NCBI GenBank assembly: GCA_000999595.1
Contig: LCJH01000001.1
Coordinates: 1 to 55,815, forward strand
Origin: Microgenomates group bacterium GW2011_GWA2_44_7
GTDB lineage: Bacteria; Patescibacteriota; Microgenomatia; GWA2-44-7
DNA length: 55,815 bases
Reading direction: 5' to 3'
Position numbers and translations under genes: made by a program
Part shown: piece after piece, positions 1-55,815 of the stretch
Layout of the letters: each line of letters begins with the position of its first letter
Position numbering within the stretch: the first letter of the stretch is position 1
Notes under the pieces: model-generated
Databases searched by the model: none
What the model saw: only the letters and a program-made list of their open reading frames with translations
Told to the model about the DNA's origin: nothing

Positions 1-370
1 TTTTTCTCGCCCATTCATTTGCTTTTTGGATAATCTCCAACCCCGAATTCTTATCCAGATGTTCCAGTACTTCGATCATGATGACGGCATCAAAACTTTT
101 TTTGGGAAAGGAAATATCCTCAATTCGTTTACATATATAGCGATTGTGAATCTTCCTTTTTTTTGATCTGACAAGATATTCGCTAAAGGGCTCTACGCAA
201 ACGCTATGTTTTACTCCCGCACAGAAAGAGAGAGGAGACTGGGGACCGCAACCCAAATCTAAAACAGACTCACAACCGTTGAGCTCTGTCTTTAGGCAAT
301 GAACTGTTGTGTGGAAGAGCCGTTCCATAATGGGGTTGTGGTAAGCGGATCTAACTAAATCGTTAAACAT
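1..370 (-). CDS. Class I SAM-dependent methyltransferase, partial (C-terminus lies beyond the window start)
   Basis: Not in the ORF track because it is truncated. My minus-strand translation from the ATG at 370-368 reads MFNDLVRSAYHNPIMERLFHTTVHCLKTELNGCESVLDLGCGPQSPLSF...KKSFDAVIMIEVLEHLDKNSGLEIIQKANEWARK. It has LDLGCG (motif I) and FDAV..IEVLEHL, typical of Rossmann-fold methyltransferases. Confidence 0.7.
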   Translation of the reverse strand, partial: MFNDLVRSAYHNPIMERLFHTTVHCLKTELNGCESVLDLGCGPQSPLSFCAGVKHSVCVEPFSEYLVRSKKRKIHNRYICKRIEDISFPKKSFDAVIMIEVLEHLDKNSGLEIIQKANEWARK

Positions 371-383
371 GATAAAACATCCC

Positions 384-1100
384 CTATCGGAAAATCTTTC
401 TTGCTTTGATGGTAATAAATTGGCTGTGTGTGGGCTCAAGCCGACCTAAAAATGCCGGTAAGGGGAAATAACCTGCACCCATTGTGTCTTCCGGGGCAAA
501 TCCGTGTTTGGCAAACAGTTCCTCCAGGGCCCGTATGGCAAGTACTCTGGTATGCATCCAACTTTTTGATTCAATCGGACGACCACGGCTCAGAGCAAAC
601 CGATTGCCCAATCCCCCTCCGGAAACAACACTTATGTTGGCAAGACTAAAGGGTTGCCAGCCAAGCAACAGAGAGCAGATATTACTCCAGCTAGCTAAGT
701 TCTCCGTTGAGACGATACAATATCCACCAACCCTAAGAACGCGGTTTATCTCCTTGACAAAATTATCCAGGTCCCACAGGTGCTCAATGACTTGGTTCGC
801 ATGAACACAATCAAAGAAGTTGTCAGGGAAAGGAAATATTTTATTCAGGTCTCCCTTTTTTGCTTTCACTCCACGTCTTTGCGCTTCTTTCAGCGATTTT
901 TCACTGACATCCACTCCAAATAAACTTCTCGTTCCAATTTTTTTTCCCAGTTGAATTGTCCAATTACCATCGTTGCAACCAAGATCTAAGAGCTTTGCAC
1001 TTTCGGATACTTGTAACAACGATAAAATATTCGCTTTATTCAAGGACATACTTTCATCCCAAATTCTTTGCATGAAACCTCTAATGATAGGCACTTTCAT
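384..1100 (-). CDS. Class I SAM-dependent methyltransferase
   Basis: 238 aa ORF with LLDLGCNDGNWT (motif I), FDCVHANQVIEHLWDLDNF and RVLRVGGYCIVSTEN (Methyltransf_11-like). Its stop is 13 nt upstream of the next gene's start. Confidence 0.85.
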   Translation of the reverse strand: MKVPIIRGFMQRIWDESMSLNKANILSLLQVSESAKLLDLGCNDGNWTIQLGKKIGTRSLFGVDVSEKSLKEAQRRGVKAKKGDLNKIFPFPDNFFDCVHANQVIEHLWDLDNFVKEINRVLRVGGYCIVSTENLASWSNICSLLLGWQPFSLANISVVSGGGLGNRFALSRGRPIESKSWMHTRVLAIRALEELFAKHGFAPEDTMGAGYFPLPAFLGRLEPTHSQFITIKARKIFR

Positions 1101-1143
1101 AGGAAATAATTGTTATTAGGACAATCACTGAGAACAACGTTTG

Positions 1144-3381
1144 TTATGAATCCTTGACATTATCCCGTCCAGGGCCTTTTTGGCCATTAGGCATTAAGCT
1201 CGTTTTGATAAGTATAACCGAAAGGCCGACAAAGAGAATAATTATAAGAACAGTGAAAATATCAACTGACAGAAGGCGGCTGTTATATACGCTAAAAAGG
1301 CCACTCAGGTGGCGAAGAGCAACAGCCATAAATGCAAGATAGCTTACCAGTACCACCAGTCTTAGCCCGTTTGTTACCTGAGATAATCTTGCCAGTACAT
1401 ACGAAATCGCCAGCGGTACGACAAAAGGAAATAAGAGAAAGAAAGTACTTCCGTAGCTATACCATCGATCATAGCGATGAAGATATCCAAGCCAATATAT
1501 TAAAAGCGGGGCGACGCTTAAGAACGCTATTGACCAGTTTTTACGATTATCTTTAAAGAAATAATAAACAAAAAGTATTAGTATAACCGGCGTTAGATTC
1601 GCAAAAAGGGAGAATCGAAAAAACTGTTGGAGATAGTCATCTGAAAGGGGTGAGAGGACAACGTCTTTTCCCCCCTTTAATAAGACGTTTGGGATAAAAA
1701 GCGAGATCAATATTAATGATTTATTTTGTATTAAGTTGCTGTCGGTTTTCGTAACTTCGTTAAAGTAATAACTGCTGTCTCTAGTACTTAACTTATCTAA
1801 TCCGGATAACTTGGGAAAGAAATACCAGAGCCCGACCAAAATGCCCAAGATAAGTGTTATTGGCAATGTTTTTCGTGCAACTTCTATTAGATTTCGATTA
1901 GTAAGGAAATAAAGGATTAATATGGTCAAGCTATAAATTAAAGTAAGCGGGTGGATTAAAAAAGCGGTGCCCAGTAACAGGCCAATTGCCAATGTGGGGC
2001 CTTTACGAGGACCCAAAAGTAAAAGTAGAGATAATAATACCGGATAGAGCGTAAAGTACTTGTAATAGACTTCTATGTTAATCGGCATTTGCGACAGTTG
2101 AACATTAAGCAACATCATTAAGCTGGCTGCAAAAGCTATTCGACCGGAGAATATTTTCTTAATCACGACATAAAAAGATACGTAATAAAGTGAGGCTAAT
2201 ATCTCCAAGAAGCGTTGATACAGAAAGTGTCCCTCACCAAACAATCCGATCACGATCGTTACCGCCAGAGGGAGAAAGGGAGGTTTGTCAAAGACCGGAG
2301 TATCTTGCGTGAGCAATTTTACTTCCGGGCTATTTAAGGCATAGCGATTATAATAGACCCTACCAAAACCCCACGGGAGACGACTGTCAATAAAGTATCC
2401 CATATAGCCTTCGAACGGAAGAGAGCTCCGGCTATCAAGATATTCCCCGATAACGGGCATATTAAAAAGAAGATCTCTTCTGGCAATTGGGAAAAATATT
2501 ACGATGATAGTGATAAACCAGATGGCAACAATAGCTTTTTGTGATTTTAAATCCCGGTACGCTTTGCTGAGCAATAAATAGAAAAATGAAGCGAGAAAAA
2601 GAAGCCAATAAAAACCATAAAACCACTGTGCTCCGGAAATCAGGCGAACGGTTCCGAAAATGACTAATAGAACGAAAGAAAAGATCGGACTGAATATTAA
2701 TAAACTTTCCGGATCCAACCTCTTGGCTAATAATCGGCTTGTAAGGTGAAGAAATGCGTAACCCGGGATAACAATAAGGGCTAGAAAAATAAAATAGTAA
2801 ACCCAGTAGTTAACCAGTCCTTGTTGAGTTAAGAGGTCTTTAAGAAGTAGGCTAAATTGTCCTTCTTCAATTCTTCTATAAAATTTCAAGTCCTGGAGGC
2901 AGACAGCTTGCGGTCTACCTATTGAATCTAGGGACGGCTCTTTTACCGCCAGTTCAAAAGAAGAAACTACATGACTATCGGGAGATACATATTTAAAAAA
3001 TGATTCCCGATAATTATCTCTACTTACCCAAAGCCTGCGAATGTTTTGATTATCGACATAGTAAACGTCGAAAGACGAAGGATTAAAAGACATCGAGCTG
3101 TCGGTCCCGGGGAAAAAGATAGAAAAACCATTTAGAACCGTAGGCCTTGCAAATTTTAGGCTGATAGTCTTCGGGGTGTCCAAAAAACAGGCTTCCCCGG
3201 TTGACGCCGGGTGCGAAAATATTTGCCAGACGCCGATTTGTGAATTTGAAGATACTAAGTCCTTGGTTTGTATCTGATAATACCCGGAATCCTGATTAAT
3301 CTTTAGGTAAAGCCCGATCAGGGAAATCGTTATCAAGCTAATTGCTACCAACCACTTGATAAATTTCATAGACCTAACCAT
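1144..3381 (-). CDS. Large polytopic membrane protein with an N-terminal extracytoplasmic domain (putative GT-C-like glycosyltransferase, family unassigned)
   Basis: 745 aa ORF. It starts with an N-terminal anchor helix (FIKWLVAISLITISLIGLYL). A non-membrane, beta-rich segment of about 160 aa follows. After that come at least 12 hydrophobic helices running to the C-terminus. I recognise no named-family motif; function is inferred from architecture and context. Confidence 0.45.
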   Translation of the reverse strand: MVRSMKFIKWLVAISLITISLIGLYLKINQDSGYYQIQTKDLVSSNSQIGVWQIFSHPASTGEACFLDTPKTISLKFARPTVLNGFSIFFPGTDSSMSFNPSSFDVYYVDNQNIRRLWVSRDNYRESFFKYVSPDSHVVSSFELAVKEPSLDSIGRPQAVCLQDLKFYRRIEEGQFSLLLKDLLTQQGLVNYWVYYFIFLALIVIPGYAFLHLTSRLLAKRLDPESLLIFSPIFSFVLLVIFGTVRLISGAQWFYGFYWLLFLASFFYLLLSKAYRDLKSQKAIVAIWFITIIVIFFPIARRDLLFNMPVIGEYLDSRSSLPFEGYMGYFIDSRLPWGFGRVYYNRYALNSPEVKLLTQDTPVFDKPPFLPLAVTIVIGLFGEGHFLYQRFLEILASLYYVSFYVVIKKIFSGRIAFAASLMMLLNVQLSQMPINIEVYYKYFTLYPVLLSLLLLLGPRKGPTLAIGLLLGTAFLIHPLTLIYSLTILILYFLTNRNLIEVARKTLPITLILGILVGLWYFFPKLSGLDKLSTRDSSYYFNEVTKTDSNLIQNKSLILISLFIPNVLLKGGKDVVLSPLSDDYLQQFFRFSLFANLTPVILILFVYYFFKDNRKNWSIAFLSVAPLLIYWLGYLHRYDRWYSYGSTFFLLFPFVVPLAISYVLARLSQVTNGLRLVVLVSYLAFMAVALRHLSGLFSVYNSRLLSVDIFTVLIIILFVGLSVILIKTSLMPNGQKGPGRDNVKDS

Positions 3382-3400
3382 TTTTTATAAAAAAATCTGC

Positions 3401-4405
3401 TTAATTAAACTTTAGCTGTTTTTCAGGAATATTCGGGCGAGCAAGTTTTGCTTTGTAGTTATCGACTAGATATCGAAGTAGTGACCGCGGAGTAAGAATT
3501 GTTCCGAGAGAAAAAAACCAAAATGCGGGAGAGAGTATATTCCTCCACCTTAGTTTTAACATAACGAGAATTTCCCTATATAAAATAAATGGGGTTTGTC
3601 CGTAATTTTTTAGTTGGATCAGTCCTAAATAATTCTGAAGCATGTGATCCTTGGCTATTCTCCTGACCGAGTTAAACTCTGTTTCCCTGAAGACGGTATC
3701 AAACATCTTCATCCAAGAGAGGGTAGGAGAAACGGAATAGATCTTTGGTTTGGATCGCGTCTGGCTTACAGAAATACCGATGGCCACGGTGTAATCTTTC
3801 AGAAAGACACAGCTTGATCGCTTGAGAATTTCCATAAAGGGATAGATATGAGCGGGGAACACTTCATGGTGAAAATGGGTAAAAAGGTCACGGCGATAGG
3901 CAAGCCCGGATAGTTGTCCGACACTTTCGATAATGGGAATTATCTTGAGGGGTGTTTTTTTTATATCAATATTCCGGTCTTTGCGGGGATCTATCGGAGG
4001 AATATGCCTGACAGGTTTTGTAGGATCGGTATCAAACCAGTAATACGCCCTTGTCACCACCCCTACCTGAGGATCTCTACAAAATGCATGAACAGTTTTT
4101 GTGATGCCGTCATTGATCAATATATCGTCATGAGCCATAAGATAGATAATCTCTCCTTTTGCTAACTTTTCCAGTTGTTGAAGATTCCTACCGTAGCCTA
4201 AATTATGTTTGTTTTTCTGCACCCGGAGTTTACTAAAGCGAAAAGACCTAATTATACTTATCGTTTCATCACTGGAAGCATCGTCACTTATGACAATCTC
4301 TACATTTTGGTAGCTTTGTTTTTTTAGCGATTCCAATAGCGGTCGAATAATCTTGGCCGAATTGTAAGTAGGGATACAAATACTAACGAGCGGATTTGAG
4401 CGCAT
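3401..4405 (-). CDS. GT2 (GT-A fold) glycosyltransferase
   Basis: 334 aa. N-terminus VSICIPTYNSAKIIRPLLESLKKQSYQNVEIVISDDASSDETISI, with an acidic motif at YLMAHDDIL. Overlaps the upstream gene by 23 nt. Confidence 0.8.
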   Translation of the reverse strand: MRSNPLVSICIPTYNSAKIIRPLLESLKKQSYQNVEIVISDDASSDETISIIRSFRFSKLRVQKNKHNLGYGRNLQQLEKLAKGEIIYLMAHDDILINDGITKTVHAFCRDPQVGVVTRAYYWFDTDPTKPVRHIPPIDPRKDRNIDIKKTPLKIIPIIESVGQLSGLAYRRDLFTHFHHEVFPAHIYPFMEILKRSSCVFLKDYTVAIGISVSQTRSKPKIYSVSPTLSWMKMFDTVFRETEFNSVRRIAKDHMLQNYLGLIQLKNYGQTPFILYREILVMLKLRWRNILSPAFWFFSLGTILTPRSLLRYLVDNYKAKLARPNIPEKQLKFN

Positions 4406-5495
4406 TTTTTATTAGCGTAAGTTCTTTATTAATAACATCGATTTTATCAAACCTATTAACGAGAAGCTTGGCGTTGTTTAGATTAGGACGGTTACCCTTA
4501 AATACTTTTAACAATTCGCCGGCAAATGCGTCGACGTCCCCTACTCCCACCATTTTTACTACTGATTTAAAGTTCTCTTCGAGAGCCGGTAGCCGATAAG
4601 CAACAACTTTAATCCCACAAGATAATGCTTCAGCGGCCACCATACCGAAGCCCTCTTCGTAACTCGGAAGCAGCAGTACTTTGGAGGCCTTCATAAGTGC
4701 ATAGACGTCTTCGTTTTTTGGAAGAAATCCTAGGATGATGATATGTTTCTCCAGTTTCTCTTTCTGGATTATCATTCTTAATATTTTCTCTGTACCCCCG
4801 ACGTCTTTGCCGATGACAGCTAATTTCGCTGCCGGTCTTACCTTTATTACCTTTTTCCATATGGGAATTAAATCAAAGACTCCTTTTGATTTTCTCAGCT
4901 GGCCTACAAAAATCCCCTCGTATCGTTCCTTTGAGGGGGTAATTGTTGCTATTTTCTTTAAGTCGATTCCGGGTGATATGAATTCGACTTGCCCTGTAAA
5001 AAAACCGTGCCTCCCGATCAACTCCTCTTTTAGTCCCTGGTTATCAGTGATAATTAAATCGGCTGACTTTATTAAAAAAAGGCTTACTTTTTGAAAAAGG
5101 TAAGAGATGATTCTTTCGGGCGGAACTATATGGAAAATTTTCTGTATCCATAACCGGTGTTTACTTTTCCTAAGTAACCAAGCGGGGAGGACATCGGGTA
5201 AAAAATCGGACGACGCGTACACGACGCCGTCCTTAAAGGGGCGAGACCTTAAGAAAAGAAATGTTTTTAGTAATCTCTCTAAATAGATGAAATAGACGTT
5301 GCCAAACTTTGTTTCGCGCGAAGTCACAATGAACTTCGCCTTAATGGCGCGGTCTTCACACAGCTCCCTCCCCATTTTCGAAGTAACAATTACTAAGTCT
5401 TCTTTTAAGCCAATTTCTTTGGCTATATTTAAAAAACATGCGTCACCCCCGCTTAAGCCCTGTGAGTAAGCATTCAAGAAACCGACAATCCTCAT
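4383..5495 (-). CDS. GT4 (GT-B fold, Glycos_transf_1) glycosyltransferase
   Basis: 370 aa. C-terminal VLLLPSYEEGFGMVAAEALSCGIKVVA carries the E-x7-E signature. GQLRKSKG is a typical start of the C-terminal Rossmann domain. Confidence 0.8.
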   Translation of the reverse strand: MRIVGFLNAYSQGLSGGDACFLNIAKEIGLKEDLVIVTSKMGRELCEDRAIKAKFIVTSRETKFGNVYFIYLERLLKTFLFLRSRPFKDGVVYASSDFLPDVLPAWLLRKSKHRLWIQKIFHIVPPERIISYLFQKVSLFLIKSADLIITDNQGLKEELIGRHGFFTGQVEFISPGIDLKKIATITPSKERYEGIFVGQLRKSKGVFDLIPIWKKVIKVRPAAKLAVIGKDVGGTEKILRMIIQKEKLEKHIIILGFLPKNEDVYALMKASKVLLLPSYEEGFGMVAAEALSCGIKVVAYRLPALEENFKSVVKMVGVGDVDAFAGELLKVFKGNRPNLNNAKLLVNRFDKIDVINKELTLIKNALKSAR

Positions 5496-5622
5496 CTTTC
5501 CTTTCTAATCAAAGTTTATAAATATCCTCATTCTCTCTTCTTGGTGATTCAAAATTATATATTTTAAATGTAATATCTTTTAGTTATCAATGTCAAAATA
5601 AAAAGTCAAGTTCTATCCATTC
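5496..5622 (-). promoter_or_regulatory. AT-rich intergenic region with candidate sigma70-type promoter(s) and an RBS for 4383..5495
   Basis: One of the few real gaps in the cluster. The minus strand reads ...CTTGACTTTTTATTTTGACATTGATAACTAAAAGATATTACATTTAAAATATATAATTTTG...GATTAGAAAGGAAAGATG. It has two TTGAC(T/A) boxes, several TAnnnT boxes and an AGGA-type Shine-Dalgarno about 8 nt before the ATG. No transcription start can be fixed from sequence alone. Confidence 0.3.
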
Positions 5623-6516
5623 TCAATTCCGAATAATATAACCAAAACCGTCAATGATCCCTCTCATATATTCTCTTAGTGCGTCATAACGCCGATACTT
5701 CAATGAGATGAGAAGATAAAACAAAGGGAATATGGGATAAATTACCAGAAAAAAAATAAAGAAAACCGAGTGTTTTTTCATAAAAATAAGTTTATTTCTC
5801 GCCGTCAAATAAGCATTATTTAACCATGCCTCAGTGTTCTGAAAGGGAGCTTTATGATAAAAACGACTCGTTGGTACGTAAAGAATCTTATACCCTGCCT
5901 TTCCCATTCTATAGCAATAATCTGCATCTTCATAATAAACAGGGAAAAAGGCCTCATCGAAAAAACCAACCTTTTTAACTACTTCTCTTTTTACGAGAAC
6001 CGCCCCTCCGGCCCCCTCGGTAGGTATCAGCTTATCAAATCGGCCGTCATCAGGGCCCGAATTTGACCAATTGATACCTGTTATCAAACCTACCGACGAA
6101 CCAGCGTATTGAACAATATTTGGAGAATGATAATACAAAATTTTTGCCGTCGCTCCACCATATTCCGGTTTATTATTTATCGATAAAACTAACTCGCTAA
6201 TCGCGTTCGTTTCAGCAACAAAGTCACTATCAAGAAACAAAATATAATCTGCACCCCTTGGTAACAATCTGATGCCCTGATTCTTACCTCCAGTTGCCCC
6301 AGAATTTTTTGAATTACGAATTACTTTTATCTTAGGGAAACGTTTTCTGATGTGTGAATACGTATCGTCAGTGTTGGCTTGATCAATTACTGTTATTGTC
6401 CAGTTTTTGTATTTTCCTTTTACTATCGAGCTAATATTATCTACTAAATCGCGGCGGCGGTTGTTATGGGAAGGAATAACGATTGACACCATTGGTTCTT
6501 TTCTGTTATCTATCAT
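5623..6516 (-). CDS. GT2 glycosyltransferase, COG1216/WbbL-like, with C-terminal membrane helices
   Basis: 297 aa with VSIVIPSHNN, VIDQANTDDT, FLDSDF and YYEDADYCYRMGKAGYKI. Hydrophobic tail FFIFFLVIYPIFPLFYLLI. Confidence 0.8.
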   Translation of the reverse strand: MIDNRKEPMVSIVIPSHNNRRRDLVDNISSIVKGKYKNWTITVIDQANTDDTYSHIRKRFPKIKVIRNSKNSGATGGKNQGIRLLPRGADYILFLDSDFVAETNAISELVLSINNKPEYGGATAKILYYHSPNIVQYAGSSVGLITGINWSNSGPDDGRFDKLIPTEGAGGAVLVKREVVKKVGFFDEAFFPVYYEDADYCYRMGKAGYKILYVPTSRFYHKAPFQNTEAWLNNAYLTARNKLIFMKKHSVFFIFFLVIYPIFPLFYLLISLKYRRYDALREYMRGIIDGFGYIIRN

Positions 6517-7313
6517 TATGTCCTTACAACGTAAATTGCGACTTCTGGATTAGTGAAGTCAGTATTAGGGTTAATTTTATAAAAGTCTATGTTATTAGGG
6601 TAATTTCTCTGTAAATTTCCAATCAGTTTATAAAATTTTCTATGGGCAATCAATCTTAATAGTTTGGTGTGATTAGCATCAAATTCAAAAATTTTTCCGA
6701 AGATGTTACCAATCGCCGACCGTAAAAAATCTTTATTTTCCTGACGATCACTTCTCCTTACGAGAGTCCGACCTTGCCCATAAAGAGTGATATCTGAACC
6801 AGCGAATGATTTATGTAAAATCTTTGATAGCTCGATAATATCAAATTCATAGATATGAAATTTATTAGCCGGTGGATACTGATGGAGAAAATTGTTAGGG
6901 GTAGAAAGAATTAGGGTTCCTCCTCTCTTAAGATACTCCTTGAGTTTCTTCAAGAAGAATTTATAATCTGGAACGTGCTCGATTGTCTCAAAACAAACTA
7001 TCGTATCGAATCGATGAGTTAATCTTAAATTTATATCATGCTTATTTTCCATTAAGAACTCAAGATTGGGCTTCTTATATTTTCTTACGCAAAACTCCAA
7101 AACATCCTTTTGGACATCAACGCCGACGACCCTTCTTGCAAAACGGCTTAAATAAGAAGAACCGTAACCTGTTCCACAGGCAATATCTAGAACTACTTTT
7201 CTGTTTGCAAATTTAGAGGCGAACTTATAACGATTAATATGGGCTCGATAGATACCACTACCTGGGCTATTTATCATCCTTTCACCGGTAAACTCTAGTT
7301 TATGGTTTCGCAT
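6516..7313 (-). CDS. Class I SAM-dependent methyltransferase
   Basis: 265 aa with VLDIACGTGYGSSYL (motif I), FDTIVCFETIEHV and RGGTLILSTPN. Shares one nucleotide with the downstream gene's start. Confidence 0.8.
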   Translation of the reverse strand: MRNHKLEFTGERMINSPGSGIYRAHINRYKFASKFANRKVVLDIACGTGYGSSYLSRFARRVVGVDVQKDVLEFCVRKYKKPNLEFLMENKHDINLRLTHRFDTIVCFETIEHVPDYKFFLKKLKEYLKRGGTLILSTPNNFLHQYPPANKFHIYEFDIIELSKILHKSFAGSDITLYGQGRTLVRRSDRQENKDFLRSAIGNIFGKIFEFDANHTKLLRLIAHRKFYKLIGNLQRNYPNNIDFYKINPNTDFTNPEVAIYVVRT

Positions 7314-7316
7314 AAA

Positions 7317-8285
7317 TCATAATTGTTGCTTACCAGTAATAAACCCTTTCAAAGAATAGCCAAAACTGACGAAAAGAAGACTAAAGTTAACAAACGGCAC
7401 CAGTAATATGCGGGGGTTTTTCCACTGAGATAGATAGACGTGTCGTGTGTAAAAAAACGCATAGAAAATAATGATAATGACGCCTAGATACTGAACAAAG
7501 GGAACAGTCAGGCTCAGGAGGAGGATTTCTCTGTGAAAAGTGATGATAGTCCTACTTATTCCCGGTCCTGGTAGCCCATATCTTTGTGTGACAGCACCAT
7601 AGGCCTCTGCGTATTGAGCATGCTTACGGAAAATTGCTCCTACTCCAAAACTTGGCTCGAAACCATGAAGATGTTCAGTCTCTGCCCGAGACAGGACTAT
7701 CCTTCCAATCTTCTTAAGTTTTCTCATAGCATCTTCGTCCTCTCCTGCGCTATGGAAAGTTTGACCATCAAATAATCCAACTTTCATCAACGCCTCTTTT
7801 CTAAAACCGTCAAATTTCCCATTAGCTCCGGACAACACAACTCCAGCCCCTCGGTCAAAAAAGACCTTTTGCCAAAAGCCATATGTTTCCCATATTTTAA
7901 ATGGAATTTCTGCCGAATGACACGAAACAACGACCGTCTTATCTAAGATGAGAGGTGAAACCAGTTTCTTGAGTTCTGTAAAACTTTTAAGTCTCATATC
8001 CTGATGCATAGTAACTACAAATTCTCCTAACGCTCGTTTTATCCCGGCGTTATAAGCATTCGCCAGACCGAGAGGGTGTTTAAAGTTTAAGAGATCTGCT
8101 TTAAGCCTATATCTTCCTAAAACCCTATGGACAATTCGCAGTGACCGATCAGTAGACCCATTGTTGACAACAATTAATTTATAATTCACACCTTTTTGCC
8201 CTATGAGGCTAAGAAGAGCGGTCTTAATAGTGGCAGCACCATTAAAGAGTGGTATCACTACACTGACAAGTGGTTTTGCTTTCAT
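7317..8285 (-). CDS. GT2 glycosyltransferase with C-terminal membrane helices
   Basis: 322 aa with VSVVIPLFNGAATIKTALLSLIGQ, LIVVNNGSTDRS and an acidic motif at SAGEDEDAMRKL. Two or three C-terminal hydrophobic helices. Confidence 0.75.
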   Translation of the reverse strand: MKAKPLVSVVIPLFNGAATIKTALLSLIGQKGVNYKLIVVNNGSTDRSLRIVHRVLGRYRLKADLLNFKHPLGLANAYNAGIKRALGEFVVTMHQDMRLKSFTELKKLVSPLILDKTVVVSCHSAEIPFKIWETYGFWQKVFFDRGAGVVLSGANGKFDGFRKEALMKVGLFDGQTFHSAGEDEDAMRKLKKIGRIVLSRAETEHLHGFEPSFGVGAIFRKHAQYAEAYGAVTQRYGLPGPGISRTIITFHREILLLSLTVPFVQYLGVIIIIFYAFFYTRHVYLSQWKNPRILLVPFVNFSLLFVSFGYSLKGFITGKQQL

Positions 8286-8978
8286 AATTCAATACCTGAA
8301 ACTATCGGTGTAAGCCGGTAGGGGAAGTCTCCCCAAAATCCTCTGGACATATAATAAGGGAGTGAAGCTACGAAGACAAACTAACGCGGTTTACTTCTGC
8401 GAATATCACCCAGTGTTTCCGATAACAAAGAACAAATCAAAAGGCACATTGAGCAGCAGAGTGAAGAGGATTTTGGGCAAGCGAAGCTTGAAGTGTGAGA
8501 AAAACCGGTTGCACAAGCTGCCGATAGTTCATTTATACAGTAAGCTCGCGAATTTCTTTATAGCCTCGGTCCTTATAAATAAACTTATTCTTTACTGGAT
8601 CAAAAATATTTGAGGACAACACGTTAACCTTTTTTGTTTTTTTTGAAAAAAAAGAGAGCAACATTGCCCGATGCGTTTCACCTTGTTGTACAATCATTAT
8701 CTAAGGCTAATTATGCTTTCCTTTCATCCAGGCAAACCCGACATTGAAACCCATAACTCCAGAATAAATGGCATCTTAATAAAGCATAAATTTCGCTGCC
8801 ATTTATTGGCAAGCTCATATACCCTAGGATCATTGCTATTGTCAACGACAAACGGTTCATGGCTTTAAATAACGACCTTTCTCCTGACCTAATAAGACGC
8901 AGGATATTCTAATAGCCGCGTGGCCCAAGTCCGGTGACAACGTTAATCATCATTCTTGGGGTTGCTTTAAGAGTTTTA
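8286..8978. other. 0.69 kb gap with no convincing gene (possible decayed gene remnants plus a promoter region)
   Basis: No minus-strand ORF of 60 aa or more. My minus-strand reading gives only short open stretches. One is MMINVVTGLGPRGY-TAG-NILRLIRSGERSLFKAMNRLSLTIAMILGY.... In another frame there is EPFVVDNSNDPRVYELANKWQ, reminiscent of the VVDNgStD segment of GT2 enzymes. Homopolymer runs (T and A tracts) lie at about 8630-8655. Confidence 0.4.
8351..8379 (-). promoter_or_regulatory. Candidate sigma70-type promoter for 7317..8285 and downstream genes
   Basis: The minus strand has TTGTCT (8379-8374), a 17 nt spacer and TATTAT (8356-8351), about 65 nt upstream of the ATG at 8285. This is a pattern match only. 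Confidence 0.2.
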
Positions 8979-10076
8979 CTACTTCGCATCGACATAACTA
9001 TTCGCTGCCGAAAATATTTTCAATTTATAGCTCTTTTTACTTAGCAATTTAACTATTTCCTCATCATAGACCACTCGTGATGCTTGAATTCTTCTCCTTT
9101 CCCTTAGAGTATCAGGAAAAGTATGAAGGTTCCAACTAACCGCACTTAAAACTGAATACGACAGATCGGGTCGTCTCTTTATTAAGAAATACAACATTTC
9201 CCCCAGCTCTAATACTAGATATCGTGGTAGCACCCAAAAAAGTGTTTCTAGGGCATAATTTTTTATTAACATTCTAAGTGAATTTCGTTCGCTTAAGTAC
9301 CTTGTTCTCACTTTTCCCAGCTTCCCAAGAGATGGTGAGATATGGTGATAAAGAAAAGATCGAGGATTAGCAATTATCTTATAACCGAGAAGGCGAACTC
9401 TCCAGGATAAATCAATATCATCCGACAGCCCCCAAAACTTACCGTCAAAGCCACCTGCCTCATTAAATAGTTCTCGAGAAATAATAAAAGATCCCCCATA
9501 GGAAAAGAAAACCTCTTGAATTTCTTTCGGGTATTTATCAAAGGGCTTCCATGGATCATGTTGCATACCAAACCCATACATATCCAACTCTCCACCGGCA
9601 TTATCAATGTAATAAATTCCTGTATTTGGATCTTTATCATGCCGAACCAGGACGCTAGTACAGATTCCGACTGAGCTGTCGCTTGTAATCCCTCGCATCA
9701 ACTCCGAGACGCAGTTCTTGTCAAACTTCATGTCCTCACTCATGAGCACAACATAGTTCTCTCGCGTTCTGGCAACGGCATAATTACTAATCCCGGCTGG
9801 CCCAAGGTTTCTTGAAGACTTAATTATCTTCACTTTGGGATACTTACGTCTAACGTATTCCACACTGTTGTCTGTAGAAGCGTCGTCAGCGAGATATATT
9901 TGGTAGTTCGGATACTTCTGTCTTAAAAGTGATCCGAGTGACTCATCAACAAGACTTTTGCCGTTGTAATTCAGCACGATAACCGCAACTGAGGGGTATT
10001 TAATCCCTCTTTCAAAAGATTTCGTCATGTCATTTCTTAGCAGATTGATAAACAATTCTACTTTTCTTGTTAACAC
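8979..10076 (-). CDS. GT2 glycosyltransferase, COG1216/WbbL-like
   Basis: 365 aa with VAVIVLNYNGKSLVDESLGSLLRQKYPNYQIYLADDASTDNSVEY and LSDDIDLSWRVRLLGYKI. The true start is probably the internal Met of MTKSFERG (about 10028), which removes the 47 nt overlap with the upstream gene. Confidence 0.8.
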   Translation of the reverse strand: MLTRKVELFINLLRNDMTKSFERGIKYPSVAVIVLNYNGKSLVDESLGSLLRQKYPNYQIYLADDASTDNSVEYVRRKYPKVKIIKSSRNLGPAGISNYAVARTRENYVVLMSEDMKFDKNCVSELMRGITSDSSVGICTSVLVRHDKDPNTGIYYIDNAGGELDMYGFGMQHDPWKPFDKYPKEIQEVFFSYGGSFIISRELFNEAGGFDGKFWGLSDDIDLSWRVRLLGYKIIANPRSFLYHHISPSLGKLGKVRTRYLSERNSLRMLIKNYALETLFWVLPRYLVLELGEMLYFLIKRRPDLSYSVLSAVSWNLHTFPDTLRERRRIQASRVVYDEEIVKLLSKKSYKLKIFSAANSYVDAK

Positions 10077-10860
10077 TATTGGCGATTCTTCCGCGCTCTC
10101 TAAGTATCAGAAGTTGGCCTAGCAAAGCCCTTAATGGTACCCGCATTGGTAACCCTTGTGGAGGATCAACTCTATCACTCCCCCAAATCATCGGGATCAT
10201 CAATACCCTGTTCCCTCTCCAAAGAAACTTCACTCGCAACTCTCCCTGAACCGCATAGCCAGGACCCCACCAAACAGAAACAAACTGATCCGGAGGCGAT
10301 ACACTAAAAAGGTCGCTAAGAGACCTGGCGCTAAAGCCCTGGAGACCACTTGTCAGATCAGATACCCAGCCAACGCCGGTTCCTAACAACAAAGCATTGC
10401 CGACAACTGTACCAACTAAACTAATCAGCTTTCTTTGGAGAGGATAACGATCAACCCCTCCGCCGTGGGAGAATCTAGTCGTATATACCCCATCTACCGA
10501 ACCATCGATAATCGGCTCAATTATTCCAGGAAGATAGGAAGGTTTATGAGATCCGTTGCCGTCAATCTCCACTGCTAACTCAACACTATCATTTAATGCC
10601 GCCTGATAACCGCGAAGATAGGCTAGACCAAAAGAGCTCGGGTTGGGGAGGTGAATCACTCTCAGCCAGCTTTCCCTTTCTGCAAGCTTGTTCATGTAAT
10701 TTCTAAATCCCGATGTCGCGTTATTAACGACAACATAAATCCTCGGATTAACTTGTGATGGTACATTGTCAAGAATTTCATGAAGCAAGCCACGCTCAAA
10801 AGGGGTTTTCTGTTTATCATAAGCTGGTATTACTAATCCGACAGTTCTTTCTGACGACAT
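10030..10860 (-). CDS. Divergent DPM1/Ppm1-like GT2 (polyprenyl-phosphate sugar synthase fold) with altered nucleotide-binding and DxD motifs
   Basis: 276 aa. The backbone matches the DPM1 pattern: VGLVIPAY..., GLAYLRGYQAA, YTTRFSHGGGVDRYPLQRKLIS and VSDLTSGLQGFSARSL. However, the DDxSxDxT box reads VVVNNATSG and the DADLSHxP box reads EIDGNGSHKP. Confidence 0.6.
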   Translation of the reverse strand: MSSERTVGLVIPAYDKQKTPFERGLLHEILDNVPSQVNPRIYVVVNNATSGFRNYMNKLAERESWLRVIHLPNPSSFGLAYLRGYQAALNDSVELAVEIDGNGSHKPSYLPGIIEPIIDGSVDGVYTTRFSHGGGVDRYPLQRKLISLVGTVVGNALLLGTGVGWVSDLTSGLQGFSARSLSDLFSVSPPDQFVSVWWGPGYAVQGELRVKFLWRGNRVLMIPMIWGSDRVDPPQGLPMRVPLRALLGQLLILRERGRIANSVNKKSRIVYQSAKK

Positions 10861-10884
10861 ATTTAAGTATACTAACCAAAGAGC

Positions 10885-11595
10885 CTACTTTTGACAAATA
10901 ATCCCGATGTTAAGACAAACATATGGAGCAAGTTTCGTGTTCTGAAAATAGTCCAGAATTGATACCCACCCATTACGGAGTGCAGGTGGAAATTTAAGGG
11001 TAAAGGCACTTCCTCGCCCATAAAATCCAATCGTGTCGAGTTTAAGCTTGAATGCTAGCAATTTTAGATCATTTTTTGAATATTCGGTCTCCCAGCCAAA
11101 CCTAAACGACCCGTGACGCATTCGATATCTTTTGACGAGAGTATAGAGATTGTATTTTTGAGGAACATCGACTATCAGATATCCCCCTTTCTTAAGCACT
11201 CTAACCTGATCTCTTAAAAATAAGACAGGATTTTTATAGTGTTCAATCAACCCGACAGAGTAAACAAGATCAAAATAACTTTCGCGAAAGGGAATTCTTC
11301 GCGCATCCGCCACAACGGTCTCAATCTCGACATTTTGGATCTTCGCAATCTTTTGGCAAACCCTTAAGGAGTTCTCTGAGAAATCCAAAGCGTATCCAAT
11401 TGCTCCAATTTTAACTAAAGAGGTAAGATCCATTCCTGATCCTGCTCCAACTTCCAGTACCTTTTTCCCATTTAACTTACCTCCAAAAATTTTTAACACC
11501 TCAGCTCTTAGCTTATGGTCCGAGGGAATGTTTGGGTTTTTGTAATAATTTCCCCAATCTTCCTGCCAAACTTTGTATAAAGCTGACTTATTCAT
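10885..11595 (-). CDS. Class I SAM-dependent methyltransferase
   Basis: 236 aa with VLEVGAGSGMDL (motif I), FDLVYSVGLIEHY and KKGGYLIVDVP. Confidence 0.8.
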   Translation of the reverse strand: MNKSALYKVWQEDWGNYYKNPNIPSDHKLRAEVLKIFGGKLNGKKVLEVGAGSGMDLTSLVKIGAIGYALDFSENSLRVCQKIAKIQNVEIETVVADARRIPFRESYFDLVYSVGLIEHYKNPVLFLRDQVRVLKKGGYLIVDVPQKYNLYTLVKRYRMRHGSFRFGWETEYSKNDLKLLAFKLKLDTIGFYGRGSAFTLKFPPALRNGWVSILDYFQNTKLAPYVCLNIGIICQK

Positions 11596-11604
11596 TAATA
11601 GATT

Positions 11605-12621
11605 CTACTGTCTCCACTTATCTCGACTACTCTCGGCCGGACTGATCTTTCCTTTCATCCAACCATACAGATATATAAACCAGGTCGAATAAATAATAAC
11701 CGGGTGCAAAACCCAAACCCAGTCTCGTGTTTTTACAAGTCCTTTTATCGTTTGGTAAAGGATAGGGACAACCAATAGACAAAGCACCTGAAAATAGATT
11801 ACTTTCACAAAAAAACTCTTTTCCCAATCAATCGCTCGTCCTCCTTTACCTTTATGAAATGACATATCGTTTATTCGTCTCAGCTGTTTCCTGAAAAATT
11901 TAAAGATGTCATCCTCAACATAGGTATGAACGATTCCCGTCTTTACTTTAGCGAAATAGACAACCTTTCTCTTTCTTAAAATTTCCACGATTACATCAAT
12001 ATCAAATAAATAATCGCCGACGCCCTTCTCAATCAACTCTCTCCTTTGCATTACTGTCCCATTGGCTCCGATTGTCGGCAGCGGCTCGTGGTCCAACTTC
12101 ACCTTGAAATAGCTACCTCTATCCTCAGCTTCCAACTTCAATCCCGTCCACTTCCCGCTAAGGACACTCATACGGTCATAATTACCGATAAAATAGCATA
12201 GCGGATCATTCATCCCTAATTGGGCGAAATACCGTGTAAGAAATGGATCATTTGGTCTTGAAGTATATTCAATTGGTTCCGATCCGATAATCTGTTTATC
12301 TCCAAACGGCTCAACCATCTTCACAAACCAATTCTTATCAGGCAAGATATTATCCGAATCAATAAAAGCCACCAATTCCCCTTTTGCCTCTTTTACACCG
12401 ACCGCTTTTCCTGACTCACTCGTTTTCAAGGGATTTTTTAAAACCCGGCAACCATATCGCCGAGCAATTTCAACTGTTTTGTCTGTTGATCCCCCATCAG
12501 CAACTATAACCTCTATCTTTTTCTTAGGATAATCTTGGGTGGAAATTGATTTAAGACAAGCCTCAATAACTGTTCCGGAGTTAAGAGCGGCAAAAACAAC
12601 CGAGATCGAAGGGTATCTCAC
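11605..12621 (-). CDS. GT2 glycosyltransferase with C-terminal membrane helices
   Basis: 338 aa with a GTG start. Has ISVVFAALNSGTVIEACLKSISTQDYPKKKIEVIVADGGSTDKTVEIA and FIDSDN. C-terminal helices include VIYFQVLCLLVVPILY and VLHPVIIYSTWFIYLYGW. Confidence 0.8.
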   Translation of the reverse strand: MRYPSISVVFAALNSGTVIEACLKSISTQDYPKKKIEVIVADGGSTDKTVEIARRYGCRVLKNPLKTSESGKAVGVKEAKGELVAFIDSDNILPDKNWFVKMVEPFGDKQIIGSEPIEYTSRPNDPFLTRYFAQLGMNDPLCYFIGNYDRMSVLSGKWTGLKLEAEDRGSYFKVKLDHEPLPTIGANGTVMQRRELIEKGVGDYLFDIDVIVEILRKRKVVYFAKVKTGIVHTYVEDDIFKFFRKQLRRINDMSFHKGKGGRAIDWEKSFFVKVIYFQVLCLLVVPILYQTIKGLVKTRDWVWVLHPVIIYSTWFIYLYGWMKGKISPAESSRDKWRQ

Positions 12622-12661
12622 AAAGCTATTTTAACTCAAAAACGCTTACAACTTCACAAAC

Positions 12662-12670
12662 TGATATAAT
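12662..12670 (+). promoter_or_regulatory. Candidate extended -10 promoter element (TGaTATAAT) for the plus-strand FNR/radical-SAM pair
   Basis: TGATATAAT lies at 12662-12670, and the TATAAT ends only 6 nt before the GTG start at 12677. If this element is used, the mRNA would be leaderless or nearly so. There is no Shine-Dalgarno in the 6 nt. This is a pattern match only. Confidence 0.25.
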
Positions 12671-12676
12671 CGCTTC

Positions 12677-13336
12677 GTGCCCAAAACCCAACCTCAAAAA
12701 GCTAAAGTTGCTCAAATAAGATTTCTAACTGAATCTACTTACATCCTTAAACTTGAGCGCAACGGTTTTCAATTTATCCCCGGCCAGTGTATTAACGTGG
12801 GGTTGCCAGGATTAGGCGTAAATCGCGAATATTCCACGTATTCAGGCATAAAAGATCCTTATTTAGAATTTTTGATCAAAAGAATTGACGGAGGACTAGT
12901 CTCAACAAAGTTGAGCCTGCTTGACCCCGGCGACGAGGTCACTCTAGATGGAGCTTATGGTCTATTTACCATCAAGAAACCTTCCGACAAAAAATGTCGC
13001 TACCTTTTTATCGCCTCAGGAACCGGTATCGCCCCCTTTCATTCTTTTCTTCGATCCTATCCAAAACTCAACTGTAAAATCCTTCACGGTATCCGCTTTG
13101 TTCGTGAGCAGTACGAGAAGGACCACTACCCAAAGGAGGTGTACACAAGTTGCGTGTCCGGAGAAAGGGGTGGAGATTTCCGCGGACGGGTGACTGGGTA
13201 TCTTAAGAAACACTCCGTTACAAAAGATACAACTTGTTATGTCTGTGGCAATAGCTCAATGATAAATGATGTTTATGATATTCTAAGGAACCAAGGACTA
13301 TCCGCAAGCAATATCCTTACGGAAACCTTTTTTTAA
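12677..13336 (+). CDS. FNR-family flavoprotein oxidoreductase (FAD_binding_6 plus NAD_binding_1, no ferredoxin domain)
   Basis: 219 aa. Has NREYSTYS (the RxYS FAD motif), IDGGLVSTKL, LFIASGTGIAPFHSFL (the GTGIAP NAD(P)H motif) and YVCGNSSMINDV. GTG start. Confidence 0.75.
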   Translation: MPKTQPQKAKVAQIRFLTESTYILKLERNGFQFIPGQCINVGLPGLGVNREYSTYSGIKDPYLEFLIKRIDGGLVSTKLSLLDPGDEVTLDGAYGLFTIKKPSDKKCRYLFIASGTGIAPFHSFLRSYPKLNCKILHGIRFVREQYEKDHYPKEVYTSCVSGERGGDFRGRVTGYLKKHSVTKDTTCYVCGNSSMINDVYDILRNQGLSASNILTETFF

Positions 13337-13342
13337 AAGACC

Positions 13343-14938
13343 ATGAAAATTGCTATTTCTTATCCTCCCATTGTGAACAAACGCGGTCAGACGGCGATGG
13401 TCTCCCAAAATCGTAATGTTCAATATTTTAAATATCCGACCTACCTTCTACCCGTAATATATGCCCAAGCGGCTACCTGGCTTAAAAACTTGGGCTTTGA
13501 GGTCCGTTGGGACGATGGCAACAGCCAACGAAAGACATACAAACAATGGTTTGACCAGTTAGTCGCCTGGCAACCAGACATTGTTGTTTTGGAAAGTACT
13601 ACCCCGGTAATGAATTTCTACTGGCAAACAACTAATGATCTAAAAAGGGCTCTCCCTAAGACAATTTTCATTATGACCGGCTATCACTCCGTGCGTAGGC
13701 CAAATGAGACTTTAGACAAATCTGCTGTCGATATCGTTTTAAAAAGCAATCACGTCGACTTTGTTCTTGCCAAGCTAATCCCATATATCGCCAAACACAA
13801 CAACTGGCGGCGGACCTGCACGGTTGAAGGGCTCACCATTCGAGTGGATAAAAAAAGAGTTAGAGACACCGGTGCTTTTCGCCAAGTAGAACCGCTAGAT
13901 AATTCGCCTCTTGTTGGCCGGGATCTGGTCGGATGGAAAAATTACGCCTATGAAAATGGAAACTTTCTCCAAACCCCGGGCACCTACGCGACGAGTGTTA
14001 TTCGCGACTGTATGTTTGGGAAATGCACTTTCTGCCGCTATAACGGTCCTGATTTGACTTTCTCAAAAATGTCTGTCGAGAAAAGTCTGGATGAATATCA
14101 GATGCTTATCGAAAAATACGGCGTTAAGGAAATTTTCGATGATTCTGGTGTCTGGTATAGAGGTGCAGATGCCAGAAGATTTGCTCAAGGGATAATTGAT
14201 CGTGGGTTGCATAAAAAGGGCTGCTATTTTGGGTTTAACACTCGTTTTGAATATCTTGATGAAGAAACCATCAAACTGTTAGCAGAAGCAAATTTCCGGT
14301 TTGTCCTTATTGGTCTTGAGGCTGCCAGCAACGAGACCCTTCGCCGTTTAAACAAAGGCTACCAAAATGATTACATTGTCCCCTGTCTTACCTGGATGAA
14401 AAAATACGGACTCCACCCTCACATGACTGTTATGGTCGGATACTACTGGGAGACGCAAGAAATGCTTGATGAAACTGTCCGATTCGTAAAAGAACTTATG
14501 TCTTCCGGGCTAACCCGATCGATACAAGTGACCCTCTGTACCCCGCTTGATTACACGCCTTATCACATTGAGTGTATTACTAAGAAAGTCCTGCTGGCCA
14601 AAAGCTATGACGATTTTGACATGAGCAAGCTCATTGTTAAGACCCCTATCCCTCACGAGAAATACTACGAAGCGATAAGAGAGATGTATGGTTTCGGTTT
14701 CAGTCCCCAATTTATCTTTAGGCAAGTACTTTTCCTTTTAACGTTTCGCAAGCGAGACTGGCAGTTTTTATTTATCTATGGCTGGCGGGCAATAAGGAGA
14801 TTAACGAATCATTACTATGATCTGACAATTCACAGCCGAAAAGGCGCAAAACCGATGGGGATTATTCAAAGGATTGCCGTTTTCTGGGTCGAGAAGATGG
14901 CTTCCCACTTCGAGACTCGACCACAGATCTCCTCTTAG
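13343..14938 (+). CDS. B12-binding-domain radical SAM enzyme (class B-like)
   Basis: 531 aa. The N-terminus has a B12-binding-like Rossmann pattern (KIAISYPP..., WLKNLGFEVRWDD, PDIVVLESTTP, IFIMTGYH, VDIVLKSNH). The cluster motif is RDCMFGKCTFCRY, and core motifs include EIFDDSG and VLIGLEAASNETLRRLNKG. The start is 6 nt after the FNR gene's stop. Confidence 0.75.
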   Translation: MKIAISYPPIVNKRGQTAMVSQNRNVQYFKYPTYLLPVIYAQAATWLKNLGFEVRWDDGNSQRKTYKQWFDQLVAWQPDIVVLESTTPVMNFYWQTTNDLKRALPKTIFIMTGYHSVRRPNETLDKSAVDIVLKSNHVDFVLAKLIPYIAKHNNWRRTCTVEGLTIRVDKKRVRDTGAFRQVEPLDNSPLVGRDLVGWKNYAYENGNFLQTPGTYATSVIRDCMFGKCTFCRYNGPDLTFSKMSVEKSLDEYQMLIEKYGVKEIFDDSGVWYRGADARRFAQGIIDRGLHKKGCYFGFNTRFEYLDEETIKLLAEANFRFVLIGLEAASNETLRRLNKGYQNDYIVPCLTWMKKYGLHPHMTVMVGYYWETQEMLDETVRFVKELMSSGLTRSIQVTLCTPLDYTPYHIECITKKVLLAKSYDDFDMSKLIVKTPIPHEKYYEAIREMYGFGFSPQFIFRQVLFLLTFRKRDWQFLFIYGWRAIRRLTNHYYDLTIHSRKGAKPMGIIQRIAVFWVEKMASHFETRPQISS

Positions 14939-14940
14939 AT

Positions 14941-15984
14941 CTAGGCTGATCTCCTTTGGTTTGAGTTTTCAATCTTTCCAGGCGAAAGGAAACCCTGAAT
15001 AAATTTCACCCCATACCAAAGAACGGTCGCTATTGTCAGCGGTATAGATAGAACCCCAAACTTGAAGTTTCCGGACATCTTGGCGATCCACAGGCCATTC
15101 AGGACTACCGCTATGCCATACCCCAGTGTTGTAATCAAACCAAATTTATAGATAAACCTCAGCTCAGCAAGGCGGTTAAGCCCTACTGCGCTACCCAATA
15201 TTTGATAGATCAAGAGATACAAAAGTCCCAGAAACACTAAACTTGGCCCAAAATATTCCAAGCGAAATGAGGTTTTTGGCAAAGCTCTGGCAAAGTACCC
15301 ACGATGGATGCCGTAATTTCCGTTTTGCTTAAAGTGCGGCCAAAAAAGCGGTCGACGGTGGTGATAAACAACCGCATCCGGATTATAGATGATTTTTTTC
15401 TTTAACTTATAAACTAATTCCAGACAGAGCTTGGTGTCTTCGCCCGGCCAGTAATTGCTGTCAAAACCACCTACTTTTAAAAAATCGGACTTTCTAACGG
15501 CTAGGTTCATCGAGGGATAATCGTCGACCTCCATCATCTTTGCCGGAATAAAGCGATAGGTACATGGACCCCCTCCGATGGGTGAAGCGGAAAACCAACC
15601 GGCGAGTTGTTCTTGCCAGGGGACAGAAGGAGGGGTTACGCCTGGGCCACCGACAGCCGCAACTTTGGGGTTTGAAAAGGGTTGGACCATCTCTTTGAGC
15701 CAATTTTTATCAGCAGGATAAGCATCATCATCGATAAATACCAATATTTCTCCCCTGGCTATCTTTGCTCCATCATCTCGTTTGATGGCCGGTCCGATGT
15801 ACCTTCCGTAATACCTTTTTTTTAATCTTGGGAATTTTATATTGACCCGGTAATCGGTTAAGAGGATTACTTCAAAATTCGTATAGGTCTGTTTGTTAAT
15901 GCCACTCAGACACTCGACTAACAATGGGTTGTTTATTTTAAAATCGATGACAATGACCGAAACATGTGGGCGATTTTTTTTCAT
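14941..15984 (-). CDS. GT2 glycosyltransferase with C-terminal membrane helices
   Basis: 347 aa with VSVIVIDFK...NFEVILLTD, ILVFIDDDAYP and YWPGEDTKLCLEL. About three C-terminal helices. The stop is 2 nt from the convergent radical SAM gene's stop. Confidence 0.75.
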   Translation of the reverse strand: MKKNRPHVSVIVIDFKINNPLLVECLSGINKQTYTNFEVILLTDYRVNIKFPRLKKRYYGRYIGPAIKRDDGAKIARGEILVFIDDDAYPADKNWLKEMVQPFSNPKVAAVGGPGVTPPSVPWQEQLAGWFSASPIGGGPCTYRFIPAKMMEVDDYPSMNLAVRKSDFLKVGGFDSNYWPGEDTKLCLELVYKLKKKIIYNPDAVVYHHRRPLFWPHFKQNGNYGIHRGYFARALPKTSFRLEYFGPSLVFLGLLYLLIYQILGSAVGLNRLAELRFIYKFGLITTLGYGIAVVLNGLWIAKMSGNFKFGVLSIPLTIATVLWYGVKFIQGFLSPGKIENSNQRRSA

Positions 15985-15989
15985 AAGAT

Positions 15990-16811
15990 TTAGCCGACAT
16001 TAACCCTAAAATTCAATTCGGGGTCGAATCGCCACTTTCGGCGATTGGCATCAGAATAGTATTTAAGTATCTTCAAACGGTAAAATACCGCAAACGTGTC
16101 GACCAGCACATCAAATACCGTCTTCGCAAAATAATGACGATTTAAAACAGAGATTCCTTTAAATTTGAACTTCAGCTCAATCGGTGCCTCATATATCCGG
16201 GTAAAGCCTAAAGAATGGGCAACGGCGAGAAGCTCAATGTCGAAAGCGTACTTCTTGACAAGTAGCCTGGGTAATACCTTTTCGAGAACTTTTCGGCGGT
16301 AGAATTTCAGTCCCACCTGGGTGTCACGTATTTTGAGCCCGAAAAGGACCAGGACGATGAACTGATAAACAAACGAGATAATGCGACGTTGCCAATTATA
16401 ATTAACTTTTGAAGCAGGATGTCTTTTTGAGCCAACGATAATGTCGGCATTGTACCATTCAAAATGCTCCAGACACATCGAGATACCATTAGGATTTAAT
16501 TCCATCCCTGCATCAATAGCGGCAATAATATCACCGCTACTTTTTGCCATCCCGAAGCGAACAGCATAACCCTTCCCCCGATTATCTTTGTAGCCTACGA
16601 TTCGAACATTTTTAATAAGTGCCTCCAGCTTTTTGGCTCTTTGATAGGTTTTGTCAACAAACCCATCCACGACAACTATCAATTCATAGCGAATCCGAAT
16701 TTGATTTAAAACTGATATGATGCTGCGGATATCCCTGACAATAGTCAGCTCTTCTCGATATGCAGGCACAATTACTGATAAAAAATGGTTGGGCTGTTTA
16801 ACGGAGCTCAT
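15990..16811 (-). CDS. GT2, GtrB/DPM1-like putative polyprenyl-phosphate glycosyltransferase
   Basis: 273 aa with LSVIVPAYREELTI, LIVVVDGFVDKT, NRGKGYAVRFGM, AIDAGMELNP, IIVGSKRH and RDTQVGLKFYRR. Confidence 0.65.
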   Translation of the reverse strand: MSSVKQPNHFLSVIVPAYREELTIVRDIRSIISVLNQIRIRYELIVVVDGFVDKTYQRAKKLEALIKNVRIVGYKDNRGKGYAVRFGMAKSSGDIIAAIDAGMELNPNGISMCLEHFEWYNADIIVGSKRHPASKVNYNWQRRIISFVYQFIVLVLFGLKIRDTQVGLKFYRRKVLEKVLPRLLVKKYAFDIELLAVAHSLGFTRIYEAPIELKFKFKGISVLNRHYFAKTVFDVLVDTFAVFYRLKILKYYSDANRRKWRFDPELNFRVNVG

Positions 16812-17956
16812 TTGGTTTCAAGCACCTTATTATAAACGTCCAGAGTCATCGCGGCTGTTTTTTGCCAGTTATAGGCGCATGATCTTGCCTTACCCAGAGC
16901 AGTGAGGCGTCTGGACACTGCTGGATTAAGAGCTGACTGTATCCCCTGGGCAATGTCGTCAACATTTAAGGGATCAACATAAACGGCTGCGTTTCCTAAA
17001 AGTTCTTTTAGGGCTGGAGTATTTGAAGAAACTACAGGACAACCTACGGTAATTGCCTCAAGGGGATCAAGGCCAAAACCTTCCCAAAATGATGGTTGAC
17101 AATAAACATTGGCTAAAGAATATATCACAGGAAGATCCGGTTCGGGAACAAAACCAAGTCGGATCACCAGATCACTTTTAAAAAGGCGCGTTAGCTCTTC
17201 TACATGCGCCAGCTCCGGATGGGGAAGCCCCAGCAAGTTTCTTAAAATATCTCTCGGCCTTGATACATGGATCACTTTTCTGTCCAGCTTATCAATTTCG
17301 ATTGCCTGTTTACCCACAATAACTAAGGGCATTTGCATTTGTCCACAGGCTTTGATAAGACCGGGAATATTTTTGTTCCAGTTAACATCGCCGACATAAA
17401 GAACATATTTATCGGGTAGTTTGTATTTCTTCTTAACTTGGTAACCTCTACTTTTAAATAGCCTTTCATTTAATACAAATTGCGGCGCCAAAGGGATAAC
17501 CTGAATCCGATCAGATGCTATCTTTAAATAAAAGGTGATATCTTTTTTTGAAGTATAAGAATCAGTAATTACGAGTTTAACCGATTGAAGTGCTTTTGTT
17601 TGTAACATAAGGCTTTGTTTTCCTCTAATTCCGGCAGGATAGTGCTGTGGAAATCTTAACTGGGTTACGTCATGAATGGTAATCACTGTCGAGAGGCCTT
17701 TTGGGATTTTGAGTGTCGGTCGAAATAGATCAAAGAAGGGATAATGCAAAACCGAGAGTTGCTCACTGTTTAACTGGTCAAAGTTGCTAATCGGGATAAC
17801 CTTAAAAGCTCTATATTCTTTTTTTTGGGTAAGTAAACAAAGGTTTGTGTAAAGTCTATTAGTGTAGAAACCAATTCCCCTAGTGGCATGAGCAGTCTCT
17901 AAGGGAGAGACAATAAATCCCACTTTAATCGGGTTAGCCTTTTCTTTTTTAACCAT
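16808..17956 (-). CDS. GT4 (GT-B fold) glycosyltransferase
   Basis: 382 aa with YVLYVGDVNWNKN and VYCQPSFWEGFGLDPLEAITVGCPVVSS (E-x7-E). It has a 4 nt ATGA overlap with the downstream gene. Confidence 0.8.
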   Translation of the reverse strand: MVKKEKANPIKVGFIVSPLETAHATRGIGFYTNRLYTNLCLLTQKKEYRAFKVIPISNFDQLNSEQLSVLHYPFFDLFRPTLKIPKGLSTVITIHDVTQLRFPQHYPAGIRGKQSLMLQTKALQSVKLVITDSYTSKKDITFYLKIASDRIQVIPLAPQFVLNERLFKSRGYQVKKKYKLPDKYVLYVGDVNWNKNIPGLIKACGQMQMPLVIVGKQAIEIDKLDRKVIHVSRPRDILRNLLGLPHPELAHVEELTRLFKSDLVIRLGFVPEPDLPVIYSLANVYCQPSFWEGFGLDPLEAITVGCPVVSSNTPALKELLGNAAVYVDPLNVDDIAQGIQSALNPAVSRRLTALGKARSCAYNWQKTAAMTLDVYNKVLETK

Positions 17957-17967
17957 TTTTTCTCATC

Positions 17968-18789
17968 TCAGAGCCAGTCTTTGGTTACGTCTTTGGCGCC
18001 GGTAGTCTTGGCCTCCCAGTATTTAATATAAGCATTAACGGTAGTAAGACCGGTAAAAAGCGCAAACACAAATCCCGGGAAACCGTCTTCGTAGCCTTTA
18101 TGCCGAATAAAGATTGAAAACCAGGTAGTTAAGGGTATCCAAAAAAGATATTTAAACATATGGAGCGGTCTGATACCCGGATCTTTTTGAAGGAGTTCCT
18201 GGCCAATGAGGGTGGAATACCGATTGTCTTTTGTTAAATAAACTGAAAACGAAGGAGTCGGTAAGTGAATTAGCTCGCCACTGAGCCAGCCTAGTGCCCC
18301 ATCGACCTCCATCTGTTCGTGAACACTTCGGCATGGAAGTCTGGCTTTGCCTCTTTTGAAAAAACGGATAACCGGGTCAGGATAATGTCCGCCTTTTCTA
18401 ATCCATCGCCCTAAGAACATCTTCCTCCGTTTAATCCAATAAGCAGCCGGATAATCAGTTGCCAAAGCGTTTGTATCGGAACTAATTCTTAAAAGCTCAT
18501 CGCGAAGTTCAGCCGTCACTCTTTCGTCCGCATCCAACTGAAGAACCCAGTTTTCTTTTGCTTGCCTTATCGCTTTTTGTTTATTTACATGAAAGATGGG
18601 GTGATTTTTAGTTATCGTAATCTTTGCCCCGAACTGTTTAGCAATTTCTACAGTTCTATCGGTCGATTCACCGTCCATTATAATAATTTCGTCAGCGAAA
18701 TCTTTCACCGACGCAAGACACCCTAGCAAATCAGGCTCTTCATTTAATGTCGCCAGACATACTGAGATATTTGATTTAGTCTTCTTCAT
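17968..18789 (-). CDS. GT2 glycosyltransferase, WaaE/KdtX-like subfamily (paralog 1 of 3)
   Basis: 273 aa with ISVCLATLNEEPDLLGCLASVKDFADEIIIMDGESTDRTVEIAKQFGAKI, LQLDADERVT, YPDPVIRFFKRG and VHEQMEV. A hydrophobic C-terminal segment follows. Confidence 0.7.
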   Translation of the reverse strand: MKKTKSNISVCLATLNEEPDLLGCLASVKDFADEIIIMDGESTDRTVEIAKQFGAKITITKNHPIFHVNKQKAIRQAKENWVLQLDADERVTAELRDELLRISSDTNALATDYPAAYWIKRRKMFLGRWIRKGGHYPDPVIRFFKRGKARLPCRSVHEQMEVDGALGWLSGELIHLPTPSFSVYLTKDNRYSTLIGQELLQKDPGIRPLHMFKYLFWIPLTTWFSIFIRHKGYEDGFPGFVFALFTGLTTVNAYIKYWEAKTTGAKDVTKDWL

Positions 18790-18814
18790 AAGGTCTTACT
18801 GCTCTATTCTACGG

Positions 18815-20515
18815 CTAGATTGAGGCAAACTCAAAAGCTACCTCTCCACTTGGAAACACAACTCTATCAATAATTTGCGCATTTGAGGGAATTTCCTTCG
18901 GTGTCCCAATAACCAAAGTCCCAGGTATTTGACTTACCTCCTCCCAAATAATCGGCGCAAAATCAAATTTACCAAAACTCTTCACTGTTGAAAATCCATA
19001 TTTATCTCGTAGAGATAGCACCACTTCCTTTTGAAAAACAGCCGGAGGATATTTTAAGAAAAAAAGCATCTCAATATACGGCTGATCATAAGTATCCGTC
19101 ATGATAACTCTGTTGTAGAAGGGTAGTAGTGGCCCCACTTTTCTCGCTACCTGCTCGAATCCATATTCCCAGGCATCCGGATAAACTTTAGGATAATGAA
19201 TGTAATACTGATTAAGATAATAGCTTACACTCCAACCATAACTCAAAGCGATGCCACCAGCAATCAAGCCATAAAGAAGCGGAAAATTTAATCTGACAGC
19301 CGTTAGCTTCTTCACCAATAAGGTAAACCCGGCTGCCGTAACTAACACTAATGGGATAACCATATTTTGAGCTCTCAACGCATGGGGGGTTTGGAAAGTT
19401 AAAGCCGCCGCCAGAGGCGATACTGCCAACCAATAAAAGACCAACGCAGTTCCTCTACCTCCCTTTTTCACTAATACATATACGCCTAGAAGCAAAATCG
19501 GAATCTCTATCAAATACATCTGGCCCATCTCCGGCACCCTGTTCCTTGGAATAACGTCACCGGAAATAAAGAGGAAATTTCCACTGAAGTGTTCAAGATA
19601 GTTCCTAGCAAATAAACCTGCATAAGCCATCACTTTATTATGTAAAATTTTCACCACCAGACTATCGGCGTTACCATGCTGACCGCGTAACTCATTGACC
19701 CGCCAAATAGGACCCGTGTCAGCCGTTAGACCTACCCCGGAAAACCTGGAAAGTCCACCAGGGCTAAAGACAACCCCAATAAGCGGCAATAGAAGCAAAA
19801 ACCCGAGAGCCGTACTTAGCCAGAACTCTCTCCGAGGCGGCCAAACTTGCTTAAAGAAAATCAGCACCAACCCTAATCCCAATACCGGCGCAATCAAGCG
19901 AGTACTCTGATAGATATACATCGAAAAGACAAAAAAGATGACCGACGATAAAAGAAACATCCGTCGATTCAGCCCCTTTAAAAAAAAGACAACCCCGGCC
20001 AACAGCATCGTTGTCCCAGCATTCGTTTCCCATCCTCCTCTTGAAAAATGGATATGCCAGGGCGAGATCGCCAAAAGTAGGGCTGTCAAAAGTTGGTATC
20101 GCTTATCTGACTTACCGAAAGACAAAACCGCTACTTCACCTGCCAGAACATAAATCAGCCAGACCGAAAGAACTCCCAGTAAAGCAGAAGGAAGCCTAAC
20201 CGCCAAGATATTAAGTCCTATTATCTTAACAAGCGGCACTACCAAATAAAAATATCCGCCTGGTTTGTAATCTCCAAATGACTTAAAAACGATCGGCCAG
20301 GCATTTCCGTGCTCGTCCCTCCCTGTCCGTAAAAGCGAATAGGCATTGTAGCCAATCGCTGCCTCGTCCGCATTAAGACCTGATGGAAATTCATCTAATG
20401 AATAAAGTCGGAGAACGGCAGAAAGAACAAGAATTACGATCAAGATAATCTTCTTTAGAGAAAAATTCATTTTAATCTTATGGCCTCCAATTTTCTGAGA
20501 CCGCGTACCGACCAA
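18815..20515 (-). CDS. GT-C glycosyltransferase, GT39/PMT-ArnT-like (family A, member 1)
   Basis: 566 aa and polytopic. The first loop reads LDEFPSGLNADEAAIGYNAYSLLRTGRDEHGNAWPIVFKSFGDYKPGGYFY, followed by ISPWHIHFSRGGWE. The C-terminus has a soluble domain ending VVFPSGEVAFEFASI. The ORF-track start is TTG; the likely true start is the Met of MNFSLKK (about 20470). Confidence 0.75.
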   Translation of the reverse strand: MVGTRSQKIGGHKIKMNFSLKKIILIVILVLSAVLRLYSLDEFPSGLNADEAAIGYNAYSLLRTGRDEHGNAWPIVFKSFGDYKPGGYFYLVVPLVKIIGLNILAVRLPSALLGVLSVWLIYVLAGEVAVLSFGKSDKRYQLLTALLLAISPWHIHFSRGGWETNAGTTMLLAGVVFFLKGLNRRMFLLSSVIFFVFSMYIYQSTRLIAPVLGLGLVLIFFKQVWPPRREFWLSTALGFLLLLPLIGVVFSPGGLSRFSGVGLTADTGPIWRVNELRGQHGNADSLVVKILHNKVMAYAGLFARNYLEHFSGNFLFISGDVIPRNRVPEMGQMYLIEIPILLLGVYVLVKKGGRGTALVFYWLAVSPLAAALTFQTPHALRAQNMVIPLVLVTAAGFTLLVKKLTAVRLNFPLLYGLIAGGIALSYGWSVSYYLNQYYIHYPKVYPDAWEYGFEQVARKVGPLLPFYNRVIMTDTYDQPYIEMLFFLKYPPAVFQKEVVLSLRDKYGFSTVKSFGKFDFAPIIWEEVSQIPGTLVIGTPKEIPSNAQIIDRVVFPSGEVAFEFASI

Positions 20516-21830
20516 ACAACATCTCTGTTCCGTTATGCCGCGGATTATCAGAATAGCCTACAAAGAACATCGAGGGATTGTGAGGCCCGATCGGTTTTTC
20601 ATAGTAAGTCCTTATTATCCCAAATCCATTACCTTCTCCAACTGGAAAATCGTAAGTAATATTAGGCCGATTATATGGCTTTGCCTTTTCCAAAATATAA
20701 AGAACCGCATCCCGCTGGTGATTGTAACCGAGTGTATCATCATAGGTTACAAGCAAATTAAGAGTCCTGATCATACTAAATATTGCCACTATAAAGAGGG
20801 CCACAATCCCAAACGCGTTCTTGCCTATGGTTAAAGTTAGAATCAAAAAAAGAACAAGTACCGCCGTTGCCAGATAATACTCTGGCCAATGAGAACCTCC
20901 ATAAAAAGAAAAAGCCACTATAGAAAGTGGCACCACAAGCAGCAACATTAAAATTTTTAGATTTCGACTGTTTAAATAAAAAAGGGCAACCAAAAGAAAA
21001 AGAGAAACAAAAAGCTCATAAGGTTCAGCTAAAGGCAGGAAAGAACGAAATTCCCTGGAGAACTGAATCACTGCAAAAACAAATCGGTCGATATAACCGC
21101 TTGAAAGAGAAACACTCTGTCCTGCAAAGTTAAATACCGTAGCAATATTGATGAAATTATGACGAATATCAAAGATAATAAGCGGCGCGAACGGAACCAG
21201 AAAAGCACCTATCACGCTCAATAAACCAACGATCCTTTTCGATTTTTTAATACGAAAGTACTTTATAATGAAAATAGCAAGAACCGGTAAAAAGAAAATA
21301 AACTGAACATGAAAATTAATCCCCATCCCGACAAGAAAGGCCAAAAACAATAACGACTTTAAGCGATAACCCCTGGAAATGACCACCTCAACAATCGCTA
21401 TTACAGCCATCGGATAATACATTACGTTCCAACTCACCCTGTGTAGCTCCGAAACCCAGATTACACCTGCCAAAAATCCCGCGAGCGAAGAGATATGTTT
21501 CCTAATAAAGTAAAAGAGCCACGCGACAATCGCCACATTCACCATTCCCGCAACATACGCCTGGAAGATTGGGTCTGCCCTAAAGGCAAGATAAAAGGGA
21601 ACCAGGAAATAATAATGCCATGGCCCTAGGTGAAAACCGGCCTCAGAAACGACCCGGGGACCGATAAGTACCGGCCTTCTAGTTAGGACCATCTGCTGAA
21701 CTTCCTGATAGTCTCTCTCTTGATCATAGCCAATATGATAGAGGTTCTCCAGTTTATAAAAACTAAAAAACAGACTAATAAGTAAAAGTAATAGTAATAA
21801 GCACACCGAAGAAAAGCGTGTGTTAAACAT
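20478..21830 (-). CDS. GT-C-like polytopic membrane protein, ArnT-like (family C, member 1)
   Basis: 450 aa. The first loop YKLENLYHIGYDQERDYQEVQQMVLTRRPVLIGPRVVSEAGFHLGPWHYY is alignable by eye with 50419..51909 and 51912..53381. Confidence 0.6.
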   Translation of the reverse strand: MFNTRFSSVCLLLLLLLISLFFSFYKLENLYHIGYDQERDYQEVQQMVLTRRPVLIGPRVVSEAGFHLGPWHYYFLVPFYLAFRADPIFQAYVAGMVNVAIVAWLFYFIRKHISSLAGFLAGVIWVSELHRVSWNVMYYPMAVIAIVEVVISRGYRLKSLLFLAFLVGMGINFHVQFIFFLPVLAIFIIKYFRIKKSKRIVGLLSVIGAFLVPFAPLIIFDIRHNFINIATVFNFAGQSVSLSSGYIDRFVFAVIQFSREFRSFLPLAEPYELFVSLFLLVALFYLNSRNLKILMLLLVVPLSIVAFSFYGGSHWPEYYLATAVLVLFLILTLTIGKNAFGIVALFIVAIFSMIRTLNLLVTYDDTLGYNHQRDAVLYILEKAKPYNRPNITYDFPVGEGNGFGIIRTYYEKPIGPHNPSMFFVGYSDNPRHNGTEMLFGRYAVSENWRP

Positions 21831-23514
21831 TTTTGTACGGTCCCATCGATAAGAGATGCCTTCGAAGCATCTTTACTGAAATGACGATAATCAAACCGAG
21901 TGAAATTAATGATAACGAGTTACCAATCCTCTCAATTGGAGTGCTGTTCAGTCGCACCTCGACCAAATGTTTCCCAGGTTGAACCGGAAATCCCAATAAC
22001 CCCCCCGTTCCTATCGGAAATGTCTCCACCGGCTGCCCGTCTACTAACACCTGCCACAATGGAAAATAAAACCTCATCGCCTGCAGTAATTGGGGCGACT
22101 TAGTAGTAACCTCAAAAGTAGTAAGATCTCCAACAGCCCGAAAGTTGACCATTTGATAACCCAAACACGCATCAGCGTTGACACCGCAAGTCTCAGGAAC
22201 TTTATCTACCCAAATAGGAAGTGATTCTCCAGCAACATCGGTAGTCCCATAATAAAGCCCGGTATCATGTACATAATAATCGTCAGAATAGCGAACAGGT
22301 TCAAAAGTTCTCAAATAATTTCTATTTGAATAGAAAGCGACCGCCAAAATAAAAGTAACCAAAACCAATTTTGCCACCTTGCTCCCTACTAAAGAAACAA
22401 CCCACGAAGCCAAAAAGGCGCAGGAGAGAACCGTAACCGCCAGAAACCTCCAAGGGAATTGGACGTGACTAAAGAGAGAAATAAACGCCCAAACGGGTTC
22501 TGATTGGGGCTGCATAAGAAAGACAGTAACCCAAAAAATCCCCAAGAAAAGAAAGGCAGAACGATCTTTTCTTCTCAACTGCTCCCGTAATAATCGATAA
22601 AAAAGACACACAGCACTCATTACCACCACCAGCCACTGAACCCCACCTACCTGAAACGACATTCCATCATTTGGGCCGGGGACCGAATACCAATAGCCCC
22701 AAGACGAATATACAAGCTGTCGAAATGTAGGCCAGTGCTGACGAAAATCAAACACCTCGTGGCGCCCTATATGAATGAGGGGTAACTCTAAAACGGCCGG
22801 GAGAAGAAAAAAGGCCGAAAGACCAATCCCTAATAAAAAACTCGTCCCGAACGGGAGTAGCTTTTCTTTCAAACTCTTTGTTTCCACCAATTTCAACCCA
22901 ATATATAAAGCAAGGGGGATAGCAAATATAACCACACTAATGTTATGGGACGTGATGAGTCCAAACGTTGACAAAGCTATCACCACGAACCCCAAGAAAC
23001 TTTTCTTAACAAGATACCGATCAATACTAGCCAGAAGCAAGGGAACAAAGAAAAAAGCAAGCGTTGCCCCATACTGACCAGTAACATAAAGAGTCCCCAA
23101 CCTATAAGGCGCGTAAAGATAAACTATCGCCCCGATCATCGATGAGACACGTCCAAAATAACCTCTTAACCACCAATACATCGAAAAACCGGATCCCAGA
23201 GTCGCCAGATAAATTACCAACTTCAGGCTTCCTCCGTACGTAAATCTCAAGAAATGAAACAACGATCCCAAATAATAAAAGAGCGGGTAAAAATAGTTAA
23301 AAACAGGAGAGCCAAAACCGTTAGCCATATCCACCGCTATCCGTACAGGAAACTGACCCCTTGAGAGCTCATCATAGAAATGCATTAGACGAACCATATG
23401 GTGAGTCCCATCATGAGTCTTAAAAAATCCAGCTGGCAAAAGGGCTTGCGTAATCGGAACTATGGAAATAAATATCAAGAAAAGCGGGATTAGGTTACGT
23501 ATCTTCTTAACCAT
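21823..23514 (-). CDS. GT-C-like polytopic membrane protein, YfhO-like (family B, member 1)
   Basis: 563 aa. N-terminal loop THDGTHHMVRLMHFYDELSRGQFPVRIAVDMANGFGSPVFNYFYPLFYYL. Mid motif HVQFPWRFL. C-terminal module FYFPLWQVLVDGQPV...PGKHLVEVRL followed by a final helix. Confidence 0.6.
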   Translation of the reverse strand: MVKKIRNLIPLFLIFISIVPITQALLPAGFFKTHDGTHHMVRLMHFYDELSRGQFPVRIAVDMANGFGSPVFNYFYPLFYYLGSLFHFLRFTYGGSLKLVIYLATLGSGFSMYWWLRGYFGRVSSMIGAIVYLYAPYRLGTLYVTGQYGATLAFFFVPLLLASIDRYLVKKSFLGFVVIALSTFGLITSHNISVVIFAIPLALYIGLKLVETKSLKEKLLPFGTSFLLGIGLSAFFLLPAVLELPLIHIGRHEVFDFRQHWPTFRQLVYSSWGYWYSVPGPNDGMSFQVGGVQWLVVVMSAVCLFYRLLREQLRRKDRSAFLFLGIFWVTVFLMQPQSEPVWAFISLFSHVQFPWRFLAVTVLSCAFLASWVVSLVGSKVAKLVLVTFILAVAFYSNRNYLRTFEPVRYSDDYYVHDTGLYYGTTDVAGESLPIWVDKVPETCGVNADACLGYQMVNFRAVGDLTTFEVTTKSPQLLQAMRFYFPLWQVLVDGQPVETFPIGTGGLLGFPVQPGKHLVEVRLNSTPIERIGNSLSLISLGLIIVISVKMLRRHLLSMGPYKNV

Positions 23515-25179
23515 TTAATATGTCTTGACAATTCGGAATACGACCGAGCCATCAGGTCGGCGAATATTGTTAACAGCGACTGCTTGCTTACGATCGATAT
23601 CTTTGAGAGGAAGCTCCTCTTCTGTCCCCACGAAAAACGTCCCTTTTATTCCTCTGTCGCTCGGCCAATAAAGATTTCGGAAGTTGTAGTTCTCAAATTT
23701 GTGGACTTCTCCCACATCGCCATTTGGACTTGCTATCAATTTTGCTTGAGATTGGTAGCTAACTGGATCGACTCTATTGTAGAAAAGTACATAGATATAC
23801 GGTTGGCCCATCTTCTGAGTAAAGAAAACCGGACGGTTCTCAAGATTTTCTTGATTCAACAATTCAACCGCTTCCTTGTAACCGTAAAGCCGTTGATCTG
23901 AGAAAGTGACGGGAGCGTGCACGAAATAACTATCAAGATAATAACTTATTCCCCACAAATAAGTGACCGTAATGGCAGCAATTAGAGAGACGCTAAGTAA
24001 TAAAGATCTGCGTCTTATGAATAAGAGCAACGAATTTGTCCCCAGACTTGCTATTAATATTAATGGAATAACAAAGTTTATTGATCGCACTGCCGTGACG
24101 ACATCACGCGAAAGGGCGGCCGGCAAAGGAGAAATAACCAACCAATAAAGTAGAAAACCTTTGGCAGGAATCTCCGGCCGACGGATCAAAAAAGCAAAAC
24201 CAATAATTAGTAAAAGAAGGTCCGGCCAATAAAACTGTCCGGAATAAGGACTACCTAAACGGGCATTTGTCCAATCCCCTTCAAAAAAAAGAAACCGCCC
24301 GGAAAAATAACTAAAATAGCCCTCCAAGAAACGCCTCGTGCTATTTAGCCATTCACCGTGGAAGAATAAAAACTGTAATGAGTTTATAGTGGTTCCCTCT
24401 CTGGCGGCAATCGAGACGGCTTCTCCTACCGATCGCTGATAGGCAAAGACGTTATACACCATTAGCCTCCCACTGGTGCCCTGCGCGAATAATAGGATTA
24501 AAGCCAGAAATAAAGCGAAGATCGTTGAGCCGGTTAAAAAAGAAGGATTATTTCGCCACTTAATTTGTTTTCGAAAACATACTAGTAAGCCGACGACAAC
24601 TAAGGGTGTAATAATTTTGGCACTTTGATAAGTAAAAAATGTCAGACCGAAGGCTAGACCCGCAATTATCAAATAACGGCTTGATTTCCTTCCTTTTAAG
24701 AATGTCAGTATTCCCAATAGCGTGAGCATTAAGTTCATATTTGCTTCCCAAGCTCCTCGGGAGAAATGTATAAGCCAAGGATTGATGGCGGTTATTAACG
24801 CCGCAAACACCCCAATCGTTTTATTTTTTTGATCAAATAACTCACTTACCAAAAGATAGACCAAGCCAATAATAGCCACTCCTGAAACAGCCGAGGGTAG
24901 CTTAACGCTAAACTCATTTAAACCAAATAAGCCCACCGGGAGAACGGCGGCGTAGGCATAAAGGGCGGGTTTATAGTCTCCGAAGGATTTAAGTATCAAA
25001 GGCATAAAAATGCCATATTCATCCTTTCCTGTTTTCAAAATCGAATATGCATTATAGCCAAGGGCGGCTTCATCCCAAAGTAAAGGCCGACCATCAACTC
25101 CTAAACGCCAAACACGCAACGTCGCACCAAGCCCCATGATAACAATTAGGATTACTAGCGCCATATATTTAGTATTCAT
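23515..25179 (-). CDS. GT-C glycosyltransferase, GT39/PMT-ArnT-like (family A, member 2)
   Basis: 554 aa with LLWDEAALGYNAYSILKTGKDEYGIFMPLILKSFGDYKPALYAY and INPWLIHFSRGAWE. C-terminus ends IRRPDGSVVFRIVKTY. Confidence 0.75.
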   Translation of the reverse strand: MNTKYMALVILIVIMGLGATLRVWRLGVDGRPLLWDEAALGYNAYSILKTGKDEYGIFMPLILKSFGDYKPALYAYAAVLPVGLFGLNEFSVKLPSAVSGVAIIGLVYLLVSELFDQKNKTIGVFAALITAINPWLIHFSRGAWEANMNLMLTLLGILTFLKGRKSSRYLIIAGLAFGLTFFTYQSAKIITPLVVVGLLVCFRKQIKWRNNPSFLTGSTIFALFLALILLFAQGTSGRLMVYNVFAYQRSVGEAVSIAAREGTTINSLQFLFFHGEWLNSTRRFLEGYFSYFSGRFLFFEGDWTNARLGSPYSGQFYWPDLLLLIIGFAFLIRRPEIPAKGFLLYWLVISPLPAALSRDVVTAVRSINFVIPLILIASLGTNSLLLFIRRRSLLLSVSLIAAITVTYLWGISYYLDSYFVHAPVTFSDQRLYGYKEAVELLNQENLENRPVFFTQKMGQPYIYVLFYNRVDPVSYQSQAKLIASPNGDVGEVHKFENYNFRNLYWPSDRGIKGTFFVGTEEELPLKDIDRKQAVAVNNIRRPDGSVVFRIVKTY

Positions 25180-25195
25180 TTTTTATTATTTGCTA

Positions 25196-26995
25196 TTAAA
25201 TTCTTGATCGAACTTTATTAAATGTATAGCTTAGATTTTCAAAGAAACTCCCGGGATTAAAGTAAGTAGTATAGGAAAGACTCCCGGGGATATTTTTGCC
25301 ATTGATATAAAGACCTTCCCCACTTCTGCTATCGTATGGAACAGCGATATTTGTTCCTTCAGTGACGGGTGGTGCCCCAGGAGAGGTGATAATTAACGAA
25401 TAACGATGCGTGGCCGACTGTCTAATCTGCTTGAAAACTAATTTCAGATTGAAGTCATCCCCAATTGCTCCTCCGTTTATCTTAAAGGTTTGCGTCATAC
25501 CGCCATCTTTATCTGTCAGTGTAAAATAGACATCAGCTTTGCTTTTCAGTCCAATGTTTTTTATCATCACTTGGAGTCCCTTGAAATTATTATGGGTGAC
25601 TATGAAGTCCTGTTGAACAGTCGTCTCTCGACTTAAGACAACTGATTCTCTTTGGGAAAGGGTCTCAAAATCTATATACATCCCTTTAACGGTCAACCAA
25701 CTATGCAACAGAATTACCAAACCTCCGATACTGATAGCCAAAAGCGAGATAAGCTTTAAAATTCCTATAGGCGGGGTGGCCGGGAATTGATAGTTTGGCT
25801 TGATGGTTTTTATTATTTCAATTACAAACCAAAGCATGCAGGCCAAAAATACCGCATGAAAGAAGCCTTGGAGCTGGCTGCCGACCCCAAATAAGTCAAC
25901 CGCTTGACGGACACTGGGAAGCGAGATTAGGGCTTCATTAGTTGGACTAAATAAAGCAAAGGTCATATAAGTGTCGCTGATCAGAAAAACCGTGGCAAAG
26001 TAGGCAACCATTGATAACAAAGCGACCCTCCAATTTACCCAGCCCTTGATCGTGAGCAGCAATAGAAACGGCATTAACCATAGCATCCACTGGGGGTGAA
26101 AATTGTTTAAACCAAAATAAACGCCAAAAATGGCCAGAGGTATAACTGCCAACGGAGTTTTTTTTAAAAGGCCAAGGGTCGTTAAAATTAGCATTAATCC
26201 ATAAAATACACCATAGATAGGTAAATGTTCATTGTTGCCGATATCAAAGCCTGTTTTTGTTAGCCCGGTCGTTAAATTTGACAGCAGTATAGAACTTAGG
26301 GCTTCTCTTGAGAGCAAAATCGGGATAAAACTTAAGACCAAAGTTAAAATGGCAATAGTTAAGTCTCTCGTCTTTAGCAGTAGCCGACGATTGTCAAGTA
26401 ACCACCAAAAAGGAATAAGTAATAATGGAAAGAGTTTGAAACCAGCACCCGCGCCGAGCATAATATAAGACAAAGTCTTTTTTCTTCCAAAACATATTAC
26501 CGAGGCCAGTGTCAGGCTGGTCGGAACGACATCAAAATGAGAGGTACCATAAATTGCGTAAAGCGAGAACGGGTTGAAAAGCCAAATAAGGGCAGTTTGT
26601 TTCTTCTGATCATCTGAAACTGACCTTAATAATAACCAGGCGATAACTAGATCCGTGATGATGATTGGCATTTTCATCAGAAGTAAATCTCGATAGATCC
26701 CTCGATAATTCCCTACCCGAAGATCAAGACTCTCAATCCAGCCGTTAAAGTTGGGAGTAAATAAAAAACTCCCGATCTTTTGATAGGTAGCGAACAGCAG
26801 GTAAACAGGCGGTGGGTAATGCAAGGGAGTATTTTCTTTTACGCCAACCTCGTAGCCTTTAACCCAACCATATTTAGAAATTAGCGTTGCTTCGTGATAA
26901 ATACCCTTAAGATCAGGGTGATATAAAAAAGACGATAGCAGGATTCGCAAAATAACGGCCAGACCGACAAATTTTAACCACCAATGGTCTTTCAC
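25196..26995 (-). CDS. GT-C-like membrane protein, DUF2029/GT87-Gpi18-like (family D, member 1) with a C-terminal extracytoplasmic domain
   Basis: 599 aa. N-terminus FLYHPDLKGIYHEA...LHYPPPVYLLFA, then about 12 helices. After the last helix comes a non-membrane, beta-rich tail of about 150 aa (...FKGLQVMIKNIGLKSKADVYFTLTDKDGG...YSLIITSPG...). Confidence 0.55.
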   Translation of the reverse strand: MKDHWWLKFVGLAVILRILLSSFLYHPDLKGIYHEATLISKYGWVKGYEVGVKENTPLHYPPPVYLLFATYQKIGSFLFTPNFNGWIESLDLRVGNYRGIYRDLLLMKMPIIITDLVIAWLLLRSVSDDQKKQTALIWLFNPFSLYAIYGTSHFDVVPTSLTLASVICFGRKKTLSYIMLGAGAGFKLFPLLLIPFWWLLDNRRLLLKTRDLTIAILTLVLSFIPILLSREALSSILLSNLTTGLTKTGFDIGNNEHLPIYGVFYGLMLILTTLGLLKKTPLAVIPLAIFGVYFGLNNFHPQWMLWLMPFLLLLTIKGWVNWRVALLSMVAYFATVFLISDTYMTFALFSPTNEALISLPSVRQAVDLFGVGSQLQGFFHAVFLACMLWFVIEIIKTIKPNYQFPATPPIGILKLISLLAISIGGLVILLHSWLTVKGMYIDFETLSQRESVVLSRETTVQQDFIVTHNNFKGLQVMIKNIGLKSKADVYFTLTDKDGGMTQTFKINGGAIGDDFNLKLVFKQIRQSATHRYSLIITSPGAPPVTEGTNIAVPYDSRSGEGLYINGKNIPGSLSYTTYFNPGSFFENLSYTFNKVRSRI

Positions 26996-27075
26996 GGTCT
27001 AATTATCGCACTTTATGGGACTTAAGTGGATCCCTCACCCAAAGCCATAAGACTCACTCCCCAGGCAGAAATTCC

Positions 27076-28773
27076 TTACAGCTGAACAATATCAAACGCC
27101 GGTTGACCATCCAACAACTTAATTGATTCGATTAAAGTTCCACCGATGTAATTTCCGGGACTGGTTATGAGGAGAGTCTTATCGGGGATTGTAATTTTTG
27201 GTTGTTTTTGCTTTATTTCCCAATCATTGATGAATACAAATTTATCAAACCCATCCACCCAGTACCAATTTGATTGGAAATAACGTACCAACCGTTTATC
27301 GGATTGATATTTCTGTGGATCCCATGGCCAATAAAAGAGAAGAAATTCGTGGGGTTCTCCGTACTTTTTCGTAATTATTATTGTGTCTTCAGACAAGTAT
27401 CTTTCCCTTACTATTGCGATGACTTGAGAATAGCCATATTGCCAAGCCCAAGAGAACTTTGCCGAATATGTCTCATAACGCTTCCAAAAGTTCAAAAGCA
27501 TGAGAAGATTAATGACAATAACCACCGCTAATAATCCCCCGACTAGCGCTGGATGATATTTACTTAGCCATTTCTTTGTAACAACTATCCCAAGTGAAAT
27601 AAACGCTAAAAGTGGTGGGAGCATTATTAGACTCCGCAACGGATGTGGACTATCGCGTGTCAAACTTGCAGCAATCGGGGCGATAACTAACCAGCCTAAA
27701 AATACTTTAAAAGAGAGAAGCTCCTTATTTGTTTCTCTGCTAAAAAGTCTCTTGCCTACAAAAAACAGCCCTATTGCCAAAAAAGGGCCATTGAACCAAT
27801 AAATAAGCCCGTAGTTGGGCAAACTAAATTGGTAATTTGTTCCTCCCGACACGAAAAGATAATCCGGCCTGAAATAACTGACGTAGTTATTTAGAAATAG
27901 AACTAAACCGACAGTTATTTTGTTTACCAAAAATCTTGGTATTGGGTCAGGGAGAGAAACTGCCTCCCGAAGTTGGCCTATTCTTTCCACGGCTCCGGCG
28001 TCAATTAAACCTATCAGGTTATATCGAGCTGAACCTTGACCAAAAAGTGTCTGGTAAATTACAAGTCCCATCGAAAGAATCATTATCCCCAGTCCGATTC
28101 GTCCCCTGCCCGTAATTTTATCGAACAAGCCGCTGCTTCTATACAAAGACCATCCTAAAACTAATATCATCGGGACAAACAACCGAAAAATATAATATGT
28201 GTATAAAGCCAGGACTAAGGCAATAAAACCAGAGGTATACCTTTGTTTGAGTAAGAGAAATAGGCCGAGCAAACAAAAAAAATAGGCAAGGTTTCCTTCG
28301 AGCGCCACTCTGGAAATAAAAACGCTCCAAGGAGAAACTGCCAATAATAAAGCGGATAACCAAGCAATTGACCAATTGTTTGGAAATAATTTAATAACAA
28401 TAAGATACAATATTAAGATACTGCCAATTCCAGCCAGCGCGGAAGTTAATCGAACAGCCAAGGGTGTTAAGCCTAATATTTTCTCTGCGACCGCTGTTAT
28501 ATAAATGTAGGTGGGTAATTTGTAATCTCCATAGGCTCTAAAGAGTAATGGGTACCCCATACCCCACTCATCTCGCCCTGTCTTTAAGATACTGAAAGCG
28601 TTATAACCATGGCTAACTTCGTCCCAGTTTAGACTTGGAGGAAGAGTGGATAGGTTTAACAACCTCACCAAACTACCCAATATTAAAATCAAAATTATTA
28701 CTGTTCGCTTTTTAGTTATTTTAAACATTTTTTCGGCTATCCAGAATAAACACCAATGATAGTCCCATGGCAA
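27076..28773 (-). CDS. GT-C glycosyltransferase, GT39/PMT-ArnT-like (family A, member 3)
   Basis: 565 aa with LNWDEVSHGYNAFSILKTGRDEWGMGYPLLFRAYGDYKLPTYIY and VSPWSVFISRVALE. C-terminus ends IKLLDGQPAFDIVQL. The likely true start is the Met of MFKITKK (about 28728). Confidence 0.75.
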   Translation of the reverse strand: MPWDYHWCLFWIAEKMFKITKKRTVIILILILGSLVRLLNLSTLPPSLNWDEVSHGYNAFSILKTGRDEWGMGYPLLFRAYGDYKLPTYIYITAVAEKILGLTPLAVRLTSALAGIGSILILYLIVIKLFPNNWSIAWLSALLLAVSPWSVFISRVALEGNLAYFFCLLGLFLLLKQRYTSGFIALVLALYTYYIFRLFVPMILVLGWSLYRSSGLFDKITGRGRIGLGIMILSMGLVIYQTLFGQGSARYNLIGLIDAGAVERIGQLREAVSLPDPIPRFLVNKITVGLVLFLNNYVSYFRPDYLFVSGGTNYQFSLPNYGLIYWFNGPFLAIGLFFVGKRLFSRETNKELLSFKVFLGWLVIAPIAASLTRDSPHPLRSLIMLPPLLAFISLGIVVTKKWLSKYHPALVGGLLAVVIVINLLMLLNFWKRYETYSAKFSWAWQYGYSQVIAIVRERYLSEDTIIITKKYGEPHEFLLFYWPWDPQKYQSDKRLVRYFQSNWYWVDGFDKFVFINDWEIKQKQPKITIPDKTLLITSPGNYIGGTLIESIKLLDGQPAFDIVQL

Positions 28774-30391
28774 AGAGAGAGATCATATCAAGGATTAGTT
28801 TAAAGTCCGTCTCTTTGAACTTTATTTGGACATTGTGCTGACCCGCCGGAATCAGAAGACTGAGCTGCCCGAAAGGTCTTCCTGCACCAAGGGTGGTTTG
28901 ATTGCCATCAATGTAAGCTTTCCATCCGGGGAAGGTGTATCGACGAATGTTTAATATAAATGGGAAAGGGGAATTGGTTTCAACAGATACGTTAAGAAGT
29001 TGGTCCCCGTTTATCTGCTCCACCCCTTCGTTTGCAAAGAAGAGTTGATAATTTCTGTCAGGTCGAACGTCAGTTAATTTTAATAACCTCAGATACTCCT
29101 CTTTTGTTAATTTATATTCTTCACTTGCTTTGGGCATTGGAATATAGCGATTTAAATAATAGTCATCACCCCTTGAAAGAAAGTCATGGGGCCTAAATAA
29201 CTGATAGGTTGTTAAAATCGCTGATATAATTAATACTAACGGAATAACTTTGTGAGGAATCTGTGAAAGCGGAATAAGGAGAAACGGAAATAAAAGAGTC
29301 GTCAGCATCAAGAATCTCCAAGGAAATTGGAAATAAGGTAAGAATGGTAGAGATTTCCAAATAATATCTGACCGAAAGTTCATCATGAATATTGATAAGG
29401 CAATAGAAATTAATGCCCAAAGGTACAACATATTTCTATCGCCGCTTATTTGCTTATATCGCCGAATAAAGAAAACTGATGAAAAAATTAACAGAATAAT
29501 CCCTAAAGTCCCCAGGTAATATGATTGATTGCCGTATGGATCGGGGGCGGCAAGTTTGGAAGTAGAATAAGGCGCAAGAAGTTGCAACAAACTGGGAAAA
29601 TGATCAACATAGTTATAGACCGTATCATATTTGACTAACTGACTATCCAGAATGGCAGGAAGCCAAAAATACACCGCTCCCGCCAAGCCCAAAACAAACA
29701 TGAACATGACTTTAACTGCCTGGCGAAAAATGTCCGTTGGGTTAGAAAGTATCCGGATGGTAGAGAATAGGATTAGAAGTGGTACAAACATGTAGGCGGC
29801 AATGTTATGGGATAGGATAAGGCCTGCAAGGCCAAGGGATCCGACACCATACCACCGGCGGTGACATACCCTGCAAACTGTCAATTGATAGACTGCAAGT
29901 AAGACAAGCGGAAAGAAAATAAAGGCAACTGATTCACCTATATCGCCTCTGTAGTAGATATCGATGGCTCGATAAGGAGTATAAATATAGATTACGCCCC
30001 CAACTACTGCGTATATTCGGCCTAATATTTGCCTTAACAGCCAATACATCGCTAGGCCAGACAATACGATGCTCAAACCGAAAACAATCTTGGTACTTGC
30101 GACCAGCGAAAAGCCGATAAAATAAAATAACGCCCCTAGGTAGTACGGGAACGGAAATACAAAATTGAAAAGCGGATACCCGAACCCAAAACTTAAATCC
30201 GGTACGTATCTGGGCGGGAATTGACCGTTTTTGAGCGTTTGGGTCATTTCATAGAGCCAGGCGATATGGATATCATCGGATGCCCCGTAAAACCCACTTG
30301 CCGTAAGGGCGTAGACCGTGGGAATGGAGAAAATAATTATTAAAATTAACGGGTGGAAAATGGGGTTGATTTTTTTAAACACTTTTAGCAT
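28721..30391 (-). CDS. GT-C-like polytopic membrane protein, YfhO-like (family B, member 2)
   Basis: 556 aa with GASDDIHIAWLYEMTQTLKNGQFPPRYVPDLSFGFGYPLFNFVFPFPYYL and YFQFPWRFL. C-terminal module YTFPGWKAYIDGNQT...PAGQHNVQIKF plus a terminal helix. Confidence 0.65.
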   Translation of the reverse strand: MLKVFKKINPIFHPLILIIIFSIPTVYALTASGFYGASDDIHIAWLYEMTQTLKNGQFPPRYVPDLSFGFGYPLFNFVFPFPYYLGALFYFIGFSLVASTKIVFGLSIVLSGLAMYWLLRQILGRIYAVVGGVIYIYTPYRAIDIYYRGDIGESVAFIFFPLVLLAVYQLTVCRVCHRRWYGVGSLGLAGLILSHNIAAYMFVPLLILFSTIRILSNPTDIFRQAVKVMFMFVLGLAGAVYFWLPAILDSQLVKYDTVYNYVDHFPSLLQLLAPYSTSKLAAPDPYGNQSYYLGTLGIILLIFSSVFFIRRYKQISGDRNMLYLWALISIALSIFMMNFRSDIIWKSLPFLPYFQFPWRFLMLTTLLFPFLLIPLSQIPHKVIPLVLIISAILTTYQLFRPHDFLSRGDDYYLNRYIPMPKASEEYKLTKEEYLRLLKLTDVRPDRNYQLFFANEGVEQINGDQLLNVSVETNSPFPFILNIRRYTFPGWKAYIDGNQTTLGAGRPFGQLSLLIPAGQHNVQIKFKETDFKLILDMISLFAMGLSLVFILDSRKNV

Positions 30392-32174
30392 AACCTCTGC
30401 TTGATTTAACTTCGGAAGCCATCAAAACTGCAAGTATGGGAATTACCGATGAAAAACTTAGCAAGGTAAAAATATTAGCAAAGGTCCTAAGGGGTGTATT
30501 TTCTAACTTAATCTTTATGGTGTGTCTACCCTCGTTAGGGATTGAAAAATTGATAAGACCGAGACAAAAAGGCAGTCCGCTACAATCATTATTGAGATGT
30601 TGGACAAAAGAATCGTCTACATAGACAGACATACCGGGAAAGTCGTAAAGAGGCACTCTTAATTTAACTGCCGACTTTACCAGTATTACGCCTTCTTGAA
30701 AATCACTGCCTTTATTATAACTTTCAATTACGGCTTCTCCACTTAAGACCTCGGGATAGTCAGGAGCTTTGGTTGTCGGTGGGAACTGGGCGTAAATCGG
30801 CAGATAATCAAAAATACTTGAGGTTAATTGTTTCTCCCAGATGACACCTGATAATTTTTCTTTATCAGTAATCCTCAACCAATCCTTGGGTTTAAAGAAA
30901 TTTCCGTACAAAGACCAGGCGGCTAGCAACAAAAAAAGGGTTGCAAAAAGAGTAAATTTTCCCCTTGGGCACAAAAAGATCCCCACAGCTGCCAGAAAAG
31001 AGAGCAAGAATATTGCTGGTCCTAAGAACCGCCAAGGAAATTGCAAGTAGGCCAAGAAGTTAATCGTTTCCCAAATAAATGAAGATTTCTGATGAACCAT
31101 AAATAAAATCCCCAGAGCAAGACCCACTAGCAAGATAGCTAGCTTTGCGATAAATACGTTTCTCTTAATTGAAAATAAAGCTAGGACAAGTGCACCAAGA
31201 GCAGCGATCCAATGCACAATTCCGACAGAAAGTGAAAGGTTATCTGTTTGTCCCAGATTAGAAGATCCATATCCCCAACGGTTTGAAAAAAATAGCCCTC
31301 CTAAACTTACAAAATGTTGACGATAATCAAAATAGCCCCCAATTAACGTTTCGGTGTGAACATATCCTTTTTCGACTATGGCCGGGATAATAAAAAATGC
31401 AGCCATTCCAACAGCTAAGATAAAACTGGCAACAAACTTGGGTAGTCTTTTAAACTCTCTGAAAAAGATCGCCAAAGCAAAAATCCACACGGCCAAGACG
31501 GGTAAAAAGATTACTGACATCGGAATATGGGTTAACAAAAGAAGAGAAATAACTATGGCTAAGAAAAGGTAATTACTTCTTTGGCCATTCTTAACTGCCC
31601 GAAATGAATAGAGAAATAATAAGGGGAAGAGAGCCAACGCCCAAGATTCACTTAGAGCCCCCCGAACGTAGACTTCAACCGCCCTAAAGGGTGCGTAGAC
31701 ATAGAGTAAGCTCCCCGTATAAGCCGGCAGCAAACCAAAGAAATCCCTTAAGAGGAAAAACATCGTCACGCCTGAGGCAATAAATCCCAAGATAAACAAC
31801 AATTTAACCGTATCGATAATTTGGAAACCACTAATCTTTAAGACCGCCCCAAGATAGTAAAGGCTTGGCGGGTAATAATTGAACATCGGATAGCCATAGC
31901 CATAGCCTCCATCAGGGATCCACCGACAAGGTAGTTGCCGATCCTCCAGGCATTTGACCATTTGGTGAAGCCTAAATGCTTGTTGGTCATCTTGCATAGA
32001 AAAATAACCGGCTCTTAACAAAGAACTGAAAGACGGAACGATAAATATGATTAGCAAAAATAGTTGTAAAAGAATAGAAGACCTAAAACTTGTTAACCCT
32101 TTTTTAAAGAAAGAATGCATTTGCTTTTGTGCTTCCTGGTCTTGCCAATATAAATTACAAAACGCCCAGTCCAC
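30375..32174 (-). CDS. GT-C-like polytopic membrane protein, YfhO-like (family B, member 3)
   Basis: 599 aa with SMQDDQQAFRLHQMVKCLEDRQLPCRWIPDGGYGYGYPMFNYYPPSLYYL and YLQFPWRFL. C-terminal module LYDFPGMSVYVDDS...EGRHTIKIKL plus a terminal helix. The start may be the internal Met of MHSFFKK (about 32120). Confidence 0.65.
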   Translation of the reverse strand: MDWAFCNLYWQDQEAQKQMHSFFKKGLTSFRSSILLQLFLLIIFIVPSFSSLLRAGYFSMQDDQQAFRLHQMVKCLEDRQLPCRWIPDGGYGYGYPMFNYYPPSLYYLGAVLKISGFQIIDTVKLLFILGFIASGVTMFFLLRDFFGLLPAYTGSLLYVYAPFRAVEVYVRGALSESWALALFPLLFLYSFRAVKNGQRSNYLFLAIVISLLLLTHIPMSVIFLPVLAVWIFALAIFFREFKRLPKFVASFILAVGMAAFFIIPAIVEKGYVHTETLIGGYFDYRQHFVSLGGLFFSNRWGYGSSNLGQTDNLSLSVGIVHWIAALGALVLALFSIKRNVFIAKLAILLVGLALGILFMVHQKSSFIWETINFLAYLQFPWRFLGPAIFLLSFLAAVGIFLCPRGKFTLFATLFLLLAAWSLYGNFFKPKDWLRITDKEKLSGVIWEKQLTSSIFDYLPIYAQFPPTTKAPDYPEVLSGEAVIESYNKGSDFQEGVILVKSAVKLRVPLYDFPGMSVYVDDSFVQHLNNDCSGLPFCLGLINFSIPNEGRHTIKIKLENTPLRTFANIFTLLSFSSVIPILAVLMASEVKSSRGYAKSV

Positions 32175-33776
32175 TTTTACTTATTCTAATGGCTGGTTTG
32201 CCGTCTGGATAATTTATTTGCTTAAGGATATTTTTGTCCAGAGGCAACTCTTCCTCTTTCCCTACAAGTAATATGTTGTCGCCACGGGAGTCACTCGGGT
32301 AGTTTATTCGTCTAAACTCATATTTGCCGAGTGAATATTCTCCGAGTTGGTCTACAAATTTTAAGCCGCTTATCTCATATTGCAGCCATTTCTTTGATTG
32401 TTGCTGAAAAAATACCGGATCCTCCTTTAAAAAGAAACCGATGAAGATTTGAGGCTCACTAAATTCGTGACTAACAATAATTTTTTCATAATTTGGGCTT
32501 ACTAGACCAAGATATTGTGCTGCTTTATCCCAACCGTAGCTCATATGCGGGGCAACGACGATTGGGCTATGATAAAAATATCGATCTACAAATGAAGTTA
32601 GGCTGGCGATAACGATAACGGTAATCGCAAGAATGTTTAGATTTTTGCCTAAGACTTGAGACAGTTTATAAAATAAACTTATACCACCAAAGGCAGATAA
32701 AATTTGAATAAAAGGCATCATAATGGCAAGCCTATTGGCAGCCAATCCCGGACCTTTTGTTAAAGCGGCAGGAATAGGAGTAATAAGAATAAGTGCTACC
32801 AAGATCCAAAAGGGATAGGTTTTGATTAGCCCAAGTTTAGTGATTTTGAAAATTGCAGATACAAGAAATGCCAATTCGAAGAGATAGAGAACTCCGATCC
32901 CCGGGGCCATCCCATAAGTTGCTTCACCCGGACCTTGGGTAAACAAGAATTGGACAGAAAAATATGATAAATAATTTCCGATAAACAGTGAACCTATATA
33001 AGTCAATTTATTCCAAAACAATTTACCAAGTAGGGCCGGCTCACCTAGTAGAGCTCCGTCGTATCGAAGATCAAAGGCTGCCTGCCATCCCCCAGTCGGA
33101 CTAAAAATGGCTACATCTGCAGCACGGGTACTGGCACCGAAGAAAGTTGTCCCAAGGGCGACTAGTAGAAAGATAGAGAATATGCCTAACGAAAAGAGGT
33201 AGCGAGAAAGAATTATTTTTAAATTAAACCTCTGAAAAAACTGTCGATGAGCAAAAAATAGTAAAGTTATGGCACTAGCGGGATAAAAAAGGATGGTAGA
33301 TTTGCCTCAAATGCACCCCTTGATAGTTGGACATGCCACGGGCTGATCGCCAGCAGCAAGGCAGCTACTAAGCCAATAACATTGCCATTTAGCCAAACTT
33401 TCTCTTTTAATTTCGGCATCGACATGGCAGTATGGTCAAAAAGCGAAATGACAAGCAGGTAAGTAATCAGTACCGTGAGGGTTCCTAATATCGCGGCCGG
33501 CAAACGGGTCGCAAAAACATTAAGTCCGAATAGCGCAATTGATGGAACCGTCAGGTAGGTGTAAAGCGGGGCTTTATAATCACCAAATGTTCGGGGAGAT
33601 AACGGTAATGTCTCTCCCCACTCATCCTTCCCTGTTTGTAAAAGAGAGTATGCACTGTAGCCTTGATTGGCCTCGTCAGCATTAAACCCGGCAGGATATC
33701 GATCCAACGCACCCAGCCGGAGTATCAAAGCCAACACTATAATTGTCCCCAGAAAAATTCGACTTCTAGATATCAT
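32155..33776 (-). pseudogene. Frameshifted GT39/PMT-ArnT-like GT-C gene (family A, member 4), given as two ORFs in the track
   Basis: ORF 33267..33776 carries the family A N-terminus: FNADEANQGYSAYSLLQTGKDEWGETLPLSPRTFGDYKAPLYTY and ISPWHVQLSRGAFE. ORF 32155..33021 carries the C-terminal two thirds, ending INYPDGKPAIRISK. My reading shows the C-terminal frame stays open upstream to about 33300 (STILFYPASAITLLFFAHRQFF...LGKLFWNKLTY). Adding one base in the A run at about 33285-33290 (plus strand) fuses the two parts into a protein of about 540 aa. Confidence 0.65.
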
Positions 33777-35425
33777 TTTCTTTTTAGTACTTGCATTAAA
33801 GGTTGAGAATATTCTGGATCTTTAATTACCTTAATTAACTCAAAGTTGCTGGTTGCATTTAATACCCAATTTCCCGGAATATCTCTTCCTTGAACAGTCA
33901 GAAAAGTCATTCCGGGCTTCAGAAAATCTTCCAACGCAACTTTGTTATTTAGGTTCCCGAAAAATAAATCCGGTCCGACTCTAAAGCCGTCCAAGCCAGG
34001 AATGACATCGCTGGTAAACTTATCGCCTGTAAAGTTTGCCTGAAACCAACGAGGATCGGTCTTGGACCAAAAAAGATATCTTATTAATGCCGGCTCACCT
34101 TTATAGCTGATTACCTTTATCTTTGGCTCGGTGGACAGTGCTTGGATTGCCTCTTTATACCCATATTGCCAAGCTCGCCATGATTCAAAGCGATAATGAA
34201 AAATAGTATGGTGTCCAAAGAATATAATCTCTGTAATAAATGCAGCCAGAACAATAAAAACGGCGAGAGTCTTTTGGTAGCTTGGCTTAAAAAAATCATA
34301 AATCGCCCAAAACCCGACTGCCGAGGACACCACCAACGGAGGTAACATTAAAAACAATCTGGTTGCATGTTCCCCACCACCGATAGTCACGGAAGATGAT
34401 AACGGAGCAAGTAATAACCACCCAAGAAATAGTTGCGAATATTGTCGCTTCCGCCGGGCTACTAATATCCCGACACCAACCAGACTCAAAAGATACTCCG
34501 CATGAAATAATTCACCGAAACCGCCGCCGATTTCAGAGTGAGTTGGGTTTGGATCTCCATCTAGGGCCAAAAACTGCGGAGAGAAACTTTTAAGATAATT
34601 GGACGTTATCTCACGAAGAATAACCGTCGGCTTATTATGAAAAAGGCTTCCGACAATGCCATTTTCATCAATGCTTCGTTTGGTTGAAATCTCCTTTTCG
34701 AGGCCAGGTAACGCTAAAAGACTGACCGTCCCCACTCGTTCGCGTGGTTGCCCTAAACCACCAAAAAACAGTAAAAACCCGCTGGCGACTATTACAAGAA
34801 AAATAGATGTTTTAGTCTTTATCTCAATTATGTTAGGCTTAAATACAAAAAATATTAGAAGACCCAAAAAAGGCGAAAAACTTAACGCCGAGCTATAGGT
34901 AAAGAGGCTCAGGCTTAGGAAAATCATTGAGACAACGATGAACCACCATCGCCGGTTTTGGTTGATCCAAAACCAAACCGATAGCAAAACGAAAAGCAAA
35001 AGCAAGCTAACTTCAAAACCTGCCCGACTATAATGCCAGTGCCACGGTGTCACGGCCAAAAGGAGAGAAGAAGATATTGCTGTTCGTTCATCTGTAAGTT
35101 TGTTGACTATTAAGAATAGTATGAGAATGCTTAACGTCCCCCAAAGTGCCGGAGCGATCCTTACCCCCCACTCATTTAAGCCAAAAATGGCAACTGTGGG
35201 CACGAGTGAATAGATAAACATTGGAGAACGATTTTCTGGAAAGGAATGAAAATTGATTGGAAGAGAATGACCCAGATAATCCTTACCGGTTTTTAAGATA
35301 GAATAAGCTTGATACCCGGCGTCAAGTTCATCCCCAAAGAGCTCTATCGGTAATTTATCTAAGCCCCAGACCCGTATCAGCAGTGCAAAAAGGAGAATTA
35401 ACCCGACCTTAAGTTTTAGTAGCAT
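33773..35425 (-). CDS. GT-C glycosyltransferase, GT39/PMT-ArnT-like (family A, member 5, most divergent)
   Basis: 550 aa with LFGDELDAGYQAYSILKTGKDYLGHSLPINFHSFPENRSPMFIY and VTPWHWHYSRAGFE. It has a 4 nt overlap with the downstream gene. Confidence 0.7.
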   Translation of the reverse strand: MLLKLKVGLILLFALLIRVWGLDKLPIELFGDELDAGYQAYSILKTGKDYLGHSLPINFHSFPENRSPMFIYSLVPTVAIFGLNEWGVRIAPALWGTLSILILFLIVNKLTDERTAISSSLLLAVTPWHWHYSRAGFEVSLLLLFVLLSVWFWINQNRRWWFIVVSMIFLSLSLFTYSSALSFSPFLGLLIFFVFKPNIIEIKTKTSIFLVIVASGFLLFFGGLGQPRERVGTVSLLALPGLEKEISTKRSIDENGIVGSLFHNKPTVILREITSNYLKSFSPQFLALDGDPNPTHSEIGGGFGELFHAEYLLSLVGVGILVARRKRQYSQLFLGWLLLAPLSSSVTIGGGEHATRLFLMLPPLVVSSAVGFWAIYDFFKPSYQKTLAVFIVLAAFITEIIFFGHHTIFHYRFESWRAWQYGYKEAIQALSTEPKIKVISYKGEPALIRYLFWSKTDPRWFQANFTGDKFTSDVIPGLDGFRVGPDLFFGNLNNKVALEDFLKPGMTFLTVQGRDIPGNWVLNATSNFELIKVIKDPEYSQPLMQVLKRK

Positions 35426-36689
35426 TCTTGGTCCATTTTATCAAAAGCATTAGATAAATTCCCAATGCTAATACAGTTAATATTTTAATGCCTAATTCAA
35501 AAGATAATAGTTGGATTAACCAAAAAATATTAGGCTCCCACCAATTGTGGTAGAGATTTATCAAGTGAAAACCTGATAGGTATAAATAGCCTAATATAAT
35601 TAGCCGGTTCCACTTGCCCCAAGGTAACAAAAATAAAATAAGTGCCGGGCCTAGATATCTTTCGTGCATTCTCGTTGCCAGAAAAAAGGTGGAAAGAAGA
35701 ATGAGAATCCAGGCTTTCCAAAGATAGTCGATGGTGGCCATTTTTTTCGTGTTTATTAAAAGCCAGATGCCTGCCGCACCAACGAAGATGGATCCGTAAG
35801 TGCTATACGGAATTCCGAATAACCAGCCCAAGGAGTCAGGAATTTTACTTGATCCGACTACTAAAAACCAAAAATTGAATGCATGGTCAGTCACATAATC
35901 AGATCCCGATCCGGTGCTTAACTTCTCCATAAATATTCTAAATGGCCAAAATAAATCAAAAATATTGTTAAAGGGCAAGAAGACCAAAAGAAAGATTAAA
36001 AGTTGCAAGAGTAAAGCTTTTATGGACACGAAAAACCCTTTTTTACTAAACAAATACGCGAAGAAGAAGGGAAGAAATATAATAGCGGATTGTTTGGTTA
36101 GAATTGCCAGAGTAACTGAAATAGATGAAAGCAAAAATCGTTCTTCAAGTAGAAAGAGCGATCCTAAGAGAAGAAAGAAGATAGGAATACTTTCTATCTG
36201 GCCCCAGGCAGCGCTATTAAACCAAATGGCAGGGTTAAAAAGAGCGAGCAAAAAAACAGAGATGGATTTGTTGATAGATTTCGTTTGGCGTATCGTAATT
36301 TGATAAAGCAAAACAGCAATCCCGATATCTGCCAAGATAGATGGCAATTTAAAGAAAGCCGGTAAAAAGTTGGGGTGACCAGAGCTAATTACCCAGTCAG
36401 TAAACAATGAGGGCGCCAAGCGGCCTACGGTGTATATAATTCGAATCGTTTGTAAATATATTTCGTAGCTGATTGCAAATAATGAAATGGCGATCGGCGG
36501 ATAGGTGGGGGGCATAACTTTATATTTTTCAGTAAATTCTCGTTCATAAATTCCTTGGATACCAAACATGGTAATTTCCTTACCCCAGGCAATGTGGTTA
36601 TTTACATCGCCGCTATAAAGCCTGACAGAGATAAATAGCCTCATCAAAATAGCCAGCAATAAAATTAAAGCGAACAAGCTACTTTTCAT
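35409..36689 (-). CDS. GT-C-like membrane protein, DUF2029/GT87-Gpi18-like (family D, member 2)
   Basis: 426 aa with no large soluble domain. N-terminus RLYSGDVNNHIAWGKEI...MPPTYPPIAISLFA, then about 11 helices. Confidence 0.55.
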   Translation of the reverse strand: MKSSLFALILLLAILMRLFISVRLYSGDVNNHIAWGKEITMFGIQGIYEREFTEKYKVMPPTYPPIAISLFAISYEIYLQTIRIIYTVGRLAPSLFTDWVISSGHPNFLPAFFKLPSILADIGIAVLLYQITIRQTKSINKSISVFLLALFNPAIWFNSAAWGQIESIPIFFLLLGSLFLLEERFLLSSISVTLAILTKQSAIIFLPFFFAYLFSKKGFFVSIKALLLQLLIFLLVFLPFNNIFDLFWPFRIFMEKLSTGSGSDYVTDHAFNFWFLVVGSSKIPDSLGWLFGIPYSTYGSIFVGAAGIWLLINTKKMATIDYLWKAWILILLSTFFLATRMHERYLGPALILFLLPWGKWNRLIILGYLYLSGFHLINLYHNWWEPNIFWLIQLLSFELGIKILTVLALGIYLMLLIKWTKNATKT

Positions 36690-36694
36690 GGGGA

Positions 36695-37573
36695 TTACGA
36701 CCGTGGTACGAATCTAATAATCAGAGTAATAAGCAGATGCCTTAACCAACCAAAGTATAAAATGCTACTTTCAACTATGTAATTATGGGTAGTGTTTTCA
36801 CTTGATAACCCGATTATTTTTTTTATCGGATAGAGTAAGGATTCTTTAAGATATTTAAAGTTGGCGGCTGGTTTGCCGCTGGCTCCATGATGATGGATGA
36901 TGACTGCCTTAGGATTAAAGACAACTAACCATCCTTTTTGCTTTAATCGGCGACATAGATCTAAATCTTCGAAATAGAAAAAGTATTTTTGATCAAAACC
37001 GCCGAGATCTTTTGCCACAACAGAGGGTAACATCATGGCTGCCCCGACGACCGCATCTACACAGACCGGTTCATCCGAGGCCGGAGCATATTTGGCGACT
37101 AGCTCTTTTTTTCCCAGCCAATATGCTTTTATCGTGTTGATCACAGAAGGAAAATGAAAGCAGGAAGGTTGAATCGAATGATCTTTGTTGACCATCTTCG
37201 GGGAAACTAAGCCGACATCGGTGTTTGAGGCGAGGAGTTGGACGAGAGAATTTATGACACCGCCTGTAACAATTGTGTCTGAATTTAGAAATAAAATGTA
37301 TTTGCCGTGGCTGGATTTAAGCCCTTGATTTTGCGCTGTAGCAAAGCCAAGATTACAACGATTTTCAATCAAACGAACCTGGGGAAATTTACTCTTGATC
37401 ATCGTTACAGATGCATCCGAGGAACCATTGTCAACTACAACTACTTCCCACTGGCTTGAGGATTTATCTTTAAAAATAGAGTATAGGCACTCTTTCAGTA
37501 ATTCTTTCGTGTTAAAGCTTGCAATAATGATTGAAACCTCAGGCAAAATTTGATCGACTGAAAACTTGTTCAT
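36695..37573 (-). CDS. GT2 glycosyltransferase, COG1216/WbbL-like
   Basis: 292 aa with VSIIIASFNTKELLKECLYSIFKD, VVVVDNGSSDASVTMI, LFLNSDT and YFEDLDLCRRLKQKGW. Confidence 0.8.
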   Translation of the reverse strand: MNKFSVDQILPEVSIIIASFNTKELLKECLYSIFKDKSSSQWEVVVVDNGSSDASVTMIKSKFPQVRLIENRCNLGFATAQNQGLKSSHGKYILFLNSDTIVTGGVINSLVQLLASNTDVGLVSPKMVNKDHSIQPSCFHFPSVINTIKAYWLGKKELVAKYAPASDEPVCVDAVVGAAMMLPSVVAKDLGGFDQKYFFYFEDLDLCRRLKQKGWLVVFNPKAVIIHHHGASGKPAANFKYLKESLLYPIKKIIGLSSENTTHNYIVESSILYFGWLRHLLITLIIRFVPRS

Positions 37574-38429
37574 CGGTTAGTTTCCCCTCCCTTCGCTCAA
37601 TATTTCTACGAATAATAATGATGTTTAATTTTGTTATCGCAGCAAATATAACAAATAAATAGCCGGGGTGGGTCAAAGCTCGCTTCACCAAGGCATAAAT
37701 ATGTTCCTTGATAAGTTTTCCACTGAGGATATTCATCCAAATTACCAGTAGCCTATTTCGCTCCTTTATTTTAATTAACGATTTTGTGTCTAAGAGCTTG
37801 GCAAAACTTGCACCTCGAACAGAACTGGTTATGACGGCTGAAGGCTCCCAGAGCATCTTCCAACCTCGCCGCCTGGCTCTGAGGCCCAGGTCTACGTCCT
37901 CCCAATACCCGGGGGAATAAATCAGGTCATAACCACCCAACAAATTCCACATCTTTTTTTTGTATATTGTCTCGCCACCGCTACCCCAAAAAGTCGCCTG
38001 TGGCTTGTTTGTCACTTTTGCCGCTGACAGTTCCAACCAGCCGTCTTGCCAAGTAACAATGCCGCCCCCAAGTTCGTTTGTTTCCCTAAGGGTCACGCCA
38101 AATATATTGGGTTTACTAAAATGAACAAGTGTGTTGACTATCGCGTCTTGCTTTGGGATTAGATCATGATTAATAATCGCCACTAAATCACCTTTGGCGA
38201 TCTTTACTCCTGTATTGGCCGTTAACGGAAAACCACCGTTTTTAGGTTGGTTGATAACCCTGACTTTGGGAAAATTTTCTTTAACCCAGTTGGTGCTCCC
38301 ATCAGATGAAGCGTCGTCTACCAGGATCCACTCAAAGACGCCTTTGAGCTTTAAGATTGCCGGCAAACTTTCTTTGAGTGCCTCGAGGCCGTTCCAACAA
38401 GGGATAACTACCGAAACTTGCCAATTCAT
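37539..38429 (-). CDS. GT2 glycosyltransferase, COG1216/WbbL-like
   Basis: 296 aa with VSVVIPCWNGLEALKESLPAILKL, ILVDDASSDGSTNWV and YWEDVDLGLRARRRGWKM. Confidence 0.8.
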   Translation of the reverse strand: MNWQVSVVIPCWNGLEALKESLPAILKLKGVFEWILVDDASSDGSTNWVKENFPKVRVINQPKNGGFPLTANTGVKIAKGDLVAIINHDLIPKQDAIVNTLVHFSKPNIFGVTLRETNELGGGIVTWQDGWLELSAAKVTNKPQATFWGSGGETIYKKKMWNLLGGYDLIYSPGYWEDVDLGLRARRRGWKMLWEPSAVITSSVRGASFAKLLDTKSLIKIKERNRLLVIWMNILSGKLIKEHIYALVKRALTHPGYLFVIFAAITKLNIIIIRRNIERREGKLTDEQVFSRSNFA

Positions 38430-39700
38430 AACTCGCGATTAATATCCAGATTAACAAGACGCCAGAAGAAAATAATACCCAGTCCTGCGAGAGTGCTTCT
38501 GACTAAACTCACTGCCTGTGAGAAAGGAATGAACTTCGCAATAAAAGCGGGTAGAGTGTAGGGAATTTCTCTAACGACCGGAAGGGCGGGTCCCAGAAGG
38601 GCGTAATGCAATGAAGGATCGAAAGATAATACAATCCCTAGATTTGCTACCATAAGCAAAATGATTAACGGTCGAAGTGCCTTTGCTTTTAACCATAAAA
38701 TGGCAAACCAAGGTGTGATCCATAAAAACCACTGTGGGTGATAATGAGTGACGGAAAATAAAAGAAGCAGGATGCCTGTCCAGATGGTGAACCATGACAC
38801 CTTTTTGGCAAATAATCCCAGACCAACAAGGGCCACAAAGCCGATGGCGAAGACAGAAAGAAACTGATCACCTGAAACATTTATTTTTGCAAATAACATT
38901 TTATCTGTCTGGGGAGCGAACAAAGCCATCACGCGATACCCCGGAGAAAAGATGGCAAAAGGAAGAACAATCGTGAGATAGACAATCAGCCCGCTTCCTA
39001 ATATTTTTAACTTTTCAATTATATTTTTCCCGAAATAAAGACTGATTGGGACAAGAAAAAGTAGGGGAAAAATTTTGTAACTGCCACCCAGGCCTAACAT
39101 TATCGAGGCCCACATGTATCTTCTCCTGGTGAGCAGTACACCGGCGGCGACAGTAAATAACGTCGGCCAAATATCCCTTTGGCCCATTGCAAAGGAGGCG
39201 TAAAGAGTTATTGGGTTAAGCATCCATAAAAGGAAAACCTTCCACTTGTCTTTGGTCTGGTTAAAAAAATAGGTCAATAGGAATGCTAGTCCAAGATCAG
39301 CAAACAGGTTCTGGCTTTTGATTAAAATTAAATAAAGCATAAATTCCGGTTTAGAAAATAAGAGACTTTCATTTTGCTCAAAAACAACCAGGTCAATGCT
39401 TTTGTCTATCAATGGCCTTAAGACCAGCCTAAAGACCGAAGGAATAAAATAAGCTAAGGGTGGAGAGTTTAGTTCCTGTGTCCCCAGGTTTTGAAAAACA
39501 CTGATTAGATCATCTTCCTCGGGCGGGCGATAAAATTGGTCGTAAAGATCTAAGAACTTGCCCTTTTCTACGATAAGGTAACTCGCAAGTGCCGTTGCCC
39601 TAACATCGGGGTGATAGGTCAAACCCATGATGGCCACCCTTGTCAGGATGGCAAAGATAACGGCGATGACCAAGGTGTATTTACTTTGAAAAATCCTCAT
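38426..39700 (-). CDS. GT-C-like membrane protein, DUF2029/GT87-Gpi18-like (family D, member 3)
   Basis: 424 aa with LTYHPDVRATALASYL...LNSPPLAYFIPSVF, then about 11 helices. YKIFPLLFL resembles FKLFPLLLI in 25196..26995. Confidence 0.55.
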   Translation of the reverse strand: MRIFQSKYTLVIAVIFAILTRVAIMGLTYHPDVRATALASYLIVEKGKFLDLYDQFYRPPEEDDLISVFQNLGTQELNSPPLAYFIPSVFRLVLRPLIDKSIDLVVFEQNESLLFSKPEFMLYLILIKSQNLFADLGLAFLLTYFFNQTKDKWKVFLLWMLNPITLYASFAMGQRDIWPTLFTVAAGVLLTRRRYMWASIMLGLGGSYKIFPLLFLVPISLYFGKNIIEKLKILGSGLIVYLTIVLPFAIFSPGYRVMALFAPQTDKMLFAKINVSGDQFLSVFAIGFVALVGLGLFAKKVSWFTIWTGILLLLFSVTHYHPQWFLWITPWFAILWLKAKALRPLIILLMVANLGIVLSFDPSLHYALLGPALPVVREIPYTLPAFIAKFIPFSQAVSLVRSTLAGLGIIFFWRLVNLDINREL

Positions 39701-40672
39701 TCACCCTCTTTCTTACATTAATTTTAAACTTCATAAATGAAAATTCCAAAGCTCGCTGGCGAAGACGGGATCCATCGACAAGGTTTAAAGCGGGGGGGCG
39801 CATAATTAGCTCTTTTGTTCTTGCTTTTAATTCCTGAGAAGAATCCCATCCATATTCCAGAAACTTTGCTCCCAGAATCTCTTTAAATCCGCCTTTTCTT
39901 ACTGGCAAAACGAGACAACCTGCCGCCATCGCTTCGACTAATGTAATGCCAAAATGTTCGACCCGTTCCGGATGGGTGTTTTCGTCTTGTCCGTAACCGC
40001 TGGCGGTCCAATAGATGGTACTTTTACCGTAAAGCTCTTTAAGTTGTGAGAAATTCGGGGCGAAAGTGAATTTGATCGGGTAACCTTCGGCCGATTTTTG
40101 TAACTGTGTTAGATCAGTTTGTTTGATACCACCGAGGCCGCCGGCCAACATTAATGTCCAACCTTTAAGGCCATCGTCGACTAATCGACAGGAGGATACA
40201 AGACATCAGTCTGAAGTCCATATTCCTTATCGATAATCTGTTTTGTAAACAGAGAATTTACCACTACCCGCCCGATACCTTTAAACTTAAGAGTGTTAAT
40301 AAGCGATTTTCCCCCAACTCCCACGAAAGGAACTTGAAAATGAAGCCAATTAACCTTAGCGGTCAAAAATGGGACACTGCCGTCACTGACAAAAAATATC
40401 AAGTCATATTTACTCATACTATAAATTTTGCGCACCAGGGCTTTACCTTTAAAAAAGTCGTTTTTGATTTTTATTCCGCTTAGGTCAATTTGAAATCTTT
40501 CTTGGCTTTTGACCAGCACATTTTTATCCGACCAGAGGACATCGACTCCGAAGCCCATTGCCTTGAGGGCAACGGCGACGGATAGCGTGTATCTCTCGCC
40601 ACCGCCTAATGTGTCTAAATAAGGATCATAGATCGCTGCCTGCTTCATTTGTATTATTGTTGAAGTTCCCAA
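39681..40672 (-). pseudogene. Split ALG11-like GT4 (GT-B) glycosyltransferase; two ORFs, and the linker/beta1 segment of the C-domain is apparently missing
   Basis: ORF 40181..40672 is the N-domain: MKQAAIYDPYLDTLGGGERYTLS...VLYPPVD, then a stop. ORF 39681..40151 is the C-domain: LMLAGGLGG...VEHFGITLVEAMAAGCLVLPVRKGGFKEIL. The frames differ and only about 29 nt separate them. The usual segment of about 35-45 aa after PPVD (ILSVGrF..K type) is absent. Confidence 0.6.
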
Positions 40673-41412
40673 AGGCGTAAATAAACGATCATGGTGTGAT
40701 ATGCCTGATAGACAGATTCTATCCAGCCCTCTGTACCATCCCGAAATCCTTGTTTTTTAATTAACCGATCCCAAAGAGTTAAACCGCCCATTTTCAAAAC
40801 GCGCCACCAGACAACCGTTGGATGATTGATTCCCGGAGCCAAAAAAAGTTTTGCTTCATAGTCCGACCAAATAACGCTTTTGGCTAGTGCCTCTTCAAGC
40901 GTCACTGGTTGGTAATGGATGAGGGCTTGGGTTAATTTCCCAAAATGACCGTCAAAAATAGCTTGCTCGTGAAGTTCGCCGATAAATTTAATCAATGCAT
41001 CTTTTTTAAAGAGACGCATTACATAATCATTACCCCAACCACCGAATTTAAGCTCTTTGCCGAGCAAGAAATTTCTCCTGGGAACGGCGTAAGCGGCAAG
41101 TGGATTATTATCTTTAGTGACCCTTAAGAGCTCGTTTCTTAACAGGGGGGTAATACGTTCATCCGCGTCCAGATAAAACAACCACCCGCCGGTGGCAAGA
41201 CTCTTTAGCTTGTTTTTCCTTGACCCATATTTTTCCAAAACTCCTTCTGCACAGAAATATTTTACCCATTGGTGTGTTTTTACTATTTTTTTTGTATCAT
41301 CCGTGGATCCATTATCCAGTACGATAACCTCGTCTGCCCATCTTGCCGATGCCAAACACTCTTCGATCATCGATTCTTCATTCTTGGCCGGGATCAGGAT
41401 GGAGATACTCAT
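40654..41412 (-). CDS. GT2 glycosyltransferase, WaaE/KdtX-like subfamily (paralog 2 of 3)
   Basis: 252 aa with ISILIPAKNEESMIEECLASARWADEVIVLDNGSTDDTKKIV, FYLDADERIT, DYVMRLFKK and LHEQAIF. Confidence 0.7.
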   Translation of the reverse strand: MSISILIPAKNEESMIEECLASARWADEVIVLDNGSTDDTKKIVKTHQWVKYFCAEGVLEKYGSRKNKLKSLATGGWLFYLDADERITPLLRNELLRVTKDNNPLAAYAVPRRNFLLGKELKFGGWGNDYVMRLFKKDALIKFIGELHEQAIFDGHFGKLTQALIHYQPVTLEEALAKSVIWSDYEAKLFLAPGINHPTVVWWRVLKMGGLTLWDRLIKKQGFRDGTEGWIESVYQAYHTMIVYLRLWELQQ

Positions 41413-42329
41413 AGGGGATAACTGCCTTTGCCAAAACGTCCGAGGAAAAAGTCACGAGCACCCAACTTTTGCCAATGTCTTCCGGTTGTTAGGGTCCTGA
41501 CCGCCTCTCTTATTAATGCTATCTTTGCCCGCAATGATGCCCAACGCATGCCAAAGAGCAGTCGATTTCGCACGGTGAAATAGTCCTGTAGTCCGGAGCC
41601 GACTCCGGAAGAACCGGCATTTATATGCCAAAGCTCGGCAGAAGGGATATACCAAACTGTCCCACCCAGCTTCTTGATTCTCATTGAGAGATCATTGTCT
41701 TCATAATATAAATAGAGCTTTTGATCAAAGCCGCCCGTTTTTTTTGCCAGAGAGGCAGGGATAAGCATGCAGCAACCGGTAGCAAAATCGGTTGTTTCTT
41801 CTGAGGCATATTGGCCTATGTCCACCTCATCTACCCCTCGGTGCATTCCGATGACATTGTCCCAGTCAGTAATACCACCGGCATACCAGATCACTTTCCC
41901 GCGCTCATTTTTTTGATACCGATCAAAGTGAAATTCTCGCTGGGGAGCAAAGTATATTTTTGGAGAAAGTAAACTATTGGGATGGCGGCGATGGGCGGCC
42001 ACTAAGTTTTCGACCAGATTCGGATCAAGAATGGTGTCAACATTTAAGACGATGATTACCTCTTTTCCAAGGGAAAGGGCTTTTTCTATGCCCTTGTTGT
42101 TTCCGCCCGCGAGTCCGAGATTGTTATTATTGCGAACAATTAACACTCCGGGGTATAGCTTCCTAGCTAGTTCAACCGATTTATCCTTTGAACCGTTGTC
42201 AGAGAGAATGACGGTAAGATTAATACCGGTTAGTTTTTGGGCTAGGAGCGACTTAAGCAGACCCGGGAGATCTCTTTGGCTATTCCAAATAGGGATTACA
42301 ATACTTACCTTTATTTTCTTCATTTCCAT
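41409..42329 (-). CDS. GT2 glycosyltransferase, COG1216/WbbL-like
   Basis: 306 aa with VSIVIPIWNSQRDLPGLLKSLLAQ, VILSDNGSKDKSVELA, IVLNVDT and YYEDNDLSMRIKKLGG. Confidence 0.8.
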   Translation of the reverse strand: MEMKKIKVSIVIPIWNSQRDLPGLLKSLLAQKLTGINLTVILSDNGSKDKSVELARKLYPGVLIVRNNNNLGLAGGNNKGIEKALSLGKEVIIVLNVDTILDPNLVENLVAAHRRHPNSLLSPKIYFAPQREFHFDRYQKNERGKVIWYAGGITDWDNVIGMHRGVDEVDIGQYASEETTDFATGCCMLIPASLAKKTGGFDQKLYLYYEDNDLSMRIKKLGGTVWYIPSAELWHINAGSSGVGSGLQDYFTVRNRLLFGMRWASLRAKIALIREAVRTLTTGRHWQKLGARDFFLGRFGKGSYPL

Positions 42330-42356
42330 TACTTTCTAATGTTATTCTTCGGTAAT

Positions 42357-43286
42357 TTACGATGAGAGCTTGCGGATCAGTTTTAAACGGAACTTTTCTA
42401 TGGGGTTGTTTTGTGTTTTTATTAAACTGTCGGCCAGCCAATAACTGAACTCTTTATTGGCTGATTTAGCTTCATCTTGAAATTGAGTAAGTGAGATATC
42501 ACGAGGGATAAAACCCTGTCTTTCCCAGACTTTGACTAAGACCAAAACTTCGGCAAAACCCTGAAGAAGTCCTAAGGCCAACCCATGAAGTCCGTCCTTA
42601 TAGCCTTTTCCAAAGAAATAACGACTCAAAAACTCCCCAAATGGCTTGCGGATTAAATCTTCCCATTGAAAGCTGTAGCCATTTTTTAGTAAAGCAGCAC
42701 AGCGAACATCAGCATAACGATTGGCCCACAAGATAAATTTCTCAATTGAGTCATAATGATAATGAATGATGGCAATTTCTTCATTGGCGGTCATTTTTTT
42801 ACCCTCCCCGACCATTTTTGGTTCATGGTGTATTTCACCGGACCATATCGCCGTGCCTTTTTTAAAAAAACGAATTTTGTAATCCGGCCACCATCGTGAT
42901 CCCTGAATCCACTTGCCAAAGACAATATTTTTTCTCGGAATGGCGTAATAGGTAATTTTTCCTTTTTCTGGCTTTTTTGCGATTGCTTTTAAAGTCGCAC
43001 GCAATTTTGGCGAAACTTCCTCATCCGGGTCGAGAACGAGGATCCAGTCCCCTTTTGCTTGCGAGACGCCAAAATTTCTCACAGGCTCGACGTAATTAAT
43101 GTACTTATGGCTAATGACACGTGCTCCGAACTTCTTGGCAACCTCGACACTGTTGTCCCGACTTTCTATGTCAACAATCAGAATTTCGTCCGCAAGCTCC
43201 TTAACTGAGGATAGAACCTGGGGAAGATATTTTTCTTCGTTTCTGGTGGTAATGACAACGGATATTAAGCTCGCCACGTAAGGCAA
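42357..43286 (-). CDS. GT2 glycosyltransferase, WaaE/KdtX-like subfamily (paralog 3 of 3)
   Basis: 309 aa with ISVVITTRNEEKYLPQVLSSVKELADEILIVDIESRDNSVEVAKKFGARVI, LVLDPDEEVS, WPDYKIRFFKKG and IHHEPKM. Has a longer helical C-terminal extension. Confidence 0.7.
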   Translation of the reverse strand: MPYVASLISVVITTRNEEKYLPQVLSSVKELADEILIVDIESRDNSVEVAKKFGARVISHKYINYVEPVRNFGVSQAKGDWILVLDPDEEVSPKLRATLKAIAKKPEKGKITYYAIPRKNIVFGKWIQGSRWWPDYKIRFFKKGTAIWSGEIHHEPKMVGEGKKMTANEEIAIIHYHYDSIEKFILWANRYADVRCAALLKNGYSFQWEDLIRKPFGEFLSRYFFGKGYKDGLHGLALGLLQGFAEVLVLVKVWERQGFIPRDISLTQFQDEAKSANKEFSYWLADSLIKTQNNPIEKFRLKLIRKLSS

Positions 43287-43321
43287 TTTTACATCAGCTT
43301 TAACGTCGGGAGCAAAAGGAG

Positions 43322-45028
43322 TTATAGCCCGTCAACCCGGTAGATACGGATGCCCGCTTGTGAGTATATCGCGGAAAGTCCTAATTCCCTGACCGAGCCC
43401 GGGAGAACTTGGTCCTCACTTAAATAAACATAGAGGATTCGATTATCCCTTAAAAACCGCATTGCCATGAATGTGTCCCCTGCGGTAAAGAATTTCATCG
43501 CCTGCTCATGGCGTTGTTTCCAGGGGACACCGAGGATATCCAAATTAACGCTGTCAGCCAAGTATGACGGTTTGCCAGAATACGCGGATACGTATGCGGT
43601 GGAGGTGTATTTTCGAAGCGGAATCGGTGGCTCAGGCAGCTGGGTAAGAGCCGGCTTTTCGTAAGGATAGGTAAGCACGGTACCGGGCGGTTCCCGCTTT
43701 AAGAAATTTAAGGCGCTTAACTCATTAAACGGTAGCGTGGCGGGTGGTCTGTTTGGGAGATAGTTATAGTACAAGGACGAAAAACTTGTGGGTAGGGTAA
43801 ATAGGATAATTGAAAGTAACAGTAGCTTTTTATAAAAAGGCTTACTTATTTTTAGTCTGGCTATTTCTATGCCCGCCGTCCAGCCGACAAAAATTTGGCC
43901 ATAGTAAAAGAACTGGATTGTGTTCCAGGTTGTCCCCTTTTGAACAAAGACCAGCGGAAAGATCAAAGCGATTAAAGACATGCCAATTAACGCCAGATCA
44001 AAATATCTTTCCCTCCAGTTTCCCTTCAGCAAATTTAATAGATAAATAAGCCCCAAAATCCTCGTACCTATATTTCCCAATATAAATACGGTGGTAATAA
44101 GAATGGAAAGAATAATCACTCTGCTATATAGCCCTAAGAAAAGATAGGCATTAAATGCTTCGGCCAGCTTGGGGATAAATAGTCTGTCTGGCGCCTCAAT
44201 CATCGTCCGAGGAAACCATAGAGGCTCCAGCACCAGTAACCCGCTTGATTGGGGGGCTGTCCAAAGGAATAAAAGAACTGTAATTATAATGGCTCCTCCG
44301 GCTCGCCAAAGGCCCACTAATTGTTTCTTAATAAGCACCTGCCAAAATGCAATAATCGTCAAGCCTGCAAGCCCTATTACCCCGGCATAACTTTTAACAA
44401 AGAATAATAAACCGAAGATTATTATCTGTAAAACTAACAATGGAAACTTAGGATTTAAACCTTTTATCACCAAATAAAATCCACCAATTAAAAAAACAAG
44501 TGAAAGTGCAAATGGTGGGTTGATAAGCGTGGAAATTGATTGTTGTGACCAGAAAAGAGATTCGCCTCCCAGCTGGCCGGATCGTAAGTATGTGATAAAC
44601 CACCCAAAGCTTCCTCCAAAAAAAGTAAAAAACGTGGCCCAGTTGGCTGCCTTTTTTGAACCGGTCCACTCCTTGATCAGTAGGAAAGTTAAGACTCCAA
44701 TGGCGATTGCCATCAAAGGAGGGAGAATCTGAAAGTATAGAACGCCGGCTGAAAGGCCGGTCCACTTCGAAGCTAAGGCGATTATGAGGTCAAAACCCCA
44801 GTGATAGTTCGAAATTGGTGTCGGAGAGAATAGGGGGTTCACGACAGGAAAGCCTTGCTTTATTGATTCAATTAGAGACAGATGCCAGATGGCATCATGG
44901 CCATTTGCCCCCCAAAAGCCCAAACCCCACTTGGTCGGTAGACCGCTTTTAATCATGGTCAGAGACCACGAGAGCGAACCTATGAAAAGCAGTAGGGGGG
45001 TCTCCCAGTTAAGCCTTCTTTGCCTCAT
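43322..45028 (-). CDS. Polytopic membrane protein of unassigned family (GT-C-like or Wzy/ligase-like), translationally coupled to the flippase gene
   Basis: 568 aa with at least 12 helices. The first loop has WGANGHDAIWHLSLIESIKQGFPVVNPLF...NYHWGFDL. The C-terminus is a soluble domain of about 130 aa. Overlaps the upstream Wzx-like gene by 20 nt. Confidence 0.4.
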   Translation of the reverse strand: MRQRRLNWETPLLLFIGSLSWSLTMIKSGLPTKWGLGFWGANGHDAIWHLSLIESIKQGFPVVNPLFSPTPISNYHWGFDLIIALASKWTGLSAGVLYFQILPPLMAIAIGVLTFLLIKEWTGSKKAANWATFFTFFGGSFGWFITYLRSGQLGGESLFWSQQSISTLINPPFALSLVFLIGGFYLVIKGLNPKFPLLVLQIIIFGLLFFVKSYAGVIGLAGLTIIAFWQVLIKKQLVGLWRAGGAIIITVLLFLWTAPQSSGLLVLEPLWFPRTMIEAPDRLFIPKLAEAFNAYLFLGLYSRVIILSILITTVFILGNIGTRILGLIYLLNLLKGNWRERYFDLALIGMSLIALIFPLVFVQKGTTWNTIQFFYYGQIFVGWTAGIEIARLKISKPFYKKLLLLSIILFTLPTSFSSLYYNYLPNRPPATLPFNELSALNFLKREPPGTVLTYPYEKPALTQLPEPPIPLRKYTSTAYVSAYSGKPSYLADSVNLDILGVPWKQRHEQAMKFFTAGDTFMAMRFLRDNRILYVYLSEDQVLPGSVRELGLSAIYSQAGIRIYRVDGL

Positions 45029-46517
45029 GTTTGCGGATTAATAATAGGAGCGTTTTCGCCTCAGTGACTACCATTCCTTCGGTCAGCACGTAAATAGAGA
45101 GCAAATACACGGCCGTCCCTGCTAGCCCTATGGTAAACAGAGAAATCCACGATACCGGCAGAATGAATCTCCCAAGCACTAAAACAATACCGAGAAAAGC
45201 GCTAGACACAAGAACTTTGAAGACACCTGCCAAGGAAAATGGAACTTCTCTTCGGACCAAGATAATGGGGATAAACGAGGTGCAGCCGACAATTGCAGTT
45301 CCGATAGCCATGCCGGTGTAACCAAACTTGAGAGCTAACGATGGAATTAGCAACCAAGTTAATGCCGTCCAGAAAAGCATTAAATAGGTGTTCCACTTTA
45401 TTTTGCCGATACTATTTAAGACATTGGTCAAATGGGTGGAAATCGCCGCCCACATTGCATTGATAATATAAAAGTCTAAAGCGGCTAGGGCCGGGCTCCA
45501 GTGCAGATAGACCGGGATTAACATTAAAACCCAAGGGGCGAGAATCGCCATCGTTATCACCACCGGAAACACAAGGGCTGTTATAAAGAATAATGACTTT
45601 GAAACTGTTCGTCCCAATTCCGCTCTATCGTCCTGCAGTCGAGAATAAGCCGGAAATGTAACGGTATTAACAGGATCCATAAATGCCCGCAAAACCTGAT
45701 TAGCATTCCTTTCTGCCCAACCGGCAAAACCAATGGCCCCGGGGCCAATTATCCCGCCTAAAAATACGATTGTTAATCGATCTTTGATCAGGGCGATTAG
45801 AGAATTTACTTGATACGGTACTCCAAACCTAAAAAGGCTTTTAAGATTACTAAATTTAAAAGATAGGCCGACTTGCCAAGGTGAAATTAAATACAACGCA
45901 GTTACACCTACAAAAGCTCTGCCCAAAACTGCGACCGTGTAGCTATTTAGTCCAAAACCCTGATAGGCAAGAAGAACTAAGAGAAAGTTAAACACTGCTG
46001 TTTCCAGCAAGGCAACCAAGACAATCTTCTGAAATTCCAGTTTACGTTCCAGCATCACACTGGGAATACTTTTAAATGATACCAGCCAAAAACTAAACGC
46101 CAAAGCGTAGAGGAGGGTCATTTGGGTCGGTTGAAGGTGATTCCACTGTCTGACAAATGGGCTTAGCAGAAATATTGCCACCACAGAGGTCGTTACTAAC
46201 AACTGTTGCAGGGTAAAGGAGCTACGAAATTCCTGCAAGGTGGGGGTGGTCTTTTTTTGGACAAGGGCAGCGGCAAGGCCGACATCGGAGAAATATGTAA
46301 AAATATCAATCACCGCAGAGACGAGGATATATGTTCCAATTTCGTTCTCACGGAACTTGGCCGACAGCAATGCAAAGCCGGCAACCGTAATTAGAGTGCT
46401 TAGTTGATTGCGTATAATTAAGGTAACCACACCCCGTACTGTCCGCCTCTTTACAGTCGCCAGATCCAATTCATGCCTTTCGGCAGCTTCGGGATCATCA
46501 AGCTTTAGATTGATCAT
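45009..46517 (-). CDS. Wzx-like oligosaccharide/polysaccharide flippase (MOP superfamily)
   Basis: 502 aa with about 14 helices. N-terminus RTVRGVVTLIIRNQLSTLITVAGFALLSAKFRENEIGTYILVSAVIDIFTYFSDVGLAAALVQKK, typical of RfbX/Wzx (Polysacc_synt) proteins. Confidence 0.75.
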   Translation of the reverse strand: MINLKLDDPEAAERHELDLATVKRRTVRGVVTLIIRNQLSTLITVAGFALLSAKFRENEIGTYILVSAVIDIFTYFSDVGLAAALVQKKTTPTLQEFRSSFTLQQLLVTTSVVAIFLLSPFVRQWNHLQPTQMTLLYALAFSFWLVSFKSIPSVMLERKLEFQKIVLVALLETAVFNFLLVLLAYQGFGLNSYTVAVLGRAFVGVTALYLISPWQVGLSFKFSNLKSLFRFGVPYQVNSLIALIKDRLTIVFLGGIIGPGAIGFAGWAERNANQVLRAFMDPVNTVTFPAYSRLQDDRAELGRTVSKSLFFITALVFPVVITMAILAPWVLMLIPVYLHWSPALAALDFYIINAMWAAISTHLTNVLNSIGKIKWNTYLMLFWTALTWLLIPSLALKFGYTGMAIGTAIVGCTSFIPIILVRREVPFSLAGVFKVLVSSAFLGIVLVLGRFILPVSWISLFTIGLAGTAVYLLSIYVLTEGMVVTEAKTLLLLIRKHEAKKA

Positions 46518-46572
46518 GACTTTGATATTATTGTATCTCCGAATGGCTAATCTCCGGGAATTCGGCGAAGGA

Positions 46573-48258
46573 TTAGGCTTGAGCTAATTTTTGTTGTAGA
46601 AGCCAGGCTCCGACAACTCCCAATACTGACGCGAACGAAAGATAATCAGATACCACCCTTAATGGTGTTTCTGAAAACTTCACTTCAATATCGTTGATTC
46701 CGACCGGAACTTCTAACTTGATTAAACCAAGTTCTCCGTCAGTTACACGAGCGTTTTGGGTGCTGCCGTTAATCTTAACCAACCACCCAGGATAATAAAG
46801 AGTGTTGACCACCATCGTAATGGGACCGGATGTATTATTTTCAATTTTATAGATTTGGCTATTTGACTTTTTTATACTTGCTTTTACCGGTATCCCTGTG
46901 GCCAACACCGCATCGGATGAGGACGGTACCCCGGGAGGAGCTTTTGACCATAAAGGTAAATAGTCATAAATACCAGCACTGATTTGTCTAGCCCAGAGCT
47001 TGCCAGAAAATTGTATTTCATCTGTTCGATCGTTGTACCAACTAATGGGTTGAAAATATACCACGTAGGCAATTAAGCTAATACCAACCAGGGCCGCAAC
47101 AATAAGTGACTGACGACTTTCACGAAAAAAAACAACGACGCTGGCGGCAATTAGGGATATCGCCAGCATGACGATTGACATAAATCTCCACGAAAACTGC
47201 AGATATTCTAGTTTAGGAGCTATTTGCCAAAATGGGGTTGCTTTCCAATGGGTGAGGAAGCTGGTTAGTAAAAATATCACTAGCAAAAAAATAACGACAA
47301 TAATTCTATCCCGACTTTTTTCCCGCCAAGAAATTATCGTTAGCATGGAAATAAGACCAACTAACCAGTGGACAATCCCTATTTGAAACGCCATTCCGTC
47401 GTTGGGGCCGAAAACCGAAGCCCCATAACCCCAAAAGCGTGAGACAAACAATTGATTAATATCCACGAAATGGGCCAAAAAGTTAAAGTAGCCTATGACC
47501 AAGGTTTCAATATGAACGTACTGTTGTTCATAAATAACGGGGAAGATAAAAAAGGCAGAGATACCGACAGCGATAACGGCAGAGATAATCAGAGTTTTAA
47601 TTGCCCTTGTTAGCGTCTGTTTATTTGAAGCAGCTAGCCAGATAAGAATCCAGATCACAAGCAAGGGGGTAAAGATCAGCGTCATGCCGACATGAGAAAG
47701 AATTATCATCGCCTCTGTTAACCCCAACTTTATTGCATTTTTCAAATTGGGGTGTTTTACTAATCGGTACCCAAACCACAGCGTTGCCGGAAAAATAGCT
47801 ATTGCCCAGAGCTCATTTAAGTCGCCCCTGACATAAAGATCCAGTGCATGGTATGGGCTGTACAAATAAAACACAGCCGCCAGTATGCCACCCCATTTAC
47901 CTAAGAAAATATTTCCGAGACGAGCCATAAACCCGGCCGAAACAACCAATGACAAAATAAATAGCAACTTAACCGTATCCAAATACGAAAGGCCCATGGC
48001 CCTAGGAACGAGTCCAAAAACGTAAGGAAGGGGTGGATAAAAATTCATTAACGGATAACCATAACCGTTGCCCAGTTCTTTCGTCCACCTACATGGAAGC
48101 TGCAAATCCCTAAGACATTCTTCTAAAGCATATTGTCTGACTACCGGTAGGTCGTCATGCATCGGGAAGAAACCCCCGCGCAAAAGTGATAGAAAAGAGG
48201 GAATTGTGATAATCAAGAGCAGCCACCAAAGCCGTGATTGGTTATTTAGTTTGCTCAT
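46573..48258 (-). CDS. GT-C-like polytopic membrane protein, YfhO-like (family B, member 4)
   Basis: 561 aa with PMHDDLPVVRQYALEECLRDLQLPCRWTKELGNGYGYPLMNFYPPLPYVF and YLQFSWRFM. C-terminal module LYYPGWLVKINGS...VGINDIEVKF plus a terminal helix. Confidence 0.65.
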   Translation of the reverse strand: MSKLNNQSRLWWLLLIITIPSFLSLLRGGFFPMHDDLPVVRQYALEECLRDLQLPCRWTKELGNGYGYPLMNFYPPLPYVFGLVPRAMGLSYLDTVKLLFILSLVVSAGFMARLGNIFLGKWGGILAAVFYLYSPYHALDLYVRGDLNELWAIAIFPATLWFGYRLVKHPNLKNAIKLGLTEAMIILSHVGMTLIFTPLLVIWILIWLAASNKQTLTRAIKTLIISAVIAVGISAFFIFPVIYEQQYVHIETLVIGYFNFLAHFVDINQLFVSRFWGYGASVFGPNDGMAFQIGIVHWLVGLISMLTIISWREKSRDRIIVVIFLLVIFLLTSFLTHWKATPFWQIAPKLEYLQFSWRFMSIVMLAISLIAASVVVFFRESRQSLIVAALVGISLIAYVVYFQPISWYNDRTDEIQFSGKLWARQISAGIYDYLPLWSKAPPGVPSSSDAVLATGIPVKASIKKSNSQIYKIENNTSGPITMVVNTLYYPGWLVKINGSTQNARVTDGELGLIKLEVPVGINDIEVKFSETPLRVVSDYLSFASVLGVVGAWLLQQKLAQA

Positions 48259-49652
48259 TTATATGGGCAATTGCGGTTTCACTCGATAGAAATATAATAT
48301 TTCGGTCGATCCATCAACCCGTGATGGCTTGGCGAAGGAAGAAACGAGTTCTAATCCATGTTTTGGTGGATCCATTATTTCAAAACGGCTCTTGTTGGCT
48401 ATCAGATAGACCTCGTTATCCCCGAGGGCATTATTGAGCGAAGTCGGAATGTCTTTGATCGGATAAGCCAGGCCAACGACCCGAATATTAGAACGCCCCT
48501 CGAGATACATTTGTAAACCGTCCGGCATTGTCCCAAAAAAACCTTCTGTGCCAACTAAAATATTAATATTGTCGGGTCTGCCCTTTAAGTAAGCGGCGAT
48601 CTCCCGCAGGCCGTACCCGGCAGTCCACTCTTCCATATAGTTGGGGAGACTCTGGATATGCCATATGCCCCAAAGAGCAGCATCGCCGGAACTGTAAACA
48701 AAATGTACCTGGCAGTAAAAACTTTACCAAAAATTGACTCGATTAATATTGGTCCTATCGTCCAAACGAATAGCAACAGGGCTTTTGATGGCATACGGCG
48801 CAGCATACGATAGGCCCCGATAACTCCAAGAATAACAATCGGAAGTGTCATGAGTATGATTAGCCACCAACCAACCTGCTCGAGGTTTGAAATCAGAGGA
48901 GTTAATGGGTGACTGATTATTTCATTTAGTGAATAAATGTAATCAAGGTTTCGAGAGCCTATTAGATGAAAATTCGGCCCTAAACGCAAAATATTATATA
49001 TGCCAAAGCCAACAATTAAGGCGACCAAGAAGCCTGACAACGCCTTTAGCAGAAACTTCCAGTCAGCTAAACTTTTTTTTGGGGCAACCAATAGCACAGT
49101 AGGCAAAAGAAAGAAGAAAAATTCGCCCGGTGTTTTGGTCAACCAAGCACCACCCAGCGCCCCACCGATTAAGAGTGATAAGTCAAACCTTGGATTGCGT
49201 ACAAACAGTAGACCCAAGACCAGAGCGCCCATTCCCCAGAAAGTAAGCAGACTATCAACTAAGGCTTTCCGATCAAAAAATACTAAAAAGGGAGAGGAGG
49301 CGATTAAGAAAAATGTAATTATTGCTACTTGTTTTGATCGGAACAAGAGCCAACTTACTAATCCCATTTCGATCATTATTCCCAGACCGGAAAGTACGGA
49401 GATAAAGCGACCGGCAAACAGGGGATCTGAGAATAATTTGAGAGAAGGAATTACCAACCACATAAAAAGCGGTTGTTTGCCATCTGAAAGAGGTAAAAAC
49501 CTTAAGGTCTCTTCTGCCTTCATAACTTGTGCCCAGCGAACATAAATAGCTTCGTCGACAAAAACCGGCAGAGTTGTACCTAAACTATAAAGCCTTAAGA
49601 TAATTCCAATGAAGAAAATGACGGCGATAAGAATGACGTCCTTATGATTCAT
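48259..49652 (-). pseudogene. Frameshifted ArnT/GT83-like GT-C gene (family E); two overlapping ORFs in different frames
   Basis: ORF 48585..49652 is the membrane domain (LPVFVDEAIYVRWAQVMKAEE...DGKQPLFMW, about 10 helices). ORF 48259..48636 is the C-terminal soluble domain (NYMEEWTAGYGLREIAAYLKGRPDNINILVG...). The C-terminal frame is open upstream to about 48722. The last credible helix (ILFTVPAMLLFGAYGI) places the shift at about 48640-48665. Confidence 0.6.
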
Positions 49653-49653
49653 C

Positions 49654-50400
49654 TTAATCGTAAATCCCTAGAATTTCGTTCTTTCTTACTCGAATAATTT
49701 CCCGCAGCATCTCCACTGATTCTTGAACAAATTTTCGTTGTTTGGAGGTACTTGAATCTATATTTCGCCACTCAACGGTGATCTCTTTGATCTTAAAGTT
49801 CATTCTTTGAGCAACAAATAACAGCTCGACGTCCCAAGCGCCTACTCGCCACCCTGATCCTCGTTGCCGTCGAAAAACTTCTAGCTTAGAAAAAACCTTT
49901 TTAACGACATCCGTTCTAAAACACTTAAAGCCACACTGGGTATCGTGAATGCTCGAAAGTACCAACGCTCTTCTAATCAGTAGAAAAATCGGAGAAGCAA
50001 TTTTTCTAACAAACGGGTAATTCTCACGCTTAAAACCCCTAGATCCGATAACAATTTCGTACCCATGCTCGATCCCCTCTTTGAATTTTTCAAATTCATC
50101 AATTGGAGTTGATTGATCCATATCGGTGAATAATACATATTTCCCCTTGGCTTTATTGATGCCTGCCCTAAGAGCGAATGCTTTTCCTCCTTTTGGGTTT
50201 CTAAGGTGAACGAAATGTTTTTTGCCCTTGATATATTTTTCTACTAACTCAAAACTTCCGTCAGATGAACCGTCATCAGAGATAACAATTTCCCAATCAA
50301 AGTTCTGGCGCGAAAGATAGCTTGTGACCTCCGCTAACACACCTCTTTTTAGATTTTCTAATTCGTTATAGCAGGGTATTATTACTGATAAAAATATCAT
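49654..50400 (-). CDS. GT2 polyprenyl-phosphate hexosyltransferase (ALG5/GtrB-like)
   Basis: 248 aa with LSVIIPCYNELENL, IVISDDGSSDGS, FTDMDQSTP, IVIGSR and HDTQCGFKCFR. The stop lies 1 nt from the downstream GT-C gene's start. Confidence 0.75.
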   Translation of the reverse strand: MIFLSVIIPCYNELENLKRGVLAEVTSYLSRQNFDWEIVISDDGSSDGSFELVEKYIKGKKHFVHLRNPKGGKAFALRAGINKAKGKYVLFTDMDQSTPIDEFEKFKEGIEHGYEIVIGSRGFKRENYPFVRKIASPIFLLIRRALVLSSIHDTQCGFKCFRTDVVKKVFSKLEVFRRQRGSGWRVGAWDVELLFVAQRMNFKIKEITVEWRNIDSSTSKQRKFVQESVEMLREIIRVRKNEILGIYD

Positions 50401-50418
50401 TTGTTCACAGTTATAAGT

Positions 50419-51909
50419 CTATTTTATACGAGTTCGTTGTTCTACAGTAATTCCTCCAAAGGTGGCTACTTGGTCAACCCTCCCTATTTTCTTTTGGCGG
50501 GTAAGCCACGCGGCAAGTCTTTCCGGATGAGGTACATCGACTTCGTAGATAGTATATAGCTTAGGAGTCAATGCGGTTGAGGGCAAAAGCAAATGGGAAG
50601 GCTTAGTTCCTAACCATTTGAATAAATAGTCATATGCGTGTGGAATGACCGGAGGCACATAGACATCGGTATTATATGGTTCACCCTCCTGTTTGGCTCG
50701 CTGTAAAACCCAGTTAACCGCTTGTTTTTCGTTTCCAAGAACGACATTAACCGGACCATCGGTCCCAGCTACCAGGTAATTTCTAATAAGAGGAAGATTT
50801 AACCAAATGAAAAGAAGCATAAAGACGATAAAGAGCGCCTTGCCGAATAAATATTTCGTCCACCAAGCGGTTAGAACTGAGACAAGGAGGACAAAAACCA
50901 AATAAATACCTGTTAAATAGTAATCCCAGACATACCCCGAATTACCTTGATAAAAAAGAAGGCCTATCAAGGGCGTTAACAGCCATAATAATAGTAGTTT
51001 TATTCCGTCTGATTTTAACCGTGATCTGAAAAGCACTAATGATCCGGCGACACTGATTAGCATGAAATTCGCAACAGGAACATCGCTTGCAACAATTTTT
51101 AACCATAAAGCTTGCCAATAATAATTTAGCCTCGACCCGAGAACAGCAAAGAGATCGTGTCGGAAGCTTTGTTCGCTTATTAGAAATCGATAAAAAGACT
51201 TGATCATTAAAGAATCGTGTCGAAGATCAAATAAGGCTTGTGGAAGAAGGGTCAGAATAAACAAGAATAGGGAAAAAATCAAGAGATAGCCTTTGGGAGC
51301 TTTTTTGCGTTGCCATGTCAAGAAAATCAAGATTGCCGGAAGGAAAAAGAAAGCGCTGGCGGCTTCAAACTGTAGGCTGACACCCAAGCCAAGCGAGACA
51401 ACCAACCAATACTTGAGGTTTCCTTTTATTATCTGCCATAATCCCCAAATCATTATCGAGCTTGACAACATAAGCTGTGTCGGATTGGATAACCAACGAC
51501 TTGCGACTACTAACCAATAAGAAAAACCTCCCAAGGCAATAAATATATAAGCGGTTCTCCTACCAAAAATTTCATCAGCTAATTTCGCGGTCATAATAAG
51601 AGCCAATACGGTGGTGGCAGAGAGATAAATTGCCGGAAAGACGGGGTCCCCACTACCGAGCCAATACCACGGAAGCAGCGTAAAATAATAAAGTGGACCT
51701 AAAAATATTCCTTCTATACCAGTGGTCGGACCTATTAAAAACAGTTTATGGTTAACAATAAGATCTCGTATTGTTAAGGCATCCCTTCCCTGATCAAAAT
51801 AAAAACCGAGAAGTTCATCTAACCGATAAACTCTAATAAGGAAAGCGACTGATAAAAGAACTCCCATCAATCCCCAGTTTCTGCCCCATCGCAATATCTT
51901 AGGAAACAT
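50419..51909 (-). CDS. GT-C-like polytopic membrane protein, ArnT-like (family C, member 2)
   Basis: 496 aa. The first loop is YRLDELLGFYFDQGRDALTIRDLIVNHKLFLIGPTTGIEGIFLGPLYYF. C-terminal soluble domain of about 100 aa. Confidence 0.65.
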   Translation of the reverse strand: MFPKILRWGRNWGLMGVLLSVAFLIRVYRLDELLGFYFDQGRDALTIRDLIVNHKLFLIGPTTGIEGIFLGPLYYFTLLPWYWLGSGDPVFPAIYLSATTVLALIMTAKLADEIFGRRTAYIFIALGGFSYWLVVASRWLSNPTQLMLSSSIMIWGLWQIIKGNLKYWLVVSLGLGVSLQFEAASAFFFLPAILIFLTWQRKKAPKGYLLIFSLFLFILTLLPQALFDLRHDSLMIKSFYRFLISEQSFRHDLFAVLGSRLNYYWQALWLKIVASDVPVANFMLISVAGSLVLFRSRLKSDGIKLLLLWLLTPLIGLLFYQGNSGYVWDYYLTGIYLVFVLLVSVLTAWWTKYLFGKALFIVFMLLFIWLNLPLIRNYLVAGTDGPVNVVLGNEKQAVNWVLQRAKQEGEPYNTDVYVPPVIPHAYDYLFKWLGTKPSHLLLPSTALTPKLYTIYEVDVPHPERLAAWLTRQKKIGRVDQVATFGGITVEQRTRIK

Positions 51910-51911
51910 GC

Positions 51912-53381
51912 TTAAGGTTTGTTATGTATCAGTTTATAAAGAGTTACCCCCCAGGGAAAAGACCGAGAACTGTCAATCTTTGCCCAGCCAAAATTCGCTA
52001 TTTCGGCTTTAGGATGACCTACAGGATTGCACTGGGATACCGGGAGTTCACAAACGACAAATAACTGTTCGGTTAAGTCAGGTGGCATCTCTTTTAGAGG
52101 TGCACCCCATTTGCGCAAAATAAAGCGGTAGCTTTCATCATAATTTTGATTCGCAATCATGCCCAAATTAAAATCTTTCCCTCCCGATGACTGTACTATT
52201 TCACGACTAATAACCTGGGCATGCTGATAAAGATCATAAGGTGTTGCCAAAAGAGGACTGGCTGAAAGGTTTAAATAAAGCAAGCCCATAAACGCGACTA
52301 TTACCGCTACCCTAGTTACTTTGGCTGTTTCCCAAAGGTAATCTATAAGAGCCCCCGCGATTAAGAAAATTGCCGGGAAAATAAAGCCATAGTAATGATC
52401 AAAAAGAGATTGTTTATAAAGGCCTAACCCGATAATACCAAAGCTAACCCAGGTAACTAATAACCTTAAGCTGGTAACTTTATACCTTCTGATAAAAAGG
52501 ACAATCGTTCCAAAAAGAATCACGCTTGAGGTGATAGTGCCGAGATGTTTCGAACCGGCAGTTAGAAGGGACGTTGTCATTCTTTCTAGAATAGGTAGCA
52601 GATTGGGAACAGCCTTGTAAACCTTAAAGTTGACGGTCGTTTGACGTTGGGAGAAGAAAGTAAGCATTGCACGCGAATTTAAAAATTGATGCCTGATATC
52701 AAATAAAACTATCGGCGACATCAGCAAAATAAATACTATAAACGAGATCGCTGTTGAATGAAGCAGGGCTTGCCTGTCTACTTTTTCCTTTTTGACAGCA
52801 AGAAGCCACCAAACAAGAATCGTCGGTAATAATAAAAGTCCGAGGTAGTGCGCTTGGATTGCAAAGGCAAGTGAGATAAAGCAGATTAATAACCACCTAA
52901 ATTTGCCACCATTAAACACTCGCCAAATTGCATATATAGCCAAAAGGGCAAAAAAGGGCATGACATTTGGATTCCATGAAGATCGTGAATAGATAATTAC
53001 CGTTGGAGAAAGTGCATATAATATGGCGGCGGTAGAGCCGGCCATGGGTGAAAACCATTCTCTCCCAATTAGATATATCATCAAAACAGTGGCGACACCT
53101 ATTAGGGCTACAAAAACTGACGGACCGACAGGTGAGAGGCCGGCGAGAACGAAAGAGGGTAATATTAGGTAGTAGTAAAGGGGGCCGTTGTACATATGCC
53201 CGACAGAGGTCCCCGGCCCGATTAATGTTAATTTCTTCTCTACTACCAACTTCCAAAGCACAAGTGCATCTCTGCCTTCATCCCCCTGAAACTGCATATA
53301 CCGATCGATTTGATAAAGCCTGAGAAATGCTGCAAGAAGAACAAGGACGATCAGCGCAGACAACTTACCACCAATAAACAT
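51912..53381 (-). CDS. GT-C-like polytopic membrane protein, ArnT-like (family C, member 3)
   Basis: 489 aa. The first loop is YQIDRYMQFQGDEGRDALVLWKLVVEKKLTLIGPGTSVGHMYNGPLYYY. Tandem with its paralog, separated by 2 nt. Confidence 0.65.
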   Translation of the reverse strand: MFIGGKLSALIVLVLLAAFLRLYQIDRYMQFQGDEGRDALVLWKLVVEKKLTLIGPGTSVGHMYNGPLYYYLILPSFVLAGLSPVGPSVFVALIGVATVLMIYLIGREWFSPMAGSTAAILYALSPTVIIYSRSSWNPNVMPFFALLAIYAIWRVFNGGKFRWLLICFISLAFAIQAHYLGLLLLPTILVWWLLAVKKEKVDRQALLHSTAISFIVFILLMSPIVLFDIRHQFLNSRAMLTFFSQRQTTVNFKVYKAVPNLLPILERMTTSLLTAGSKHLGTITSSVILFGTIVLFIRRYKVTSLRLLVTWVSFGIIGLGLYKQSLFDHYYGFIFPAIFLIAGALIDYLWETAKVTRVAVIVAFMGLLYLNLSASPLLATPYDLYQHAQVISREIVQSSGGKDFNLGMIANQNYDESYRFILRKWGAPLKEMPPDLTEQLFVVCELPVSQCNPVGHPKAEIANFGWAKIDSSRSFPWGVTLYKLIHNKP

Positions 53382-53384
53382 AGA

Positions 53385-54122
53385 TTAATTACTACGAAGC
53401 GAGAGCCATAAATCTACCGTCCCTTTAACTGCTCGCAGTATTATTTTTGGATGAGCACCTCGTTCTCTACGATTTTTATCACCCTGATCTGGAAAGTGGG
53501 ATACCGGGACTTCTGAAATTTTGAGTCCCGCTCTTTTGGCTTTAACTAATAGTTCTGTACTTATCATCGCCGTGTTGGTTTTTAGTCTCGGTAATTTAGC
53601 CAATGAGCTCCTTTTAATCATCTTAAAGGCACAGTCGATATCTTTAAACCAAATACCAAAAAAGATGAGATCCCAAAATCTCAGCGCTTGGGCAAGCAAA
53701 ACCCTAGGCAAGCCTTCGGCTCTATTAGCTCGATATCCGATGACAAGATCATTATTGATAATTAGTTGTATAAATTTAACCACTTCACCAAAGTCAAACT
53801 GTCCGTCACCATCGGTAAAAATAATTAGATCTTTCTTAGAACTGTAAAAGCCGGCGATCAATGCTCCGCCATAGCCTCGGTTGGGAGAATGGTGAATCAC
53901 CTTAATTCGCTTATTCTTAGCGGCTAAGGCATCGGCTATCAGACCAGTTTTGTCAACTGAGCCGTCATCAACGATTATGACTTCATAATCTGTGTCTAAA
54001 CTTTCTAATTCTTTAATTGCCAAAGAGATAGTCCTTTTTATGTTTGATTCTTCATTATAAGCGGGGAAAAAAACTGAGATACTATTTTTCGTGGCCATTT
54101 TGAAATAAGTATAACATGCCAA
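53385..54122 (-). CDS. GT2 polyprenyl-phosphate glycosyltransferase (ArnC/GtrB-like)
   Basis: 245 aa with ISVFFPAYNEESNI, VIIVDDGSVDKTGLIA, NRGYGGALIAGF, FTDGDGQFD, VIGYR and DIDCAFKMI. The likely true start is the Met of MATKNS (about 54098). Confidence 0.75.
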   Translation of the reverse strand: MACYTYFKMATKNSISVFFPAYNEESNIKRTISLAIKELESLDTDYEVIIVDDGSVDKTGLIADALAAKNKRIKVIHHSPNRGYGGALIAGFYSSKKDLIIFTDGDGQFDFGEVVKFIQLIINNDLVIGYRANRAEGLPRVLLAQALRFWDLIFFGIWFKDIDCAFKMIKRSSLAKLPRLKTNTAMISTELLVKAKRAGLKISEVPVSHFPDQGDKNRRERGAHPKIILRAVKGTVDLWLSLRSN

Positions 54123-54243
54123 CTTCTTGTTTTTAACTTACAAAGGTCTTAATACGGCTTTTATTCCCTGTTCCAAGTAATAATTTGGAAGTCGTTAACG
54201 TTTACCTAGGATCGCTTATTTGACCAAAGAAATCCTGACTTGG

Positions 54244-55374
54244 TTATTTTTTTCCAGTCTGCTTCCAAACGATCCGTGTGTACATCAGCCAATTGTATGG
54301 GAGCACCAAAAAAACAATAATGAAAGGCAGATAGATTTGACGGTACTGTGTCCCAAAAACCGAAGCGAGGGCAGTTCCAGTGATGGTAGTAATTATGAGT
54401 GCCCCGGCAGAAGTCAAATTAAATTGCATAAACTTCCTTACAATGTCTAATATCTTAGTGAAACTTTCTTCTTTAAAAGTCCAAAGGTTATTCCAAGTAA
54501 AATTCGAGATAATCCCCGCTTCTGTTGCTATCGACCAAACCAGAACCTCGACGATATTCATCCGACCCAGTATCCAAATGCCCAGAGAAGTGACAATATA
54601 GCCTAGAAAACCGACAATACCGAATTTTATAAATTTCTTTACTTTGGGCTCTTGGGCTCTAGTCGTTATAATAAATAAAAGCGTTCGGACAATGTACTCC
54701 AGCTTTGGCATTTTCGATTTCCCTGCCGTACGATCGACAAAATGAAAGGGTACCTCCGCTACCTTTGCTTTGTAAAACAGCGCCCAGTAAAGAGATGAGA
54801 GTTGAAAAGTATAATTGCGATATTCCGTCACGTGCGGTTTAAATTTTTCATAGACCCATCGACGAAGTAACCGATATCCTCCTGTCCAATCTTTAATATC
54901 GAAACGGGTAAATAAAACCATGGCAACAATATTGCCAATCACCGAGAGAAATTTTCGGTGAATACCCCAACTTTGAGGAATTCCTCCCCCGGGGATATAC
55001 CTTGAACCAAGGACCAAATCATAGCCCTCGTCTAATTTTCTTATCATTTGAGGAATCTTATCCGGATCATGAGACAAATCCGCATCCATTTCAAAAACCG
55101 CATCGGCGCCTTTTTTCTCAAATGCATAAGCCATGGCAACCAAATAGGCACCGCCTAAGCCAACTTTGTGCTTATTAACAACCAAGTCTAAATTGGGGAC
55201 AAATTGCATTAAATCCCGAACGATATCAGCTGTGCCGTCTGGAGACGTGTCGTCAACGACAATAATTCCTAAATCATGCCCCTTGACCTTGCTAAATGCC
55301 CGTCTTATTCCTTCAATAGATTTAACAATATTTTCCGCTTCATTGTATGTGGGGACAATTACAAGAATCTTCAT
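54244..55374 (-). CDS. Polyprenol-monophosphate mannose/hexose synthase (DPM1/Ppm1-like GT2) fused to a C-terminal GtrA-like membrane domain
   Basis: 376 aa. The catalytic part has ILVIVPTYNEAENI, IIVVDDTSPDGTADIV, GLGGAYLVAM, MDADLSHDPDKIP and LVLGSRYIPGGG. The C-terminal ~130 aa form four helices with KFIKFGIVGFLGY and ISNFTWNNLWTFKE (GtrA family pattern). Confidence 0.8.
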   Translation of the reverse strand: MKILVIVPTYNEAENIVKSIEGIRRAFSKVKGHDLGIIVVDDTSPDGTADIVRDLMQFVPNLDLVVNKHKVGLGGAYLVAMAYAFEKKGADAVFEMDADLSHDPDKIPQMIRKLDEGYDLVLGSRYIPGGGIPQSWGIHRKFLSVIGNIVAMVLFTRFDIKDWTGGYRLLRRWVYEKFKPHVTEYRNYTFQLSSLYWALFYKAKVAEVPFHFVDRTAGKSKMPKLEYIVRTLLFIITTRAQEPKVKKFIKFGIVGFLGYIVTSLGIWILGRMNIVEVLVWSIATEAGIISNFTWNNLWTFKEESFTKILDIVRKFMQFNLTSAGALIITTITGTALASVFGTQYRQIYLPFIIVFLVLPYNWLMYTRIVWKQTGKK

Positions 55375-55429
55375 ACTTGTTAGATTATCATAAAAAAAGT
55401 TCGCAAGATAACTGGTAAAATAACCGGGA

Positions 55430-55815
55430 ATGAATATTGATATTATAACTTTATTTCCAGAAGCATTTATCGGGCCGCTTTCAAGTAGTATTTTGAAAAG
55501 GGCTCAAGAGAAGAGGAGGCTTGTTATCAGTACACACAACCTCCGAAAGTGGACTATCGATAAGCGCGGAACAGTCGACGATCGACCGTATGGGGGTGGT
55601 CCAGGCATGATTTTAATGGTGGAGCCTATAGATAAAGCAATTAGTGAGCTGCGGACAAAAGACTCCTATATTATCTTTGTTGATCCCTCAGGAAAGAAAT
55701 TTAATCAACGGTTGGCTGGGCAACTGGCACTTAAGAAGCATCTAATTTTTGTTTGCGGACATTATGAAGGTATAGACGAACGAGCCAAAACGTCTTTTGC
55801 ACACGAGATAATTTC
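55430..55815 (+). CDS. trmD: tRNA (guanine37-N1)-methyltransferase TrmD, partial (C-terminus beyond the window end)
   Basis: Not in the ORF track because it is truncated. My translation reads MNIDIITLFPEAFIGPLSSSILKRAQEKRRLVISTHNLRKWTIDKRGTVDDRPYGGGPGMILMVEPIDKAISEL...LIFVCGHYEGIDERAKTSFAHEIIS. VDDRPYGGGPGM and CGxYEGIDER are hallmark TrmD motifs. Confidence 0.9.
   Translation, partial: MNIDIITLFPEAFIGPLSSSILKRAQEKRRLVISTHNLRKWTIDKRGTVDDRPYGGGPGMILMVEPIDKAISELRTKDSYIIFVDPSGKKFNQRLAGQLALKKHLIFVCGHYEGIDERAKTSFAHEII

Follow-up and report, generated by a model that had tools for sequence, protein, structure and literature searches.

A three-part logic of glycosylation is universal, and is encountered in the Gtr, ArnC/ArnT, CsbB/YfhO and GacIJKL systems, in Lactococcus Wps, and in archaeal and eukaryotic N-glycosylation. 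The closest mechanistic analogue of the locus described here is the multi-component transmembrane glycosylation of Gram-positive bacteria, together with the Lactococcus PSP pathway, which is primed on polyprenyl monophosphate (PMC10821137). Within the Candidate Phyla Radiation (CPR), a PIM-like pathway with GT87 enzymes and a Dol-P-Man synthase has already been proposed for Saccharibacteria (PMC6031116).

The locus belongs to an uncultivated Microgenomates (CPR) bacterium from Rifle groundwater, and consists of genes for sugar-transferring enzymes that follow one another for 55 kb, almost without interruption. Contigs from Rifle groundwater match its sequence with 100% identity, and the sequencing runs found were of DNA only. 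A first-pass annotation had attributed it to actinobacterial lipomannan and protein O-mannosylation logic in a non-actinobacterial genome. The host is indeed no actinobacterium and the system is uncharacterised. The general part of the proposal, that GT2 enzymes load polyprenyl phosphate and GT-C enzymes use the product outside, agrees with the predictions made here, but its specifically actinobacterial reading is weak and the resemblance to the mycobacterial lipomannan system only loose. The encoded enzymes probably use lipid-linked sugars to assemble and decorate, outside the membrane, a complex glycan of the cell surface. We assign a probability of about 0.55 to its being a surface-glycan biosynthesis supercluster of Microgenomates with the pathway steps and product proposed below.

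Organization of the locus

The window (the whole stretch analysed, 55,815 nucleotides) is 97% coding and comprises most of a supercluster of at least 63 kb, which goes on for at least 7 kb past position 1. Genes are co-directional in 42 of 44 cases, many share overlapping stop and start codons, and this tight packing spans more than 40 kb. All coordinates in the first-pass annotation are true ORF boundaries on the minus strand. The cluster starts with gene 54244, upstream of which lie the housekeeping genes trmD, tsaE and ftsEX. A search for Ser/Thr-rich proteins had been suggested, and two Ser/Thr/Pro-rich membrane-anchored proteins are encoded a few kb upstream of the cluster, among housekeeping genes; they are candidates for possible protein acceptors. 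The sole plus-strand genes are:

12677-14938, plus strand: FNR-like flavin reductase and B12-binding radical SAM enzyme (Pfam), the latter HpnJ/BchE-like (E 7e-28, under cut-off).

Three apparent gene pairs (48259/48585, 39681-40672 and 32155/33267) are artefacts, as seen from comparison with independent, otherwise 100% identical assemblies: 118 bp are absent from the window at 48640/48641 (versus L003/L004) and 112 bp at 33274/33275 (versus L001/L002), and 40149-40183 is a scaffold-gap junction within the GT4 gene.

The 55 kb encode 17-18 GT-C membrane glycosyltransferases. This density is far above chance, since the window has 17 GT-C ORF matches versus 0-3 per approximately 20 kb at 80 other loci that surround a DPMS homologue. 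What had been termed massive amplification is better seen as old, divergent paralogues (24-35% identity) accreted around a core common to other Microgenomates.

Candidate polyprenyl-phosphate sugar synthases

54244-55374, minus strand: DPMS/Ppm1-type polyprenyl-phosphate hexose synthase, GT2 with GtrA-like 4-TM domain (Pfam GT2 5e-28, GtrA_DPMS_TM 3e-13).
53385-54122, minus strand: soluble GT2 of the DPMS/ArnC/GtrB subfamily, candidate lipid-P-sugar synthase (motif DGDGQ).
49654-50400, minus strand: soluble GT2 of the DPMS subfamily, candidate lipid-P-sugar synthase, core member (motif DMDQS).

A DPMS-family HMM made from 80 genomic homologues of 54244 picked exactly the five genes that had been proposed as Ppm1/DPM1-like synthases, each aligned along the full catalytic domain (54244, 280 bits; 15990, 105; 49654, 104; 53385, 99; 10030, 88), the remaining 12 GT2 genes scoring 13-40 bits over the N-terminal half only; judged by sequence, the five are one DPMS/Ppm1-type GT2 subfamily. 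The product of 54244 (motif DADLSH) matched the structure of Pyrococcus DPMS, an archaeal Dol-P-Man synthase (5MLZ), over residues 1-332 (E 3.8e-40). Among its DPMS homologues the closest come from Shapirobacteria and Woesebacteria; short actinobacterial ones share 40-43% identity with its catalytic domain. Its top NCBIfam match was PgfS, under cut-off. For 53385 the top PDB matches were ArnC and DPMS (E ~1e-13), and 49654 has syntenic orthologues of 40% identity. In the metal-binding DxD motif the second Asp is missing from both 15990 (DAGME) and the divergent 10030 (DGNGS), and their function as lipid-P-sugar synthases is doubtful. A point against the pathway proposed below is that transmembrane segments are absent from the three intact soluble synthases and that no GacJ/WpsB-like partner gene is nearby.

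GT-C membrane glycosyltransferases

51912-53381, minus strand: family C, PMT/PMT_2 (PMT_2 3e-13, PMT 5.6e-7).
50419-51909, minus strand: family C, core member (28% identity to 51912).
48259-49652, minus strand: family C, one gene seen as two ORFs (48259-48636, 48585-49652), intact with 503 aa in L003/L004.
46573-48258, minus strand: family B, PTPS_related/YfhO-like, core member (PTPS_related 1.7e-10).
38426-39700, minus strand: family D, GT87/DUF2029-like, GT-C_B class.
35409-36689, minus strand: family D, divergent (hhalign to 38426 profile 97.5%, E 5e-12).
33773-35425, minus strand: family A, PMT_2/ArnT-like (PMT_2 4e-14; invariant DE motif).
32155-33776, minus strand: family A, one gene seen as two ORFs (32155-33021, 33267-33776), intact with 577 aa in L001/L002.
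28721-32174, minus strand: two family B genes, 30375 and 28721 (PTPS_related 2.5e-14, 2.2e-8; mutual identity 29%).
27076-28773, minus strand: family A (30% identity to 18815; PMT 6e-4, under cut-off).
25196-26995, minus strand: family D, C-terminally extended by 200 aa (hhalign to 38426 profile 100%, E 7.8e-39, residues 2-394).
23515-25179, minus strand: family A (PMT_2 4.5e-12).
18815-23514, minus strand: three GT-C genes, 21823 (family B), 20478 (family C) and 18815 (family A) (YfhO 2.6e-7, PMT_2 9e-7; paralogy).

Ten GT-C genes stand in a row between 18815 and 35425, with no synthase among them. In each family an invariant acidic residue directly follows TM1 (A, DE; B, D44; C, D33; D, HPD; protein X, described below, HD), and hhalign connected A with C (98.7%) and C with B (96.4%).

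The members of family A (18815, 23515, 27076, 33773 and the split 32155+33267) had been described as GT39 PMT-like. In Pfam they match only PMT_2 (PF13231), or PMT under the cut-off, and never PMT_4TMC, and the sole solved relative found with the family profile is ArnT (E 0.0018). The GT39 label is therefore valid only at the level of the clan: the family is PMT_2/ArnT-like and lacks the Pmt C-terminal domain, hence it is not demonstrably GT39. The family C profile likewise found ArnT (E 2.5e-5); Pmt was found with neither profile, and family C also lacks PMT_4TMC. Gene 23515 has at least 3,730 homologues, mostly in Patescibacteria, named 'GT39 family' or 'ArnT-like'. Orthologues of the core genes 50419 (43% identity) and 46573 (36% identity) occupy the same position in Woesebacteria and are syntenic, respectively.

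Family D was correctly placed in the GT87/DUF2029 neighbourhood. By itself 38426 scored 19.3 bits against GT87 (cut-off 25), but 35 of its 37 aligned homologues match this family (PF09594), and 25196 and 35409 are tied to the 38426 profile by hhalign; the extra C-terminus of 25196 gave no Pfam match. The 38426 profile found GPI-MT-I (E 2.6e-10), and its AF2 model (pLDDT 92) matched ALG6, PIG-U, GPI-MT-I, ALG3 and PimE in Foldseek. Assignment to a PimE type was not sustained: PimE ranked 13th (TM 0.44-0.48, probability 0.96), below ALG6, GPI-MT-I and PIG-U, and the modelled fold is no less similar to ALG6, PIG-M and PIG-U than to PimE.

Conserved core, flippase and protein X

45009-46517, minus strand: Wzx-type MOP flippase (Polysacc_synt_3 2.9e-44).
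43322-45028, minus strand: protein X, GT-C-fold membrane protein (AF2 pLDDT 88.9; Foldseek).
40654-43286, minus strand: three cytoplasmic GT2, 42357, 41409 and 40654, core members (Pfam GT2).
39681-40672, minus strand: GT4, one gene seen as two ORFs (Glycos_transf_1 and Glyco_transf_4 halves), intact with 340-348 aa in relatives.
36695-38429, minus strand: two cytoplasmic GT2, 37539 and 36695 (Pfam GT2), syntenic with family D in sister taxon L098.
14941-18789, minus strand: GT2 (17968), GT4 (16808), DPMS-subfamily GT2 with degenerate DxD (15990) and GT2 (14941) (Pfam).
384-12621, minus strand: distal part, with three SAM methyltransferases (384, 6516, 10885), six GT2, GT4 (4383), 10030, and 1144, a 745-aa, 14-TM GT-C-like protein (Pfam).

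The core order, GT-C (C), lipid-P-sugar synthase, GT-C (C), GT-C (B), Wzx, X, GT2, GT2, GT2, GT4, recurs complete in two Woesebacteria (36-51% identity), and a closer sister taxon shares the segment that begins with Wzx; the order is kept across orders of Microgenomates, among which the peripheral gene content varies. For the GT2 trio, L095, L096 and L098 have orthologues in unchanged order, with 39-49% identity. The locus had been set apart from Wzx/Wzy polysaccharide loci, which holds for the absence of Wzy but not for Wzx, which with four cytoplasmic GTs forms the conserved centre. The flippase matched MOP flippase and O-glycosylation Wzx models of NCBIfam, under their cut-offs. Pfam detected no initiating phosphoglycosyltransferase (PGT), Wzy, Wzz or ABC exporter within the window, which fits a polyprenyl-monophosphate-primed pathway like that of Lactococcus PSP (PMC10821137).

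Protein X has no Pfam or NCBIfam match, and its homologues fall into 1,712 cluster representatives. Its Foldseek top 20 comprised AglB, STT3, PglB and the C-mannosyltransferase DPY19 (E 7.5e-9 to 4e-5), and its C-terminal domain matched that of AglB with probability 1.0. AftA (TM 0.53/0.50) equals the oligosaccharyltransferases (OSTs) by TM-score and is better by rmsd, and TM-scores of ~0.5 do not tell OST, AftA and ArnT apart. The OST motifs WWDXG and DK/MI and an STT3 Pfam match are absent from X. Judged by its model, X is a GT-C protein resembling OSTs and AftA, and may serve to transfer or polymerise the lipid-linked glycan once this is flipped; the models of X and family D matched exclusively lipid-P/PP-sugar-dependent GT-C enzymes in Foldseek. 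The wzx and X genes overlap by 20 bp, and in one relative Wzx and X are fused in a protein of 1,639 aa (P0387), of which the N-terminal 491 aa are 41% identical to 45009, although this fusion, known from a single protein, may be an error of gene calling. In many homologues of X there is an N-terminal secreted domain (450-590 aa) that matches DUF3863 weakly, and that this domain points to a polysaccharide substrate is only a conjecture.

Alternative interpretations

Extensive protein O-glycosylation by direct transfer from lipid-P-sugars, for which actinobacterial Ppm1/Pmt and Streptococcus Pgf are the models, is possible but unlikely. The PMT_2/PMT domains and the loop 1 DE or D motif of families A and C would suit enzymes acting on Ser/Thr-rich secreted or membrane-anchored proteins, as would the PgfS match of 54244 and the two upstream proteins. 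However, PMT_4TMC is found in no member, the solved relative ArnT is lipid-modifying, the Ser/Thr-rich proteins are encoded outside the cluster, and 15 cytoplasmic GTs, Wzx and the methyltransferases would be left without explanation. A lipomannan/LAM-like lipoglycan, in which GT87-like and other GT-C mannosyltransferases extend a PIM-like anchor outside with polyprenyl-P-mannose, is improbable. The Ppm1-like catalytic domain of 54244, the PimE match of family D and the GT87-containing pathway proposed for a saccharibacterium (PMC6031116) are consistent with it, but the anchor genes that it calls for (PI synthase, PimA/PimB-type GT4, PatA-like acyltransferase) were not found within the window, where the GT4 genes gave only generic sub-threshold matches and are not PimA/PimB-like. 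Moreover, no Emb/Aft-type gene was identified by sequence at the locus, family D lies closer to other enzymes than to PimE, and LM/LAM synthesis has no counterpart to the Wzx and cytoplasmic GT core.

That core resembles pgl and agl loci in its order of Wzx, X and GTs, which together with the OST-like matches of X and the ALG6 and ALG3 matches of family D suggests an N-glycosylation-like system, with an oligosaccharide flipped by Wzx, extended by ALG-like family D enzymes and then passed en bloc to protein, X being a divergent OST. The missing OST motifs, the equal or better fit of AftA and the conjectural polysaccharide pointer of the secreted domain argue against this, and we consider it very improbable. 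A mosaic of independent small Gtr/CsbB-YfhO-type systems, decorating different polymers without a single product, is rather unlikely: adjacent synthase/GT-C pairs (53385 with 51912, 49654 with 48585) recall ArnC/ArnT or CsbB/YfhO, and the age of the paralogues and the variable peripheral genes would agree, but the tight packing over more than 40 kb, the core order kept across Microgenomates orders and the ten consecutive GT-C genes speak against independent units.

Proposed pathway

In the favoured reading, a supercluster for one surface glycan, the DPMS-type enzymes 54244, 53385 and 49654 (and, doubtfully, 15990 and 10030) would place monosaccharides on polyprenyl monophosphate at the cytoplasmic face. 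A lipid-P-sugar, or a product formed by an initiating enzyme from another locus, would be lengthened by the core GT2, GT2, GT2 and GT4; further GT2 and GT4 enzymes would extend the lipid-linked glycan and methyltransferases modify it. Wzx would flip the lipid-linked oligosaccharide outward; for lipid-P-monosaccharides such movement may be the task of the GtrA-like domain in 54244. Outside the membrane, X would transfer or polymerise the flipped glycan, and the remaining 16 GT-C enzymes (1144 and the members of families A to D) would add residues from lipid-P-sugars to the growing glycan or the final acceptor. The analysis shows the fold or family of each enzyme, the paralogy, the synteny and the fusion of Wzx with X, whereas the identity of the sugars, the order of the steps, the donor of X and the acceptor are inferred. 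If a PGT is present elsewhere in the genome, the core would be an ordinary Und-PP pathway. As the product we consider most likely a branched, partly methylated glycan of complex structure, associated with the cell wall or membrane of this monoderm-like cell, although surface proteins rich in Ser/Thr/Pro may be the substrates of some GT-C enzymes instead.

Gene content and borders of the cluster

The window (55,815 bp) has a GC content of about 0.41, is about 97% coding, and carries 44 genes, 42 of them on the minus strand, where the stop codon of one gene often overlaps the start codon of the next. Scans for tRNA genes and for Rfam families in the window gave no match. By Pfam, all ORFs of at least 150 aa are of the glycosylation type, the sole exception being a plus-strand pair of an FNR-like reductase and a B12-radical SAM protein.

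Gene classes of the window. Genes are named by their lower coordinate and all are on the minus strand; GT2, GT4, and GT-C counts are from Pfam and all-against-all comparison.
GT2 genes: 17
GT4 genes: 3
SAM methyltransferases: 3, at 384-1100, 6516-7313, and 10885-11595
45009-46517 (-): Wzx-type MOP flippase (Polysacc_synt_3, E 2.9e-44)
Large polytopic membrane proteins (GT-C): 17-18, in four paralogue families and two singletons
Family A: 18815, 23515, 27076, 33773, 32155+33267; PMT_2, about 550 aa
Family B: 21823, 28721, 30375, 46573; PTPS_related/YfhO
Family C: 20478, 50419, 51912, 48259+48585; PMT/PMT_2, about 490 aa
Family D: 25196, 35409, 38426; GT87/DUF2029-like
Singleton 1144: 745 aa, 14 TM segments, weak PMT_2 match
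Singleton 43322 (protein X, 43322-45028): 568 aa, without Pfam match

The density of GT-C genes is extraordinary, with 17 ORF matches in the window as compared to 0-3 per approximately 20 kb in 80 comparison loci. Several contigs assembled independently from metagenomes of Rifle aquifer groundwater (PRJNA268031 and others) are 100% identical to the window, which relative to them misses 118 bp at 48640/48641, 112 bp at 33274/33275, and 98 bp at 8421/8422, in all three cases unique coding sequence, and has a scaffold-gap junction at 40149-40183. In other assemblies or in relatives, the split pairs 48259+48585, 32155+33267, and 39681+40181 are uninterrupted genes for proteins of 503 aa, 577 aa, and 340-348 aa, and the three split genes are therefore assembly artefacts and not pseudogenes.

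Past window position 1 the cluster runs on for at least 7 kb, in which four further methyltransferase genes, a GT2, a GT4, and the gene of a 1,066-aa polytopic protein are located; at the other end its border is 54244, beyond which trmD, tsaE, ftsEX, and prfA-type genes follow. The 1,066-aa protein is encoded at 14826-18026 of L009, an independent assembly overlapping the window, and has about 16 predicted TM segments and an extracytoplasmic middle domain of approximately 400 aa; it had no significant match in Pfam or NCBIfam and is perhaps another very large enzyme of the GT-C type. The SAM-dependent methyltransferases in and beside the cluster number at least seven (the three of the window plus those at L009 10731-13684), which suggests heavily O-methylated sugars. 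The only long ORF-free stretch of the cluster, at 8286-8978 (about 790 bp in L009, 2023-2815), has no Rfam match and might be the remains of a gene or an internal promoter region. The plus-strand pair at 12677-14938 is embedded among the glycosyltransferase genes. One of its products is an FNR-like flavin reductase and the other a B12-binding radical SAM protein (HpnJ/BchE-like, E about 1e-27, below cut-off); they may modify a sugar or lipid by radical C-methylation or rearrangement.

Candidate polyprenyl-phosphate sugar synthases

In 54244, Pfam identifies a GT2 domain joined to a GtrA/DPMS transmembrane domain, and the protein matches the solved Pyrococcus Dol-P-Man synthase 5MLZ over residues 1-332 (E 3.8e-40). 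A DPMS-family HMM based on 80 genomic homologues of 54244 was scored against the GT2 genes of the window. Five genes, i.e., 54244, 15990, 49654, 53385, and 10030, aligned over the whole catalytic domain (positions ~2-242) with 280, 105, 104, 99, and 88 bits, whereas the remaining 12 reached 13-40 bits and only in the N-terminal, nucleotide-binding half. Because of this clean separation, the grouping of these five genes in the first-pass annotation as one lipid-phosphate-sugar synthase subfamily is correct, including 10030, which it had called divergent. The metal-binding DxD(xQ) motif that characterizes the DPMS-like subfamily (PMC10821137) is intact in 54244 (DADLS), 53385 (DGDGQ), and 49654 (DMDQS); it is degenerate, with the second Asp missing, in 15990 (DAGME) and 10030 (DGNGS). 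None of the five candidates reached an NCBIfam equivalog cut-off. As predicted from sequence, the fused domain anchors 54244 in the membrane, the other four have no clear TM segment, and no GacJ/WpsB-like neighbour gene was found beside the soluble candidates in the locus.

Candidatus Shapirobacteria (45-48% identity) and Woesebacteria (41%) supply the closest genomic relatives of 54244; they place the organism in the Microgenomates, within the Candidate Phyla Radiation (CPR), and bear out the earlier impression of a non-actinobacterial host. DPMS homologues with 35-42% identity are also encoded on MAG contigs labelled Gammaproteobacteria/Pseudomonadales (L017, L019-L021, L026, and L037), four of which (L017, L019, L026, and L037) additionally have family B/C GT-C genes in the Microgenomates arrangement; these taxonomic labels may be wrong.

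GT-C families A, B, and C

Family A proteins match PMT_2 or, below threshold, PMT (PF02366); for example, 27076 scores 19.8 bits for PMT against a cut-off of 22.7. The family C members 51912 and 48585 pass the PMT threshold, and PF02366 takes in ArnT/GT83 enzymes as well. PMT_4TMC (PF16192), the C-terminal domain of Pmt, was found in no window protein and in none of the 120 best family A homologues listed. Among solved structures, the profiles of families A and C matched ArnT 5EZM only (E 0.0018 and 2.5e-5), and no match to Pmt1/2/4 appeared at E values up to 10. All five members of family A have D35-E36 just after TM1, within the first extracytoplasmic loop; a DE motif in loop 1 is common to ArnT-like enzymes, so it does not discriminate for Pmt. 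Homologues of family A are named 'glycosyltransferase family 39 protein' or 'ArnT-like' in public databases. Since PMT_4TMC is missing and ArnT is the sole solved match, the GT39 label on family A is probably a database convention that is valid at clan level only. At that level the earlier description of family A as GT39 PMT-like enzymes holds, but it does not extend to PMT_4TMC or to solved Pmt relatives.

Profile comparison by hhalign linked families A and C (98.7% probability) and families C and B (96.4%). For families A, B, and C, searching the PDB sequences with single proteins gave nothing useful, nor did the family B profile, and no significant Pfam match came from the C-terminal or extra domains of 25196, 23515, 30375, X, and 1144. 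Ten of the GT-C genes form a run (18815-35425) of paralogues that are 24-35% identical, some with widespread orthologues, and sequence comparison indicates that this run is a lineage-specific addition of old paralogues. An origin of the GT-C array by recent tandem duplication was rejected on the basis of this low identity and of the several paralogues that have their own orthologues elsewhere.

Family D

The family D protein 38426 scored 19.3 bits for GT87 (PF09594, formerly DUF2029) against a cut-off of 25, and 25196 and 35409 had no match to PF09594. Nevertheless, 35 of the 37 aligned homologues of 38426 matched PF09594 (E up to 0.01; best 9.6e-10), its relatives are named 'DUF2029 domain-containing' at NCBI, and 25196 and 35409 were homologous to the 38426 profile by hhalign (E 7.8e-39 and 5e-12). 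Against PDB sequences, this profile matched GPI mannosyltransferase I (E 2.6e-10), and PimE was not matched. The structure model of 38426 (pLDDT 92) was by Foldseek most similar to PIG-U, ALG6 (TMq 0.65), GPI-MT-I, and ALG3, with PimE (9dm5) ranking 13th (E 0.27, TM 0.44/0.48). Because the profile matches GPI-MT-I and the model is closer to PIG-U, ALG6, GPI-MT-I, and ALG3 than to PimE, family D is best regarded as a predicted GT-C_B enzyme of the kind that uses Dol-P- or polyprenyl-P-hexose, in the neighbourhood of GT87 and not as a demonstrable PimE/Mpt orthologue. The family is tied to 'DUF2029/GT87' through its homologues; 38426 itself stays below threshold, and PimE is a distant structural match.

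The Wzx flippase, protein X, and the conserved core

The first-pass annotation had set the locus apart from Wzx/Wzy polysaccharide loci. A Wzx flippase is located at its centre, and the exclusion of a Wzx-type pathway was wrong. Among window ORFs of at least 150 aa, Pfam detected no Wzy, Wzz, initiating phosphoglycosyl transferase, ABC exporter, or NDP-sugar synthesis genes. The Wzx gene overlaps by 20 bp with the gene for X, after which three GT2 genes and a GT4 gene follow.

Protein X had no match in Pfam, NCBIfam, or PDB sequences, and has more than 1,330 close homologues (40-65% identity) in Woesebacteria and other Microgenomates; in a library of 1.84 billion proteins its family comprises 1,712 representatives at 50% identity. 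Its model (pLDDT 88.9) has a GT-C_A fold with a C-terminal globular domain. The best 20 Foldseek matches were AglB, STT3, and PglB, together with the C-mannosyltransferase DPY19 (E 7.5e-9 to 4e-5); AftA fits equally by TM-score (0.53/0.50), and the C-terminal domain resembles that of AglB (3vu0; probability 1.0, TMt 0.52-0.56). Despite the structural likeness to oligosaccharyltransferases (OST), neither the X sequence nor a 31-member consensus contains WW or WWD, and because the WWDXG motif is missing X was not classified as an OST; a canonical OST was also rejected for want of matches to the STT3 Pfam model and to PDB sequences. A Wzy polymerase is discounted by the GT-C fold, and a relationship to family D by an hhalign probability of 0.1%. 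About a third of the best-matching relatives of X (P0354-P0500 of the protein library) have 950-1,160 aa and carry an extra N-terminal secreted domain with a weak DUF3863 match, and in one relative of 1,639 aa an orthologous Wzx (41% identity over 486 aa), an extra secreted domain, and X are joined in a single protein. Taken together, sequence and model point to X as a so far unannotated GT-C family that is coupled to Wzx.

In two distant Woesebacteria, one represented by the complete 1.27-Mb genome CP065002.1, the core has the order family C, 49654-like synthase, family C, family B, Wzx, X, GT2, GT2, GT2, GT4, with genes 36-51% identical to those of the window. In a closer relative, the sister-taxon contig L098, colinearity extends from Wzx onward, and 38426 and the two GT2 genes after it are also kept. 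Just upstream of Wzx in L098 (2309-3194), an insertion of opposite orientation holds a DUF2905 gene and an HTH_3/Gp49 pair that resembles a HigBA toxin-antitoxin system.

Comparison with known glycosylation systems

Gram-positive multi-component transmembrane glycosylation systems include the Lactococcus PSP (Wps) pathway and Streptococcus GacIJKL (PMC10821137, PMC8035078). As predicted from its genes, the locus resembles these systems in a DPMS-like GT2 that makes a polyprenyl-monophosphate sugar, extension by cytoplasmic glycosyltransferases, Wzx-type export, GT-C enzymes that polymerize or attach the product, further synthase/GT-C pairs that add side-chain sugars, and a module without phosphoglycosyl transferase and without Wzy. 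The locus differs from them in having 17-18 GT-C genes instead of 1-3, 3-5 synthases, and no GacJ/WpsB-like activator, rhamnan/ABC-transporter arm, or LCP ligase; moreover, the GT-C beside Wzx is X, of a family without Pfam model, and the genome of the CPR host is very small.

The actinobacterial lipomannan/LAM and protein O-mannosylation analogy of the first-pass annotation refers to the Ppm1/Pmt/PimE-MptA-C system of Corynebacterineae (PMC3485146, PMC12041525). Shared with that system are a Ppm1/DPMS-type synthase that would feed several extracytoplasmic GT-C enzymes and proteins of the GT87 neighbourhood. In contrast, the present core is centred on Wzx, the PMT-like proteins are similar to ArnT and have no PMT_4TMC, those of the GT87-like kind are at least as close to eukaryotic ALG6/PIG-M as to PimE, and the genes are clustered, whereas those of actinobacteria are scattered. 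Features specific to LM/LAM were looked for, and PIM anchor genes, i.e., for PI synthase, a PimA/PimB' GT4, and PatA acyltransferase, were found in neither the window nor its flanks; the GT4 genes, considered as PimA/PimB, had only generic sub-threshold NCBIfam matches and were dropped as candidates. Literature on glycosylation, lipoglycan, and OST systems of CPR/Patescibacteria yielded nothing specific, save a PIM proposal for Saccharibacteria (PMC6031116). The earlier observation is largely real with respect to the enzymes and the logic of donor synthases and GT-C enzymes that use their products, but defining features of Pmt and GT87 membership are missing or incomplete and the actinobacterial analogy was over-read.

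N-glycan assembly by the eukaryotic ALG and archaeal Agl pathways (STT3/AglB) offers a further parallel, in that an oligosaccharide would be assembled on a lipid inside the cell and flipped, with extension by GT-C_B enzymes that use Dol-P-hexose from DPMS, and a GT-C_A enzyme with a C-terminal globular domain adjoins the flippase; unlike in these pathways, X is without OST signature motifs. ArnC/ArnT and Rhizobium RgtA-D modify lipid A or core and belong to the PMT_2 family. The locus resembles them in the PMT_2/PMT domains of families A and C, for which ArnT is the sole solved sequence relative, and, as for ArnC/ArnT, in a synthase gene beside a GT-C gene. CPR bacteria are believed to have neither an outer membrane nor LPS (PMC6744442), and an acceptor other than that of ArnT and RgtA-D is therefore required.

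Two membrane-anchored proteins rich in Ser/Thr/Pro are encoded near the cluster. Their genes lie just upstream of it, on L003 (another independent assembly overlapping the window) at 5620-6537 and 7408-8355, and specify a 305-aa protein and a CAP-domain protein, each with a Ser/Thr/Pro-rich linker and a C-terminal membrane anchor. From their sequences they are plausible substrates for O-glycosylation.

Proposed pathway and implications

Synthases, flippase functions (a GtrA-like domain and Wzx), and 17-18 GT-C enzymes are encoded together, and the best-fitting known scheme appears to be Gram-positive multi-component transmembrane glycosylation in its extended Lactococcus PSP form (PMC10821137). 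According to this scheme, a DPMS-like GT2 would prime polyprenyl monophosphate, cytoplasmic glycosyltransferases would extend the primed product, a Wzx-type flippase would export it in lipid-linked form, GT-C enzymes would polymerize or attach it, and further synthase/GT-C pairs would decorate it; the locus would be an expanded version of the scheme, with 3-5 synthases and 17-18 GT-C enzymes. In keeping with such a scheme, the envelope of CPR cells is believed to be Gram-positive-like (PMC6744442). Candidate acceptors are a wall-associated polysaccharide, a lipoglycan, and surface proteins. Beyond fold or family assignment and synteny, all of this is what we infer; a search for RNA-seq data turned up DNA metagenome runs only.

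A more far-reaching reading, to which we give roughly a one-in-four chance, is that Microgenomates share a conserved envelope-glycan pathway whose central extracytoplasmic enzyme is X, of an unrecognized GT-C family with genetic and, in one case, physical linkage to Wzx; X would transfer or polymerize a polyprenyl-linked oligosaccharide elaborated by up to 16 further GT-C enzymes. If so, it would be a bacterial counterpart of the ALG/OST logic, consuming roughly 5% of the coding capacity of a genome of approximately 1 Mb, and might chiefly decide how these episymbionts attach to hosts and are recognized by phages.

CPR bacteria make up a large and almost uncultivated part of bacterial diversity, and their cell-envelope chemistry is essentially unknown; the system is a greatly expanded variant of known machinery in such a lineage. 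The analysis provides handles in the form of three predicted, intact lipid-P-sugar synthases, a conserved ten-gene core that also occurs in Woesebacteria, and the Wzx-linked family X, and it corrects labels such as 'GT39' and 'DUF2029' that otherwise hint at a mycobacterial-type envelope. Finally, a locus that would take up approximately 5% of a genome of about 1 Mb and encodes nearly exclusively lipid-carrier-dependent glycosyltransferases implies that the surface glycan is central to the biology of these bacteria, for example in host attachment, protection, or phage defence.
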